Shown here: positions 1 through 64,000 of the stretch, one piece after another
How positions within the stretch are numbered: position 1 is the first letter of the stretch
Layout of the letters: each line of letters begins with the position of its first letter
Assembly (NCBI GenBank): GCA_964016885.1
Contig: OZ024740.1
Location: 222,456,001-222,520,000 of the forward strand
Source of the DNA: Eledone cirrhosa
Lineage: Eukaryota
Length of the DNA: 64,000 nt
Reading direction: 5' to 3'
Position numbers and translations under genes: made by a program
The notes under the pieces: generated by a model
Told to the model about the DNA's origin: nothing
The model's database searches: none
The model's input: the letters and a program-made list of their open reading frames with translations, nothing else

Positions 1-140
1 TCATCTGCTATTTCCTTAACAAAATTGGAAAAACAGCAGCGCACCTAAGAAAGGAGCCTGTGAAGTAGAGTGGTTATTGTAGTGGGTCTCACTGGCCATG
101 CTCCATGGCAAGGCTACCGTTATTTTGTCTGCTAGATGCA
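1..140 (+). mobile_element. 3' fragment of a CRE-like (RLE endonuclease) non-LTR retrotransposon, degenerate
   Basis: Translates across a frameshift as FLNKIGKTAAHLRKEP..EWLL*WVSLAMLHGKA. This matches the relic at 48637-48828 (LHHKIGTSAACLRKEPHKVGWLLQ) and resembles the CRE-clade C-terminus. Confidence 0.5.
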
Positions 141-477
141 GCTAGAGAGACACCAATCACACTGGGGTGTAGATTCTGTTGGTCCCTCATCTTTTCCCTT
201 CCGTTCATTGTTTAATTTCTTCTTTCATTATCTTTCTTTTCTTTTTCTTCTATTCTTCATTTCCTTATTGCTGTATGTAAATATTTCTGTAAATAAATAT
301 ATTAAAGATAAATATATATGTAAATGGACTACTCAGCTGAATTGCATGTTAATTCAATGAATAGGTTATTCTGTTGATCAAATAATTGAACATTCATATT
401 TCATTCTAAGCAGGAGAGTTCATGAGAGTGTGTCTATGTCTATTAATATACATGTCCATATCTATGCATTAACCCTT

Positions 478-600
478 AGCTTTGACTTTCATCATTACTG
501 GGTCAATAAAATAAAGTACCGTTATGTACTGGGGGTAAATTAAATCGAATTTCTCCTCCCTCAAAATCGTTGGCTTTGTGACTGAATCAAAACCATTATC
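478..600 (+). mobile_element. degenerate fragment of SINE family A
   Basis: tttgactttcatc...gtcaataaaataaagtacc...gtactggggg resembles the body of the SINE copies at 41741 and 62676. Confidence 0.55.
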
Positions 601-3600
601 ATGTTTTTAATGAAAAATATTGCATACGATTTTTAAATAATTTTTAAAATAATAAAAATTGGAAATATTTAGTAAAATAACTTTCTCATAATTAATCTGC
701 TTTGAAGCCTAACTTCACAGATGTGTTCTTACTTGAAATTATGATGGCAGGCTTTTAGGCAAATATGAACACTTTAAAATAAACAAGACAGTTTCAGGTG
801 ATTTAGTATCAAAATAGTTGGTTTTAGAATATAAATCATATTTTCTAGTGACAAACTAAAATTTAACAGTATTCATATTTTTGAAATATTAAGGTGGAAC
901 TAATTTGAAGTTAAAAAAAGCAAAGTTTGTTCAACTTTACTTTAGTTCATGAATAATAGTGAAGATGGTGACATTAGTAACACAATCAGCATGGTATTCA
1001 TACTTTTGAAGAAGATTCTCTTGCTGATTATATTTTCAATTAATTCTTTTGTAGCATACCAAAATGTAATAGTCTCATTAGCTGAAATATTTTGAAAATT
1101 GACTATAGTTTATACTATTCTTATTCTCAAAGTTTCATAGGTCAATATAATTATGCTATATTCATAACAAATTATCTTTCTACTATACCAATGCATTTAT
1201 TATCTACTAAATTTCACTCAGGTTTACAGTAATATACAACCAAATATTAATACAAATGTAGATAATCTATGATGTTATATGACATCATACAATTTACTAT
1301 TAACATATCAACTTAGTTTAGTTATATCTAGAAACATTTATTTCAATTTTGTCAGTCTGAGCTATGAATGTTACAGACAGCATCATAAATATTACTTAAT
1401 CTTTCTTTCGTTTCATAAGTGTCTACAGAAAATGATGTCACATTCAGTTTATAGTAGATTTATGTGTCTTATTGAATAATATACCTGATTTTCATCCTAA
1501 TTATTTTACTATAGTTTCAAGAAAATTAATTTCACAGTTTACCCTGTGATATCAGAAAATATAGAGTGCATATCATGTAGTGCTTCAACCAGCCACATAA
1601 ACAATTTACTGCCATTAAAGACAGCCGGTAGAATTCAATCTAAGAAAAATACTTTGGTTCAGTCATCATCATCATCATAGCTGTCACTTTTACATTGGCA
1701 TTTTATCCATGCTAATATGGATCGGATAGGATATTTTTGAAGCAGTATTTTACAAACACTTCCTTAATTTTTAAAGTAAGGTACTAATTTTCATGTCAAA
1801 CCACTAAGGTCGCACAGCTTTTGTCCATGTAGGTCATGAACCTCACTGCTAGTCATATCAAATACAAAGCAGAGGCACAGACAAACACACACATGGATGC
1901 ACATATATATTCATAAACAAACATCGACAGAGACCCCCAGACACAAACACACACACATACACACTCTCTCTTTATCTCTCTCTCATGCATACACACCTAT
2001 GTATGTGTGAGGGGGTGAGTGTGTGTAGGTAAAACAAGTAGAGTGAGATTTGGCAGTGGGCCTGGTGTTGGAGTTGCAGTCATCAGTGAACATCTGTCTA
2101 TTGTTATTATTCATGTCATGACAGAGAAGTTTAGGACTGGTATTAAAGAAAACTCTTGTGTACACATGATCTAGTCCTTATAGCAGAATCTGTGTGATGT
2201 GTGTGTGTGTGTGTGGGGGGGGGGGGTCTGCAAAATTGTAGGGCATGAAGGAGGAATCTGCTATTGAGAGACCTGAAACAAAGCTTGTGGGATGGAGATC
2301 AGGATACTGATAGTGTCAAAGAGGTGGCTTTGTTCCCTATCTCAATGAATATTGAACAGAAGTTCCAAAAGGTGCACACAGTATGACCTATGGACACACA
2401 GGCAGGTTGACAGAGAAGATAGACTTTGTGCATAGTGGATACGCACAGGAAATATATTGCCTCAATTAACTAGGAAACTTTCTAGTAGTTATTGATACCT
2501 TTTGTTGACCCAGTGACCTAGATTTCAGTGGTTATGGGAGACCTAAAATTGTGGCAACCTGAGTGGTAGGCTGGAGGATGTTTAGGTTGACAGTACCTCT
2601 GCTAAACCCGAAAACTTCTTTCTTGGAGTGATGGGCATACTGTATGATGTCTGCATATGTGTAGTAATCCTGCATAGAACCTGAAAGGGTGGAAGGGGTG
2701 GGAACAAGTATGCTATTTAGTCAAATTCATAACTGACAACCTCACTAGTGTCGGTGCCATGATGGGGTGCACCCAATAAAGTTGTGCGCCAGTTGGTGTT
2801 GGGCAGGGCTTATAGCAGTAGAAACCTTACCAATGTAGTTTCGAGTAGAATCTTCAGTTATGACGCATCAACCTCTTTAGTATTAGTGCTATCAAAAATG
2901 TACCTAAAATGTACCTAATACACCCTGTAATAACCTGGCTAGTGATAGAAAGGGCTGTAAGGGTTCTTCAGTTGTGTTAAGGACACAATTAGGTAACGGG
3001 CTAGAATACACCTAGTACAATCTGTAAAGGGGTTGGTGATAGGAGGTGCTTCCAGCCCTAGACAACATGCCACACAAAGAGCATAGAGGACTCTTCAATT
3101 GTATCAAAGGCATGGCAACCTGCCCAAACATTGATGATAGAGAAGACAGATGGTAAATCATGATGATGATTATGATGTTGATGGTACATACACAGAGACA
3201 CGTAGACACACACATACACATAAACACATCCACACACACACATATATATATATGTGCATGCATTTATAGCATATATAACAGGCTCCATAGAATTTTCATC
3301 TACCAATTTCATTCAAAAACATTGATCAATCTTGCGAGACGTTTGCCTTCAATACCATGTAGTAGGATAGAACCTGAACCTAAGATGCCATTGTTGCAAA
3401 GCAAATCTTTTAACAGCAGAGCCATGTCATACTATTTCACATTTTTAATGTTTATATTTAGAAACAAAATAAAAACAAGCAGTGCAACACTAGAAGTAAA
3501 TATGGGGAGAGACCAAAGACTATAGTGTAAAGCAATGAAACTGCAGGGAGACAATATAATATTTGAAAAGACACTTCACTCAGGCCTAGCATGTGCTAGT

Positions 3601-5722
3601 ACCACTACAAATGCACCTAGTACACCATGTAAAGTACGTGTTTTTGTTGACTACCATGATAACATTTTCCTAGTCCAGTCTCTAAAGGAGTAGTACAGTT
3701 GTCATGATAAAATGCTCACAGTACAACATGTAATTTAGTTAGTATCTAAGTGTAGAAACCATGCAAAATATGGAACATAGCAAGCAAGATAAGTTACTCT
3801 CATCCCTAACGAACCTGAACACTCATCCAATCGAAGCAAATCTGCAAAGAGGGAGTAAATGGGGAGGTAGATGATGACTAATGGGAAACAAACACACACA
3901 AAAAATAGATGAATGTGAAACAATTTCTGTAGCTTTCAGATATTGTAGTCTCTTCATATAATCATCTTTTACTTTTAATATCAAATTCTACACTTCGGTT
4001 TTAATCCTAGAAGAATACCTCATTCCTTTCATTGCTACATTTCTGCCTATGATGTTGAAATAATTTTCAAAATAATCTAGAATTTGTAGAGATTTTATAG
4101 AATAACTTTCTCATTATATGTCTGGTGTTTGGAACAAAAATTATGACAAAATGCTTTTAGATAAATATAAACATTTCAAAATAAATAGCTTTCTATCATA
4201 GAACCAAGAGCAGTTTATCAGCTTATAATGTCTTAACCTCACTCTGAAGCCAGACATTTTAGATCTACCAAAAGTTAAATATAAAGTAAATTACAGCATT
4301 TGTGTGCTAAGCTATGTGTCATAAATAGTTAAATACATCTAAATATGACTTAAAATAGCTAGAATAATGCCAGGTGGTGGTGTTAAACTGAACAACAGAA
4401 GTGAAAGTGGGATTTAAATTCAGAACACAAAGCACTGGAGCAAATACCTCCAGTCATCTTATCTGGTGTCTTAACAACTCCACAAGATCAATACTCTGGA
4501 CTGACACTTTATTTTATAAACCGAGAAAAAAATGAGCAGCAAAGTTGACAATGGTGAAATTTGAAATCAGAGAGAAGATGTTTAGAACAAATACAAGACA
4601 TTTATTCCAATATTTCAATGAGCCTGCTAATTTGCCACTGAATGAAAGTAATCATGTATAACATCAATAAGATTAAAACAGGAAATGATACTTAAAAAAA
4701 AAAGAACATGCATTTCACCAGTAGAAACAGATAACTCATGCGCAAAGTAAGGAAGCCTGAATGATTTCAATTAGCATGTAAGAAAAAGAAATTGATTTTA
4801 TTTTGTTATCTGCTTTACATAAACATATTATGTCAACTATATTTTACAAACAGAATTTATACAATGATGGAAATAGGAAAGAAAAAAAACAATAAAAACA
4901 AAATTGAGTAATGAAAAATATCAGATCTGGTTGTATAGGAAAGTAGAGGAAAGATTATAAATATTATAAATGAGAGGAAAAGGAGGGAAAGAGCAAGGAT
5001 TATTAGGCCACAGAAGCAGAAACTGTGGCAGGCTCTGCAATAGCAGCTAAATGTCTCTCAACTCACATTTTCCATGTTTGATAATGTCATTCTGGGTCCT
5101 CAACACATTGTTAATAGACAAGATTGTCATGGCTGGAATGTCTTTTGGCATATATTAGTTTGGTCAGGGTTAACCTGGGTTAAACAACAACAAAAACAAC
5201 ATCAATGATGACATCATAAATCCCCATACTACCATAATAAGTGGAATTACCAACTTATTACTTTAGAAATATATGTAATATCTGTAAGGTATATAAGGTA
5301 ACACAAAACATAACTTTAAAATTGATATGTAATATGAACACATCACAAATTGTATGACTATGTTATATTAAATTACAGATAGCCTACAGAGTAGATTTCC
5401 TGGTCTAAAAAATCTCTTTCACACATTTATCTTTCATAAAGCTTTTACCTTAAAAATATTTGCTTATACCCCCTGGACAAGCAATACCATATAGGATGCT
5501 TTTCAGTAATGTATTTTATTACTGAGCATCTAGAAAATATGTATCTAAATACAATTGAAATAAGTTTATAATCACACACATAAACATACAGTGTATGTCA
5601 ACATCAGTTTTACATCCATTTTTCTCTGCTTGGTTTATACAACACACACACATACACACACACATATATATACGAGTGTGTATGTGTATGTGTGTGCATG
5701 TACACAGTATGGAAAAACAGAC

Positions 5723-5767
<45 letters not shown>

Positions 5768-5821
5768 CACACACACACATATAAATATATATATATATAT
5801 ATATATACTCTTGTATATGTT

Positions 5822-8500
5822 TAGATCAGGGGAGCACTCTAGTCAGATAGATTTTATCCTCATCAGAGGACGTGACAGATAGACGGTCGTAAACACAAAA
5901 ATCCTTCCCAGGTGAGGAATGTACATCCCAACATAGCTTAGTTGTCAGCGACCTCACGGTCAGAACTAGATGAACCTGGCAACAGAAGCTAACCTGGAGA
6001 AGAAATATCTGGAAGCTGAAAGACCCCTCAGTCAGTAACAGATTTAAAGATATTTTACTCAACGCCTATGACAGTAAAGAAGAACAGATACAGACATTCA
6101 ATGTAGAAGAGAACTGGGAGTTCCTAAAAAATAACTTACTAGAGGCGATGGATGAGGTCTGTGGCTGGAGTAAGACCTCAAGCAGGAGGAGAGTGACTTG
6201 GTGGTGGAACAATAAGGTAGATGTGGCAGTTAAGGCCAAGAGACAGGCATGGAAAGAATGGAAGAACGGAGGTGCAGGGTACATTACATAGAGACCAAGA
6301 GGGAAGCTAGGCGACAAGTATACTTAGCTAGGAGGGAAGCAGAGGATAGAAAATTCAAGCACGTTTTGCAACGCGAGGACCAGAAACAGGAGGTGTTCAA
6401 GATTGCGAGGCAGTGTGTCAGAGAGAGTTGTGATGTCATTGGAGAGAAGTGTATCCGGAATGATAAAGGTGAGCTTGCCCTCACAAGTGCTGAGAAGAAA
6501 GATGCATGGAAGAGTCATTATGATAGAATACTAAATGAGGAGAATCCATGAGAATACGAGACCCTACCCCAAGTAGACTCTATAGAGGGGCCAGCAGTAC
6601 AAGTCAGCAGCAACGTAGTAAGTAAGGCAATCAAAGATATGAAGATGGGGAAGGCAACCGGTCCATCGGGTATAGCTGCCGAGATGCTGAAGGCATCTGG
6701 GTCTGTAGGTCACACTATAACCACAAGATTGGTGCAGTAGCATCATTGTCAACTGCTACAAAGGTAAAGGTGATGCACTAGATAGAGGAAACTATAGAGG
6801 TATAAAGCTGATGTACCAGGTCATGAAAGTAACAGAAAGAGTTATAGCACAGTTGATTAGGGACCGGGTGAAAATAGACGAGATGCAATTTGGGTTTGTA
6901 CCAGGAAGAGGCACCACTGATGCCCTCTTCCTTGTGAGGCAGCTACAGGAAAAGTACCTAGCTAAAAGTAAGCCACTCTACTTGGCATTTGTCGACATTG
7001 AGAAAGCCTTTGACAGAGTTCCACGTGCTGTAATCTGGTGGGCTCTTAGAAAACTAGGAGTAGATGAATGGCTTGTGAAAGCGGTACAAGGCATGTATAG
7101 GGGAGCAGTCAGCAAAGTTAGGATTAGCAATGAGTATAGCGAGGAATTTAGCGTACAGGTTGGGGTCCACCAGGGCTCTGTTCTTAGCCCCCTCCTGTTC
7201 ATCATAGTCCTGCAGGCAATAACGGAGGAGTTAAGACCGGATGCCCATGGGAACTCCTGTATGCTGATGACCTCGCACTCATACCTGAATCTATGGTAGA
7301 ACTAGAGAATAAATTCCAAACTTGGAAGCAGGGACTAGAAAGAAAGGGTCTCAAAGTCAACATGACAAAGACTAAGGTCCTTGTAAGTAGATGAGAAAAC
7401 AGAACCTAGAACCCCTCAGGGAAATACCCTTGCTCAGTATGTAGGAAAGGTGTCGGTAGGAACTCCATTCTCTGCCCCAAATGCAAACAAGAGATGTAGC
7501 GGGATCTCAGGTAGCTTAATTAAGAATGTAGGCTTCACAAGCAGCAGCTGTGCTGGGACAGCAAGCGGCAAACAGCCACAGGAAACAAGTACCACCAATC
7601 TCTGGGAGGGCTCTGTAGAAACAGTAGACAGCTTCTGCTACCAAGGTGACCGAATTAGCAGCGGAGGTGGGTGTTCAGAAAGTACAATAACTAGGGTAAG
7701 AACGGGATGGAAGAAGTTTAGGGAACTACTACCACTGCTAGCTGCAAAAGGCTTCTCCCTCAGAATGAAAGGCAGACTGTATGATGCGTGTATCCGAACG
7801 GCGATGTTGCATGGTAGTGAGACCTGTGCGCTGAAGGTGGAAGACTTACGTAGATTAGCCTCCATGCTCCGATGGATGTGTAACAGTAATATACGTGAAC
7901 GACAAAGCATAAATGAATTGAGAGAGAGACTGAGCATAAGAGGAATCAAATGCTGTGTGCAGGAGAGGCGGTTGCGCTGGTATCGACATGTGATGCGTAT
8001 GAAGGATGACAGCTGCATAAAAAGGTGCAGAGCATTAGAAGGTCGATGGAAACCGCGGAGTGGGGAGACCCAAGATGAGCTGGGATGAGGTGATAAAAGC
8101 TGACCTTACCCAATCACACCTCTCAAAGGCAATGACACACGACCGTGACCTCTGGCGTCACGCAGTAATACAGAGTACCCGACCTCCCATGGGTACAAGC
8201 TGAAGCATATAGACAATATTCCCCACCCACCCCCACCGCAAGGTGATCGTGGAGGTGCCACGGCAAAAAAGCACCCAGACCACATTGTAAAGTGGACGTG
8301 TAGGCGCCACGAAAAAGCACCCAGCACTCACTGTAAATGAGGTTGGTGTTAGGAAGGGCATCCAGCAGTAGAAATCAAGCCAAATCAGTTCCTGTATGAG
8401 CAAGGTATGGTCAGCCGACCAGACACTGCCCACAACAAGACAACCCGTCTAACCCATGCTAGCGTGGAAGAACGGACGTAAAACGGTGATGATGATGATG
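5822..8500 (+). mobile_element. RTE-clade LINE, 5'-truncated, frameshifted
   Basis: End of APE domain (SQIDFIL), TWWWN, RT motifs QFGFVPGRGTTDA, AFVDIEKAFDRV, GVHQGSVLSPLLF, LYADD, C-terminal RRLRWY.HV.RM; ends in a (GAT)n tail. Confidence 0.95.
6811..7299 (+). pseudogene. RTE reverse transcriptase core fragment
   Basis: ORF track shows RT motifs; frameshift just before YADD. Confidence 0.9.
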
Positions 8501-8661
8501 AAGTTTGGTAGAAATATCCAATGGTAAGAGCACTTGCTCAATAGGACAAGTTAAGCATAATTAGTTACAACAGTGACATTATACAGGTACTTAAATTTCG
8601 TTGTGTTATACATTTAGAAGAATGGTATTAGTATAGATATTATTATAACAGTTGTTGTTGA

Positions 8662-11279
8662 CCGAATTCCTAATAACACAATAGGAAGGTACTCCCTCCA
8701 ACGTAGAGAGTCTGGATAGGCGCGCAGAGCGGCCTTTAATTGGCGGTGAAAACGTTCCACCATTCCGTTTGAAGCAGGATGATAAGATGTGGTCCGAATG
8801 CGTATAATTTTTGTCAGCTTTGAGAAGAGATGAGATTCAAATTGCCTACCACGGTCTGTGGTAATTGTGGTTGGCACCCCATAGCGGGCAATCCACTCTG
8901 ATACCAGGGCTACAAGAGCACGCGCTATCGTCTCGGCGGTAATGTCCTTTAAGTAAATGTCTTCAGGCCATCGCGGAAAACGATCAATGCAGGTTAAAAG
9001 GTAAGAATATCCACTACTGAATGGCTAAGGTCCAACGATATCGATGTGGATGTGTTGAAAACGAACATCCGGAGTACTGAAAGTACCAAGTGGAATTCGG
9101 ATGTGTCTGTGGACTTTAGATTTTTGACACTATATGCAGGAACGGCACCAGGCAGTAATTTCTCGCCTCATATTTGGCCAGAAAAATCTAGCCGTTATGA
9201 GCTTTACTGTGGCTGAAGATCCTGAGTGAGAAATGCTGTGCAAAGCATGGAACGCAATTCGACGGTGAGTCTCGGGAACATAAGGTCGTGGTGAATCCGT
9301 AGATACATCGCAGAGAATCTGCCTGTCGGTAGTCGATAAGGGCAGATATTTCAGGTTGCAAGTCGCAAATTCGGCTGATTGAGTATCCAACGATTCGAGT
9401 GCAGGTTGGTCTGCTGCCAAACGACTTAAATCTATCTCCTGGGATGACAAAATTGAGCTGATTGGCAATCGTGACAAGGCGTCTGCTGCTGTATTTAGTG
9501 AGCCAGCAATGTGCTGTATATCATTTGTAAACTGCGAAATGTAATCAAGGTGCCTTGTCTCTCTGGGCGAATATTTGTCGGCTTTAGCCCTCAAAGCGAA
9601 GGTCAGAGGTTTGTGGTCAGTGAAAACCGTAAAGTTTCTTCCCTCAAGAATATGACAAAAATGTTTCAACGACAGATATATGGCTAATAACTCCCGGCCA
9701 AACGTGCTGTAATGAGTTTCTGCCGGTTTCAGCTTCCTGGAGAAAAATGCCAAAGGTTGTTGGTTTTCAGCGTTATACTGTTGTAAAACTGCTCCCACAG
9801 CGGTATCAGATGCATCGACACAAGGCGAAAGCTTGGCCTCTGGTACTGGGTGGGCTAGCAAAGATGAATTAGCAAGTGCAGTCTGGAAATCTTTGAGTTG
9901 TCCTTGTGTCAAGGAAATATCCTCATTCTTCTTACGACGATTTTTCAAAATCTCGGTAAGGGAAGACAGTAATTTTGCACATTGAGGAACGAAACGTCTA
10001 TAAAAATTGATTAGGTCTAGGAAGTGACGCAACTGGTGAAGTGTAGTAGGTGGAGGTACATCCTGTATAGCCTTAATTCGCTGCGGAAGGGGTCGAATAC
10101 CCTCGGCGTCGATGATGTGACCTAAAAAATTCAGTGAAGTGGATCCGAAAACACATTTTGCGGGATTCACTCTAAGTGTGCGAAATAAAAGGTTCAGGTG
10201 ACGAAATAACATGTTCTTCTAGAGGATCTGGCGACGAGAAGATCATCTATATATGCATAAACGAAGTCCAGACCACGAGTTACGTCGTCTATGAACCGCT
10301 GAAAAGTGCTAGCGGCATTTCTGAGTCTGAAAGGCATGGTAAAAAACTCGAAGAATCCGAAAGGAGTCGTAATAGCTGTTTTCGGAATGTCTTCCTTCCT
10401 GACCGGAATTCGATGGTAAGCTCGCACTAAATCGAGTTTGGAGAAAATCTTACAACCCTGCAACGAAAATGCGAAATACTGGAGATGGGAAATCGGATAT
10501 CTATTCGGGACGCTCATCGCGTTTAACCTCCTATAATCCCCAGTGGGTCTCCAGTCGCCAGAAGTCTTGGGCACCATATGTAACGGTGAAGCCCAAGGAC
10601 TCGTAGATGGGCGAATAATGCCCAGCTGCAACATATGGTCGAACTGAGACCGTGTTGCCTTTTGCTTGTCCGCCGGTAAACGACGTGGACGTGAAAATAC
10701 TGGAGCACCCGTTGTGGAAATCAAATGTTCGGTTGAGTGAGTTGGCTCAGTAACTCGAAAATTTCCATCGATGAGCTCCGGAAACGATCATAACAACGAA
10801 TAGTAGGCGTTTCCAGCGGCAGCGATGAAGAATATTGGGCTGATCGTTGGAGCATTGGCTTTTCGGCCACGAATTGAGAAACCGGTGATGTCATCCATCA
10901 GACGTTGGCCTCGGACATTCACAGTCAAGGAGAAATTGTGGAGGAAATCCGCTCTTAAGATTGGGTATGGCAAGTTAGCGACCGTAAAAATCCATTTAAA
11001 ATCCCTACGAAGATTTTGGAATTTGAGGGGAAGCGAGATTTGTCCGTACGTCTTTATAGGCGAGTGGTTAACGGCTTGCAGAGTAACGGATGACTCCACG
11101 GGGGTATCCTTTAGGCAATGGACCAGCCAAATACTACAGGAGGCTCCTGTATCCTCGAGGAAGCCTCTTCCAGACAGGAGGTCTTTGATGAAGAAGTGGC
11201 GGTTTGGGAGCTTTACGCTGATGTCGACGGCCGCCCTCAGCGAAACTCTCTGGCGTTTCCCGACTTCACAAACGAACAA
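8662..11279 (-). pseudogene. Gypsy pol (protease, RT, RNase H, integrase), disrupted by frameshifts and stops
   Basis: PR FLEDTGASCS; [20 protein letters not shown]; RH DASDTAVGAVL, RELLAI, TDHKPL, ADALSR; [29 protein letters not shown]. Confidence 0.92.
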
Positions 11280-12024
11280 GGCTGCACATGGTGATTCGCT
11301 TTCTCAGCAAAATGCTCGTGGTACCAGCATAAAGATGAAGCTGGTGACCTGGGGCGGTGTCTGAAAGAGTAAAATCTACCGCGGCTGCGCGAGCGCGATC
11401 GAGCACCACGAGATGCCTTCAGCTTCTGTAGCACCAGGGTGAGTTCCAGATTGGCTTTCTGCATAACCATTATAGCTGCGCTGTCTGCATGACTTGCCGC
11501 ACAGGTGGCATGGCCAGGTGTGGCCTGAGTTGGGTGGGAAACGGTGGCAAGAGCCTCGCTGCCTCCAGCACTGGTAACCTCAAAATCTTTGTCCGCAGAG
11601 GTGGCCAGTTGGTCCACAGAACATGTATCCCTAATGGGGGCCAAAATTGCTCGAACGTTGGTCGGTAGCCGTGAGAAAAACAACTGCTTCAACAACGCAG
11701 TCTCTGCTGCCGACCTCTCTGTTAGGTCTTTCATTCGACGTAAGAGGTTCGATGGAGTGCTATCCCCGATATGCTCCAAATGGACCAGAGCTCTAAAGCA
11801 TTTCTCGGCGGACTGTGCAGTCCGGCCGAGTATCTCAGCCTTCAACGGCTGGTAAGTAGCGTCAGTCGGTGTCTCCAATACAAGATCCTTAATAATTGGG
11901 AGAAGTGCCGGAGGAAAGGCATTAAGGACGAGGGGACGTTGTTAGCCTCGAAAAATGCTTCCATTTGAGCGAACCTTAACTTCACGTCGCCCGTGCAAGT
12001 AGGGAGAATAGAATGAGATGCCAT
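11237..12024 (-). pseudogene. Gypsy gag, frameshifted
   Basis: FAQMEAFF, YQPLKAEIL, PSNLLRRM, FFSRLP, RSRSRSR and terminal CWYH..F...A....PC motif. Confidence 0.8.
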
Positions 12025-12493
12025 TGGTGCAATCTCAGTAAGCGGCCAAAATGTGTCCCCGCTAAAACAAATACCTCGAACACGATGGAAAAAGAAAATA
12101 AATCCACTTGTTTATTTGTCTGTCAAACAATCGGATAGGAAAACAAATGCATCCGAAATAATGCGTCAGGGAGCGACTAATCAAACAATGGCATTAACAA
12201 TACATTTACAGCGAACCTAAAACAAAAACTAACATGGCACACAGTTTCGCGCCAAAAAAACTGATGAAGAAGAAAGCCGCCATCTTGACATCTTCACAAA
12301 TTGGAGCAAGGGAAAGAAGGAAAAATGTATTGACATAATTGTTCTTAACAAAAAGTTCAGTTTTCTCTTCCTTATGTGATCGGTAAATGAAGCCATATCA
12401 GAATAAAAAAGCGGGTTGTTTTCTGGGGTTTTTTATAATACAATTTCGTATTTTTATTTTCGAATTTTTTTTAAAAGGAACATTTAGTTCCCT

Positions 12494-12507
12494 CGTCGGG
12501 GTCACCA
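12494..12507 (-). promoter_or_regulatory. primer binding site, tRNA-Trp type
   Basis: Minus strand TGGTGACCCCGACG, 1 nt downstream of the LTR end. Confidence 0.85.
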
Positions 12508-12508
12508 C

Positions 12509-12924
12509 TTTAGAAGAATGGTATTAGTATAGATGTTATTATAACAGTTGTTGTTGAAAGAACAAGAATGGCTTTTTGGTTTATATACAAATGTTTACTT
12601 CACTGAAGTCAAAATAGAACAATAAACATATTACCAATGAGTTACGAAAGTTGTTGATATTATCTGTGTAGTTGGTTCATGGGGCTGTTAGTGAGAGAGT
12701 TGCTCTTAACATGTTCACTGGAGTAGGTGAACTAAAAGTCGGAAAAGGCAAAGTTGTATCTTGTTTCCCTGACTGCGGGCCGTGTAAGAGAGGAAGAGGT
12801 CTCTCACTGTCCCAATGAGGACCTAACTCTAATTATTTCTCAGTTCTCGACGCTAGTGGTCCCCACAGTCCCCAAGGGACGTAACTCTCATTACTTCTGG
12901 ATTTCACCGCTAGGGGTCACTGCA
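12509..12924 (-). repeat. 5' LTR (416 bp)
   Basis: Starts TGCAG and abuts the PBS; its last 49 bp recur at 8613-8661 with one mismatch; bounded by the TSD. Confidence 0.85.
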
Positions 12925-13179
12925 TACACACCAACACATTCAATCTGTTATATAAAATAAAAATGGCCACCACAACAGATTAATTTGACGTTTTTAGAAA
13001 ATACACGAGAGTTCTTCAAGGGCAGGTCATTTCAAATTTAGCTATAAATAAATAAATCTTTCAGAAAATGTAAGGGGTTGTAACTATCAAAAGAAACTAC
13101 AAGGGGGGAACTTGTGCAAAGTTAGTAATTAAAAGCAATTACATTCCTTGAAATTACAATCCGTTGGTCTATACTGTTT

Positions 13180-14120
13180 TTTTTTCAGAAAGAATTTTGC
13201 TTCGTGTGTATAGCAACTAAAGCAGTCGAGTTGGGTATTTAAACAGTGTATCTCTGAAGCCAGTTGTGAGAGTATATTCCACTTTTCCGAGTTACATAGC
13301 TGCCAATATTTTGTTTCATTAAGATAAGGGGTGGAATTTTCTAATAGACTCTAATTAATGGAAAATGGTGTGCTGTTACTTTTGAGGTTCCACACATGTT
13401 TCCCAAGCTGGGTGGCATGTTTTTGTCAGAAAGTCTGAAGGTTGTTTTGTGGTTCAGGTATCGGCTTTTGAACTGGTTCTCGGACATTCCAACATAAGCC
13501 AAGGCTTCAGTTTGTTGGCTCTGGTTGCTGGAGGTAAACTTGTGCTTGATATATCACAGCTGGAATGTTGCACTGTTGATCTAGTGGGCATGTTTCTGGC
13601 CTTCTGCATCAGCATCCATAAGATGGATGTCGACTGCATTTGCTAGGTATATGAGCTTTAATGTTACTGGTAGAAGAGTAACCTATTTTTATTGTATGGT
13701 GATTGAATATCTGTCGGTATTTATGGCCTGAGGGAAGTGAAGATCTAGGAAGGCTAGGAATTTTCTACCTACATTGGTCTTCACATTAAGTGCAAATGGT
13801 GGTGTTAACCACATGAGATCTTTATGTTTATGTTATTTTTTTCTTTCTAGATGCAAGAGAGTGATCTGAAGAGTAACTGATTCTTTCATAGAAGCTGCTG
13901 TTGCTTAGTGTTGTGTTGTTGTAGGGTACTGCTCTATCAAAAATGGCTTTGCTAGAAGAGCAATTGGATAACCTCATACTGTAGGGGTTGGCTAGAGTCC
14001 TTATGAAAGTACCTAAGTTTCTCACTGGGTTTGTGAAATGTTCTGTATATGTGTGTACGTAGGTCTAAATTAAAGTAATTAATGTCTAGGAAGTTAACAC
14101 TAGTGAAGTTGGTAGATATT
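13180..14120 (-). mobile_element. degenerate Penelope-like element (RT thumb to GIY-YIG endonuclease)
   Basis: Minus-strand fragments VNFLDI, RLSNCSSSKAIF, W..PPFALNVKTNVGRKFL, VIYQAQV, RYLNHKTTF, QLCNSEK are colinear with the PLE at 33301-34990. Confidence 0.7.
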
Positions 14121-14170
14121 GGGAGTATAACCCAATGGAACTTAAGTACCTGTATATGTCACTGTTATAA

Positions 14171-14212
<42 letters not shown>

Positions 14213-14247
14213 CTAGACTACGTGACCCAACGGGTTATGAGTAGTCT

Positions 14248-14493
14248 AGTACAGGTAATCAAAGCGTGTATACATTTTTCGGGGACATCATATATATATA
14301 CCGGGGTCCCTAAAAATGTATACACCATTCTAATATATATATTGCTTGTACAGGTAATCAAAGTGTGTATACATTTTTCCGGGACACCATATATATATAT
14401 ATATATACCGGTGTCCCTAAAAATGTATACACCATTCTAATATATATATTGCCTGTACAGGTAATCAAAGTGTGTATACATTTTTCGGGGACA

Positions 14494-14530
<37 letters not shown>

Positions 14531-14826
14531 GGGGTTCCTAAAAATGTATACACCATTCTAATATATATATTGCCTGTACAAGTAATCAAAATGTGTATAC
14601 ATTTTTCGGGGACACCATATATATATATATATATACCGGTGTCCCTAAAAATGTATACACCATTCTAATATATATATTGCCTGTCCAGGTAATCAAAGTG
14701 TGTATACATTTTTCGGGGACACCATATATATATATATATACTGGGGTCCCTAAAAATGTATACACCATTCTAATATATATATTGCCTGTACAGGTAATCA
14801 AAGTGTGTATACATTTTTCGGGGACA

Positions 14827-14870
<44 letters not shown>

Positions 14871-15502
14871 TGGGGTCCCTAAAAATGTATACACCATTCT
14901 AATATATATATTGCCTGTACAGATAATCAAAGTGTGTATACATTTTTCGGGGACACCATATATATATATATATATACCGGGGTCCCTAAAAATGTATACA
15001 CCATTCTAATATATATATTGCCTGTACAGGTAATCAAAGTGTGTATACATTTTTCGGGGACACCATATATATATATACCGGGGTCCCTAAAAATGTATAC
15101 ACCATTCTAATATATATATTGCCTGTACAGGTAATCAAAGTGTGTATACATTTTTCGGGGACACCATATATATATATACCGGTGTCCCTAAAAATGTATA
15201 CACCATTCTAATTTCTAATATATATATTGCCTGTACAGGTAATCAAAGTGTGTATACATTTTTCGGGGACACCATATATAGATATATATATATATATATA
15301 TATATATACCGGGGTCCCTAAAAATATATACACCATTCTAATATATATATATTGCCTGTACACATAATCAAAGTGTGTATACATTTTTCGGGGACACCAT
15401 ATATATATATATATACCGGGGGTCCCTAAAAATGTATACACCATTCTAATATATATATTGCCTGTACAGGTAATCACAGTGTGTATACATTTTTCGGGGA
15501 CA

Positions 15503-15539
<37 letters not shown>

Positions 15540-15623
15540 GGGGTCCCTAAAAATGTATACACCATTCTAATATATATATTGCCTGTACAGGTAATCAAAG
15601 TGTGTATACATTTTTCGGGGACA

Positions 15624-15664
<41 letters not shown>

Positions 15665-15862
15665 GGTGTCCCTAAAAATGTATACACCATTCTAATATAT
15701 ATATTGCCTGTACAGGTAATCAAAGTTTGTATACATTTTTCGGGGACACTATATATATATATATATTAATACCGGGGTCCCTAAAAATGTATACACCATC
15801 CTAACAAATAATGCATGTAAAGGCAATCAAAGTGGGTATACATTTTTTGGGGGACAACCTGT
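14248..15862. repeat. tandem array of about 14.5 Tc1/mariner-type MITE units (~90 bp) separated by variable (TA)n
   Basis: Unit ccggggtccctaaaaatgtatacac...gtgtatacatttttcggggacacca has imperfect ~25-bp terminal inverted repeats and is flanked by TA. Confidence 0.85.
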
Positions 15863-15951
15863 ATATACACAAATATGAACATATATATAGAGAGAACGTG
15901 TGTGCAAGCAAGCAAGCAAGCAAGCAACCAATCAAGATCAGAGTTTTAGTA

Positions 15952-16014
<63 letters not shown>

Positions 16015-16241
16015 ATAAATATGCAACATAACAACATTATGCATATCTGTAGTTGAAAAAGTATACAATGCTGAAACCGGTATTATTAAATGCGGAAATA
16101 TCTACTTTATAAATAAATAAACGTTTTGATATTATACTGAAAGAATCTCTTCAGCATTTTCTACTGAAAAAATCTTTTTTCTCTTCACTATTTGTTTTTA
16201 TAGCTATCAAATCATGTGTTACTTTCCTTCATTACACACAT

Positions 16242-16295
<54 letters not shown>

Positions 16296-16299
<4 letters not shown>

Positions 16300-16342
16300 C
16301 TGATGATTTCTAAAGAATGAAACAGTTCTAGTCCTGTAGAAT
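16296..16342 (+). ncRNA. type I hammerhead ribozyme motif
   Basis: ATTC-CTGATGA-T TTC taaa GAA T-GAAA-CAG ttctagtc CTG-TA-GAAT: intact core, stems I-III pair, GUA triplet. Confidence 0.7.
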
Positions 16343-16548
16343 CTCATCTATATTAAAATGTTTATACTCTGCTATGTATTGAGTACCTTACTTACTGTGG
16401 TTACCTCCGATTCAACCCGGAATAACTTACCTATATATATATATATATATATGCCACTTTGCAAATGTTATCATGAGAAAATGAATTCAGGTGATGATAT
16501 TTAAAAATTTTCTTTCTATGACTTTTCTCAATTTTGTCTGTCTGTCTT

Positions 16549-16597
<49 letters not shown>

Positions 16598-16821
16598 CAC
16601 TCACTCTGCTGTACACTTTCTCTCTTACTGTACTCTCCACATGCAAATTTCACCTTTTTGTTAGAATATATTCAAAGATATATCATAAAAAAGCTATACT
16701 TCATAACTAGTTCCAACTTTCTTCATAAATATATGCAATAAGAGATCCTAAATGAAAATGTCAACAGTAACAAAAGTATCTAAGTAAATTTGTTTTTATG
16801 TAACATGATAGTAATTTGTGT

Positions 16822-17060
16822 GAAGGGACATGGTTAAAGTGTTTGGCTCATAATAGTAAGGTTGTGTTTTCAATTCCTTGACTGGTCACATTGTATCCTT
16901 GAGAGAGACACCTTATTCCACATTGCTCAGATGTACCAACCATGATACACATTGTGCCAATCTGAATCCTGAGAGAACTATGTTAATTTCATGAAAAGGC
17001 AGTTCTGTAGTTTGAATCAACTGAAGCACTCATCGTTAGAAATGATAGAGATCCACCAGC
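16822..17060 (+). mobile_element. degenerate tRNA-derived SINE (family B)
   Basis: Similar to the reverse complement of 45005-45320 (head, gtccttgag..agacac.ttatt.cac.ttgctc, ctgaatc..gagagaactatgttaa). Confidence 0.5.
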
Positions 17061-18117
17061 AATATGATATGAATTTACATACATAGATTTCTACAACTTT
17101 ATCAAATAACAATTTCTTTGGAAAGGTTAGAATGCAAATGTATATAAGAGAAGGTATTTTCAAATAATGGTCTAGTTTCAAATAAATGTATTGGATTTAG
17201 CCTTTTAGAAATCTCTAGTATAAACTATAATTCTGACAATACCTCTCAAACATTTCTATATTTTTCAGGTTGCCTGATTATAGCATGACTATAGTGATTC
17301 AGTCTAGTAATCTTATATTAAATGCTAGAGGATTGACATAATAAAGGGGGCTTAGTGGCAGAATATTGGGCTTAATAAGTCACAGCGATGAATTAAATCC
17401 TATTTGAGAAACTACATGCTACAATCTATTATATATAAAGCTCCAGCATTGATCTTTGGAAGTACATGTCATTGGAATTTAACCATGTCAAGAACAATAT
17501 CACCTACTACCAACACCGTACATACAGATAACATCTAATGCAGATACCATAATACTTCATTCTTGTTTATTCTTTAAATCCTATTCTTTAAATCCAGTTC
17601 TAATGTTAGCTTCTCTTACTAGACATTCACTTCTATCTATGAGAAGTTTTGCTATATCTTTTACTAAGATTTGACAATTTAGTATTATATAATACCACCA
17701 ATATATCAGCATGAGTCACATCTGGTTGGATTGGTAGGAAGTTGTCATAAAAACTGCATTGTATCTCCGGCTAAAGTATTTAACTAATAAATGGTCATGC
17801 CCACCAAGCTGTACACAGATACCATAGATAAGTGATTCCTAAACTTTTAACTCACTACCAAGGAGTCCTTTTATCTAAATAAATTTTCACACAGAAACTC
17901 TGCTACAATTTCTACCCTCTCAGATTGTTATACAGTGTGAATAACAATTGAAAGACAAAAATGCTTATAATTATAGAAGAATATATACTCAGTAGCATTT
18001 ATATACTAAGGATTTAACAAAATAATTGAAATTTTGAACATAACTCATGCATTAATTGGCCCCAAGCTGGAAACTGCTGTCATATGTACATAGATAAAGA
18101 TTAGAGTTATAAGTGCA

Positions 18118-18302
18118 AAGGTCGACTGAAGAGTTCATGGGCTGACTAGCTAGAACTGTGAAATCTTGCATGCGTTAATTCCAACACTTCTTATTAATAA
18201 CTGCATAGTTTCTTTCCAGGGACTATGTTAAAAAATAAATTGCATTTAGTCATTCCATGAGAGTATCTTAGTCAGCCTATGAACTTTTCAGCTGACTCTC
18301 GT
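18118..18302. mobile_element. mariner-derived MITE
   Basis: TIRs ggtcgactgaagagttcatgggctgact / agtcagcctatgaacttttcagctgact; second copy at 27728-27926. Confidence 0.7.
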
Positions 18303-20930
18303 TTACCATCCTTCTCCATTCTGTCCACCGGGACTGTGGCAAGACCATCAATATGATTACTAAACCTTTCATTACCATAATCGACCCCGTTTTCTTTAAA
18401 CCCATCAACCAATGACCTTCAGAATACCAAAGGCTTTCAGGGATAAATTCCTAAAACCTATGGTTTTCCTTTTAAATACATGTTAATACTCTGTGATGTT
18501 GGTTATTTTCCAATCTTTCGGATCTTACCTCCTGGATTTTATCCAGTAAAGGATAGTATGTAGTTTATAATTGTTCATTAGTTGTATATTGCATTGGGTT
18601 ATACAGTTATGATATGAATTACATAAGAAGAGAGTTTTAATGTTGCCCCAAGAACAAAATTGGTTATTGGCTTCATCAATAAACACAAGCATAATTGATG
18701 TAAGTCACATGTAGTGAATTGGAGGAATTGTTCAAATGTAGTAAAAATAACATCTGGTTAAGTCTTCTGGCTCTTCACACTCTGAGTTCAAATCCTGCCA
18801 AAGTCAACTTTGCCTTTCACTACCAGTCCAGGTTAGTGGATTGATGAAAGATCTTGTGGTGTTTGCTCTAACTGTGTTCTAAGCCAAAATCCCATTGGTC
18901 GAAAGGGGTGGTAAGACTAATTTTTTGCACAGTTCAACGCCATCACATCGCCTTTGGGTGCATTTAGCAGAGTTCACTCTGCTGCAAGTATTCAACTCAT
19001 GTCACTGGTTTAAAGATAACTTACCCTAGGAAGCCCTAAATAACCTAGGAAGTCCTAAATAAAAATATAGACACTACTCTTTCTTCTCTCACTAACCAAT
19101 AAAAACAATCTATACCAGTCTGTCGCTTTCTTTTGAATAACTCACATTTTAAGAGAGAATCCTTCTTAAGTGTTTGCTTTACTTGGTAGAAATATCAGCT
19201 AGATCTCCTTGACATTACTTCCTAGAAACTTAAACAATGCAAAACACTAAATAAGGTATAATATATCTAAACTTAAGATGTAATGGTCAACCCTGAAATA
19301 TCTTTGATAAGATATTAGCTCAATCAAGGCAGACCTAGGGTTAAACAACATCAACAATATCTATATTAATTCAATTCTAATAATTACGATATCTATGTAT
19401 CTGCCAACTAGATTCAATTTCTCTGTTTGCCACTATCAGTTGCTATATCTGCCCACTACTAATAACCTCCTACACATACCTATTTCTGACATATGCTATC
19501 AATCTAACGTGTACACATACTATCCAATCAACATTATATCCTTCATTTTACTTGACTAGAACAAACTCTAAATTAATTATAGCTCCTAATGATCTGCTAA
19601 ATCATTTATTAGATTCTCTATGCCAAAATGTGAGTTATTTTTCTCTGAATAAATTTGATTTTGTAAACTTTTGCATTGTAACTTTCTTAGCTCAAATTTC
19701 ATGCAACGTGCAGGAATCATCATGAAACTTATTTTCAAATTGATTTTCATGAAATCCTAATTCAATAGATATCTGTTGATGTAAATGACAGTTTGAATTC
19801 AATTTGGCACAAATACATTACAATGCAAGCCATATAGATTAAGGGCAGATAAGATATGTAGATGTTTGTAATACTGCATCTTGAACAGGTCCCCTTTAAT
19901 ATTGTATTTGGCAAAGATTTAAGATTGTAAACTAGCAAAAATATTGTATAAAACTTCAGTCAGTATCAAATAATTCATACTTCATTAGTCCATAATGAAT
20001 AATCTAATCTTTTGTTTTCACTATTCTCACACACACACAATAAAGGGAAAACAAGTTAGGAATATTTTTCCTTTTTCATTGAAAATAGAATAATAATTGT
20101 TTATATGATTCACTTCAGGGAGAAATGAAAGTCATATGGACATTTGTTCAAATAAGATTTTTCAAGAAGAATTATAAATTATAAATAAAACATAAATACT
20201 TTTCTAAAACATTGTATGTAAATTTTTATATTGTATGAGAAGTAGCACATTGAATAAAACAATGGTGTTCCTATTTAAATAGGAAGTAAACCTCATAGGC
20301 TAAAAATTAACTAACACACTTTTTGTCACCAAGTACTAAATTCTGACTTAACATTTTTAGTTTAGTTCATAAATCATTGATGTTTTGCAGAAGCATCCTT
20401 AGGGATGAATAGGGACACTGGTTCTCACTTGAGTCTCACTTTCAGCTCTGGGACATTTTTTAGCCACACCCCAAGAACTGCATAGAGTGGAAGTCTAAAC
20501 TTATTGAGGGACTGGATGCTTAAAGAGAAGATGGACACTGCCAAGCATTTCTAAGTTTCATTGAAATGCCATGATGGACACACAGTAAAACATCTAGAGT
20601 GGTACCCTAATGACTGGTTGTACCAGTTACATGAACTTAATTTAAGATTGTTTTAGATAGTCATGACTAAATTGTTCAGACCATAATCCTCTTCATGATC
20701 ATCATTTTATATCTGCTTTCTATAGATGGCAGTTTGTCAGAATATGAGACTAGACCAGCTTGAGAATGGAGACTTAATCGTTGTTACTTTCTGTTGCCAG
20801 TAGTTATTTTAATATATATAAAACATGGAAGACTCGACATGGTCAATAGATCTGCAACCAATAGCACCTAAATCTCTTTCAAATTAACATCTTAAAAGAA
20901 GAATGCACTGCACATAGTCATAAATGTATA

Positions 20931-21086
20931 ATTGTTTCTACTTTAGGCACAAGGCCAGCAATTACCCAGTGCATTATTGGTACTTTATTTTATCGACCCC
21001 GTAAGGATGAAAGGCAAAGTTAACCTCAGCGGGATTTGAACTCAGACTGTAAAGGGACGTAACTATGCTGCAAAGCATGGCGTCCG
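20931..21086 (-). mobile_element. SINE family A, 5'-truncated
   Basis: B-box-like gagttcaaatcc on the minus strand; TSD aatgtataat. Confidence 0.85.
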
Positions 21087-21429
21087 AATGTATAATACAG
21101 GATTGTCATGGCTGGAACACATTTTATCATAGATCTCCACAATCAGGGATGATTTTCACTCAATAACAACCTACATAGAACATCAATAACAACAGATTTC
21201 CTCAAAATCAAACCTAATCATTTTGTTAATTGACCTGCTAGAAAGAGTAGCCAAATATCCCTCAAATAACCCTCTACCATTTTATATATAGAAGGATATA
21301 TTTGACAATATAGTAGTTCATTATATAGATAAAGATAATATGGTAATGATTGGAGCACACATGATCATACGCCTGTTTGTTTTGGGATTATTGGGGAACT
21401 TAATAACAATAATGAATAACTCATTCGAT

Positions 21430-21620
21430 AATTGTTTCTACTTTTGGCACAAGTCCAGAAATTATTCCAGTGCATTAGTGGTACTTTATTTTATCAACCC
21501 CATAAGGATGAAAGGCAAAGCTAACCTTGGCAGGATTTGAACTCAGAACATAAAGGGCCATAACTCTATGCTGCAAAACATGGTGTCTGACGCTCTACCG
21601 ATTCTGCAAATCCACCACCC
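21430..21620 (-). mobile_element. SINE family A
   Basis: Homologous to 41741-41923. Confidence 0.8.
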
Positions 21621-22649
21621 AATAATATTCACATTCGATAATATCATCTTAGATATAATATATCTAATTGAAAGAAGGGTTAAACAACTTTCCTCATAAG
21701 TCTGCTCTATCAGAATTGACTCAAGACGAAATAACAACAGTTAAAACGACCCATAATATTCAATTCACAGCAAGATTGTATATTTTAGAAATATATAAAT
21801 ATACTTCTGTACACTAGAATATTTAAGTATCCGTAATGTTGTTGTTGATATATAAATAAATTATACCGATTGTTGAACTCATAACAATATTCAAATTTGC
21901 TTATGTATTTGTATGTTTACCTAATCACCATATTAAACACTTCTGCAGTTACTATTAATGTTGAAAACAGAAAATAATCAAGCCCAACATTTCATTATGT
22001 AAATATGTGGTTAGCACCTCTTTGTGATTAAATTGTCCATTAATTTAATTTCCTGGCGCCATTCAATGTCTGTTTCATTGATATTTCTATACAATGTACT
22101 AGTTACTACACCATTAGCAAGAAAAAGTGAAGTTATGCTTCTGCTAATGAAGTCAAATGAGGCACAAATGATTGGAATTGTCTCCCTTACTTATTACGTC
22201 AAAGAAGCTAACCCTAACTATTTTGTCCTAATCAATAAGTGTAACCATGGCTGTTTAGTTAAGATGCTCACTTTGCAGCTATGAAGTCTTCAGTTCTATC
22301 CCATTGTTGACACCTTGTGCAAGTGTCATCTAATCTTGCCATGGGCAAACCAATGACTTTATGAGTGAATTTGGCTGGTGATAACTGTAAGGAACCTTAT
22401 ATATATAAGATAAATGTAAATAAATAAATAAATATACATAAGTACAATAAAAAGAAACACACATAAACTCACACTAGTGAACAAAACTAGAATACAAAAC
22501 ACATAGACACACACACCAAACAGAACACACACACCAAACAGAACACACACACGCAAACGCATGCGCAAACAGAGACAGAGACATGAATAAATGAATAAAT
22601 AAAAAAAAATAGCATAGACATTACAATACAATGGGAGGAAATATAACAG

Positions 22650-22878
22650 TACCACTGATGATGTCACATATGTGTGACAAAAAAACTTTGATAGACTATA
22701 TATATATATTTATATCTGTATTTTTAACTGTTGATCAATCAATGATAAGCATTGATTACCAGATAGATTAACTGAGGAGTTATAAAAGATACAGAAAGGA
22801 AAACCAATCCAAACCAAACAGTGAGTGTTTTATTATTATTTCTGGCAATATTATAACAATATGACCCTCCCTAACTAT

Positions 22879-22885
<7 letters not shown>
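22650..22885 (+). mobile_element. decayed copy of the HHR-bearing repeat family at 60804-61012
   Basis: CTGATGA-T-GTCACA tatg TGTGAC-AAAA (GAAA lost); shared end tgaccctccc...tataacaatat. Confidence 0.55.
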
Positions 22886-22913
<28 letters not shown>

Positions 22914-23027
22914 ACGCAGATTACTTATAACGATAAGTTGTTACCCCATATATATATATATATCACTCGATATGCAAATTAGGCTGCACAGCCGTTAATA
23001 TGCATAAGGAAAGAATATACTTTCAGA

Positions 23028-23116
23028 TGTTCAATCATCTGGCAGGAAGGTATATGTTGCTGACGATAGCTAATAAGCTTGAAACTAGTACATCGTTCCT
23101 TTATCAGTGTTGAACA
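23028..23116 (+). ncRNA. type I hammerhead ribozyme motif with palindromic stem III
   Basis: ATGTTG-CTGACGA-T AGCT aata AGCT T-GAAA-CTAG-TA-CATCGT (23054-23096); stem I extends through AAGG/CCTT and TGTTCAA/TTGAACA. Confidence 0.75.
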
Positions 23117-23398
23117 AATGAGCAACGATGGTTGCTAGACACTGTACGGCTTAATTCGGGATGTTTGTTTGTTTACAAACACACCGAGCATTATAATAAG
23201 TGTTTGGTGAATCATACGTACATAAATATATGTGTGCATGTATGTATATATATATACATACTACTGTACGTCTGTATGTACGTATACATACATACTTATA
23301 TTTAAGTAACAGCCATACTAAGAGTGAGAAATGAAATTTTGTTTCATTTTTTCCGTTTATATATATATAGTTGTGTTATAAACAACATAAGGCAATTA

Positions 23399-23459
23399 TT
23401 TCATTTACCAGTGGTTTCTTAAAAGCAAATAAATTTTGCTTTCAATCATCAGAATGAAA
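23399..23459 (-). ncRNA. hammerhead ribozyme motif (inverted copy)
   Basis: Reverse complement of 23491-23551, differing in loop 2; core intact. Confidence 0.8.
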
Positions 23460-23490
23460 AAATCCAATGTCAATAAATACACCAGGATTT

Positions 23491-23551
23491 TTTCATTCTG
23501 ATGATTGAAAGCAAAAATTGTTTGCTTTTAAGAAACCACTGGTAAATGAAA
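23491..23551 (+). ncRNA. type I hammerhead ribozyme motif
   Basis: TTTCATT-CTGATGA-TTGAAAGCAAA aattg TTTGCTTTTAA-GAAA-CCACTGG-TA-AATGAAA. Confidence 0.82.
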
Positions 23552-23647
23552 TAATTGCCTTATGTTGTTTATTACATAACTATTAAGCTCTGTAACCTAC
23601 ATAGAGCACTCTTTTTTCCTGGACCTTTCCGACGGAATTACTTCATT

Positions 23648-23696
<49 letters not shown>

Positions 23697-24370
23697 ATCA
23701 GTGTGGCACACAGGTCAAAAGACAGACAGAAAACAACTGACAATCCCATCTACTCAGTCAACCTCTGGAAATCCCTACAGTTTTGGTGAATTACACAAAT
23801 AAAGAAAAACAGTATCTCAAGTACATCAACTGACAAAGAAGTGAGAGAAAGATGTGTGAAGGCTTAACCAAAGGAGAACAATATATAGAAAGGAGTGAAA
23901 TAGAAATAAGAAAAGAATAATATGGACTGCAGTATAACGTGCAGACAAAGAGAAATGTCACTGAGACATAGAAAAGATAAGAAAGGAGAATACAGGAAGA
24001 CAGACTGGATGATGTGACATCTATTAAATGATAGTTTCAAAAAAGCCTGCATGGGTAAATCTGTAGAATATAAATTCAAAACAAATCATTTACAATTGCC
24101 GGCAATAATATGTGCTTCAATTGAGCATAAACAGAGATCCTGCTATACAATCATTGGCCAAGTAAAAATATGTTCTTTACTTAACAAGAGAGGAACACAT
24201 ACACACACATAACATACTGTTTCTCATAGTTTTTCCTAGCAAATTCACTCAAATGGCATTGGTTGGCCTAAAGACACTTGACAATTGAGGAAAGTCATCA
24301 AGCTGTAAAATTCTGCCTAAAAAATGTCTTATTATGTTCATCCCAGTATGGAAGAAATAGGCTTAAAACT

Positions 24371-24510
24371 GATGATGAGGTTGATGATGATGTTAATGGT
24401 GATGATGATAATGAGGATGATATTGGTGATGATATTGGTATTGATGATGATGATGATAAGGAGGATGTTATTGGTGATGATGATGGTGATTGTGATGATG
24501 ATGATGATGA
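24371..24510. repeat. degenerate (GAT)n microsatellite
   Basis: Direct inspection. Confidence 0.9.
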
Positions 24511-25238
24511 CAATAACAGCATTTAATGCTTCTGTCATTATTTCTAATGTCAAAAAATTTTGAAAATAGTCAAACCTGCTTTATTATGTTCTAAACTATT
24601 TTGTACCAATCATTATAGGTAGGTGCAGTATAGCCTCACTGACTTTCTCGAGAAGACATATTTCATTGGTACAAAACTGGACCTATTATCATGGAAATGA
24701 GCAATACTATAGTAAATATTTTAATGGGATGCAGTCATTCTATACTGCTGCTCTTCTCACATTTTTACACTTTTCAAGATTGTCTTGTTAACATGGAGTC
24801 AAGTAAATTGAATGTTATGAGTTAAATCTATCCCATTTTCTACTATACTCCCAAAATTAATTTCAAGCAAGACTGTTTTAAACATATTAGTGAGCTCTAG
24901 TATAATGAATTGTTTTACAAACACCATATTGAAATATTAGAAAATGGTATATCTGAACATATTGTTAACTAAATATTATTGATCTAAAGTAACTAATAAT
25001 GTTCAACAAGACATTCATGAGTGTCTCATCAGTCAGTGACATGGCGATAATCAAAATGTAATTTATTATTATTTATATGTATATGATTAATATTTGATCC
25101 ACACTCATCTCATTCCCTATCATTACTCCAGCCTCATAATTACTGTTCCATAATGCCTGTATGGAACTGCCTGACAATCTTCACACTCTAGCATTCCCCC
25201 ACCCACTCTCCTATTTGTTATCCAAAAATATCCTGTTA

Positions 25239-26571
25239 TCCTGTTCATCATAGTCCTGCAGGCAATAACGGAGGAATTTAAGACCGGATGCCCATGGGAA
25301 CTCCTGTATGCTGATGACCTCGCACTCATAGCTGAATCTATGATAGAACTAGAGAATAAATTCCAAACCTGGAAGCAGGGACTAGAGAGAAAGGGTCTCA
25401 AAGTCAACATGACAAAGACTAAGGTCCTTGTAAGTAGACGAGAAAACAGAACCCAGATCCCCTCAGGGAATGGCCTTGCTCAGTATGTAGGAAAGGTGTA
25501 GGTAGGAACTCCATTCTCTGCCCCAAATGCAAACAATGGGTACACAAGACATGTAGCGGGATCTCAGGAAGCTTAATTAAGAATGTAGGCTTCATATGTA
25601 GCAGCTGTGCTGAAACAGCAAGCAGCAAACAGCCACAGGAAACAAGTACCACCAATCTCTGGGAGGGCCCTGTAGAAACAGTAGACAGCTTCTGCTACCT
25701 AGGTGACCAAATTAGCAATGGAGGTGGGTGTTCAGAAAGTACAATAACTAGGGTAAGAACGGGATGGAAGAAGTTTAGGGAACTACTACCACTGCTAGCT
25801 GCAAAAGGCTTCTCCCTCAGAATGAAAGGCAGACTGTATGATGCGTGTATCCGAACAGCGATGTTGCATGGTAGTGAGACCTGGGCGCTGAAGGTGGAAG
25901 ACTTACGTAGATTAGAGAGAAACGAAGCCTGCATGCTCCGATGGATGTGTAACAGTAATATACGTGAACGACAAAGCATAAATGAATTGAGAGAGAGACT
26001 GAGCATAAGAGGAATCAAATGCTGTGTGCAGGAGAGGCGGTTGCACTGGTATGGACATGTGATGCGTATGAAGGATGACAGCTGCATAAAAAGGTGCAGA
26101 GCACTAGAAGTTGATGGAAACCGTGGAGTGGGGAGACCCAAGATGACCTGGGATGAGGTGATAAAAGCCGACCTTACCCAATTACACCTCTCAAAGACAA
26201 TGACACACGACCGTGACTTCTGGCATCACGCAGTAATACAGAGTACCCCACCTCCCATGGGTACATGCTGAAGCATATAATCAATATGCCCCCACGCCCC
26301 CCACCGCAAGGTGGTCGTGGAGGTGCCACGGCAAAAAAGCACCCAGCCCACACTGTAAAGTGGACGTGTAGGCACCACGAAAAAGCACCCAGCACTCACT
26401 GTAAATGAGGTTGGTGTTAGGAAGGGCATCCAGCTGTAGAAATCAAGCCAGATCAGTTCCTGTATGAGCAAGGCATGGTCAGCCGACCAGACACTGCACA
26501 CAACAGGACAACCCATCTAACCCATGCTAGCGTGGAAGAACGGACATAAAACAGTGATGATGTGATGATGA
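25239..26571 (+). mobile_element. RTE-clade LINE, 5'-truncated (1.3 kb)
   Basis: Begins in RT (LFIIVLQAITEEFKTGCPWELLYADD), closely similar to 7192-8500, ends in a (GAT)n tail. Confidence 0.95.
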
Positions 26572-26820
26572 GTGGAATGTCTTTAGTCTTGTAAATTATT
26601 CAATCCTCATAGCAATTGCCACCAGTCTTATCAGTCTACTCCCTTCTTTGCTATGTATAACCATCAGATCCATTTACACAGAGACATCCTACCACCACAC
26701 TCTATGCCGCCAGCCAAATCTTCCTCCCCTCAAAGCTTCTTCTCATTGATGTATATAACTATACTACTTATTACATTGAGAATTTGAAGTTTTAAAGCCA
26801 CGACAATGCAGATTGGATGG

Positions 26821-27112
26821 AAAATAATTAAGTCATACGAAACGAGATGTTTTTTTTTACCTTAATTTATTCATATATCCTGGTGTTTCGAGAAATATCT
26901 CTTCTTCCAAGGAAAATAAAGGAATAATTATGGTGACCAAAGTGGCTTTCTATGCTAGCTGAAGTGGTTTTATTCTGGTATAGCAAACCACATCGGACAC
27001 TGGAAGAGTTCCTTTATTTTCTTTCGAAGAAAAGATATTAATCTCAAAATATCAGGACATAAGAATAAATTAATGTAAAAAAGCACCCCTTGTTTATTAT
27101 GACTTAATTTTT
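26821..27112. repeat. old imperfect inverted repeat (~105-bp arms)
   Basis: 26821-26925 pairs with 27010-27112 (aattaagtcata/tatgacttaatt, aaaataaaggaa/ttcctttatttt). Confidence 0.7.
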
Positions 27113-27727
27113 TTTTTATACCATATACAATGCTGCAAGCAAACTACAAATTCCTTCTTCACTTATTACATTGTTGCTTAAGCCCAAGTTCTTCATTGTT
27201 GTGATTTTTGTTAAGATTTTACATTTATTGTTTATTTTTCAGAATTAATTGATAAATATAATTTGTTTTAGCAATTTTCATGCAGGTATTCAGTGTTGGG
27301 TACTACATATATGGCAGGGACTCAGGTTTCAAAAGATTAAATTTCTGATATTTTTGAATAACTTGTCATTTTATTTGTAACATTTATATCTATCAAATAT
27401 CATTTACAAATCTTTGGCTGACTCAAGGCTACAGTAGAGAGCACCAGACCAAGGTTCAGTCCATCGAGATCACATCTGAAACTACATATATGTAAAGTAA
27501 GCTTCTTAAGCTTCTTAAGAAGAAACTATTAATGATACTTCTATAAAATAATAGAAAAATAGTGGCCATCACCCCTTGATGCATATATGAAGTAGCACAA
27601 AATTCATTCTAGCTTATAATGTCTGTTAAATAAGTTGGGGTGTCAAAAAAACTTTGCTCCCAGATCCAAGGAGTTCTTACTACACCACTGCTACTAAAAT
27701 ATAGCATTCATACTCACATTAATATTT

Positions 27728-27926
27728 ATGAAGGTCAACCAAAAAGTTAATTGGCTCACTATGAAGGATTAATGCTAGAGCTGTGAAATCTAGTACGCAT
27801 AAATTTCAATTCCTCTTCTTAATAATTACATTGTTTTTTTCTAGGAACTATGTTGAAAAATAAACCTCATTTGGTTATACCAGAAGAGTATCTTGGTCAG
27901 CCTATGAACATTTCAGCCAACCTTCA
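27728..27926. mobile_element. mariner-derived MITE (second copy)
   Basis: Homologous to 18118-18302. Confidence 0.65.
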
Positions 27927-28129
27927 TTGCATAGTCTATGTAGAGGTTTTCTAGACTTTCTAACTGAAGATCATCAAGCTGATATTCAAGATTCTGAAAT
28001 GTTTTCTTTAATTCTTGGAATACAAAAATTGTTTTCACCAAAATTGTTTTCAGTAGCCACAAATGAAACAATATATTTTAATATACTATATATATATATA
28101 GTATCAATAATATTAGTATATATTAATAC

Positions 28130-28162
<33 letters not shown>

Positions 28163-28285
28163 GAATATAGACATAGAATATTCGAAAATATTCTGTATGT
28201 TTATAATAAACATTTTGAAGACCTAATCGCTATAGAATAGAATACGTCACGTATTACAATTAGATTCTCGATAAAAGCAAGGGAA

Positions 28286-29878
28286 GTAATCTACGCGTTT
28301 CATTCTCGTTAGAAATCATCAGGACTACATATCCAGTGCTTTTATCGAGAATGACACAGCTAGAGACTTATAGAATACTTAGCTGTGTACAGGAACTGGT
28401 TTGAAAGAGCGGTTGCCGGTCCGGCAGAAATTAGAAATTGGAATAAATGCTCTGAAATAGCGATATATATGTGAATATAGACATAGAATATTCGAAAATA
28501 TTCTGTATGTTTATAATAAACATTTTGAAGACCTAATCGCTATAGAATAGAATACGTCACGTATTACAATTAGATTCTCGATAAAAGCAAGGGAAGTAAT
28601 CTACGCGTTTCATTCTCGTTAGAAATCATCAGGACTACATATCCAGTGCTTTTATCGAGAATGACACAGCTAGAGACTTATAGAATACTTAGCTGTGTAC
28701 AGGAACTGGTTTGAAAGAGCGGTTGCCGGTCCGGCAGAAATTAGAAATTGGAATAAATGCTCTGAAATAGCGATATATATGTGAATATAGACATAGAATA
28801 TTCGAAAATATTCTGTATGTTTATAATAAACATTTTGAAGACCTAATCGCTATAGAATAGAATACGTCACGTATTACAATTAGATTCTCGATAAAAGCAA
28901 GGGAAGTAATCTACGCGTTTCATTCTCGTTAGAAATCATCAGGACTACATATCCAGTGCTTTTATCGAGAATGACACAGCTAGAGACTTATAGAATACTT
29001 AGCTGTGTACAGGAACTGGTTTGAAAGAGCGGTTGCCGGTCCGGCAGAAATTAGAAATTGGAATAAATGCTCTGAAATAGCGATATATATGTGAATATAG
29101 ACATAGAATATTCGAAAATATTCTGTATGTTTATAATAAACATTTTGAAGACCTAATCGCTATAGAATAGAATACGTCACGTATTACAATTAGATTCTCG
29201 ATAAAAGCAAGGGAAGTAATCTACGCGTTTCATTCTCGTTAGAAATCATCAGGACTACATATCCAGTGCTTTTATCGAGAATGACACAGCTAGAGACTTA
29301 TAGAATACTTAGCTGTGTACAGGAACTGGTTTGAAAGAGCGGTTGCCGGTCCGGCAGAAATTAGAAATTGGAATAAATGCTCTGAAATAGCGATATATAT
29401 GTGAATATAGACATAGAATATTCGAAAATATTCTGTATGTTTATAATAAACATTTTGAAGACCTAATCGCTATAGAATAGAATACGTCACGTATTACAAT
29501 TAGATTCTCGATAAAAGCAAGGGAAGTAATCTACGCGTTTCATTCTCGTTAGAAATCATCAGGACTACATATCCAGTGCTTTTATCGAGAATGACACAGC
29601 TAGAGACTTATAGAATACTTAGCTGTGTAGAGGAACTGGTTTGAAAGAGCGGTTGCCGGTCCGGCAGAAATTAGAAATTGGAATAAATGCTCTGAAATAG
29701 CGATATATATGTGAATATAGACATAGAATATTCGAAAATATTCTGTATGTTTATAATAAACATTTTGAAGACCTAATCGCTATAGAATAGAATACGTCAC
29801 GTATTACAATTAGATTCTCGATAAAAGCAAGGGAAGTAATCTACGCGTTTCATTCTCGTTAGAAATCATCAGGACTAC
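28286..29878 (-). ncRNA. six tandem type I hammerhead ribozymes (cores 28286-28328, 28596-28638, 28906-28948, 29216-29258, 29526-29568, 29836-29878)
   Basis: Minus strand GTAGTC-CTGATGA-T TTCT aacg AGAA T-GAAA-CGCG-TA-GATTAC. Confidence 0.88.
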
Positions 29879-30079
29879 ATATCCAGTGCTTTTATCGACA
29901 TACAGAATATTTTCGAATATTCTATGTCTATATTCACATATATATCGCTATTTCAGAGCATTTATTCCAATTTCTAATTTCTGCCGGACCGGCAACCGCT
30001 CTTTCAAACCAGTTCCTGTACACAGCTAAGTATTCTATAAGTCTCTAGCTGTGTCATTCTCGATAAAAGCACTGGATAT

Positions 30080-30742
30080 GTAGTCCTGATGATTTCTAAC
30101 GAGAATGAAACGCGTAGATTACTTCCCTTGCTTTTATCGAGAATCTAATTGTAATACGTGACGTATTCTATTCTATAGCGATTAGGTCTTCAAAATGTTT
30201 ATTATAAACATACAGAATATTTTCGAATATTCTATGTCTATATTCACATATATATCGCTATTTCAGAGCATTTATTCCAATTTCTAATTTCTGCCGGACC
30301 GGCAACCGCTCTTTCAAACCAGTTCCTGTACACAGCTAAGTATTCTATAAGTCTCTAGCTGTGTCATTCTCGATAAAAGCACTGGATATGTTGTCCTGAT
30401 GATTTCTAACGAGAATGAAACGCGTAGATTACTTCCCTTGCTTTTATCGAGAATCTAATTGTAATACGTGACGTATTCTATTCTATAGCGATTAGGTCTT
30501 CAAAATGTTTATTATAAACATACAGAATATTTTCGAATATTCTATGTCTATATTCACATATATATCGCTATTTCAGAGCATTTATTCCAATTTCTAATTT
30601 CTGCCGGACCGGCAACCGCTCTTTCAAACCAGTTCCTGTACACAGCTAAGTATTCTATAAGTCTCTAGCTGTGTCATTCTCGATAAAAGCACTGGATATG
30701 TAGTCCTGATGATTTCTAACGAGAATGAAACGCGTAGATTAC
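30080..30742 (+). ncRNA. three tandem type I hammerhead ribozymes (cores 30080-30122, 30390-30432, 30700-30742)
   Basis: Same motif on the plus strand; predicted cleavage after 30116, 30426 and 30736; middle copy has a stem I A>T change at 30392. Confidence 0.88.
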
Positions 30743-30895
30743 TTCCCTTGCTTTTATCGAGAATCTAATTGTAATACGTGACGTATTCTATTCTATAGCG
30801 ATTAGGTCTTCAAAATGTTTATTATAAACATACAGAATATTTTCGAATATTCTATGTCTATATTCACATATATATCGCTATTTCAGAGCATTTAT

Positions 30896-30954
<59 letters not shown>

Positions 30955-30961
30955 TATATAC

Positions 30962-31012
<51 letters not shown>

Positions 31013-31019
31013 TATATAC

Positions 31020-31090
<71 letters not shown>

Positions 31091-31459
31091 GTATCAACAG
31101 TATTAGTATATATTGATACTATATGCATATATATATTCAGAAAACAATGAAGTTTCATTTACATGTAGTTAGATGTTTATTGTGTTAGTGTATATATATA
31201 TATATATCTGTAACTTTTTAACCCCATGATGAAGTTTTGTTTGCAGAAACTTGTGTTAGTTTCAAAATGCATCGATTCTTTGGTGCTTTTTATACATAGT
31301 ATATAACAGCTCTGCATGAAACCCATCACATTGAGCTTCTAACCTTCTGGTACTAAACTTAGTAATAATAATATTATTATTATCACTACTATATATATGT
31401 ATATATATATATAAAATAAAATATATAAGTCAAATGTTGAAAATTTGGCTTCGTTTATT

Positions 31460-31514
31460 ACTGCTATATATATTTCAGTGACAGCCATTTTGGGCTGTGA
31501 CCTCTTCAGGCAGT
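31460..31514 (-). ncRNA. hammerhead ribozyme in the inverted Penelope terminal repeat
   Basis: ACTGC-CTGAAGA-GGTCACAGCC caaaat GGCTGTCACT-GAAA-TATATA-TA-GCAGT. Confidence 0.8.
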
Positions 31515-32284
31515 CCGAATTAGTGTGGTAGAGACAAGTACACATGTTGTTGAGGTGTTTAACTTTCTCAATACTCTGATATGCCCAGTTCCTGGTTGGG
31601 TTGTTATTTCACTGAGGAACTGGAATCATATGAATTTAAACAAATGAATTTCAGCGTCAGAGGACATCTTCTCCTCTCATTGGTCAGTTGTGAGAACATT
31701 CCTCAGTCAGAAGTCTATAGATATTCGTTCTGAGGTGAGGCAATCTGTAGTGGTTGTTATTGTTGTTGTTAAGTACATCTGACCTCTACTCTTATGTTCG
31801 TAGTGGTGTTGGTGTTGGAGTCAGCTCAAAAAAATGATAAAGTGGTAGAAGGAATAAGATGGTAAAGGAACAAAATAAAATAATCAAATAAAATGTGTGT
31901 GTGTTATACCCAATCTCAATGTTAGAAAGATTTATAAGGTCACTCCTCCCATTGGTCAGTTTTGAGAGCATTCCTCAGTCAAAAGTCTATAGAAATTCTT
32001 TCTGGGGTGAGGTTCCTTGTAGTGTTTGTTTTTGCTATTGTTAAGTACATCTGACCTCTACCCTTATTTTGGTAGTGGTGTTGGTGTTGTGGTCAGCCTA
32101 TGTCTTGCTGCGGCTGACATTTAGAAGTATCTGTGTGTGTTTGTTCATCCATCCTGCCACCATTTCTCGTGGTGGTGGTGATGGGCGGGGGGGGGGGGGG
32201 GTCTGCCATGTATATGAAGAAATAGAAGGCATTAAAATTAAGAAAAAAGAAAAATATATAATAAATAGAAAATAAATGAAAAAT

Positions 32285-32495
32285 TAATGAAAAATGAAAA
32301 ACGAAAAATGAAAAATGAAAAATGAAAAATGAAAAATGAAAAATGAAAAATGAAAAATGAAAAATGAAAAATGAAAAATGAAAAATGAAAAATGAAAAAT
32401 GAAAAATGAAAAATGAAAAATGAAAAATGAAAAATGAAAAATGAAAAATGAAAAATGAAAAATGAAAAATGAAAATTGAAAAATAAAAATGAAAA
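32285..32495. repeat. (TGAAAA)n microsatellite within the PLE 3' UTR; shorter counterpart at ~35495-35560
   Basis: Direct inspection. Confidence 0.95.
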
Positions 32496-33300
32496 TTCAA
32501 ATAAAATAAAATGTGTGTGTGTGCTATAACCAGAAAGTTGTTGGATAAAGTGGTAGGAGGAACAAGATGGTAAAAGAATAAAACGAAATAAGATAATCAA
32601 ATAAAATGTGTGTGTGTGTTATAACCAATCTCAACTTAAATAGAAGGCAATAAAGTGAAGAAAACGGAAAACAAGTGAAAATCAAGTAGAATAAAATGTG
32701 TGTGTGTTATAAAGATCTTGCCCGCATTAGAAAGGCTGTGTCAGAATCAATCTCTAGGCTATCATGGTGTCTGCTCAGCTTGGGTGGGTCTCTATGGCTT
32801 GAGGGGAGTTCCTCACCTATGGTGTTGTTACTGCCCATATAGCTTGAGGGATGTCTGGCCGAGTGGTGTCTACATGTTCTGGAGAAGTCCCTATAGCTTG
32901 AGGGGAGTTCACTTCTCAGTGTGTTGCTACTGTCCATATAGCTTGAGGAAGGTGTCTGCATGTCCCGAAGAAATCGGTTCTGAGTTTTATCAGGCGGCTT
33001 CCACCTCTTAGAATCTCGAGGGTCTCATTCAGACATAGTTTGCATATGCCAGATCACCCTTTATCGGGTGGTACTTTTCTAATTATGGACCAGGCCAGAG
33101 AGTGCGGGATCCTGTCCAGCTTAAGCTTGCAGATCAGGTCGGAAAGAGACGTACTTTTCCTTTTGGTCTCCTTATTGAAGGAACGGCGATGGTTTTACCA
33201 ACGGTCTTTAAAGCTCGTTGATGTGGCTCCTATGTAGAGGTGTTCGGTGTTGGGGGTTTTAACCCTAGATCCGTATATTCGGTTCTTCTTAAGGCATTCA

Positions 33301-34995
33301 TTACGATGGGCTTCAGCACAGGTAACGGACATGATTGGGCTCTTCCTGCTGAAGCAGATAAAAGATGAAATCCCTGTCTGGGCCGCGGATTATATCGTGA
33401 CGATGCTCTCTTCACAGTATATGACCACAGCACCACTATGTTGGAGGGAATGAGGAGGCGTATTCGCCATTTCTTTATGAACCAGGGGGCTCAGTATCGA
33501 ACTAGTCCCAAATAGAAAGGTAGTTAACTTCCTAGACACCACCCTAAACCTGAACACCGAGTAATACTACCCCTACCACAAGCCCAACTTGAAACTTTTG
33601 TATCTTAACGCCAAGTCAAACCACCCTAGATCCATAACCAAGGCCGTGGTTAAGAGTGTCTCGGACAGGATCTCCAGCCTGTCCGCAAATAAGGAAATCT
33701 TCGATAACAACGCGGAATATTACAACGCAGCTCTAAATAAGGCGGCATATGGCCAAAATATAACATATAGTCCGAGACGCCGGGATGGGGATGGCCCAAC
33801 GGACACCCACATTCGCGTTTTCCGGGAGGGGGCGCACCCTAACAATACAGGCAGAACAGAAACAAATAAGCACCATGAGCCCGACACCACCACACGGGCG
33901 ATGGTGACGAGTACGCTTAACCATAAGAAGAAACCCAATATGAGTAGCAGTCTCAGGGGTGATGCTGACCACCCCGGGCCCGACGACCCCAACCGCAGGA
34001 CACGTGTGTGTGTGGAGGGGTGGGTGGGTGGGTGGGGAGGGTAACGGGGGACCACCCCACAGTGGATCTCCCAGCGCGGGCAACGACCACCCCACATATT
34101 CGGGCTGTGAAGACAGCAAAACGCATAGCGCCCAAAGGGGAACCAAGAATGCTGGAACCACCAGCTACCCAACAACTCTCCAATAACTCACGACGCCCCC
34201 AATCCACCCATATAGGAGTAGACGCAGAAAAATCACGTGGTACAATCCACCCTACTCAGCGGCCGTAAAGAACAGCTTGGCCCGATCATTCTTTGGAGCA
34301 CTTGATAAATGCTTCCCGAGGGACCATAGATATCACAAGATCTTCAACAGACACACTGTGAAGCTCTCGTATTCCACCACGAGAAAACTGCCCCAACACA
34401 TAGCTAGCATCAACAGGAGTAGGCTTAAAAACCACACACAAACAGAAGATGGCAATATAAGCACCCAGCAGAACCACGTGGAAGGAGGGAAGGAGAGACC
34501 CAGTGCCCACCCAAGAAACTCAAACAGTCCCGGGGACGCCCCACCATGCTCGGGGAAAGAGCACCATGTAACACGTAACGGGAACCCTACACTAGGCACG
34601 CAGAGTTCGACCACCCTCTGCAACTGCAGAAACCCGAATCATGCCCCCTTAGTGATGAATGCCTTAAGAAGAACCTAATATACGGATGTAGGGTTAAAAC
34701 CCCCAACTCCGAACACCTCTACATAGAAGTCACATCAACGAGCTTTAAAGACCGTTGGTATAACCACCACCATTCCTTCAATAAGGAGACCAAAAGGAAA
34801 AGTACGGCTCTTTCCGACCTGATCTGGAAGCTTAAGCTGGACAGGACCCCCGTACTCTCTGGCCTGGTCCATAATTAGGAAAGTACCATCCGATAAATGG
34901 GGATCTGGCATATGCAAACTCTGTCTGAATGAGATTCTAAGAGGTGGAAGCCGCCTGATAAACCTCAGAACCGACTTCTTTGGGACATGCAGACA
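33301..34995 (+). pseudogene. PLE RT C-terminal half, linker and GIY-YIG endonuclease, frameshifted
   Basis: ORFs 33589-34044 and 34277-34678 plus flanking frames carry the motifs listed for the element. Confidence 0.85.
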
Positions 34996-36334
34996 CCTCA
35001 GTGCCGGGACCTTCCTCAAGCTATATGGACAGTAGCAACACACTGAGATGTGAATTCCTCTCAAGCTATAACGACTTCTCCAGAACATGTAGACACCTCC
35101 CGGCCAAACCCCCCTCAAGCTATATGGGCAGTAACAACACCATAGGTTGGGATCTCCCCTCAAGCCATAGGAACCCACCCAGGCTGAGCAGACACCATGA
35201 TAGTCTAGAGATTGATTCTGACACAGCCTTTCTAATTTGGCCAACATCTTTATAACAGACACGCATTTTATTCTACTTCATTTGTCACTCGTTTTCTGTT
35301 TTCTTCACTTTATTGCCTTCTATTTAAGTTGAGATTGGTTATAACACACACACATTTCATTTGATTATCTTATTTCGTTTTATTCTTTTACCATCTTGTT
35401 CCTCCTACCACTTTATCCAACAACTTTCTGGTTATAGCACACACACACATTTTATTTTATTTGAATTTTCATTATTTTTCAATTTTTATTTACATTTTTC
35501 ATTTTTCATTTTTCATTTTTCATTTTTCATTTTTCATTTTTCATTTTTCATTTTTCATTAATTTTTCATTTATTTCCTATTTATTATATATTTTCTTTTT
35601 TCTTAATTTTAATGCCTTCTATTTCTTCATATACATTGCAGACCCCCCCCCCTCCCGCAACACCCCACCTCCACCACCACCACGAGAAATGGTGGCAGGA
35701 TGGATCAAGAAACACACACAGATACTTCTAAATTTCAGCAGCAGCAAGACATAGGCTGACCACAACACCAACACCACTACCAAAATAAGGGTAGAGGTCA
35801 GATGTACTTAACAATAGCAAAAACAAACACTACAAGGAACCTCACCCCAGAAAGAATTTCTATAGACTTTTGACTGAGGAATGCTCTCAAAACTGACCAA
35901 TGGGAGGGTGACCTTACAAATCTTTCTAACATTGAGATTGGGTATAACACACACATTTTATTTGATTATTTTATTTTGTTCCTTTACCATCTTATTCCTT
36001 CTATGACTTTATCATTTTTTTTAGCTGACTCCAACACCAACACCACTACCAACATAAGAGTAGAGGTCAGATGTACTTAACAATAACAAGAACAATCACT
36101 ACAGATTGCCTCGCCTCAGAACAAATTTCTATAGACTTCTGACTGAGAAATGTTCTCACAACTGACCAATGAGAGGAGAAGATGTCCTCTGATGCTGAAA
36201 TTCATTTGTTTAAATTCTTATGATTCCAGTTCCTCAGAGAAATAACAACCCAACCAGGAACTGGGCATATCAGAGTATTGAGAAAGTTAAACATCTCAAC
36301 AACATGTGTACTCGTCTCTACCACACTAATTCGG

Positions 36335-36389
36335 ACTGCTTGAAGAGGTGACAGCCAAAGATGGCTGTCACCGAAATATATATAGCAGT
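36335..36389 (+). ncRNA. hammerhead ribozyme in the Penelope 3' terminal region (core C3>T)
   Basis: ACTGC-TTGAAGA-GGTGACAGCC aaagat GGCTGTCACC-GAAA-TATATA-TA-GCAGT. Confidence 0.75.
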
Positions 36390-36555
36390 TATAAACGAAG
36401 CCAAATTTTAAACATTTGACTTATTTATTTTATTTTACATTACTCCGGAGTAACGAAACCAACCTGCGCACTTCGTCGAGTGCTCCAATCTGCATACTGA
36501 GGTGTGGTATACAACCAACATATACTCAAAATCTATATATAGTTATATATATATC

Positions 36556-37385
36556 AGATAGGGTGTGGTAAGATACCTGGTGGACCATTACACACCAGAG
36601 TACTAGATACCTGTGGTAGTAGAGTGAGTAATATGAACAGATTCAGGACCCCAACGGCTGAGCTCCGGCTGTTTTGACAGCTAGATCCAAACTAAAGTGT
36701 CAGTATTTCAACGGTGGGAATCTAGCTGAACCTATCAAGGGGTACAGTCCATATATGGGCATACAGTCAAAGCAAAAAAATCTTAAAGATCTATTGTTTT
36801 TTTTTCTCCAGGAGTGGTTAGTGATCTGGGGAGGGAGGAGGGTTACCTAAGTTCAAATGGCTCGTCTAGTCCTGTTAAATGTCGTGAATTTTATTTATTA
36901 CATTCTTAACGGCGAGGGGCTAGAAAGGCCAAAATGCAAGAGGAAAAGGTTAGTAGACTAACTGACCTGAAAGTGCCAGGCCAGTCAGGCACACACTCAT
37001 GCTATTAAGAGAGATTTTATCCTTATTAACTATTTCCAATTTGTAGAAATGTTATTTTGCTAAACATCAATTCATGAGGGAAAAAAAAACCCAACGCGAA
37101 AAAATATAAATTTATATTTTCTATCTTTGGTATTTATTTTGCCTCTTAAACCAGCCATTTGATCTAAGGAACCCACCCCTCTCCCCGATTACTGACCACT
37201 CCTGGAGAAATAAAAAAAAACAATAAACCTTTAACATTTTTTTGTTTTGACTCTATGCCCATATATGAACTGTACCCCTTGATATTTTCAGCTAGATTCT
37301 CATATTCGAATACTGCCACATTAGTTTCAATCTAGCTGTCAAAACAGCCGGAGCTCAGCTGTCGAGGTCCTGAATCTTTTCATAT
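36556..37385 (-). mobile_element. fold-back element (~230-bp inverted arms plus ~75-bp one-sided tail) with decayed HHR-like motif
   Basis: Arms ~36630-36860 and ~37155-37385; the tail is homologous to 51656-51718. Confidence 0.7.
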
Positions 37386-40300
37386 ATCATCATCATCATC
37401 ATCCCCGGTTTATGTCCATTCTTCCATGCTAGCATGGGTTAGACGGGTTGTCCTGTTGTGGGCAATGTCAGGTCGGGTAACCTTCTCTTGCTCATAAGGG
37501 AAATGATTTTGGCTTGATTTCTACAGCTGGATGCCTTTCCTAACACCAACCTTATTTTTACTGTGAGTGCTTGGTGCTTTTTTTCCGTGGTGCCTAAACG
37601 TCCACTTTACAGTGGGGGCTGGGGGCTTTTTTGCCATGACACCTCATTTTGCTTTTATCACCTCATCCCAGGTCTTCTTGAGTCTCCCCACTCCGCGGTT
37701 TCCATCGACTTCTAGTGCTCTGCAGCTTTTTATGTAGCTATCATCCTTCATACGCATCACATGTCCATACCAACGCAACCGCCTCTCTTGCACACAGCAT
37801 TTGATTCCTCTTATGCTCAGTCTCTCTCTCAATTCATTTATGCTTTGCCGTTCGCGTATATTACTATTACACCTCCATCGGAGCATGGAGGCCTCGTTTC
37901 TTTCTAATCTACGTAAGTCTTCCACAGACAGCGCCCAGGTCTCACTACGATGTAACATTGCTGTTTGTATACACGCCTTTCATTTTGAGGGAAAAGCCTT
38001 TTGCAGCTAGAAGTGGCAGTAGCTCCTTGAACTTCTTCCATCCCGTTCTTACCCTACTTATTGTACTTTCCGAACACCCACCTCCGCTGCTAATTCGGTC
38101 ACCTAGGTAGCAGAAGCTGTCTACTGTTTCTATAGAGCATTCCCAGAGTTTGGTGGTACTTGTTTCCTATGGCTGTTTGCTGCTTGCTGTCCCAGCACAG
38201 CTGCTACATGTGAAGCCTACATTCTTAGTTAAGCTTCCTGAGATCCCGCTACATCTCTTGTGTACCCATTGTTTGCATTTGGGGCAGAGAATGGAGTTCC
38301 TACCTACACCTTTCCTACATACTGAGCAAGGCCATTTCCCTGAGGGGATCTGGGTTCTGTTTTCTCATCTACTTACAAGGACCTTAGTCTTTGTCATGTT
38401 GACTTTGAGACCCTTTCTTTCTAGTCCCTGCTTCCAAGTTTGGAATTTCTTCTCTAGTTCTACCATAGATTCAGCTTTAAGTGTGAGGTCATCTGCATAC
38501 AGGAGTTCCCATGGGCATCCGGTCTTAAACTCCTCCGTTATTGCCTGTAGGACTATGATGAACAGGAGAGGGCTAAGAACAGAGCCCTGGTGGACACCGA
38601 CCTGTATGCTAAATTCCTCGCTATAGCCATTGCTAATCCTAACTTTGCTGAGGGTTCCCTTATACATGGCTTGTACAGCTTTCACAAGCCATTCATCTAC
38701 TAGTGCTCTAAGAGACAACCCGATTATAGCACGGGGAACTCTGTCAAAGACTTTCTCGAGATCAATGAATGCCAGGTAGAGAGGCTTACTTTTAACTAGT
38801 TTTACCTGGTCCCTAATCAACTGTGCTATAACTCTTTCTGTTACTTTCATGACCTGGTCCATCTGCTTTATACCTCTATAGTTTCCTCTATCTAGTGCAT
38901 CACCTTTACCCTTGTAGCAGTTGACAATGATGCTACTGCACCAATCTTTTGGTATGACACCTTCTAGTATTACCTGGTTGACAATACGTGTGGTTATGGT
39001 GTGACCTACCGACCCAGATGCCTTCAGCATCTTGGCAGCTATACTCGATAGACTGGTTGCCTTCCCCGTCTTCATATCTTTGATTGTCTTACTTACTACG
39101 CTGCTGCTGACTTGTACTGCTAGCCCCTCTATAGGGTCTACTTGGGGTAGGGTCTCTTTTTCCCATTCATTCTCCTCATTTAGTAATCTATCATAATGTC
39201 TCTTCCACGCATCTTTCTTCTCAGCACTTGTGAGGGCAAGCCCACCTTTATCATTCCGGATACACCTCTCTCCAATGACATCACAATTCTCTCTGACACA
39301 CTGCCTTGCAATCTTGAACAGCTCATGTTTCTGGTCCTTACGTTGCAAAACATGCTTGAATTTTCTATCCTCTGCTTCCCTCCAGGCTAAGTATACTTGT
39401 CGCCTAACTTCCCTCCTGGTCTCTATGTAATGCACACTGCTTCCTCCATTCTTCCATTCTTTCCATGCCTGTCTCTTGGCCTTAACTGCCTCATCTACCT
39501 TATTGTTCCACCACCAAGTCACTGTCCTCCTGCCTGTGGTCTTACTCCAGCCACAGATCTCATCCGTCGCCTTTAGTAAGTTACTTTTAGGAAATCCCAG
39601 TGCTCTTCTACATTGAATGTCTCTATCTGTTCTTCTTTACTGTCATAGGAGTTGAGTAAAATATCTTTAAATCTGTTACTGGCTGAGGGGTCTTTCAGTT
39701 TCCAGATCTTTCTTCTCCAGGTTGACTTCTGTTTCCAGGTTCTAGTTCTGACCGTGAGGTCGCTGACAACTAAGCTATATTGGGAGGTACATTCCTCACA
39801 AGTGAAGGCTTTTGTGCTTACAACCGTCCATCTGTCACGTCCTCTGATGAGGATACAATCTATCTGACTAGAATGCTCCCCTGATCTATAGGTAATCAGA
39901 TGGTTGTCAGGTTTTTTGAAGTTTGTGTTACATATCGACATGTCATTGGCATCACAGAATTCTAGAAGCCTGAGGCCTTCTTCATTTCATGTGCCAACAC
40001 CATGGCCTCCATAGACTCTATAGAAGCTGTCACGGTGTTTACCTACGTGTCCATTAAAATCTCCTGCAATGATTAGGAAGTCATTGTCGTTTGTTAGAGC
40101 AATAGTGTGCCTTAGGGACTCGTAAAACATGTCCTTAAGTTCGTCTGGCAACCCCGACTGGGTGCGTAAGCTGATATTATTGTGGTAATTGTTTTATTCA
40201 GGACTAGTCTGAGTTTAATGATTCTGCATTCACCCTGTTCACTGAGATTACCTTATCTACCCACTTGTCAGCTAGTAGGATACCTACACCACCCATCCCA

Positions 40301-40860
40301 TCGTCATTTCCCACCCAGAAAAATTTGTAGCACTGACTTTTTCCTACAAAGACTCTAGCAGACTCTCCTCTCCATCTAGTCTCTTGCACACAGCATACAT
40401 CAATTTCCTTTCGCTCTAGCATCTCTACAATTTCTCCTGCTCTTCCTTTCATTGTGCTTACATTGACGGTTCTAACTCAGAGTTTTGGGCATTTGTCAAC
40501 ATTCGTGGGAAAGGGTAGATCTTTGCAGGGGTGTGTGTATGCTTCCTGTCTCTGAATTGAAGCTTCGAATGGGTGCTTGGTAGCTCGCGGATTCATATTC
40601 ATATTCATTTATTAGTCTTTCGAAGGGAGTAGATGACTTCGTAGAGACAGCAAAATGATAAATACAATTATAATAATGTAAGAGAGAGGAAGGGAGTAGA
40701 TGATTTCGTAAAGAGACAGCCATAGTGGCAGCATGGGAAAAGAAAACGAGGGTAAAAAATAAATATGTGTTGTCGAGGCTAGTGAGATGATAAATACAAC
40801 AATAATTCTAATAATAGTGTGAGCGGAACATTTGCAATTGGGAAATAGTGGGATACCTGG
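37386..40860 (-). mobile_element. near full-length RTE-clade LINE (APE + RT), decayed
   Basis: APE: VNVSTMKGR, DVCCVQETRW, ISLRTQ/YAPQ-like segment, AGDFNGHVG, SQIDCIL; RT ORF 38365-39522 with LYADD; (GAT)n tail at 37386-37402. The 5' boundary is approximate. Confidence 0.93.
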
Positions 40861-41740
40861 AAGATATATATGGATGGCTGGAACATGGTTTAGCAGCTCT
40901 AGTGATTCATTTTAGCCTTTCAGAATCAAGTGTGTCTTATCTCTTGAAATGTGTGTATTTGTATTTGTTTTGTAATAGTCTTGATGCAAAACAAATATAA
41001 ATTGATTTTATATCAATTGTGCTCTTATAGTTTTCCATCAGCTAGATATTATTCATAAGGCAATGTTATTGTAGACGGCAGTAACACAAAGTGTTACACA
41101 GTAAGAGTGAATTCAAAACCATGTGGCAGTGAAATGAACTCATTTACATGAAGACCATGGCTTCACTTATATACAATACACAAAAAAAAATGCTTTCTAC
41201 ATATCTCACAATAGTTTAAGCAAACTTAAACTCTCTTCATTAAAAGATTTTTATCGACATTGAAATATTTTATATTTTCTAATCTAAAATATTTGTTGAA
41301 ATGTTAAGTCCACTGATAAAATATGTTTTGAAATATCTCATGCAAAAGATTTTTGGGGAATAATATGAAACCAAAATGTAACTTTTTCCATCAACATCAT
41401 CATCGCCGTTGCCTTTTATCTTTTCGGGTCAAGAAAAACAAGTACAAGTGATGTACTGGGGTTTTGATATAATCGACTATACCCTCCCTAACACACTATG
41501 TTTCTAATGGTAAATAAGTGTTACAAATATTATTTAACTTTATTTATTTTGGAAGAAAGGATACAGAACACAATTAAATGTTTTCATGTATTTACTTTCG
41601 AATTTCTAGGATGCAAGCTCATATTCTATCAGGATTTCCTTTACCTTTCATACTTCTATAGGTTCATTTACTTATCTACACCTCTTTCAGCAAATGTGCT
41701 GCTTTCTTCATATATCTTACATCATTATTATTATTAGGGT

Positions 41741-41923
41741 GGTGGATTGGCAGTATCAGTAGAGAGTCGGACGCCATGCTTTCCAGCATAGTTATGCCCC
41801 TTTACGGTCTGAGTTCAAATCCCGCCGAGGTTAACTTTGCCTTTCATCCTTACGGGGTCGATAAAATAAAGCACCAGTAATGTACTGGGTAATTGCTGGC
41901 CTTGTGCCAAAAGTAGAAACAAT
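41741..41923 (+). mobile_element. full-length tRNA-derived SINE family A
   Basis: A-box-like tggcagtatcagtag, B box gagttcaaatcc, TSD attattattattagggt. Confidence 0.9.
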
Positions 41924-43879
41924 TATTATTATTAGGGTATAAAAATTTAATCTGGACATTCTGCAAAGATCAGAAAGAAATTAAACTGCTATGATTGTTA
42001 TTATTGTTTTTTTTATTGCATAGTCAAAAGTGAAAGTGCAGGGAAGCATCGATGACCTTTTTTTAAAGCTTCTGATATTACTGGAAGGAAAGGAGCAGGT
42101 AATTCTCAGACCAAAGTCCTAGCCTTAATGTTTGCAAAAGAGAGAGCTCTGTATGTTAAAGATACCAAAGAGCAAACACGCACTGGGCAATAGTGAATTA
42201 AGCTTACTACCTGCTTACAACTGTTGCAATCCAAATCCCAGTTTCTTAAGAAGACTGCATATGTGTACGCCTATGTGAATGTGTTGAGAGAGGGGGATGA
42301 GGGGTAGAGAGAGCAGGAAAAAGAGGGAAAATACCCATTTTATTTACATTCCAACTATCTTTTTATTCTAGCAGAGAAATATTTATGTTTCTATCAATAA
42401 AATCTATCAGGGCTCTTTTCTCCCTAATGTACTATTGGATATAGGAAAGTAAAATCACCACATTCTGCATAGTTTTTCGTCTTCCAGAAATGTATCTTTC
42501 TTCTAGTGAATCATCTTACTCATTATACTAGGGAAAGTGATAAATAACTTGAGTATTTTCTTTGCAATTGAGGCAAAATTAATACCATGAACATCTTTCA
42601 TCTAGTGGCTAGTACTTTCAAATCATGATTATTGATATTCAAAGAAATATATTTCGTTTTCTTTTCTTTCTTCCTTTTACTTTTTCTTTCCAGTCAGCTT
42701 TAATTTCTTCACTACTAACTGCCTTTGATTGCCAAATTTTATTGAATATTTTCTTTTATTACCTTCATCAATATGATTTTTCTGATATTAAAGTAAATAC
42801 GATCAAAGTAATTTACACAGGAACAAGAGGAGCAAATGAAAAGCTGTTTCAACACCTCTGTGTTAACCCTTGTCTCAATGGCTGACATGTTTCAAAAGAA
42901 AGTTTATTCCTACCACATGTGATTTATAGCCATAACGATAAGCGAGGAAAATGAGATTTAATGAAATTCTTCTTAATAATCATATCTAGAGATGGAGAAG
43001 TGGTAGGGTGTGGGGATAAACACGGATATCATAACTATTTGGTTGTATGACTGCGACCCAATGTCTTTGATTACTCACCAGGAATTTATTGATATTTTTG
43101 TTCCTTTGAAGTATTAAGATGTATTATTGCAGCCAGAAATGAACTATAATTTTAAAATATTTACATTCAATACTTATAATTTGATAAATATATATAGGTT
43201 ATAGATAATCTGTCTGAAAACCATCTTTAATTAAAATTGTTTACACTCTTTGTTATTAAAAATGTATCATTGTTAAAATATTATCATCAATAAAATTATT
43301 TTTCCATGAATAATTATGAAAAGTGGGTGTCATGTGGTGTTAGGTAAATTGTTTCATGTTTAAAGTACATCGATCATTGTCTGAGCTAGAGTTAATATTT
43401 CACACAGTGTGAAGATTGAAACCATAAGCCTATCATAAGTTATTCTCAATAAAGTTTCTATGATAGATTTATATAGTTTTGTAAAACAAACCATGAAATA
43501 TTAAAACCTGGTGATATATATAGCAATAAGTGAATGGCTAAGAGAAAAAATATTATTAACCCTTTCAATAATTATCTGCCAATATCTTCTTCAAAGTTAC
43601 AAAAATGTCCATTTTAAAGAGTTCATATTTAAATGAAAACCTATCAACATTATTTTATACAAGAAGGTTTGCTAAGTCATATTCTTAAAAAGTCATATTC
43701 TTAAAAAGTTCTAAAAGAAAAAAATAGTATTTAACTAATCCCTCCAAGAGTTTCATTATTTTCAAAATTAATTGATATGTAATGCATTTCATCAGAAATA
43801 TGATCATAGATGGGTTAAGTGACACTGATTTTCACTATATAATGTTATAACGAATTGTTCATTATATATATATGTCAAT

Positions 43880-44043
43880 GTGGTTGGTGTTAGGAACGGC
43901 ATCCAGCTGTAGAAAACCAGCCAGAACACCCCTATATGAGTGAGACACGGTCACTCGAACTAACTTGCATCTAAATGGAATCCATCTAACCCATGCTAGT
44001 GTGGAATATGAACGTTAAATAATGTTGATGATGATGATGATGA
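43880..44043 (+). mobile_element. RTE-related 3' end fragment
   Basis: ggttggtgttaggaa.ggcatccagctgtagaaa...ctaacccatgctag..tggaa followed by (GAT)n. Confidence 0.75.
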
Positions 44044-44311
44044 TAAATATATATCAGCCGGATGGCTAGAACAAGTAAAAGAGTAAAAAAGTAGCTGATG
44101 ACTCAGAGAAAAGAGAACTCAATAACAAAGTAGAGTTCAACTATTCATTTATTAAGGTTAAATAGAGATTTTCACTATTTGGACTTAATATATGAATATA
44201 TATATATATGTATATATATAAATGTGTATATATATATATATATATATGCAAGCGTGGAAGATGGAAGATAAACGATGATGATGATGATGATGATGATGAT
44301 ATATATATATA

Positions 44312-44632
44312 ATCATTTTACGTCTGCTTTTCCCTGCTTGCAAGGGTGGGATGGGAACTGATTCTGGCTTGATTTCTACAGCTGGATGCCCTTCCTAACA
44401 CCAACCTCATTTACAGTGAGTGCTGCGTGCTTTTTTTCTGTGGTGCCTACACGTCCACTTTAAGTGTGGGCTGGGTGCTTTTTTGCTGTGGCACCTCCAA
44501 GACCACTTTGCAGGAGCAATGTAAAATACAGTGTCTTGCTCAAGGAAATAACACATCACCTGGTCTGAGAATTGAACTCACAACCTTTCGATTGCAAGGC
44601 CAATGCTCTAACCACTAAGGCATGTGCCTCCA
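44312..44632 (-). mobile_element. SINE with tRNA-like head and RTE 3' UTR tail
   Basis: Head at 44515-44632 (tagtggttagagcattgg...gagttcaattctc); 44312-44510 matches the RTE 3' UTR at 26315-26560. Confidence 0.75.
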
Positions 44633-44664
44633 TAAATATATATATATATATATAGAGAGAGAGA

Positions 44665-44990
44665 TTTTGAGTATATGTTGGTTGTTTACCGACACCTCAG
44701 TATGCAGATTGGAGCACTCAACAAAGTATGGAGTTTGGTTTGTTCACTCTGGAGTAATGTAAAATAATTAAATCAAATATGTAAAATTTGACTTTGTTTA
44801 TTATAAATTATAGATTTACTGCTATATATATTTCGGTGACAGCCATCATTGGCTGTGACCTCTTCAGGCAGTCCAATTGGTGTGGTAGAGACAGGTAGAC
44901 ATGTTGTTGAAGTGTGTTTTACTCCGTCAATACATCGATATGTCCAGCTCCTGGTTGTGTTGTTATTCCTCTGAGGAACTGGAATCATAT
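44665..44990 (-). mobile_element. solo ~325-bp copy of the Penelope terminal region with hammerhead ribozyme (44818-44872)
   Basis: Homologous to 36220-36535; ACTGC-CTGAAGA-GGTCACAGCCA atga TGGCTGTCACC-GAAA-TATATA-TA-GCAGT; flanked by (TA)n. Confidence 0.85.
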
Positions 44991-45004
44991 CATATATATA
45001 TATA

Positions 45005-45320
45005 TTAACTGGCACTCTGTCGGTTATGATGATGAGTGTTCCAATTAATCCAATTAATGAAACAGCCTGCTTGTGAAACTAACGTGTAAGTGGCTGAGCA
45101 TTCCACAGACACCTGTACACTTAACATAGTTCTCTGGGGGATTCAGTGTGACACCGAACGTGATATGGCTGTCTTTTTGAATTACAGGTACAACTGACCT
45201 TTGCCACCTGAGTGGACTGGAGCAACGTGAAATAAAATGTCTTGATCAAGCACTGGGAATCGAACTTATGACCTTATGGTTGTGAGCCAAATGCCATAAC
45301 CATAAAGTCATGCACCTTCA
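45005..45320 (-). mobile_element. tRNA-derived SINE family B
   Basis: Head with agttcgattccc B box, followed by gacattttatttcacgttgctccagtccactcag core. Confidence 0.75.
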
Positions 45321-45362
45321 ATTTCAGTGAATAACCAAAGATTTTATAGTTCAAATTACTTT

Positions 45363-45488
45363 ATTTCTACGACCGTTTTGATTTGTCAAAATGCAATTGT
45401 AAACATCAATAACAATTTACAGATTGATTAATTAATTGTTTAAATCAACAAACATGGCAATCACATTTCACAAACCTCCTCAGGAAAT
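45363..45488 (-). ncRNA. decayed hammerhead motif with a long branched stem II
   Basis: ATTTC-CTGAGGA-GGTTTGT...ACAAATC-AAAA(for GAAA)-CGGTCG-TA-GAAAT. Confidence 0.55.
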
Positions 45489-45660
45489 GAATTTTAGATT
45501 TAGAGAATAAATTTTATATTTGGAGAAGAAATTTTAGATTTGGAGAATAAATGTCCCAATTACCATGTAGGCATGAGATAACTAAATGACAGAAATAAAG
45601 CTGAAGCAAGTTTTGAATGCAAATGTGAGAGATACATAAGCAAAGTTACAAAGAACATTA

Positions 45661-45837
45661 ATTGTTTCTACTTTAGGCACAAGGCCAGCAATTACCCAGT
45701 GCATTACTGGTACTTTATTTTATCGACCCCGTAAGGATGAAAGGCAAAGTCAACCTCGGCGGGATTTGAACTCAGATCGTAAAGGGACGTAACTATGTTG
45801 GAAAGCATGGCGTCCGACTCTATACCGATACTGCCAA
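45661..45837 (-). mobile_element. SINE family A
   Basis: Homologous to 41741-41923; TSD aaagaacattaat. Confidence 0.9.
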
Positions 45838-46029
45838 AAGAACATTAATGCAATGCGATTTAAGCAATAAAGATGTATAATGTGTCCATATGCTGTAATC
45901 ACTGTTCCTGTATCCAAATACAAGTATAATATACTTACAGTTTGCTAACATGCCATAGTGCATTCATTTGAACGTGTCTCACAAGAAGTAGCTAATGGAT
46001 TAAAATAACTTTACCCCACCACATTTGGA

Positions 46030-47190
46030 TAGAATAGATACCCATTTAGTTTAGACATAGTTTCCAGTCTACACTTCTGTCCCCACCTCCACAGCCATCA
46101 ACTTAATCATGGAAAATATCATCGCCTATACCGTCCTCAGTTGCAGACATCTGTGAATTGCTCTCTATCATCATGTGTAACACCTTTGTCCAGTTTGAGG
46201 GCTCCATATACAAACAAATCTCAGGACTTCTAATGGGATCGAGTCATTCAGGCCTGCTGATCATCATGTACATGGACCAGTTGGGGTGCACAGTACTCAC
46301 CACCTGGTGCTCTTGCTCCTTCTTCTCCAGGTACATAGATGACATCCTTATGCTAACTTCATCACGTAAAGAAGCCATTAAGATCTACAACATTTTTGAA
46401 AACATTGACGCACGCATAAAACCTGAGGTTGATCATCCAGAAACCACTGGATCCCTCTTTCTACTCATTTTTACATTAAGAATCACAGAGGAGGGCTCCA
46501 TATATATATATATACCAAATTGTACAGGAAGGATGCCTGCAGAGATATTCTTGTACACTAAAACTCAGCCCTTCCCTACAGAACAGCCTATATAGGGAAT
46601 AAGATCTCCCAGATATGCAACAGATGAAGCAAGGGTAGTGATAGTCATGCCAGCATAGTGGAATTCCAAAGATTTCTCACCAAAAACGGCTACATTACTT
46701 TTCTCACCAAAAACTGAAATGCCACGGCAGCAGCATATAAAATAACAAAAGGACATGTGCCCCCAAGGTTAACATATGCTACCTAAACCTGTCACATTCC
46801 AATGAAAAGATGACAGCTGCCATCAGACAAGCCAACCATAGGGAGGGACTGAATATATGCCTGGCACGTTTGGGACCCTCATTGAGGAGGCTGCTCCACA
46901 GACTCCAACCAATATACAGCTGCATATTCACACTTCCAAATTGCAATATCAACAACGCAGAAGTATGCATAAGAGTGAAACTTATATAGCTCCTCATACA
47001 TTCAAAGAACCATAAGGAGTCTACATATATGGATCAAGGAACATCTGATAATAAGAGCCTCTTGCATTAAAAACCATCTTGACAGATGCTGAACTCAAGA
47101 TATTGAGGTCCCTATAGGATGACTGAAAGGAATTTGGGAAATTTAAGGATTAAGGAAGTCATTTTAATCAACCAAATAAAATCAAAGATA
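46030..47190 (+). mobile_element. degenerate Penelope-like RT relic (different family)
   Basis: FSLDIV, FVQFEGSIYKQISGLLMGS, SRYIDDILML in ORF 46158-46595; downstream extent approximate. Confidence 0.75.
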
Positions 47191-47848
47191 AATTATAGGT
47201 TAGAAATGCATGAGGCAGAATGGTTACTAGCATCCCTGCACATGCATATACATTTTTCAAACACATAGACCAGTTAAGGAAAACAACTCTGAAAACTCTG
47301 ATCGCTCATTAGTTTTGTCTTGGACAGTTTCAGCTTTGCATCTGAAAAGAGATTAATAACCATGAAATATACTAAAATAAACTGGGTAAAACATTACTTT
47401 GTTTTATTTTATATCATTTGTATCATATTGGTAATATATTTACTTTGTATGCATTTGCATAAAGAAAGCTATTCATTGTTACATAGAAAGTATAAAGATA
47501 TTTTATTTTACAATAATCAAATAGTAGGAATGCATTTGTGGTTAATGTGTTCTTATCACAAACAAATGGTTTGAATTCAGTTTTATTCTGTGGCAAATTG
47601 TGCAAGATTTTTGGAATATAGTCTTTGGTTGATCCAATGCCTTGTGAATGAAATGTGGATGACAGAAATTGGGCATAACCTCATCGTATATCATCATCAG
47701 CATCGTTTAATGTCTATTTTCCATGTTATCATGGGTTAGACGAGTTATCTCATTGTGAGACAAGTCAGGTTAGAAGTCCGTTTTTTGCTCACACAAAACT
47801 GATTTTGGCTTGGTTTCTACAGCTGGATGCGCTATTTAATGCCAACCC

Positions 47849-47894
<46 letters not shown>

Positions 47895-48414
47895 ACGTGC
47901 GTGTGTGTATGTGTGTATGTATGTGTGTGTGTGTGTGTATGTGTGAGAAAGGGTGTGATTTAAAAACATTTTTCTATATCCAAACTTGTATTTGGAAATG
48001 TAGAGATTGAGAAAACGTATGCCAGATATGTGTATCATATGATTAACTAAATCCTTTGATGGTGCTGCCCCAAAATGACTTCTGTCTGATGAGTGAGATG
48101 TGTAAAAGAATAAGAGAATATCAAGCTATTTAGCAGAAAATTAACTAGTTCAATAATAGATCATAGATATAGTCTTAACCAATATGTTGAATATTTCTAT
48201 GATCACATTTGTTACTATAGTTGATGATAAATTATCTGTCTACATATCATGAGATATAATAACCCTTTTGTTACTATATTTCTAAATTATATACTGCTTC
48301 TAATTTTGAATCAATTTTGAAAATAATCAGGAATTTCTTTGTTATATTTAAATTACTTATTGAGTTTTCATAATTAATTAAATGAATAATGAAAACAAAG
48401 GGGGTGGGATAATG

Positions 48415-48880
48415 AAGAGCAGATATAGCTGTATAGGAAAGTAAAAGAAAGGGCTATAAATGCCATAAATGAGAAGAACGGGGGGGAGGGGGGAAGAGCA
48501 AGGACTATTAGGCCATGAAAGAAAAACAGAGGGAAGGGAGAGGGTGACAGGCTTTACAGGTAGGTCTGGGTGGTGTTTTGGTTGCGCCTATAGATGAAAC
48601 TGCGAAGGTATTTCTTTGGACAATGGCCGGCATCATTCACTGCAGCAGCCACCCCACCTTGTGGGGCTCCTTCCTCAGACAAGCTGCTGATGTTCCAATT
48701 TTATGATGGAGCTTGGCTGTATGGGATCTGAGGTTGCCTGAGGTCTCAATGGCAGCTGGTGAAAAGAGGAAGTTGCCGGACAAGTCGCAGCATTTGCCTT
48801 TCTTCCTGTCCTTAGCATTGTGGGCCACAGTACCAGAATTTCTGTCTGAGGCAATTAAGTAGGAGGCAGAGAGCGTGACA
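48415..48880 (-). mobile_element. CRE-like RLE retrotransposon 3' fragment with 3' UTR
   Basis: K..KC.DL...FLFSPAAIETSG...LHHKIG...WLLQ...AIVQRN pattern; the UTR segment 48415-48515 recurs at ~4920-5010. Confidence 0.65.
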
Positions 48881-50009
48881 TTATTTGAAAGGATTTAAAA
48901 ATATAACTAACTTCCTCATTATTAAGCTAGTGTTTGGAACATAACATTTCAGATGGCTTAGATTCACAGGGGTTACATTGTTGTATTTGTGGTGCATTCA
49001 ACTACTTCAGGTCAGTAACAAAAGAATTAGATAGTCAAGTGGTTGCCATTAAAATGAACAGATGCTACAATGAACTATTATTTAATGCATAGAATTTCTG
49101 TTGCATGACAGTCTTTATGCATATAATTAAATATATATGAGAGTTTTGATGTTTATCATTTCAAGGTGAAGATATCACAATAAATTCAATAGTAATTCTT
49201 CAGCACACCTTCACCTTCATTTACTAGATGCTAGTAAAGATATTTCCTGTTCTAAGAAGTAGCAGTAATGTCCAATTGATGTGTATTTAGTCAGCATGTG
49301 TGTTGAGTTTTGATGTGTTTCTGTTCATTCCTTTGCAGTCTCAATTTACTCTCAGAATATAGTTGCATGAGAACAACATATAATGCAACGAAAACTGTCT
49401 TCTCTCAATACAAAAACAGAGTGGCATTTATGACAGGTTCGAAACAAAAGGTTGCTATCTAATTGCCTTTTGAGTGTGTTTTTAAAAATTTTCAAATGTC
49501 AGCTGCTTCTCCTAGGACCCCATCTGTTGCCCCTCTTCACACATAGTTAGTATGACACTATTCTGTGGTGGAACTTTGCTGTCATCCATGTTCTGCTGTT
49601 GATGTTGCTATAAGCTGCACTCGCTTTTTATCAGTTTCCACATAGTCACAGTTGGTTGTAGCTGCAGAAGTAAATGTCCTCTCCTGGTTAGCTCCTGGAA
49701 ATGAGAAGCAATTTTTCTCTGCCGTCTCTAGAGTTATCCTCTATGTAGTCACCCCCCCCCCCACACACACAGACACAGTGCTGCCCTAAGAGAAACAGCC
49801 ACTGTTGCTTGTTGCTATTATCATCCTCCATTTCATCATCATATTTTACACCAGTTTCTCCATGCTTCCATGAGATGGGAAAGTCTTTTCTCACACAGTT
49901 TCCCTTGACTCACTGTATTCCCTCATCATCCCCTTTTTTAAGTCCTGTGCCTTGAGATCTTCTCTCATGCCCTGACAATCATTTTGCTTTCGAGCATATA
50001 TTTACATAC

Positions 50010-50150
50010 ATTTATGTTCTGAGTTTGAATGAAGCCAAGGTTAGCTTTGCCTTTCATCCTTACAGGTTTGATAAATTAAAGCACTGGGGTTGATTTAATT
50101 GACTTTCCCCACACAATTTCGGTCTTGTGCCTAAATTAGAAATTATTATT
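50010..50150 (+). mobile_element. degenerate SINE family A-related copy
   Basis: ctgagtttgaat...ctttgcctttcatccttac...gcactggggttgatttaattgac. Confidence 0.65.
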
Positions 50151-50904
50151 AAAACGAATGTTGATTATTTTGATAATTAAAAACATAATGGTTATACATT
50201 CTTCTTAGAAATACCCATGCTTGCGTGGAAAAGTGGATGTTAAATCATGATGATGATAATTGGTCATAAATAAGCTAACCAACAACAATGACTATTTTTT
50301 ATTCTATTGGTCCCAGAAAGGTGAATGACCCATCAACCAACAAGTGTTAAAACTCAAAACAAATTGAATTAATTGCACACCCAATCTCACCCTACTCCCA
50401 CCACTACTGCGTTTTTATATTTAATCATTTTACAATAAATTGTTTTCTATAAAACGTACTAGTGGGAATTTTCAAAGAGTTATTTTTATTCCATTCTTGT
50501 GAAACAGTTAGACAGTGAGAAAAAGGAACATGTAAAACCAAAATATCCTTGAAACTATTGTTTTAGTCTCATTAGTATTACCATCTAAAGAAGAAAAAGT
50601 TTTATTTTTAAATATTGACCTTATTTTGTAGATATATACATTGAGAGTTAAATATGACATGAGATTTTTTTTCTCACAATTTGCTAATTAATTATTCATT
50701 ATATATTACACGTATCTGAAAATTGCGCATTTGTAAATGAAATGTATGTGTTTTAATGAGTATGTATATATGTGTGTCTGTATGTAAATATATTTGATAC
50801 AAGCACACCCCAACTTACACATAAATGTGTGTATATTTATATTCATACATATATGCATGTATTAAATTCTATTGTTTTTTGCTCTTGATTTTCCCAATAC
50901 ACAG

Positions 50905-50988
50905 GTGTTAATTGAGGTATAAATATGAACTGAAACTGAGAGACTTCGTAGGTTATACTAAGAATCAGCTACCAGTACTTGCTGTTTG
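50905..50988 (+). other. candidate non-coding (5' UTR) exon
   Basis: Pyrimidine tract plus cag acceptor and G|gtaagt donor; stops in all three frames. Confidence 0.4.
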
Positions 50989-51527
50989 GTAAGTAGTTGA
51001 TTAATTTAATTGAAAGTCTTTTATTTTTCTTAGTCTTTAACTTCTCATCTTTTTGCATTATTGGTTAGCAATTAAATTTGTCTCTGATGATTTAAAATAA
51101 AGTGTGAAATATGTCAATTCTAATCAAACATTTATTTAATAAAATAAGGATGTATGCAGCTGTTTAATCATTTCTAATAATTTGGTTTGATTATATACTT
51201 TGTGTATAGACGTATTTCATTTTTTTTTTTACTAAATATCAGATGTAGAATCCCATTACTAAATGTCAGATGTAGAATCCCTACTGAAACTTGCTCATGA
51301 TTTTGACATGAAATAATGAGGCCAAAAAAATATGAACACAAAATATGTGTGGCTTTGCTAATACTGTGATATATATGTAATTATATACATATTTATTTCA
51401 CAAAATTTTCATCCATTTAATGTAACAATTATAAAAATATTCATTCCGTCGGATTAAAGAATGAAATAATCTTTAAATATACCCCTGTGCTTTTTCAATG
51501 TTAATCTTTATCTATCTGTTTATATAT

Positions 51528-51718
51528 ATAGGAACGAGTAGGACCCCAACGGCTGAGCTCAAGCCGTTTCGACGGCTAATTCGGGACTAAATTTTAGTCC
51601 AGAATTAGCCGTTGAAACGGCTTGAGCTTAGCTGACGGGGTCCTACTCATTCCTATTACCCACTCTACTACCCTTTGGTGTGTTATGGTCCACCTGGTTC
51701 CTTACCACATTTCCTCTG
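51528..51718 (+). mobile_element. short fold-back element (~60-bp arms plus tail), same family as 36556-37385
   Basis: ataggaacgagtaggacccc.../...ggggtcctactcattcctat hairpin; shared tail; in (TA)n. Confidence 0.75.
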
Positions 51719-52368
51719 TTTATATATATATGTATGCATGTGTGTTTGTATGTGTGTGAGTGAGACAGAAAGATAGAGAGTGTATGTGTGTGTGTGAGTT
51801 CGACTGAATTTATAAGAAAGTTGAAAAAGTATTAAATACAGAAGTAGAGCGTAAATATTCATTGTACCACTGAGATTATTCTCTCTTTATTAATCAATGT
51901 TTTGTTAATCTTACTGACCATGCATCATATAATATCCATAAAAGAAAAAAGAATTGGGACGGCTATGGCTGGAAAGTCTTTCACCAAAGATTTTTTCAAC
52001 AAGTGCTGACAAACAATAGCATCAACAAGTGTTACTTATGCAAGTTCCAGTTATCAGTCCTTCTGCTCCTTGTAGCAATGAGCTATGCTTATACATGGTA
52101 TCTGACTATAGCTAGATGGAGTGAACTAAAATGTTTTAAGTGTTTAGTGATATAGACCAAACCTAGAATGAATGAGAGGATGTGTGTTGTAAACTCTTTA
52201 GCCCATATTCTATCATTCATCACCACCATTTTTGCAATTATGTTTTCATGCTTGGGTTGGTTGTATAATCCCTCTCCATCAAAGCTTCATCATAAATTCA
52301 GTCGACCACACACACACATACACTTTCTCTCTATCTTACTGTCTCACTCACACACATACAAACACATA

Positions 52369-52415
<47 letters not shown>

Positions 52416-53812
52416 AGATAGATAAAGATTAACATTGAAAAAGCACAGGGGTATATTTACTTTGTCATCAATTTTGTGGGGTTCAGCATGCTGAGATCAG
52501 TTCTTCCCCTTTCTGCTCTTTTGCAGAACTTCTTGATCTAATTATTAAAATACATATATCTCATGTCTGATCCAGTGTAATCGTCTCCCTTGCACATTTT
52601 GCAATTATGTTTTCATACTTACATTGGTTGTATATTACATCTGATTCCAACAACATATCATGTACACTAATATTACACATCTAGCAGAGCATACTTGCCT
52701 CATTTTTTTCTAGCCTTCACAGATTAAACATTTTGTACTGATGATGAAAATGATGATGGAGGTGATGATGATATTGATGATGATAATAGTGGTGGTATTG
52801 GTAAAATGTGAGGGTAAAGTTGAAATGGGAATATATAAATCTATATATATAAAATCAATAACTCTCAATAACTGATAAAAATAACTCTCAGATGACACCA
52901 ACATATCTCTTTAATCACAAATTGCCTGTTATTCTACTTCTTCCATTTCCAATGTATACATCTCAACACAAACACAGATGTTCTTTCATCTTATATTTTA
53001 TTTGGTATGGGTCAATTCTACCATGTGTGTGTGTACTATCACTTTATTTTGATAGGTTGTTATTGATGTTATTGTTACAAATCAGTCAGGGAATGAAGGA
53101 AAGAGTTTGTCACCTTTTTGGGACCTGCAAAACTGGTAGAAGGTTTGGAGTAGTTTATTGCACCTTCAAACTTAAGACATGGCCTGAATTATTGCAATAT
53201 ATTGGACTTCCAGATGACAGTAGTGTTAAACATAATTTCAGATAAAGCCTAACATGTAAGTAGATCTCAGTGAGATACCAACTTAGATGACAAAGAACCA
53301 GAACGTTATCTTGTCTGATGTCCTAACAATTTTACCAATCCACTGTCCTAGACTGGTACTGTATTTCATTGATGAAAGGCTACAGTGACTGCAGTGGGAT
53401 TTAAAATCAGAGTGCAGAGAAACAGAAGAAACGATGCAATGCATTTAGTCCTCTACTAATTCGCCACATATTATTGCCTCTTTACTTTAGATCAATCCTA
53501 ACTCAGCAAAACTATCACCAAAAACATTCTAGCAGGGGCTATCCCCTTTGTATATAAAATTACATTGTGAAATCTATCCATTGTTTTTTAAAGAAAGTAG
53601 GGTGTGGTTTCATGGAGATTTGCCTGCTATTTCTTGTAGCTTCAGCAACCAAATAGAGTTTCAACATTAGTTCATGTTTTGTTATGTTGGGTATGTATCA
53701 GATCTTACCCTGCAATATAAATATTGATATAAATTCCTGCTCGGTTATTTTTTGCCAATTATGTAAGTCATGCCTCAAACAGTGGGGGAGAGAGAAAGGA
53801 GAGGTAATGAAG

Positions 53813-53847
<35 letters not shown>

Positions 53848-53945
53848 ATAATAATAAATTTGAAGACTAAAATCCAAAGAGGGCTCGATAAGGATAAATA
53901 TATATCAAATATATAAGAACCGTAGAGCAAATATTTATTAAAATA

Positions 53946-54021
53946 ACAGATTAAAGTTTAAGCAAAGAGTCACTGCTTTCATCCTTAACGGGATCTTCTG
54001 AAACTAACAAAGTCAATCTGT
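53946..54021 (-). ncRNA. decayed hammerhead motif in a (TA)n-flanked insert
   Basis: AGTTT-CAGAAGA(U4>A)-TCC cgttaa GGA T-GAAA-GCA..TGC-TT-AAACT; extended stem ACAGATT/AATCTGT. Confidence 0.5.
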
Positions 54022-54065
54022 GAACGTAGAAGTGAATATTTCAAAAAACGTTGCAATAAATATAT

Positions 54066-54116
<51 letters not shown>

Positions 54117-54329
54117 CAAGATATATTTGCAATCAAAAGGTTGTGAGTTCAATTCTCATCCCGGGTGATATGTTGTTTACTTGAACAAGACACTCTATTT
54201 CACATTGCTCCAGTTTACTCAGCTGTAGAAATGAGATGATAAGGAGTGGGGTCGCTATCATTCCACTGCAAAGTGGTCGTGGAGGTGCCACAGCAAAAAA
54301 GGGTACCAACAGACTTTGGTACGCTTTCT

Positions 54330-54545
54330 TCTATATAAAATAGAAATAGAATCTTTCGCCTTTATTTCTGATTAAAGAAATTTTAGCCTGATATTGGGGT
54401 TTAGAACCCTCCAATGTACGTCAATACTCACTATTTTCCATTTCTTAGAGGGTTCTAAACCCCAATATCAGGCTAAAATTCTTTTAGTCAAAAATACAGC
54501 AAAAGCTTCTATTTTTCTATTTATATTTTCAAACTCACTTGCTTT
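54330..54545. repeat. inverted repeat, ~80-bp arms
   Basis: aattttagcctgatattggggtttagaaccctc / gagggttctaaaccccaatatcaggctaaaatt. Confidence 0.8.
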
Positions 54546-54555
54546 AAAAAAAAAA

Positions 54556-54592
<37 letters not shown>

Positions 54593-54599
<7 letters not shown>

Positions 54600-54739
54600 C
54601 GTATTTAAGAAAGCCACAACAATGCAAAGGGAAATCTCGAGGTAGGAAGTGAAATATAGATAGGAAAAACAGGTGAAAGTGGCTTTCTTAAATACGTATT
54701 TTTACACATTTCACAATGCTTCAAGCAAACTTTAACACC

Positions 54740-54741
<2 letters not shown>
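54593..54741. repeat. small fold-back insert in (TA)n (25-bp arms plus tail)
   Basis: aaaaatacgtatttaagaaagccac / gtggctttcttaaatacgtattttt. Confidence 0.75.
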
Positions 54742-54792
<51 letters not shown>

Positions 54793-56034
54793 TATGTATT
54801 GCTTCCACACAATTTCTCTATTTCGAATTTTACTCACAAGATGCTGGTCAACTAAGGGTATGGTAATGTTTATTTAGTAGATGGTAAATGACTAATTTTA
54901 ATATACATCACACAATTACTATTAAACAGATTTTCCCCAATAATACTTAATACATATTTTATTAATATTTAACTATTTACTAAATCAGCATTCTTTTACT
55001 TCTAAAAAATATATTTCCTGTTATAGTTTCCATGTGAACACATTCAACGAATGTGTCCCAATGATTAATATTTCATATCTTTCCTAAACCATTTCTATAC
55101 CTTTTATGTGAATTAATATTTTAATATATTACAGATTTCTCTTCTCCCAAAATTAGTTTTAGAGAAAAATCAATATAGTTTATATATATATTTTTTCTAT
55201 TGTGGTTATGAGAGTGAGATATGGTTGATGAGATAAGGAGAAGCAGAAAAGGCTGGAAAGAACAGAAATGAGAATGGGAGTATCAATGAGAGAAAGGAAG
55301 ACAAAAAATGAATTGCAAAGGAAGATTAGAATATACCTAGTGATGCTATGATGACATATGGAACATGATGTTTGGGTCTTGTGTTGAGGATGGACTAAAT
55401 TGATTAGGGAAGAGAAATGATGAAAGTGAATGTGGAAGGAAGTAGCAGAATGTAAAGACCAAGAAAGACATGCCTGAAGATGATGGAGGAGGAAATTAAA
55501 TGATATGCCAAAATGGAGCAGCTTGTCAAGTATCTTGTAAAGCTAACACCTGCTTTAACAGTAAAAATGACCTTAAAATAGTTATTGTTGTTACTGCTGC
55601 TCTTGTTGTTGTTGTTTGTATTTTGGTTATGATTGTTTTGGGAAAACCAGTTGAATAGAAGAGTGAAAACTAAACTGTAGTAATGTAAGAAAAACAAAAC
55701 TCATATTCACACATACACAGACATATACATACATATATTCATTCACATACAAACATATATAAATATATGTATGTATGTATATATATTAAATATAAAATAA
55801 AAATGTAAACTATTGTTTTATTTTTCTTACTTTACTCTACTCAAGTGTTCACTCTTGTATTTCTAACTGGCATTGCACTGGTTTTCTCAAAACAATCATT
55901 TTCTATTATATATATGTTTAAATTAGCTTTTAATCTTGCTTTTTTACCTCTATCAAAATTATCTTGTATATTCACATCAGATATACATTGTTTTCATTTT
56001 GACAGTTCAGTTCAGTTCAAAGACATAAACTAAA

Positions 56035-56074
56035 ATGGCTTCTACTTCTTTTGTGATGGGTCTATGTTTTGCAG
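56035..56074 (+). CDS. candidate first coding exon of a secreted protein (MASTSFVMGLCFA, phase-1 donor)
   Basis: Acceptor ttttcattttgacag at 56005, start context AAAATGG, donor CAG|gtaagt. Confidence 0.6.
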
Positions 56075-57025
56075 GTAAGTTTAGTAAAATATGCCCTTAT
56101 TGCTTCTGCAAATACATCATCATCATCATTTTATGTCCACTTTCCATGCTGGCATAGGTTAAATGGGTCATTACATTCTGAGATTTGACTGATTAGAGTG
56201 CCACTTCTTGATCTTTTGTTTTAAGATTTGGCATGGTTTCTATGGTTGGATTCCTTTTCTAGTGTCAACCATTTTACAGATTGTACTGAGTGCAATTTAT
56301 CATGGCACCAGCATTAGATTGATTATGATGTACTTGGCAATACTGAAAATATCTCTCTACCATATACTGTCTCTCTTTGATTGTCAGCCACTTTACAGTG
56401 TTCTATCATGGCATCAATTCTAGAAAGTTTTCAAATCCCCAACAGGACTAGAGAGTCCTCTATACCATATGTTGTCATCAACACGGGATACTGAATGTGT
56501 TCCATTGTGACACCAACACGAGGAAGGTGGCCTCATTCAAATTCACTCCTTAAATTATAACATGTTTTAATTACACAAAGAATGGGGTAGTTGGACATTT
56601 AGATATCACTTACTTTACTAATATCCTGGATACGTTTGATTTATAATTAAGTGAATCAGATTATTAAAAGTATGAAATTGCCTGATACCATACATAAGTT
56701 ACAATATATTCCCTGAAAATACTACATGAAAAACCAGCATTTGTCTTATCTACAGGAACTAGAAAACCTCAATACTTAATTTAAATACGACAAGCATTTT
56801 AGGGCAATTTTCTCTGAAAAAGGTGGGCTAGCCTTGTGGGTTCTATCATCATAGGATTTACTTTGAGGAATTGTTGTATAGCTGGATAGATGTTAGTCTT
56901 TTTAGTGCCCTCATATATCACACAAGGGCAGTGAACCTATACTAAACAATATATACACAACTGGTAAATGTTATATTCAAAACAGGGTTGCAACATACTA
57001 CTTATATGATTACTACACAAGAATA

Positions 57026-57941
57026 TCCTTATATATAAAACTGAGGATGTCTGTCTGTGTGTGTGAGTTTGAATCCCTAAAACTCGAGAACCACCCAACC
57101 GACTGTTTTCAAACTTTACACATGTAATACTTATGTTTCAGGGAGTGTTCAGAGCAAAGAAAATTTCAAATTTTCAATGCCCTAGGGGCCACATTAGGCG
57201 ATTTAGCGATCTCTCTCTATAATTCTTAGTCTTTCTCTTTTTAGATAGATACATACATATAACGTCGCGCCCTTATAATATCTGTCTGTATGTCTGCTGT
57301 CTGCATTACGTCACTTCTCTGAGCATGTCTGTCTGTGTGTGTGTGTCTGTGAGTTTGAATCCCTAAAGCTCGAGAAGTACCCAACCGATTTTTTTCAAAC
57401 TTTATATGTGTATTACTTATGTTTCAGGGAGTGTTATGCACATAAACAATTGAACTTTTTGATCTCCTAGGGCCCGCATTAGGTGAAAAACTGCGTTTTT
57501 CAGGTTTTTAGGGGTTTTTTGAGGGGTTACGTCAGACCGATTTCCTTGAAATTGTAACTATGTATTAGTCAGTCTCATCTTCATACAGTGAGCAAAGAAA
57601 ATCCAACTTTTTTATGGCCCGCATTAGGTGAAAAATTTCTTTTTTTTTCAGCTTTTTAGGGCTTTTTGGAGATGTTACGTCTAGTCAATTTTCTCGAAAT
57701 TTCAAGGCATATTATGCACATGAAAAAAATTCATTTTCTTGATCACCTAGGTGAAAATTAGGTGAAAACCTGCAATTTTCCTGCTTCATCGAGGAAAATC
57801 TTAAAAATTATCCAGCCATCAGAGTATTCGGTTTATTTTCTTTACATATTGTCCAGCCACGCAGTTTTTCCACGATTAGGTCTGTTAGCAGCCCGCCTTC
57901 CAAAATACTTTATCTCGTGCAACGCCGGGTACCACTGCTAG
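57026..57941 (+). mobile_element. non-autonomous Helitron
   Basis: A|TCcttatatataaaa 5' end; 3' imperfect hairpin ctcgtgcaacgccggg followed by CTAG|T; no TSD; internal subrepeats. Confidence 0.8.
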
Positions 57942-58781
57942 TACAATATATTTCTTAGGACAGGCCAACAGATTCAATTGCCAAATATCAAAATACCAAA
58001 CATTATTTCAGCAATTTTGCTGCTCTGACAGTCACAGAGTAAATGTTGGGATTATATATTCAGCATGTCTCAAGCCAAAAGTCCTTAAATATTTCTATCC
58101 CAAAATAATTGTTTTAAGCTACTACAAATAACTGAATTCATGCAAAATTGTTGAAATTTCTCTCATGAAGAGAATGATTTATTCCTTTATTCAAATGTTT
58201 TTATAACCTCAAAATATGCCTATTTTTGCTTGCATCTTACATTATTTTGTTTTGTAGTAATAATTTGAAAATGAAAATCTTATTTATAAACTATAAATTT
58301 AATAATCTAAAATACTCAGAAAAAAACAAACAAAAGTTTTAATTGGTATAAAGAAAAATATTTCTTTCAAGTTTATATTATTTATTGCTAATAATGTTCT
58401 AATTTTTTTTTCAAATTATTTTCTTTTGAAATTACTATAATTTTGTATGTGATTATCAGTAAACAAGGCTGAAGTGACCAGTGTGATGTACTTTAGATTA
58501 ATGTATATTAGCTACACACAAAAGGCTAACAACTATGGTTGAAATCCAGTGGTTAATTCAAACAACATAACTGAGGTATCTGACTTGTAATTGGGTGTTC
58601 CCATAAGGCAACTTTCTTTAGTTTGAAAGTTATCAGATTTCAAATGTAAACATTAATATATATGAGAACAAACATACAAGCAAAAACGTAATGAATTAAT
58701 GGATTAATATATTAGTTATAAATTACAAATTGAATTTATTGTATAAATGTGATTAACTAAATTTTCTTATAACCATTTCAG

Positions 58782-58826
58782 TGATCCTGGGACTCCTTGC
58801 TCCAACTACATCAGCTTATTGGAATG
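58782..58826 (+). CDS. candidate 45-nt second coding exon (VILGLLAPTTSAYWN, phase 1-1)
   Basis: Acceptor ttttcttataaccatttcag and donor ATG|gtacag; joins in frame to 56035-56074 and completes a signal peptide. Confidence 0.55.
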
Positions 58827-59559
58827 GTACAGTTAACGTTTTTCATACTACTTTTCAATTCTAAATTAATTTAGGTTATTAAAAATGTTGTTTACATAAC
58901 AAAATCCAATGCAAAATGCTTTATAGTGTTCATTCTTGCAGATGGTCATTTTTTTGTGATCAAAATGTTTAGGCAAGATGATCAAAATGAGTAGTAAGAT
59001 GTGTCTATTACTATGTATTTATCAAGGAACTGTCAGCTTGTGTCCTTCACCAAGTTGGCTGAATAGGACTGTATCTGTTGCTGATTTCACCAGCTTATCA
59101 ATAGAATAAATATTGCTGCAGTTCATATTGCAGGTTACAAACACACTATCTCAGTGTCCTGGAACCCTGAACCATCACCCTAGTCACAACAATCAAGATA
59201 TAGACAGCCATCTATAAGAAAGAGTCCTATGAAATGAATTGGCTCTTTCAGCACATCTCCTTTACCATCCTCTTGGGTTACACATTCAACATTTTATCTG
59301 ACGAAACTATAATATGACACAAAATGATTACATTTGTTTGATGTATTTACAAAGAAAAATTTTGCGGCAGGAAAAAAACATCCATGCTACAATTAACATT
59401 AATTTAAAAAATACTCTAAAGTGTATTTAGATTGTAACTTGACATTGCTTTAATCATGTTTCATCTCCTTAGAAACTGTAGAAATCTCAAACACAGAAAA
59501 TGACCATAGCCACAATCAATTGCTAAAGACACTTAAATACCATGTGGTATTATAAACTA

Positions 59560-59678
59560 CAGTCTGAGTTCAAATCCCGCCAAGGTTAACTTTGCCTTTC
59601 ATCCTTACAGGGTCGATAAAATAAAGTACCAGTAATGTACTGGGTAATTGCTGGCCTTGTGCCTAAAGTAGAAACAAT
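59560..59678 (+). mobile_element. SINE family A, 5'-truncated
   Basis: Homology to 41741-41923; TSD attataaacta. Confidence 0.85.
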
Positions 59679-60533
59679 TATAAACTATGTGATGGATTAA
59701 GTATACTATCAAACAGTCACAAATATTTAAATTGATAATTATACATTAATAATTAAAATATTATGCATCATATATTATTATTATATATTATGCATCATAC
59801 ATTAGACATAAATATTAAGGCATATTCAAATTATATTGGGCTTGTTAATTATTTTAAAGTTGAATTAGGTGATTTATTAATTTAAAAAATACATTTAAAT
59901 CCACCATTGTCCAGAAAAATTTCAATTCAACATTCATACATACATATGTCTGTCTGTAAATGTGTATGGGTGTATTTGCCTGTAGCAGTATACACATGAA
60001 ACCATGTAGCTTAGTGCTTAAGTTGTTTGATACATGATCACAAGATTAATAGTTCAATTTCTCATGGCACTATGTGTTCTTGAGCAAAATAAATTAATTC
60101 ATATTGCTTCAGCACACTCATGTGGCAAAAATGTATAACGTTAACAGTAGCAATATCACAGCTGCGTTAATGCTATGGTTAATTAATACTTGCTTCTCAA
60201 GTTTGAATTATATTAAATAAGCAATCATCAAAAGTATATTATTTGTAAAATTTATGTATAAAAAGCTACAAGTTTATTTACCTCAGTAGCATGTTAGTAA
60301 GTGTTGGTGGTGATGGATTGAAATACAAGTATTTGGCATTCTCACTCAGTTATATATTTCTATTCTGAATCAAACTGTGTTAGTACAGCTATATATATAT
60401 ATATAGAAGTGGTTACACAACAGTTAGTTAACCATACCGAGAACAATTATCGGTATGGTGAACTAACTTCTACCTAACTCGTCCCATGGACTGAGTGCTC
60501 TACCACTACAGATATTACTTTCCAGTGTTCTAC

Positions 60534-60561
<28 letters not shown>

Positions 60562-60569
<8 letters not shown>

Positions 60570-61066
60570 ATACTTTGGGAGGGTGTTGCCAATAAGAAAC
60601 ACACGCACCAGTTGCTTTCACTTCAATTTAATTTATTATATATTTATAAATTTACAAATTTATAAATTTCTGGTTGGTTGGTTGGTTCCACAACCAGATA
60701 TTTGTTTATATATATATAGTCATAGTTCTTTCGTCACACACTCTGTGACCTCTTCAGTGACTGGGGATTTCTTTCTTCGTTTCTGTGCCTTTCCTTTCTT
60801 CTTTCCCCAGTCACTGAAGAGGTCACAGAGTGTGTGACGAAAGAACTATGACTATATATATATAAACAAATATCTGGTTGTGGAACCAACCAACCAACCA
60901 GAAATTTATAAATTTGTAAATTTATAAATATATAATAAATTAAATTGAAGTGAAAGCAACTGGTGCGTGTATTTCTTATTGGCAACATGACCCTCCCAAA
61001 GTATAACAATATCGGTTTCAACACACGATTTCAGATAAAGAATCTTGCTAAACAAATTCAGAAACG

Positions 61067-61070
<4 letters not shown>
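60562..61070. mobile_element. fold-back element (~205-bp arms plus ~58-bp tail) with two divergent hammerhead motifs (60718-60762 minus, 60809-60853 plus)
   Basis: Arms 60562-60767 and 60804-61012 nearly identical; AGTCA-CTGAAGA-G-GTCACA gagtg TGTGAC-GAAA-GAAC-TA-TGACT. Confidence 0.8.
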
Positions 61071-61111
<41 letters not shown>

Positions 61112-61379
61112 TATATATATCATTATCACTGTTTTACATCTATTGACCATGCTTCACATGGTAGGCAGAAGGGTTTATCGTTATGAAAATAATTAAAGTT
61201 TTTTGCAATTTCTATAAAGAATTAATGTTAATTAGTTTCATTTGACTTTGGCAATAATTAAACCAAATTCAATGCCACGCATACTATGATAAATATTGTA
61301 TATTCCTGTATTATTTGTTACAAAAATATAAGAAATATATATGTTTTAATATAGTACAAAAATATATATCTGAAACAAA

Positions 61380-62020
61380 TTATTTTGTAGAACCAATCTT
61401 ATGTGTGATTACTTGCTCAGATTATTTGGCATGTCTTTGTTCAACTAACATCTCCCATATGCATAATATGTCATCAACAAATCAGTTTTATTTTCGTGCT
61501 TACTCTATCCACTTGGATTTCTTGGCATTTCTTTACTCATTTGTCAACTTCCATATGCATATGTCCCGTATCTTGCTCACTACAGCTGATGCCTTTCATA
61601 GCCAATGTTTCTCTCGGCTAATTCAGGATACATCGTTCATGTATATTAATATTCGATCTAGAAACATTTGTCAAAAACACAATGGTAAAAAGTATTTAGA
61701 CTGAAAGACATATTTGCTGAAAATCATACTCATAAAAAACCAAATTAGTCCACAAACTAATTCATCTAAAGCATATCTGTTGACGTTCTAATATTTTAGA
61801 AAGAATTAAGTAACACATGTATAAAAATTAATGCAATGACTCATTGATACTTGATTCAATTGTCCGAATGCTAAGTCGTAGAATTTCGACATTGTTAATG
61901 AAATAAATAAAATAATAAATAACAATACAACCAAGAGCTTAGGGCGGATTATACCATTAAATTTATTTTATATACATTTTACCAAATGTAGAAAATAAAT
62001 CTAAATAGGGATGATAAAAA
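61380..62020 (-). mobile_element. possible very old Penelope-type RT relics
   Basis: Scattered minus-strand peptides FVDDILCIW, FYEYDF, MYPEL; no continuous frame. Confidence 0.3.
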
Positions 62021-62675
62021 GAGGTTCATGAATTTGATAAAATACGATTATATGGAATTAAGTTCATACACAAGTGACATTCTAAAAGACTGAAAAGAAA
62101 GAAAAAATAAAGTAAACAAAATAAATGTAAATACCCTTATATATGTAAACCATCAATAAAATTGGATTCTCAGAAACATCAAAATGTATATAACTACATC
62201 CAATTCAAGAAAGTAATATATATGTATGTATGGGCCCATAACTCTTAAGGGAGTAATAGGGGTGTCATATTGACATACAGCATTTCTATGTTAATTTTAA
62301 ACCTAGTGGAGCCCATGGCCTCTCCATGTCTGAATACAGCAGATTTCCAGAAAAGGATAGAGAATGAGAGAAAAGAAGTGAGAAATATTTATAGAGGAAG
62401 AAACAACTCCAGCACTAGACGGGTACTTTTTTATCGACCGTGAGAGCAGAGAGTCAGAACAAATACTGCAAACATTCTATCTTGGATTGAAGAAGTTACT
62501 TAAGGCTACCTTATAATATAAATATTCACATCATAAAATCATTAGTGGGCTTTAGAAAGCTATTCTGGACATGCTATAGTTAAATGAGGTTGACTGTATA
62601 AGTCTCACTCAAGTACTCGTATCTAATGAATTATTCCACTTGTATGACAATATTAGAAATGATTATTACAAGAAA

Positions 62676-62863
62676 GGGTCGGTGGATTGGCATTATCGGT
62701 AGAGGGTCAGACGCTATGCTTTCCAGCATAGTTACGTCCCTTTACGATCTGAGTTCAAATCCCGCCGAGGTTGACTTTGCCTTTCATCCTTACGGGGTCG
62801 ATAAAATAAAGTACCAGTAATGCACTGGGATAATTGATGGCCTTGTGCCAAAAGTAGAAACAA
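62676..62863 (+). mobile_element. full-length SINE family A
   Basis: A/B boxes; TSD attattacaagaa. Confidence 0.9.
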
Positions 62864-63849
62864 TTATTACAAGAATGATGGGTGGAATGGCAATGAACTC
62901 ATAAAAAGTATCTTAAACGAAAGGTATCTGCAATAAAATCTCCCCCTCGTCAACTTTGCCTGTTATGGATCTATAAAATAGATACCAATAATATTACTGA
63001 ATAGATCTAATTTTCTGTTTGTCACCCAAATGTGTGATTCTGTGTTTATGTTTGAAATCATTGATATTTCTGAAGAAGTTAAAATACTCAAACATTTATT
63101 CTGTGTTAGATACTTTACATAATAAACACGTACATAAACATACACATTTAGATAAAAACTTCTGTTGAGATTGTGTTTAGATTCATTTCTATTTACATTT
63201 AATTGTTTGTAAAAAAAACATAAACAAACATACAAACAAACAGATAGTGTGAAGTTAAATTGAAAATGTATTTCATTTTAGAAAAAAGTTTTCATATTTT
63301 ATATTTACACTAAGCTGTATTTTAAAAAACAATTTTCTCAAGATGAGGTTTATATATATTTCTATTTTTCTATGAATATTATTAGGAGAATATGTATTTT
63401 AATGTACTGAATGCTAAATAATATCTTCATGACCAATTTGTTTTACTACAAAAGTTTTTTGACCAATTTGTCTTTCAAAGAGTATACTTTTGACCAATAT
63501 ATTTTTGACCAATGTGTTTTAAATAAATGTGCCATAATACCTAATATTACATATACAGCAGTGTATGTTCAACATATTTTTTCCCAATCTTTGCATACCT
63601 TCTGCATTCAATGCCCATGTTTCACTATCATGCAACATTGCATTCTTTTCACAAGCACTATATAATTTCCCCAATACTCATAGAGCGAATGGCTTCTTTG
63701 CCATCAGTGGTAATAGCATCTTGAACATTCTATATTGTTATTTTGGGTACTTCCACTTTGACTAATTTAGAAAACAAAATTTAAGTCTGCAAAGTTCAGA
63801 AATTTTTTCTCATGTAATTTTCTGTTGAATGAGAGATCTACATAAGGAA

Positions 63850-64000
63850 ATGATTGAGAGAAGCTTGCTGAAGCACTGTTTGTGTATATATTCTGGAAAC
63901 AAAGAATTAAAATCTATTGACATATATAATCGCCTCAAAGATCTTGGTAAATCATATAACAGGTGTATTGAGAAATGTGAACGAGTTGAAATTTGAAAGG
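63850..64000 (+). mobile_element. possible mariner transposase N-terminal (HTH) relic, cut by the window end
   Basis: KELKSIDIYNRLK..G..Y...V.K...LKFER resembles the mariner HTH; degenerate. Confidence 0.35.

What the first reader, a model, noticed from the sequence alone, without database searches (positions are those of the whole stretch)
16296..61070. Window-wide signature: (TA)n-embedded fold-back insertions with a one-sided tail, most carrying hammerheads
Seen: sequence-unrelated inserts share one plan: inverted copy of the 3' part, junction or spacer, direct copy, then roughly 25-100 bp of extra tail present only on the direct copy, all within TA microsatellite. Cases are 23368-23652, 28161-30900, 31413-36535, 36556-37385, 51528-51718, 54593-54741 and 60562-61070; 54330-54545 and 26821-27112 are weaker. 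Where a ribozyme is visible, the two copies always point away from the centre. Known: Penelope elements often have inverted terminal repeats with a 3' tail and carry HHRs. Inference: many apparent MITE-like palindromes here are not DNA transposons but products of a single PLE-type integration mechanism acting on a zoo of small ribozyme RNAs. This would be an autonomous/non-autonomous ribozyme-retroelement system that prefers (TA)n.
Basis: partly seen in the sequence, partly recalled or inferred. Interest (0 to 1): 0.82.

Follow-up and report, generated by a model that had tools for sequence, protein, structure and literature searches.

The report
Twin hairpins mark Penelope retroelement ends
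The fold-back inserts in TA repeats are likely cut-short copies of Penelope-like retrotransposons, a known pattern, but in Hydra-clade relatives the two insert ends sit just before two copies of a conserved hairpin that we found in no paper searched and that likely tells the reverse transcriptase where to start, which would explain the one-sided tail.

Summary
All 7 main cases are real head-to-head fold-backs with a one-sided tail; 6 of 7 have (TA)n on both sides, 4 of 7 carry type I hammerheads (HHR). This architecture is published for Penelope-like elements (PLEs), and tail = distance between two RT start sites was shown in vitro (PMC11167929). 31413-36535 and a missed element (8500-14175) hold Hydra-clade RT/endonuclease remnants. 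In another animal's contig, two equivalent mini fold-backs are 96-98% identical to 3' ends of ORF-bearing PLEs, so 'zoo of small ribozyme RNAs' is mostly unnecessary; only the 310-bp array looks like a retrozyme. New: 78 of 92 related loci carry a covarying hairpin (GCTC-stem-loop-stem-2-nt bulge-GAGCACT), twinned 55-83 nt apart behind the HHR. Of 21 mapped ends, 8 stop 3-6 nt before hairpin 1 (tail-less) and 8 stop 0-8 nt before hairpin 2 (tailed), at a TA-like triplet. A model built from outside loci alone finds the 23368 tail (E 4e-7). Likely mechanism: two hairpin-positioned RT starts, primed from both ends of a cut (TA)n. Three main tails lack the motif; 26821 looks like a MITE.

The parts
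31409..33310 (-). Inverted, 5'-truncated, tail-less copy of a Hydra-clade PLE (endonuclease remnant, 3' UTR, HHR at 31509)
33307..36440 (+). Direct 5'-truncated Hydra-clade PLE copy: broken RT (GLYRDD), thumb, CxCX5C linker, endonuclease, 3' UTR, HHR at 36340 (one core mismatch)
36441..36535 (+). Tail with long-loop hairpin 1 variant starting 36442
   Evidence: (E 6.4, weak)
23368..23583 (.). Mini fold-back, HHRs at 23452(-) and 23498(+), 11-bp stem II
23584..23652 (+). Tail with canonical hairpin 1 at 23587
   Evidence: (E 4.3e-7 with a model from outside loci)
28161..29898 (-). Tail-less arm of retrozyme-like array, 5.6 x 310 bp, 6 HHRs
29899..30900 (+). Tailed arm of the array, 3.2 x 310 bp, 3 HHRs; tail about 30 nt without the Hydra hairpin
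36556..37385 (-). Fold-back, arms 36631-36868 and 37147-37385, tail 36556-36630 with a one-mismatch hairpin 1 at 36625; no HHR found
51528..51720 (+). Mini fold-back of the 36556 family, tail 51654-51720; no HHR
52292..52459 (-). Inverted paralog of the flanks of 51528 without the insert: empty site is an unbroken (TA)n
54593..54741 (+). Mini fold-back, 26-bp arms, 38-nt tail; no HHR, no hairpin motif
60562..61069 (+). Young fold-back (arms 99% alike), HHRs at 60757(-) and 60814(+), 60-nt tail without the hairpin motif
60406..60536 (+). Extra mini fold-back in (TA)n, tail with hairpin 1 variant at 60477
13186..14175 (-). Second Hydra-clade PLE: 50-bp tail-less inverted arm (14125-14175) next to (TA)n, then broken RT/endonuclease remnant
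8503..8611 (-). 3' end (8560-8611) and 59-nt tail of that element, cut off from its body by an LTR-retrotransposon insertion; tail resembles the 60406 tail but fails the descriptor
44655..44991 (-). Solo 3' end of the 31413 family in (TA)n, HHR at 44867, same tail end, hairpin 1 at 44755
16298..16431 (+). Solo HHR (16300) + hairpin 1 variant (16366) + tail in (TA)n
53845..54059 (-). Solo 3' end in (TA)n with decayed HHR-like core (seen by eye) and long-loop hairpin 1 at 53928
   Evidence: (E 0.13)
44050..44195 (-). Possible solo 3' end with one-mismatch hairpin at 44136
54333..54558 (.). Old fold-back, unassigned (no HHR; (TA)n on one side)
26821..27114 (.). Symmetric inverted repeat outside (TA)n with a 7-bp direct repeat in both flanks: MITE-like, not part of the system
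46036..47229 (+). Remnant of a different PLE lineage (YIDD RT; relatives carry C-terminal GIY-YIG)

Best explanation
The fold-backs are likely 5'-truncated insertions of Penelope-like retrotransposons, and in Hydra-clade relatives two copies of one conserved hairpin sit just 3' of the two places where inserts end, so the element's RT-endonuclease likely binds either hairpin and starts cDNA a few bases upstream of it, using both ends of a cut (TA)n as primers. Shown: Hydra-type ORF remnants in two window inserts; HHR, then hairpin 1, hairpin 2 and the start codon in related elements; tail-less ends before hairpin 1, tailed ends before hairpin 2; TAT/ATA at both end points; TA microhomology at tail-less arm ends; insertion into a pre-existing (TA)n. 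From the literature (another clade, in vitro): both strands cut and extended, two internal start sites, tail = their distance. Inferred: the hairpin acts as RNA and positions the RT; the TA triplet pairs with the target primer; two cDNAs made from opposite target ends stop early at independent points and are joined head to head by microhomology; one start at hairpin 1 and one at hairpin 2 gives a one-sided tail, single priming gives solos. Inserts without the motif (28161, 54593, 60562) likely come from another PLE lineage using the same logic; the 310-bp array is likely a non-autonomous retrozyme moved in trans.
For: tblastn of six Hydra-type proteins hits 33307-34996(+), 33302-32952(-) and 14155-13186(-). 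Motif in 78 of 92 related loci (33 of 920 shuffled loci), twin in 43 of 92; in 40 of 45 RT clusters at 75% identity, median pairwise identity 51%; 144 of 152 instances on the ORF strand; spacing 55-83 nt in 46 pairs. First variable pair C-G 73 / T-A 30 of 105; 92.3% of cells paired vs 81.4% shuffled, 20-56% for slid pairings. Ends: 8 of 21 at hairpin 1 -3..-6, 8 of 21 at hairpin 2 0..-8; of 36 HHR-to-(TA)n stretches 20 hold no hairpin, 16 hold one (run begins 51-70 nt after it), none holds two. TAT/ATA at -9..-2 in 96 of 116 vs 17 of 116 downstream. Model from outside loci: top 4 of 10 window hits are all tails of (TA)n-bounded inserts. TA/TAT/ATAT at the arm-tail border in 9 of 9 window fold-backs inspected. 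L081 minis are 97.7% and 95.6% identical to ORF-bearing L086 and L043 3' ends. Tail-less arm reaches further 5' than the tailed arm in L081:6720-7128 and in the 28161 array. Literature.
Against: No biochemical or RNA data. Only 1 window hit of the model is strong (E 4e-7); the next three have E 0.13-0.74 and 36441 has E 6.4. The relaxed descriptor that finds 7 of 12 window tails was widened after I had seen them. 5 of those 12 tails have no match. 5 of 21 mapped ends were uninformative (2 contig ends, 3 with a template of another family), and the test set was chosen as copies lacking a second hairpin. The four outer pairs never vary in the alignment because the motif was picked by those letters, so they carry no covariation; pairs 2 and 3 are broken in 23 of 88 and 25 of 78 rows. 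Many loci share accession prefixes and so may come from few hosts. In the Poseidon element the start site is not homologous to the cut DNA, unlike the TA pairing I infer. Hairpin 2 lies 2-39 nt before the first ATG, so a role in translation is possible. Unit counts in the 28161 array may have changed after insertion or in assembly. Hydra-1_Obim in the supplement shows no exact motif by eye.
Confidence: 0.66

Rival explanations
1. Same PLE origin, but the hairpins act in single-stranded cDNA: the GIY-YIG nuclease recognises them and nicks a longer (tandem or rolling-circle) cDNA a few bases upstream, so ends are set by resolution rather than by RT start.
For: End mapping cannot tell RNA from DNA; pairs are mostly Watson-Crick; PMC8557442 proposes EN-mediated resolution for the tail; PMC11167929 recalls that the D. 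virilis tail was needed for EN recognition.
Against: In the only in vitro system the tail equals the distance between RT start sites; a few G-U type pairs occur at positions 2 and 3; cDNA is the complement, yet the motif is strand-fixed with a one-sided bulge.
Confidence: 0.17
2. Fold-back self-priming: one cDNA is made, folds on itself at a palindrome and is copied back until hairpin 1; the inverted arm is a copy of the first cDNA.
For: Palindromic, loop-less centres at 51528 and a TCGA junction at 29898; self-priming proposed in PMC3846280; arms 100% alike in L082; tailed copy is the longer one in 31413, 8500 and L082.
Against: Tail-less arm extends beyond the tailed arm in L081:6720-7128 and in 28161; one L081 insert has two tail-less ends.
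Confidence: 0.1
3. One reading: most small fold-backs are separate non-autonomous ribozyme RNAs mobilised in trans by one PLE.
For: 28161 is an ORF-less 310-nt tandem HHR unit with a strongly paired circular fold (z -4.7); its HHR core is 89% like the solo at 16298 over 36 nt; parents of five small window inserts were not found.
Against: Where a parent was found it had an ORF; 44655 is a solo end of the ORF-bearing 31413 family; 3 of 7 main cases lack an HHR; tails fall in at least two classes.
Confidence: 0.2
4. The small palindromes are MITEs that prefer TA, or assembly fold-back artefacts.
For: Fits 26821 and perhaps 54330; arms of 28161 and 60562 are 99-100% alike.
Against: Asymmetric ends, variable centre within a family, HHR enrichment, ORF remnants, 85-96% diverged arms in most cases, empty site without a non-TA duplication.
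Confidence: 0.04

Closest known systems
Hydra clade of Penelope-like elements (Craig et al. 2021, PMC8557442), e.g. Penelope-13_HM, Hydra-2_Ajap
   Same: GLYRDD RT, C-terminal endonuclease with CxCX5C linker, type I HHR near the 3' end, (TA)n target, inverted 5'-truncated copy, optional tail at one end
   Different: Tails here are 51-96 nt rather than 30-40; the twin hairpin is visible by eye in their consensus sequences but the words hairpin and stem-loop do not occur in the supplement nor hairpin in the main text; window copies use an ACTC/GAGT variant and longer loops
Poseidon of Anolis carolinensis (Frangieh et al. 2024, PMC11167929)
   Same: Both target strands cut and extended, two internal RT start sites, tail = their distance, AT-rich target
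   Different: Start sites lie inside the ORF in an AC-rich stem-loop, not homologous to the target; no repeated motif reported in the parts I read; here a duplicated motif in the 5' UTR and a TA-like triplet mark both ends
Non-LTR retrozymes (Cervera and de la Pena 2020, PMC7229834; bioRxiv 10.64898/2026.07.22.740005)
   Same: 28161: 310-nt tandem unit, type I HHR with short palindromic helix III, self-paired circle predicted
   Different: Here the array is head-to-head with PLE-type ends (TA-pairing arm end, one-sided tail) in (TA)n; 'inverted' had 0 hits in PMC7229834 and 'tail' 0 hits in the preprint
L1 twin priming (recalled)
   Same: Second target strand primes a second cDNA, giving an inversion
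   Different: In L1 the two parts do not overlap; here both arms copy the same 3' end from two fixed start points

Membership tests
Hydra-clade PLE (31413-36535, 8500-14175) | RT followed by C-terminal GIY-YIG-type endonuclease | tested here: met
   tblastn with full-length Hydra-type proteins; Pfam names neither the fragments nor the relatives
Hydra-clade PLE (31413-36535, 8500-14175) | GLYRDD catalytic motif as in published Hydra proteins | tested here: met
   31413 element, frame at 33369-33512; motif seen in supplement proteins; region missing in the 8500 element
Hydra-clade PLE (31413-36535, 8500-14175) | CxCX5C linker; CxxC and CxH in the endonuclease; no CCHH | tested here: met
   linker split by a frameshift at about 34640, and with a stop in place of x at 13610; CKLC and CRH at 34910-34996
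Hydra-clade PLE (31413-36535, 8500-14175) | RWK and DKT motifs | not testable with these tools
   5'-truncated in the window; present in relatives P0005, P0006
Hydra-clade PLE (31413-36535, 8500-14175) | Canonical HHR in the 3' repeat | tested here: met
   31509(-), 36340(+), 44867(-); none found for the 8500 element, whose 3' UTR is interrupted
Hydra-clade PLE (31413-36535, 8500-14175) | (TA)n target | tested here: met
Hydra-clade PLE (31413-36535, 8500-14175) | RT groups with reference Hydra elements in a tree | not tested
   no reference sequences were held as files
Hydra-clade PLE 3' end (small inserts) | Continuity with an RT ORF of the same family | tested here: inconclusive
   met for 44655 and for L081 minis; no parent for 23368, 16298, 60406, 36556/51528, 54593, 60562 (no genome held; no match in loci)
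Hydra-clade PLE 3' end (small inserts) | Hairpin 1 in register behind the arm end (feature defined here) | tested here: inconclusive
   strong for 23368; variant in 16298, 60406, 36556, 53845; not met in 28161, 54593, 60562, 51528
Non-LTR retrozyme (28161-30900) | Tandem 170-400 nt units each with a type I HHR, no ORF | tested here: met
   310-bp units, 9 HHRs; no coding ORF
Non-LTR retrozyme (28161-30900) | Expression as self-cleaved linear and circular RNA | not testable with these tools
   no RNA data could be laid; predicted circular fold z -4.7
MITE / DNA transposon | Symmetric terminal inverted repeats, fixed centre, transposase-type duplication | tested here: not met
   7 main cases asymmetric; centre differs within 36556/51528; empty site pure (TA)n. 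Possibly met for 26821 only
Known Rfam RNA family (twin hairpin) | Match to a curated model | tested here: not met
   0 matches at E<=1 in 5 loci holding the motif

The most novel reading that the evidence does not exclude
Hydra-clade PLEs carry an undescribed duplicated RNA element that works like a miniature telomerase-RNA module: a hairpin that docks the RT plus an adjacent TA triplet that aligns the (TA)n primer. Two such modules on the RNA and a protein dimer on both ends of the cut target would explain, with one rule, microsatellite targeting, head-to-head inversion and tail length, and would define a 60-130 nt cis-signal sufficient to have any RNA written into (TA)n.
Probability: 0.45. 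Interest if true: 0.8.

Novelty: new variant of a known kind. Interest (0 to 1): 0.62.

Why it matters
What is added is a concrete, conserved cis-element that predicts both ends of Hydra-clade inserts to within about 8 nt across 40 RT clusters. PLE RTs are the closest relatives of telomerase and how they choose start sites, make inverted repeats and tails and target microsatellites is named as open in PMC8557442; the motif turns that into a mutagenesis experiment. It also gives annotators a 40-nt diagnostic for MITE-like palindromes and solo hammerheads that are really PLE ends, and the retrozyme array with PLE-type ends is direct anatomical support for mobilisation of retrozymes by PLE proteins.

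Tried and rejected
No whole genome was held, so genome-wide family tests could not be run. Rfam gave only microRNA-like hairpin noise and no hammerhead or other ribozyme family on the window and two sub-regions. My first HHR script had a pattern bug and found nothing; one search replaces it. Sequencing runs: no RNA holder listed; three runs of one sample hold 74-82% of the words of 22960-28460 and may be the source sample, so no support is drawn; no reads were laid, so polymorphism, junction reads and expression remain open. Viral contigs hold no relative. Nucleotide BLAST of 13 window inserts against the 92 loci gave no useful match. A word-based protein search for the 46107 remnant found none; the full HMMER search did. 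No HHR or other ribozyme in 36556/51528, 54593, 54330, 26821. Short motifs of the 36556 tail were absent from the Naiad/Chlamys/Hydra consensus file, so a Naiad identity is unsupported. A twin-motif register in the 310-bp unit was looked for by eye and by descriptor and not found. Earlier scan notes: nothing. MITE origin rejected for the 7 main cases, kept for 26821. Host species not determined.
Full report
Setting. The window is AT-rich animal-type DNA with LINE pieces, an LTR retrotransposon remnant and many (TA)n runs. No genome was held and the host was not determined.

Observation. Self-BLAST and arm alignments confirm a head-to-head inverted pair with an extra tail on one copy in 7 of 7 main cases. 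Six have (TA)n on both sides. In 9 of 9 fold-backs inspected (the seven plus 60406 and 8500) the tailed copy reads TA, TAT or ATAT where the tail-less arm runs into its flank. A type I hammerhead descriptor gives 16 hits against a mean of 0.22 in 100 shuffles: six independent loci, each with (TA)n within 270 nt downstream, against 17% of random positions. Four of the seven main cases have HHRs, always pointing outward; 36556, 51528, 54593 and both weak cases have none. Rfam does not recognise these HHRs. The inserts are not all unrelated: 36556 and 51528 share arm end and tail end but invert at different points, and 44655-44991 is a solo 3' end of the 31413 family with the same tail end. The flanks of 51528 recur inverted at 52292-52459 without the insert, as an unbroken (TA)n: an internal empty site. 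26821 lies outside (TA)n and has a 7-bp direct repeat in both flanks; 54330 is unassigned.

Identity of the long inserts. The 'spacer' of 31413-36535 is the longer, direct copy of a broken RT-endonuclease ORF; the inverted copy abuts it at about 33310. Its motifs (GLYRDD, CxCX5C, CxxC, CxH, no CCHH) match the Hydra clade as defined in PMC8557442 (section 11 read; supplement proteins). The same proteins reveal a second Hydra-type remnant at 14155-13186(-) whose 50-bp tail-less arm lies at 14125-14175 beside (TA)n and whose 3' end and tail lie at 8611-8503, beyond an LTR-element insertion. A third remnant at 46036-47229 belongs to a different, YIDD-type PLE lineage.

What is known. PMC8557442 (abstract, passages, sections 11, 15, 20, supplement parts 1, 2, 52, 53 and two supplement searches seen) describes the inverted 5'-truncated copy, a 30-40 bp tail at one end, (TA)n bias, HHRs and non-autonomous derivatives, and lists Penelope-13_HM with an inverted copy and HHRs on both strands. 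PMC11167929 (parts 1-2 of 4 seen) shows in vitro for a Poseidon element that both strands are cut and extended, RT starts at two internal sites, and the tail is the sequence between them. PMC3846280 (passages) proposes self-priming at palindromes. PMC7229834 and PMC4209133 (passages) and bioRxiv 10.64898/2026.07.22.740005 (part 1 of 5 and passages) cover retrozymes and PLE hammerheads.

The twin hairpin. The tail of 23368 resembled by eye the 3' ends of published Hydra consensus sequences. I fetched 92 loci of relatives (78 from metagenome contigs, the best 80 of 462 matches; 14 from genome contigs, evidently host DNA in bins). Of 62 dereplicated stretches behind an HHR, 46 hold GAGC[AG]CT (1.4% in shuffles). 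Defined by sequence alone (GCTC within 30 nt upstream), the motif occurs in 78 of 92 loci (33 of 920 shuffled), twinned in 43, and in 40 of 45 RT clusters at 75% identity, median pairwise identity 51%; most of the 14 loci without it lack the 5' or tail region or carry variants that a model still finds (L087). 144 of 152 instances are on the ORF strand, twins lie 55-83 nt apart (46 pairs), a 2-nt bulge (TT, TC, TA) precedes GAGC, and the first variable pair is C-G in 73 and T-A in 30 of 105. On 96 of the 104 extracted motifs (8 long or atypical ones left out) 92.3% of cells pair against 81.4% shuffled and 20-56% for slid structures; the outer four pairs are invariant by construction and pairs 2-3 are often broken. 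The order in intact elements is HHR, 30-60 nt, hairpin 1, hairpin 2, then ATG 2-39 nt later (35 of 36).

Ends map to the hairpins. Aligning ended copies to intact ones gave 21 rows: 8 end 3-6 nt before hairpin 1, 8 end 0-8 nt before hairpin 2, 2 are contig ends, 3 had a template of another family. Of 36 HHR-to-(TA)n stretches, 20 contain no hairpin, 16 contain one with the run 51-70 nt after it, none contains two. TAT or ATA lies at -9..-2 of the motif in 96 of 116 cases against 17 of 116 downstream. So tail length equals hairpin spacing and both ends fall in a TA-like triplet.

Back to the window. A covariance model built from outside loci only ranks the 23368 tail first (E 4.3e-7); the next three hits (E 0.13-0.74) are the tails of the solos at 53845, 44655 and 16298, and the 31413 tail scores E 6.4; five other hits at E 4-10 are noise. 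A relaxed descriptor, widened after seeing these tails and so partly circular, finds the motif 2-11 nt behind the arm end in 7 of 12 tails among 14 starts in the whole window; window copies often show the compensated outer pair A-T in place of G-C, and the two copies of the 31413 family differ by a compensatory change in the second inner pair. 28161, 54593, 60562, 51528 (deletion relative to 36556) and 8500 (decayed) have no match.

Small RNAs or truncated elements? Locus L081, from another animal, holds two mini fold-backs in (TA)n with outward HHRs and a one-sided tail with hairpin 1; they are 97.7% and 95.6% identical to the 3' ends of ORF-bearing L086 and L043. Such minis are therefore extreme truncations of autonomous families. 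The window's 310-bp array is different: ORF-less, 9 HHRs, units nearly identical, circular fold z -4.7; it fits a non-LTR retrozyme and carries PLE-type ends.

Mechanism. In L081:6720-7128 the tail-less arm reaches 67 nt further 5' than the tailed arm, with a 7-nt overlap at the junction; in 28161 the tail-less arm has 5.6 units against 3.2; another L081 insert has two tail-less ends. A fold-back copy of the tailed cDNA cannot give these, whereas priming from both ends of the cut target can, and both-strand extension is shown for Poseidon. I therefore infer: the protein binds hairpin 1 or 2 on the RNA, the TA triplet pairs with the nicked (TA)n, two cDNAs grow from opposite ends, truncate independently and join. 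PLE origin of the main cases about 0.9; hairpins as the signal that fixes ends about 0.8; acting as RNA at RT initiation about 0.65. Rivals are DNA-level nicking, fold-back, and a translation role for hairpin 2.

Novelty. Searches of the paper library, the supplement of PMC8557442, Rfam and earlier scan notes showed no description of the twin hairpin; subscription journals, Repbase entries, the supplement of PMC11167929 and bioRxiv supplements were not seen and may hold one. Verdict: known insertion architecture, new cis-element within it; interest 0.62.

Noticed in passing
window 8612-12560 (-): LTR retrotransposon remnant (RT, RNase H, integrase, protease ORF pieces; 49-bp direct repeat 8613-8661 / 12509-12557) inserted into the 3' UTR of the second Hydra-type PLE.
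   Followed up: partly
window 14240-15860: Tandem array of about 115-bp units, each holding a variable (TA)n between short inverted repeats; its end resembles a Tc1/mariner-type terminal repeat (recalled), suggesting a MITE-derived satellite.
   Followed up: no
window 22964-23244: (TA)n-bounded 280-bp piece with a weak HHR at 23060(+); possible solo retrozyme monomer.
   Followed up: partly
window 16012-16255 (-): (TA)n-bounded piece with a decayed HHR-like core seen by eye.
   Followed up: no
window 28085-28146 and 31076-31136: About 45-bp near-palindromic unit repeated directly on both flanks of the retrozyme array; long target duplication or pre-existing minisatellite.
   Followed up: partly
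window 51474-52459: Larger inverted duplication (57 bp at 100%, 93 bp at 90%) whose left arm hosts the 51528 insert.
   Followed up: partly
window 36631-36700 and 51540-51650: The HHR-less 36556/51528 family has a hairpin with compensatory changes between the two members just upstream of the arm end; no Rfam match.
   Followed up: partly
window 60562 and 28161 tails: Both tails lacking the Hydra hairpin begin with the same ATATCG and soon TTTCA; possible signal of a second PLE lineage.
   Followed up: no
window 55629-55899: Old symmetric inverted repeat with internal microsatellites, no HHR; MITE-like control case.
   Followed up: partly
window 5822-8500, 25100-26570, 37390-39990 and fragments: Several copies of an RTE-type LINE (label recalled) ending in (GAT)n; three of them abut PLE ends in AT-rich sites.
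   Followed up: no
window 20928, 21428, 41747, 45659, 49985, 59558, 62675: Dispersed 120-200 bp repeat family (SINE-like), 76-96% alike.
   Followed up: no
L079-L092: Eukaryotic PLE clusters with (TA)n sit in 14 contigs filed as bacterial genomes, i.e. likely host contamination of bins.
   Followed up: no
L081, L086, L089: Nested pile-ups of several Hydra families, each inserted in the (TA)n left by the previous one, as in this window.
   Followed up: partly

What the first reader, a model, noticed from the sequence alone, without database searches (positions are those of the whole stretch)
30056..30144. Ribozyme design: palindromic minimal stem III (dimer switch) plus a perfect 16-bp stem I extension
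Seen: stem III is only A-CGCG-T, a palindrome too short to fold stably in cis. Stem I (GTAGTC/GATTAC) continues through a TAT/T internal loop and GGA/TCC into a perfect 16-bp helix ATTCTCGATAAAAGCA/TGCTTTTATCGAGAAT. Known: PLE-associated HHRs with short palindromic stem III cleave as dimers, and an internal loop in stem I docking on loop 2 is how natural type I HHRs work at low Mg2+. Inference: cleavage would be licensed in multimeric transcripts and suppressed in the monomeric circle.
Basis: partly seen in the sequence, partly recalled or inferred. Interest (0 to 1): 0.75.

Follow-up and report, generated by a model that had tools for sequence, protein, structure and literature searches.

The report
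Dimer-type hammerhead in animal retrozyme array
A 310-base repeat, present about nine times in two back-to-back rows in what is likely an animal genome, carries in each copy a hammerhead self-cutting RNA motif that is predicted to cut mainly when two copies pair; it is likely a new family of a known kind of jumping element (retrozyme), not a new mechanism.

Summary
30056-30144 is a complete type I hammerhead with a one-pair stem III around a palindrome and a perfect 16-bp stem I extension; neither arises in shuffles. The motif is one of nine copies in a 310-bp unit arranged as two head-to-head arms (5.6 and 3.2 units, 2 substitutions in 2,749 bp) inside (TA)n, beside a Hydra-clade-like Penelope relic with the same inverted layout. 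Folding predicts an active fraction of about 1e-6 for monomer and circle against about 0.07 for a two-copy transcript, whose best fold is the double hammerhead. That regulation is stated almost word for word in Cervera and de la Pena 2014 and was measured for axolotl retrozymes in 2020. The 16-bp helix does not itself favour dimers; it likely clamps the ends of the released monomer. No cleavage or expression is shown. Verdict: new family of metazoan non-LTR retrozymes; modest interest, mainly for the insertion geometry.

The parts
29898..30901 (+). Right arm: 3.2 tandem copies of the 310-bp unit, 3 hammerheads (30056-30144, 30366-30454, 30676-30764)
   Evidence: 1004 bp, 1 substitution (30392)
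28153..29897 (-). Left arm: 5.6 tandem copies in the opposite orientation, 6 hammerheads (28264-28352, 28574-28662, 28884-28972, 29194-29282, 29504-29592, and one cut at the junction, 29814-29898)
   Evidence: 1745 bp, 1 substitution (29630)
29897..29898 (.). Head-to-head junction of the two arms (5' ends joined, one shared base; the arms meet at different phases of the unit, 163 nt apart)
30056..30071 (+). 5' arm of the perfect 16-bp stem I extension
   Evidence: longest inverted repeat in 300 shuffles 13 bp
30072..30079 (+). 2x2 C/U loop (5' side), 3-bp helix, and 3-nt strand of loop 1
30080..30085 (+). Stem I 5' strand (6 bp with one G.U)
30086..30092 (+). Catalytic core box C3-A9
30093..30106 (+). 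Helix II (U.U mismatch at 10.1/11.1 plus 3 pairs) and six-base loop 2 (30097-30102); natural variants at 30093 (restores a Watson-Crick pair) and 30101
30107..30116 (+). Core G12-A14, palindromic stem III hexamer (30110-30115) and cleavage nucleotide A17 (30116); predicted cut 30116|30117
30117..30128 (+). Stem I 3' strand, unpaired U1.7 (30123), 3-bp helix and 3' side of the 2x2 loop
30129..30144 (+). 3' arm of the 16-bp extension
30054..30108 (+). Alternative hairpin (30054-30062 pairs with 30100-30108) that is the best fold before the 3' arm is transcribed; strong only in the window's allele
   Evidence: -24.1 kcal/mol, 4 of 500 shuffles as good; variants 63 and 82 of 500
30145..30365 (+). 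221-nt spacer folding into several hairpins; closed by the 16-bp helix in monomer and circle
   Evidence: circle -67.8 kcal/mol, 0 of 100 shuffles as good
28071..28152 (.). AT-rich / (TA)n target abutting the 3' end of the left arm; the last 8-9 bases of the arm are themselves TA repeats (possible priming homology)
30902..31090 (.). (TA)n microsatellite abutting the 3' end of the right arm

Best explanation
The 89 bases are a complete type I hammerhead motif repeated in each 310-bp unit of a likely non-LTR retrozyme, predicted to cut efficiently only when the palindromes of two copies pair, with the long stem I likely holding together the two ends of the released monomer so that it would be ligated into a circle. 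Steps. (1, shown) Core, three stems, tandem repetition, head-to-head arms, (TA)n flanks. (2, predicted by folding) One copy or the circle cannot close stem III; two copies form a 6-bp stem III, and this forces stem I to form between copies: the core of copy n+1 cuts the site of copy n. (3, inferred) In that register the 25 pairs of the extended stem I join the 5' end of a monomer to its own 3' part, while neighbours are held by only 6 bp, so a pre-clamped monomer is released for an RtcB-type ligase. (4, inferred) A Penelope-like reverse transcriptase/endonuclease, probably of the (TA)n-targeting Hydra clade, primes on both ends of a cut in (TA)n at internal sites of the RNA (139 and 165 nt past a cleavage site) and copies a circular or multimeric template several times round, giving two near-identical arms joined head to head.
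For: Motif and 16-bp helix beyond chance. G.U pair in stem I favours RNA of this strand over a DNA cruciform. Unconstrained best fold of a natural two-copy stretch is the full double hammerhead, inter-copy stem III pair probabilities 0.89-0.98. Active fraction 1.6e-6 single, 1.2e-6 circle, 0.067 for one site in the dimer. In a control replacing the tetraloop, a full inter-copy stem III appeared for 4 of 16 palindromes (the natural one among them) and 0 of 48 sampled non-palindromes. Unit size, 35% GC and tandem layout match non-LTR retrozymes. Axolotl motifs with a one-pair helix III or a U.U mismatch cleave poorly as monomers and well as dimers. In run X1, 746 contigs lie on the unit (443 at >=99%), with a head-to-tail joint and TA-repeat loose ends; the only two variants above 5% there fall in helix II/loop 2, one restoring the 10.1-11.1 pair, none in core, palindrome or stem I. 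A Penelope-like relic at 31409-36440 has the same inverted layout and its relative P0001 carries the Hydra RWK, DKT and CxCx5C motifs; inverted 5' copies, (TA)n targets and internal priming are PLE traits.
Against: No cleavage, circle or transcript is shown. Rfam gives no hit at its cut-off (HH9 15.8 of 52 bits). The swapped stem I was also the best fold for all 48 non-palindromic controls, so the swap itself is partly a trait of the energy model. In a three-copy fold copies 1 and 3 pair and the middle copy stays closed. The local 25-bp hairpin (-31 kcal/mol) can form 221 nt before the next copy exists; crude barriers to swap are 20-39 kcal/mol. The energy model ignores the loop 1-loop 2 contact, whose U1.7 and terminal loop A are present. 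Only 1 of 9 predicted Xenopus retrozyme dimers cleaved in vitro. The unit shares no sequence with the neighbouring PLE ends beyond the core. Only 3 positions of the unit vary, so invariance of the palindrome is weak evidence. Read-through of this locus from either flank would give long double-stranded RNA (350 cross-junction pairs in 1 kb).
Confidence: 0.68

Rival explanations
1. Extended single hammerhead: the loop 1-loop 2 contact and the long stem I stabilise the one-pair stem III enough for each copy to cut on its own, as reported for newt satellite 2 extended hammerheads (recalled; titles only seen); the palindrome is a secondary route.
For: Canonical dimensions are kept (6-bp helix I, 4-position helix II, U1.7, six-base loop 2 ending in A). 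The cis hairpin forms first during transcription. Most invertebrate retrozymes cleave as monomers. Single- and double-hammerhead routes and an extended stem I are both discussed for cricket and amphibian satellites.
Against: Those invertebrate motifs have a stable helix III; here it is one A-U pair plus a U.U mismatch in helix II. Predicted active fraction 1.6e-6 (1.0e-5 with both natural variants). The axolotl motif with all tertiary contacts and the same stem III type cut only 6% as monomer.
Confidence: 0.15
2. Weak or locked ribozyme riding in a PLE-mobilised repeat: the window's allele (U.U mismatch) is trapped in the cis hairpin, barely cuts in any context, and spreads through uncut multimeric transcripts.
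For: High crude barriers; a better-paired allele exists in the family (21% of summed depth in X1, and in both trace contigs); hammerhead cleavage was not needed for insertion by a PLE protein in vitro; 8 of 9 Xenopus dimers did not cut; insertion ends do not coincide with the cleavage site.
Against: Core, palindrome and stem I are intact in 8 of 9 copies; the U.U allele is the majority in X1 and has just been copied nine times; an axolotl family with a U.U mismatch is active and makes circles.
Confidence: 0.12
3. DNA-level satellite or assembly fold-back: the array grew by unequal crossing-over and a chance inversion, or the inversion is a read artefact; the 16-bp repeat is a DNA inverted repeat.
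For: Local DNA amplification is proposed for retrozyme arrays; long inverted repeats can be assembly artefacts (own knowledge); the junction was not tested with reads.
Against: The arms meet at different unit phases and run into different flanks; three other head-to-head hammerhead-bearing inversions lie in the same window; no target duplication flanks the 16-bp arms; both 3' ends stop on (TA)n.
Confidence: 0.05

Closest known systems
Metazoan non-LTR retrozymes (Cervera and de la Pena 2020, PMC7229834; main text read, parts 1-4 of 6; supplement not readable)
   Same: Type I hammerhead in every unit of a non-coding tandem repeat of about 300 bp, GC below 45%, self-paired predicted circle, PLEs in the same genome.
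   Different: New sequence family (no look-alike in this scan's notes; no nucleotide database of retrozymes could be searched). Two head-to-head arms in (TA)n, not described in the text read. Expression and circles not shown here.
Axolotl/newt hammerheads HHR_Amex1 and HHR_Amex2 (PMC7229834)
   Same: One-pair helix III with palindromic tetraloop (as Amex1); U.U mismatch at the base of helix II (as Amex2); predicted dimer dependence.
   Different: Both weakening traits occur in one motif, and the genome is probably an aquatic invertebrate (Hydra-clade-like PLE), where most tested motifs cut as monomers.
Minimal hammerheads of Penelope-like elements (Cervera and de la Pena 2014, PMC4209133, parts 1-2 of 4 read; Lunse et al. 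2017 not held, not read)
   Same: Type I topology, palindromic stem III, dimer model.
   Different: PLE motifs have helix II of 7-8 bp, helix I of 4-5 bp and a poorly defined loop 1; such motifs occur elsewhere in this window (31509, 44867, 60757/60814), whereas this one has canonical dimensions and loop contacts.
Hydra-clade Penelope-like elements (Craig et al. 2021, PMC8557442; passages and section 11 read)
   Same: Insertion into (TA)n, inverted 5'-truncated copy, hammerheads near the 3' end.
   Different: The 310-bp unit encodes no protein and shares no detectable sequence with the neighbouring PLE's terminal repeat.
Rfam Hammerhead_HH9 (RF02275, clan CL00010)
   Same: Core boxes, 6-bp helix I, internal loop 1, six-base loop 2 ending in A align position by position.
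   Different: Score 15.8 bits against a cut-off of 52; no helix III stem; U.U at 10.1/11.1.

Membership tests
Type I hammerhead ribozyme | Core boxes CUGANGA, GAAA and UH in order, open end in helix I | tested here: met
Type I hammerhead ribozyme | Helices I, II and III can form | tested here: met
   I: 6 bp; II: 3 pairs plus U.U; III: 1 pair in cis, 6 bp in a dimer
Type I hammerhead ribozyme | Paired 10.1-11.1 (usually G-C) | tested here: not met
   U.U in all 9 window copies; A-U in a natural variant; a U.U mismatch is tolerated in axolotl HHR_Amex2, so it is not exclusionary
Type I hammerhead ribozyme | Loop 1-loop 2 contact nucleotides (unpaired U1.7, terminal loop 2 A) | tested here: met
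   U30123 and A30102 present; the contact itself is not shown
Type I hammerhead ribozyme | Self-cleavage | not testable with these tools
   no assay possible
Rfam hammerhead families | Score at or above the gathering cut-off | tested here: not met
Non-LTR retrozyme | Type I hammerhead in each unit of a 150-450 bp tandem repeat | tested here: met
   9 motifs in 8.9 units of 310 bp
Non-LTR retrozyme | Non-coding, GC below 45-50%, no LTR | tested here: met
   GC 0.345; no ORF of 150 aa or more in the array; PBS/PPT not searched for
Non-LTR retrozyme | Stable self-paired circular monomer | tested here: met
   z -4.8, 0 of 100 shuffles; much of it is due to stem I
Non-LTR retrozyme | Multi-copy dispersed family in the genome | tested here: inconclusive
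   no genome held; 746 variant contigs at very high depth in run X1, whose relation to the window is unknown
Non-LTR retrozyme | Expressed as linear and circular monomers | not testable with these tools
   no run on record as RNA was offered
Minimal PLE hammerhead | Long helix II (7-8 bp), short helix I (4-5 bp), no loop contacts, inside a pLTR | tested here: not met
   no similarity to the neighbouring pLTR
Autonomous Penelope-like element | RT plus GIY-YIG open reading frame | tested here: not met
   none in the array; a broken one lies 2.5 kb away

The most novel reading that the evidence does not exclude
This locus is a snapshot of PLE-driven rolling-circle retrotransposition of a retrozyme circle: both ends of a break in (TA)n primed internally on a 310-nt template and copied it 5.6 and 3.2 times. 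The ribozyme is a register switch: an early alternative hairpin hides the first copy's 5' arm, so every active site is built from two neighbours, releases a monomer already clamped by 25 bp, and leaves a circle that cannot be activated even by another circle because closed rings cannot swap such long strands. It would also be an amphibian-type, strictly dimer-dependent retrozyme in an invertebrate.
Probability: 0.25. Interest if true: 0.55.

Novelty: new member of a known kind. Interest (0 to 1): 0.27.

Why it matters
The dimer switch itself is established, so the ribozyme design adds little. The locus is useful as a test case: who mobilises animal retrozymes is still argued from co-occurrence and pLTR similarity, and how their circles avoid self-cutting is left open in the 2020 paper. 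A very young insertion with PLE-type inverted arms in (TA)n, and a natural pair of alleles differing at 10.1, make both questions testable with simple transcription assays and a genome-wide census.

Tried and rejected
Rfam at gathering cut-off and at E<=10 on the array found no hammerhead; only the 101-nt search gave a weak HH9 match. No whole genome is held, so copy number and empty sites could not be checked. No RNA holder listed; this is no evidence on expression. The 20 holder runs under 18 organism labels in 17 studies were first read as possible horizontal spread and then set aside: of 4 runs laid (3 of the 20 holders plus X23), X16 and X20 held one contig each at depth 5.1 and 3.3, the X20 contig runs exactly from one GANTC site of the unit to the next with foreign sequence on both sides (a proximity-ligation-type chimera), and raw DNA of organism B gave 0 of 12.8 million reads (about 1 in 100 of the run; not a test of absence). 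The early alternative hairpin is significant only for the window's allele (4 of 500 shuffles; variants 63 and 82 of 500), so it is not claimed as a selected feature. My first idea that the 30101 variant restores the docking adenosine was dropped after one search placed that adenosine at 30102. Barrier estimates are crude upper bounds and decide nothing. A MITE reading of the 16-bp arms was rejected (no flanking duplication). The bacterial promoter scan is irrelevant and at chance level. Pfam did not recognise the PLE fragments at 33565-34848 and gave only a weak GIY-YIG hit for 1 of 4 relatives. Earlier scan notes: nothing by place or sequence; 8 listed by words concern other genomes and did not bear on this one. 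Literature searches showed no paper on head-to-head retrozyme arrays or on the register argument, but the library lacks most older subscription papers.

Full report
What is there. The 89 bases at 30056-30144 hold a complete type I hammerhead: stem I (6 bp, one G.U), the two core boxes, helix II, a six-base palindrome at stem III and a predicted cut after GUA between 30116 and 30117. Neither feature is chance: 0 of 20,000 shuffles of the unit gave such a motif and the longest inverted repeat in 300 shuffles was 13 bp. Rfam does not report it at its cut-offs; a narrow search aligns it weakly to Hammerhead_HH9 (15.8 bits, E 0.1). That alignment flags the U.U mismatch at 10.1/11.1 and places loop 2 at six bases (30097-30102) ending in A. 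An unpaired U1.7 pairing with the last A of loop 2 is the contact described for full-length hammerheads (PMC11875169, passages); both bases are present.

Context. The motif is one of nine in a 310-bp unit. The array has two arms, 28153-29897 on the minus strand (5.6 units) and 29898-30901 on the plus strand (3.2 units), joined at their 5' ends with one shared base and ending on TA repeats at both 3' ends; the 2,749 bp differ from one unit sequence at only 2 places. The arms meet at different phases of the unit and continue into different flanks, which argues against a read fold-back, though no read was laid across the junction. The 3' ends lie 139 and 165 nt past the last cleavage site, so copying did not start at a ribozyme-cut end. 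The window is AT- and microsatellite-rich and full of broken retroelements. At 31409-36440 lies a broken Penelope-like element with the same inverted layout and its own minimal hammerhead; its best relative, P0001 (65% identity over 71% of a 68-aa query, 4 hits among 9 candidates), shows the RWK, DKT and CxCx5C motifs that define the Hydra clade, which inserts into (TA)n and is reported from aquatic invertebrates (PMC8557442, section 11). Two more head-to-head hammerhead pairs lie at 23452/23498 and 60757/60814. All 8 of 8 terminal motifs examined lie within 213 nt upstream of a TA run, against 19% of random positions within 260 nt; these motifs are not independent.

Folding. One copy, or the circular monomer, forms stem I fully but not the active core: predicted active fractions 1.6e-6 and 1.2e-6. 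A natural two-copy stretch folds, without constraints, into the double hammerhead with a 6-bp stem III between copies; with 20 nt of upstream sequence the fraction with one active site is 0.067. A full inter-copy stem III appeared for 4 of 16 palindromic tetraloops, the natural one included, and for 0 of 48 sampled non-palindromes; the swap of stem I, however, was the best fold in all 64, so it is partly a trait of the model. Geometry requires that when stem III forms between copies stem I does too: the core of copy n+1 acts on the site of copy n. In that register the extended stem I joins the two ends of the future monomer and is the same helix that closes the circle. The 16-bp helix is therefore an end clamp, energetically neutral between cis and swapped folds, and a possible kinetic brake: the cis hairpin is worth -31 kcal/mol and crude barriers to swap are 20-39 kcal/mol. 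An alternative hairpin that hides the 5' arm until the 3' arm is almost finished could set the swapped register, but it is strong only in the window's allele. With three copies the model pairs copies 1 and 3, so neighbours are not the only predicted partners. None of these calculations includes tertiary contacts.

Public runs. Twenty of 24 listed runs hold half or more of the sampled words, under 18 organism labels; none is on record as RNA. Four runs were laid on one unit. X1 gave 746 contigs (443 at 99% or more, 50 below 90%), very high summed depth (not a copy number), a head-to-tail joint and TA-repeat loose ends. Its two variants above 5% are T30093A (21% of summed depth), which makes 10.1-11.1 a Watson-Crick pair, and G30101A (54%) in loop 2; no variant at that level touches core, palindrome or stem I, but only three positions vary at all. 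With both variants the predicted active fraction in the dimer rises to 0.21. X16 and X20 held a single low-depth contig each, both with both variants; the X20 contig is bounded by the unit's only GANTC site and foreign sequence, as in a proximity-ligation chimera; X23 gave 0 of 12,836,656 reads. I read these as traces, not as spread across species.

Comparison with what is known. The 2020 paper (PMC7229834, parts 1-4 of 6; supplement not readable, and it may hold closer relatives) defines non-LTR retrozymes, finds 6% and 22% monomer cleavage but efficient dimer cleavage for two axolotl motifs (one with a one-pair palindromic helix III, one with a U.U mismatch), and RtcB-dependent circularisation. 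Palindromic stem III loops in invertebrates are noted in PMC3088659 (supplement legend), extended stem I in crickets and amphibians in PMC2837043 (passages), the dimer model in PMC6155905, PMC6765202 and PMC7761336 (passages). A 2026 preprint (10.64898/2026.07.22.740005, parts 1-3 of 5) links retrozymes to PLE terminal repeats and found cleavage in 1 of 9 dimers tested. A PLE protein primes internally at AT-rich targets and does not need hammerhead cleavage in vitro (PMC11167929, passages). Inverted 5' copies are a PLE hallmark (PMC8557442, passages). Forster 1988, Lunse 2017 and the newt extended-hammerhead papers were not read (reference titles only).

Verdict. It works like the newt/axolotl dimer-dependent hammerhead and meets every sequence-level feature of a non-LTR retrozyme that could be tested; activity, expression and genome-wide copy number could not be tested. 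What is mildly new is the family itself, two weakening traits in one motif in a probable invertebrate, and a very young head-to-head insertion in (TA)n that points to PLE machinery; my searches showed no description of the last for retrozymes, within a library that lacks most older subscription papers. Interest 0.27.

Noticed in passing
window 31409-36440: Broken Hydra-clade-like Penelope element: RT thumb, linker and endonuclease region on + at about 33380-35050 (stops and frameshifts), with an inverted partial copy at 31409-33310; minimal hammerhead at 31509 (-), its + counterpart near 36340 has an altered first core base; related terminal copy at 44642-44990 with a hammerhead at 44867 (-).
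   Followed up: partly
window 23367-23583: Short palindromic element with two hammerheads head to head (23452 -, 23498 +): 7-bp helix I, 11-bp helix II, near-palindromic stem III; TA repeats nearby.
   Followed up: no
window 60562-61012: Palindromic element between TA runs with two minimal hammerheads head to head (60757 -, 60814 +), stem III not palindromic.
   Followed up: no
window 16290-16380: Degenerate relative of the flagged hammerhead right after a TA run: same core and same U.U-based helix II, shorter loop 2, stems I and III lost.
   Followed up: partly
window 28071-28150 and 31064-31136: The flanks of the array share an AT-rich direct repeat of about 35-80 bp with several mismatches, older than the insertion, so not its target duplication.
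   Followed up: partly
window 14174-15889: Tandem array of a roughly 100-bp self-complementary unit separated by variable TA runs; no hammerhead found by the scan.
   Followed up: no
window 8613-12557: Broken Ty3/gypsy-type LTR retrotransposon on - (RNase H and integrase zinc-finger Pfam hits; short direct repeat at 8613 and 12509) inserted in an RTE-like LINE.
   Followed up: no
window 5822-8501, 25239-26571, 37387-39888: Three decayed copies of an RTE-like LINE, 89-94% alike (RVT_1 hit).
   Followed up: no
window 46107-46595: Fragment of another reverse transcriptase that looks Penelope-like (RVT_1 E 7.6e-7).
   Followed up: no
run X1, window 30116 to 30162: One low-depth contig (5.4) joins exactly at the predicted cleavage nucleotide 30116 to 30162 with five other letters between: possibly a copy of a cut and rejoined RNA; single record, hint only.
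   Followed up: no
window 26821-27114, 37076-37145, 51528-51656, 54333-54526, 55629-55899: Further self-inverted elements without a hammerhead in my scan.
   Followed up: no
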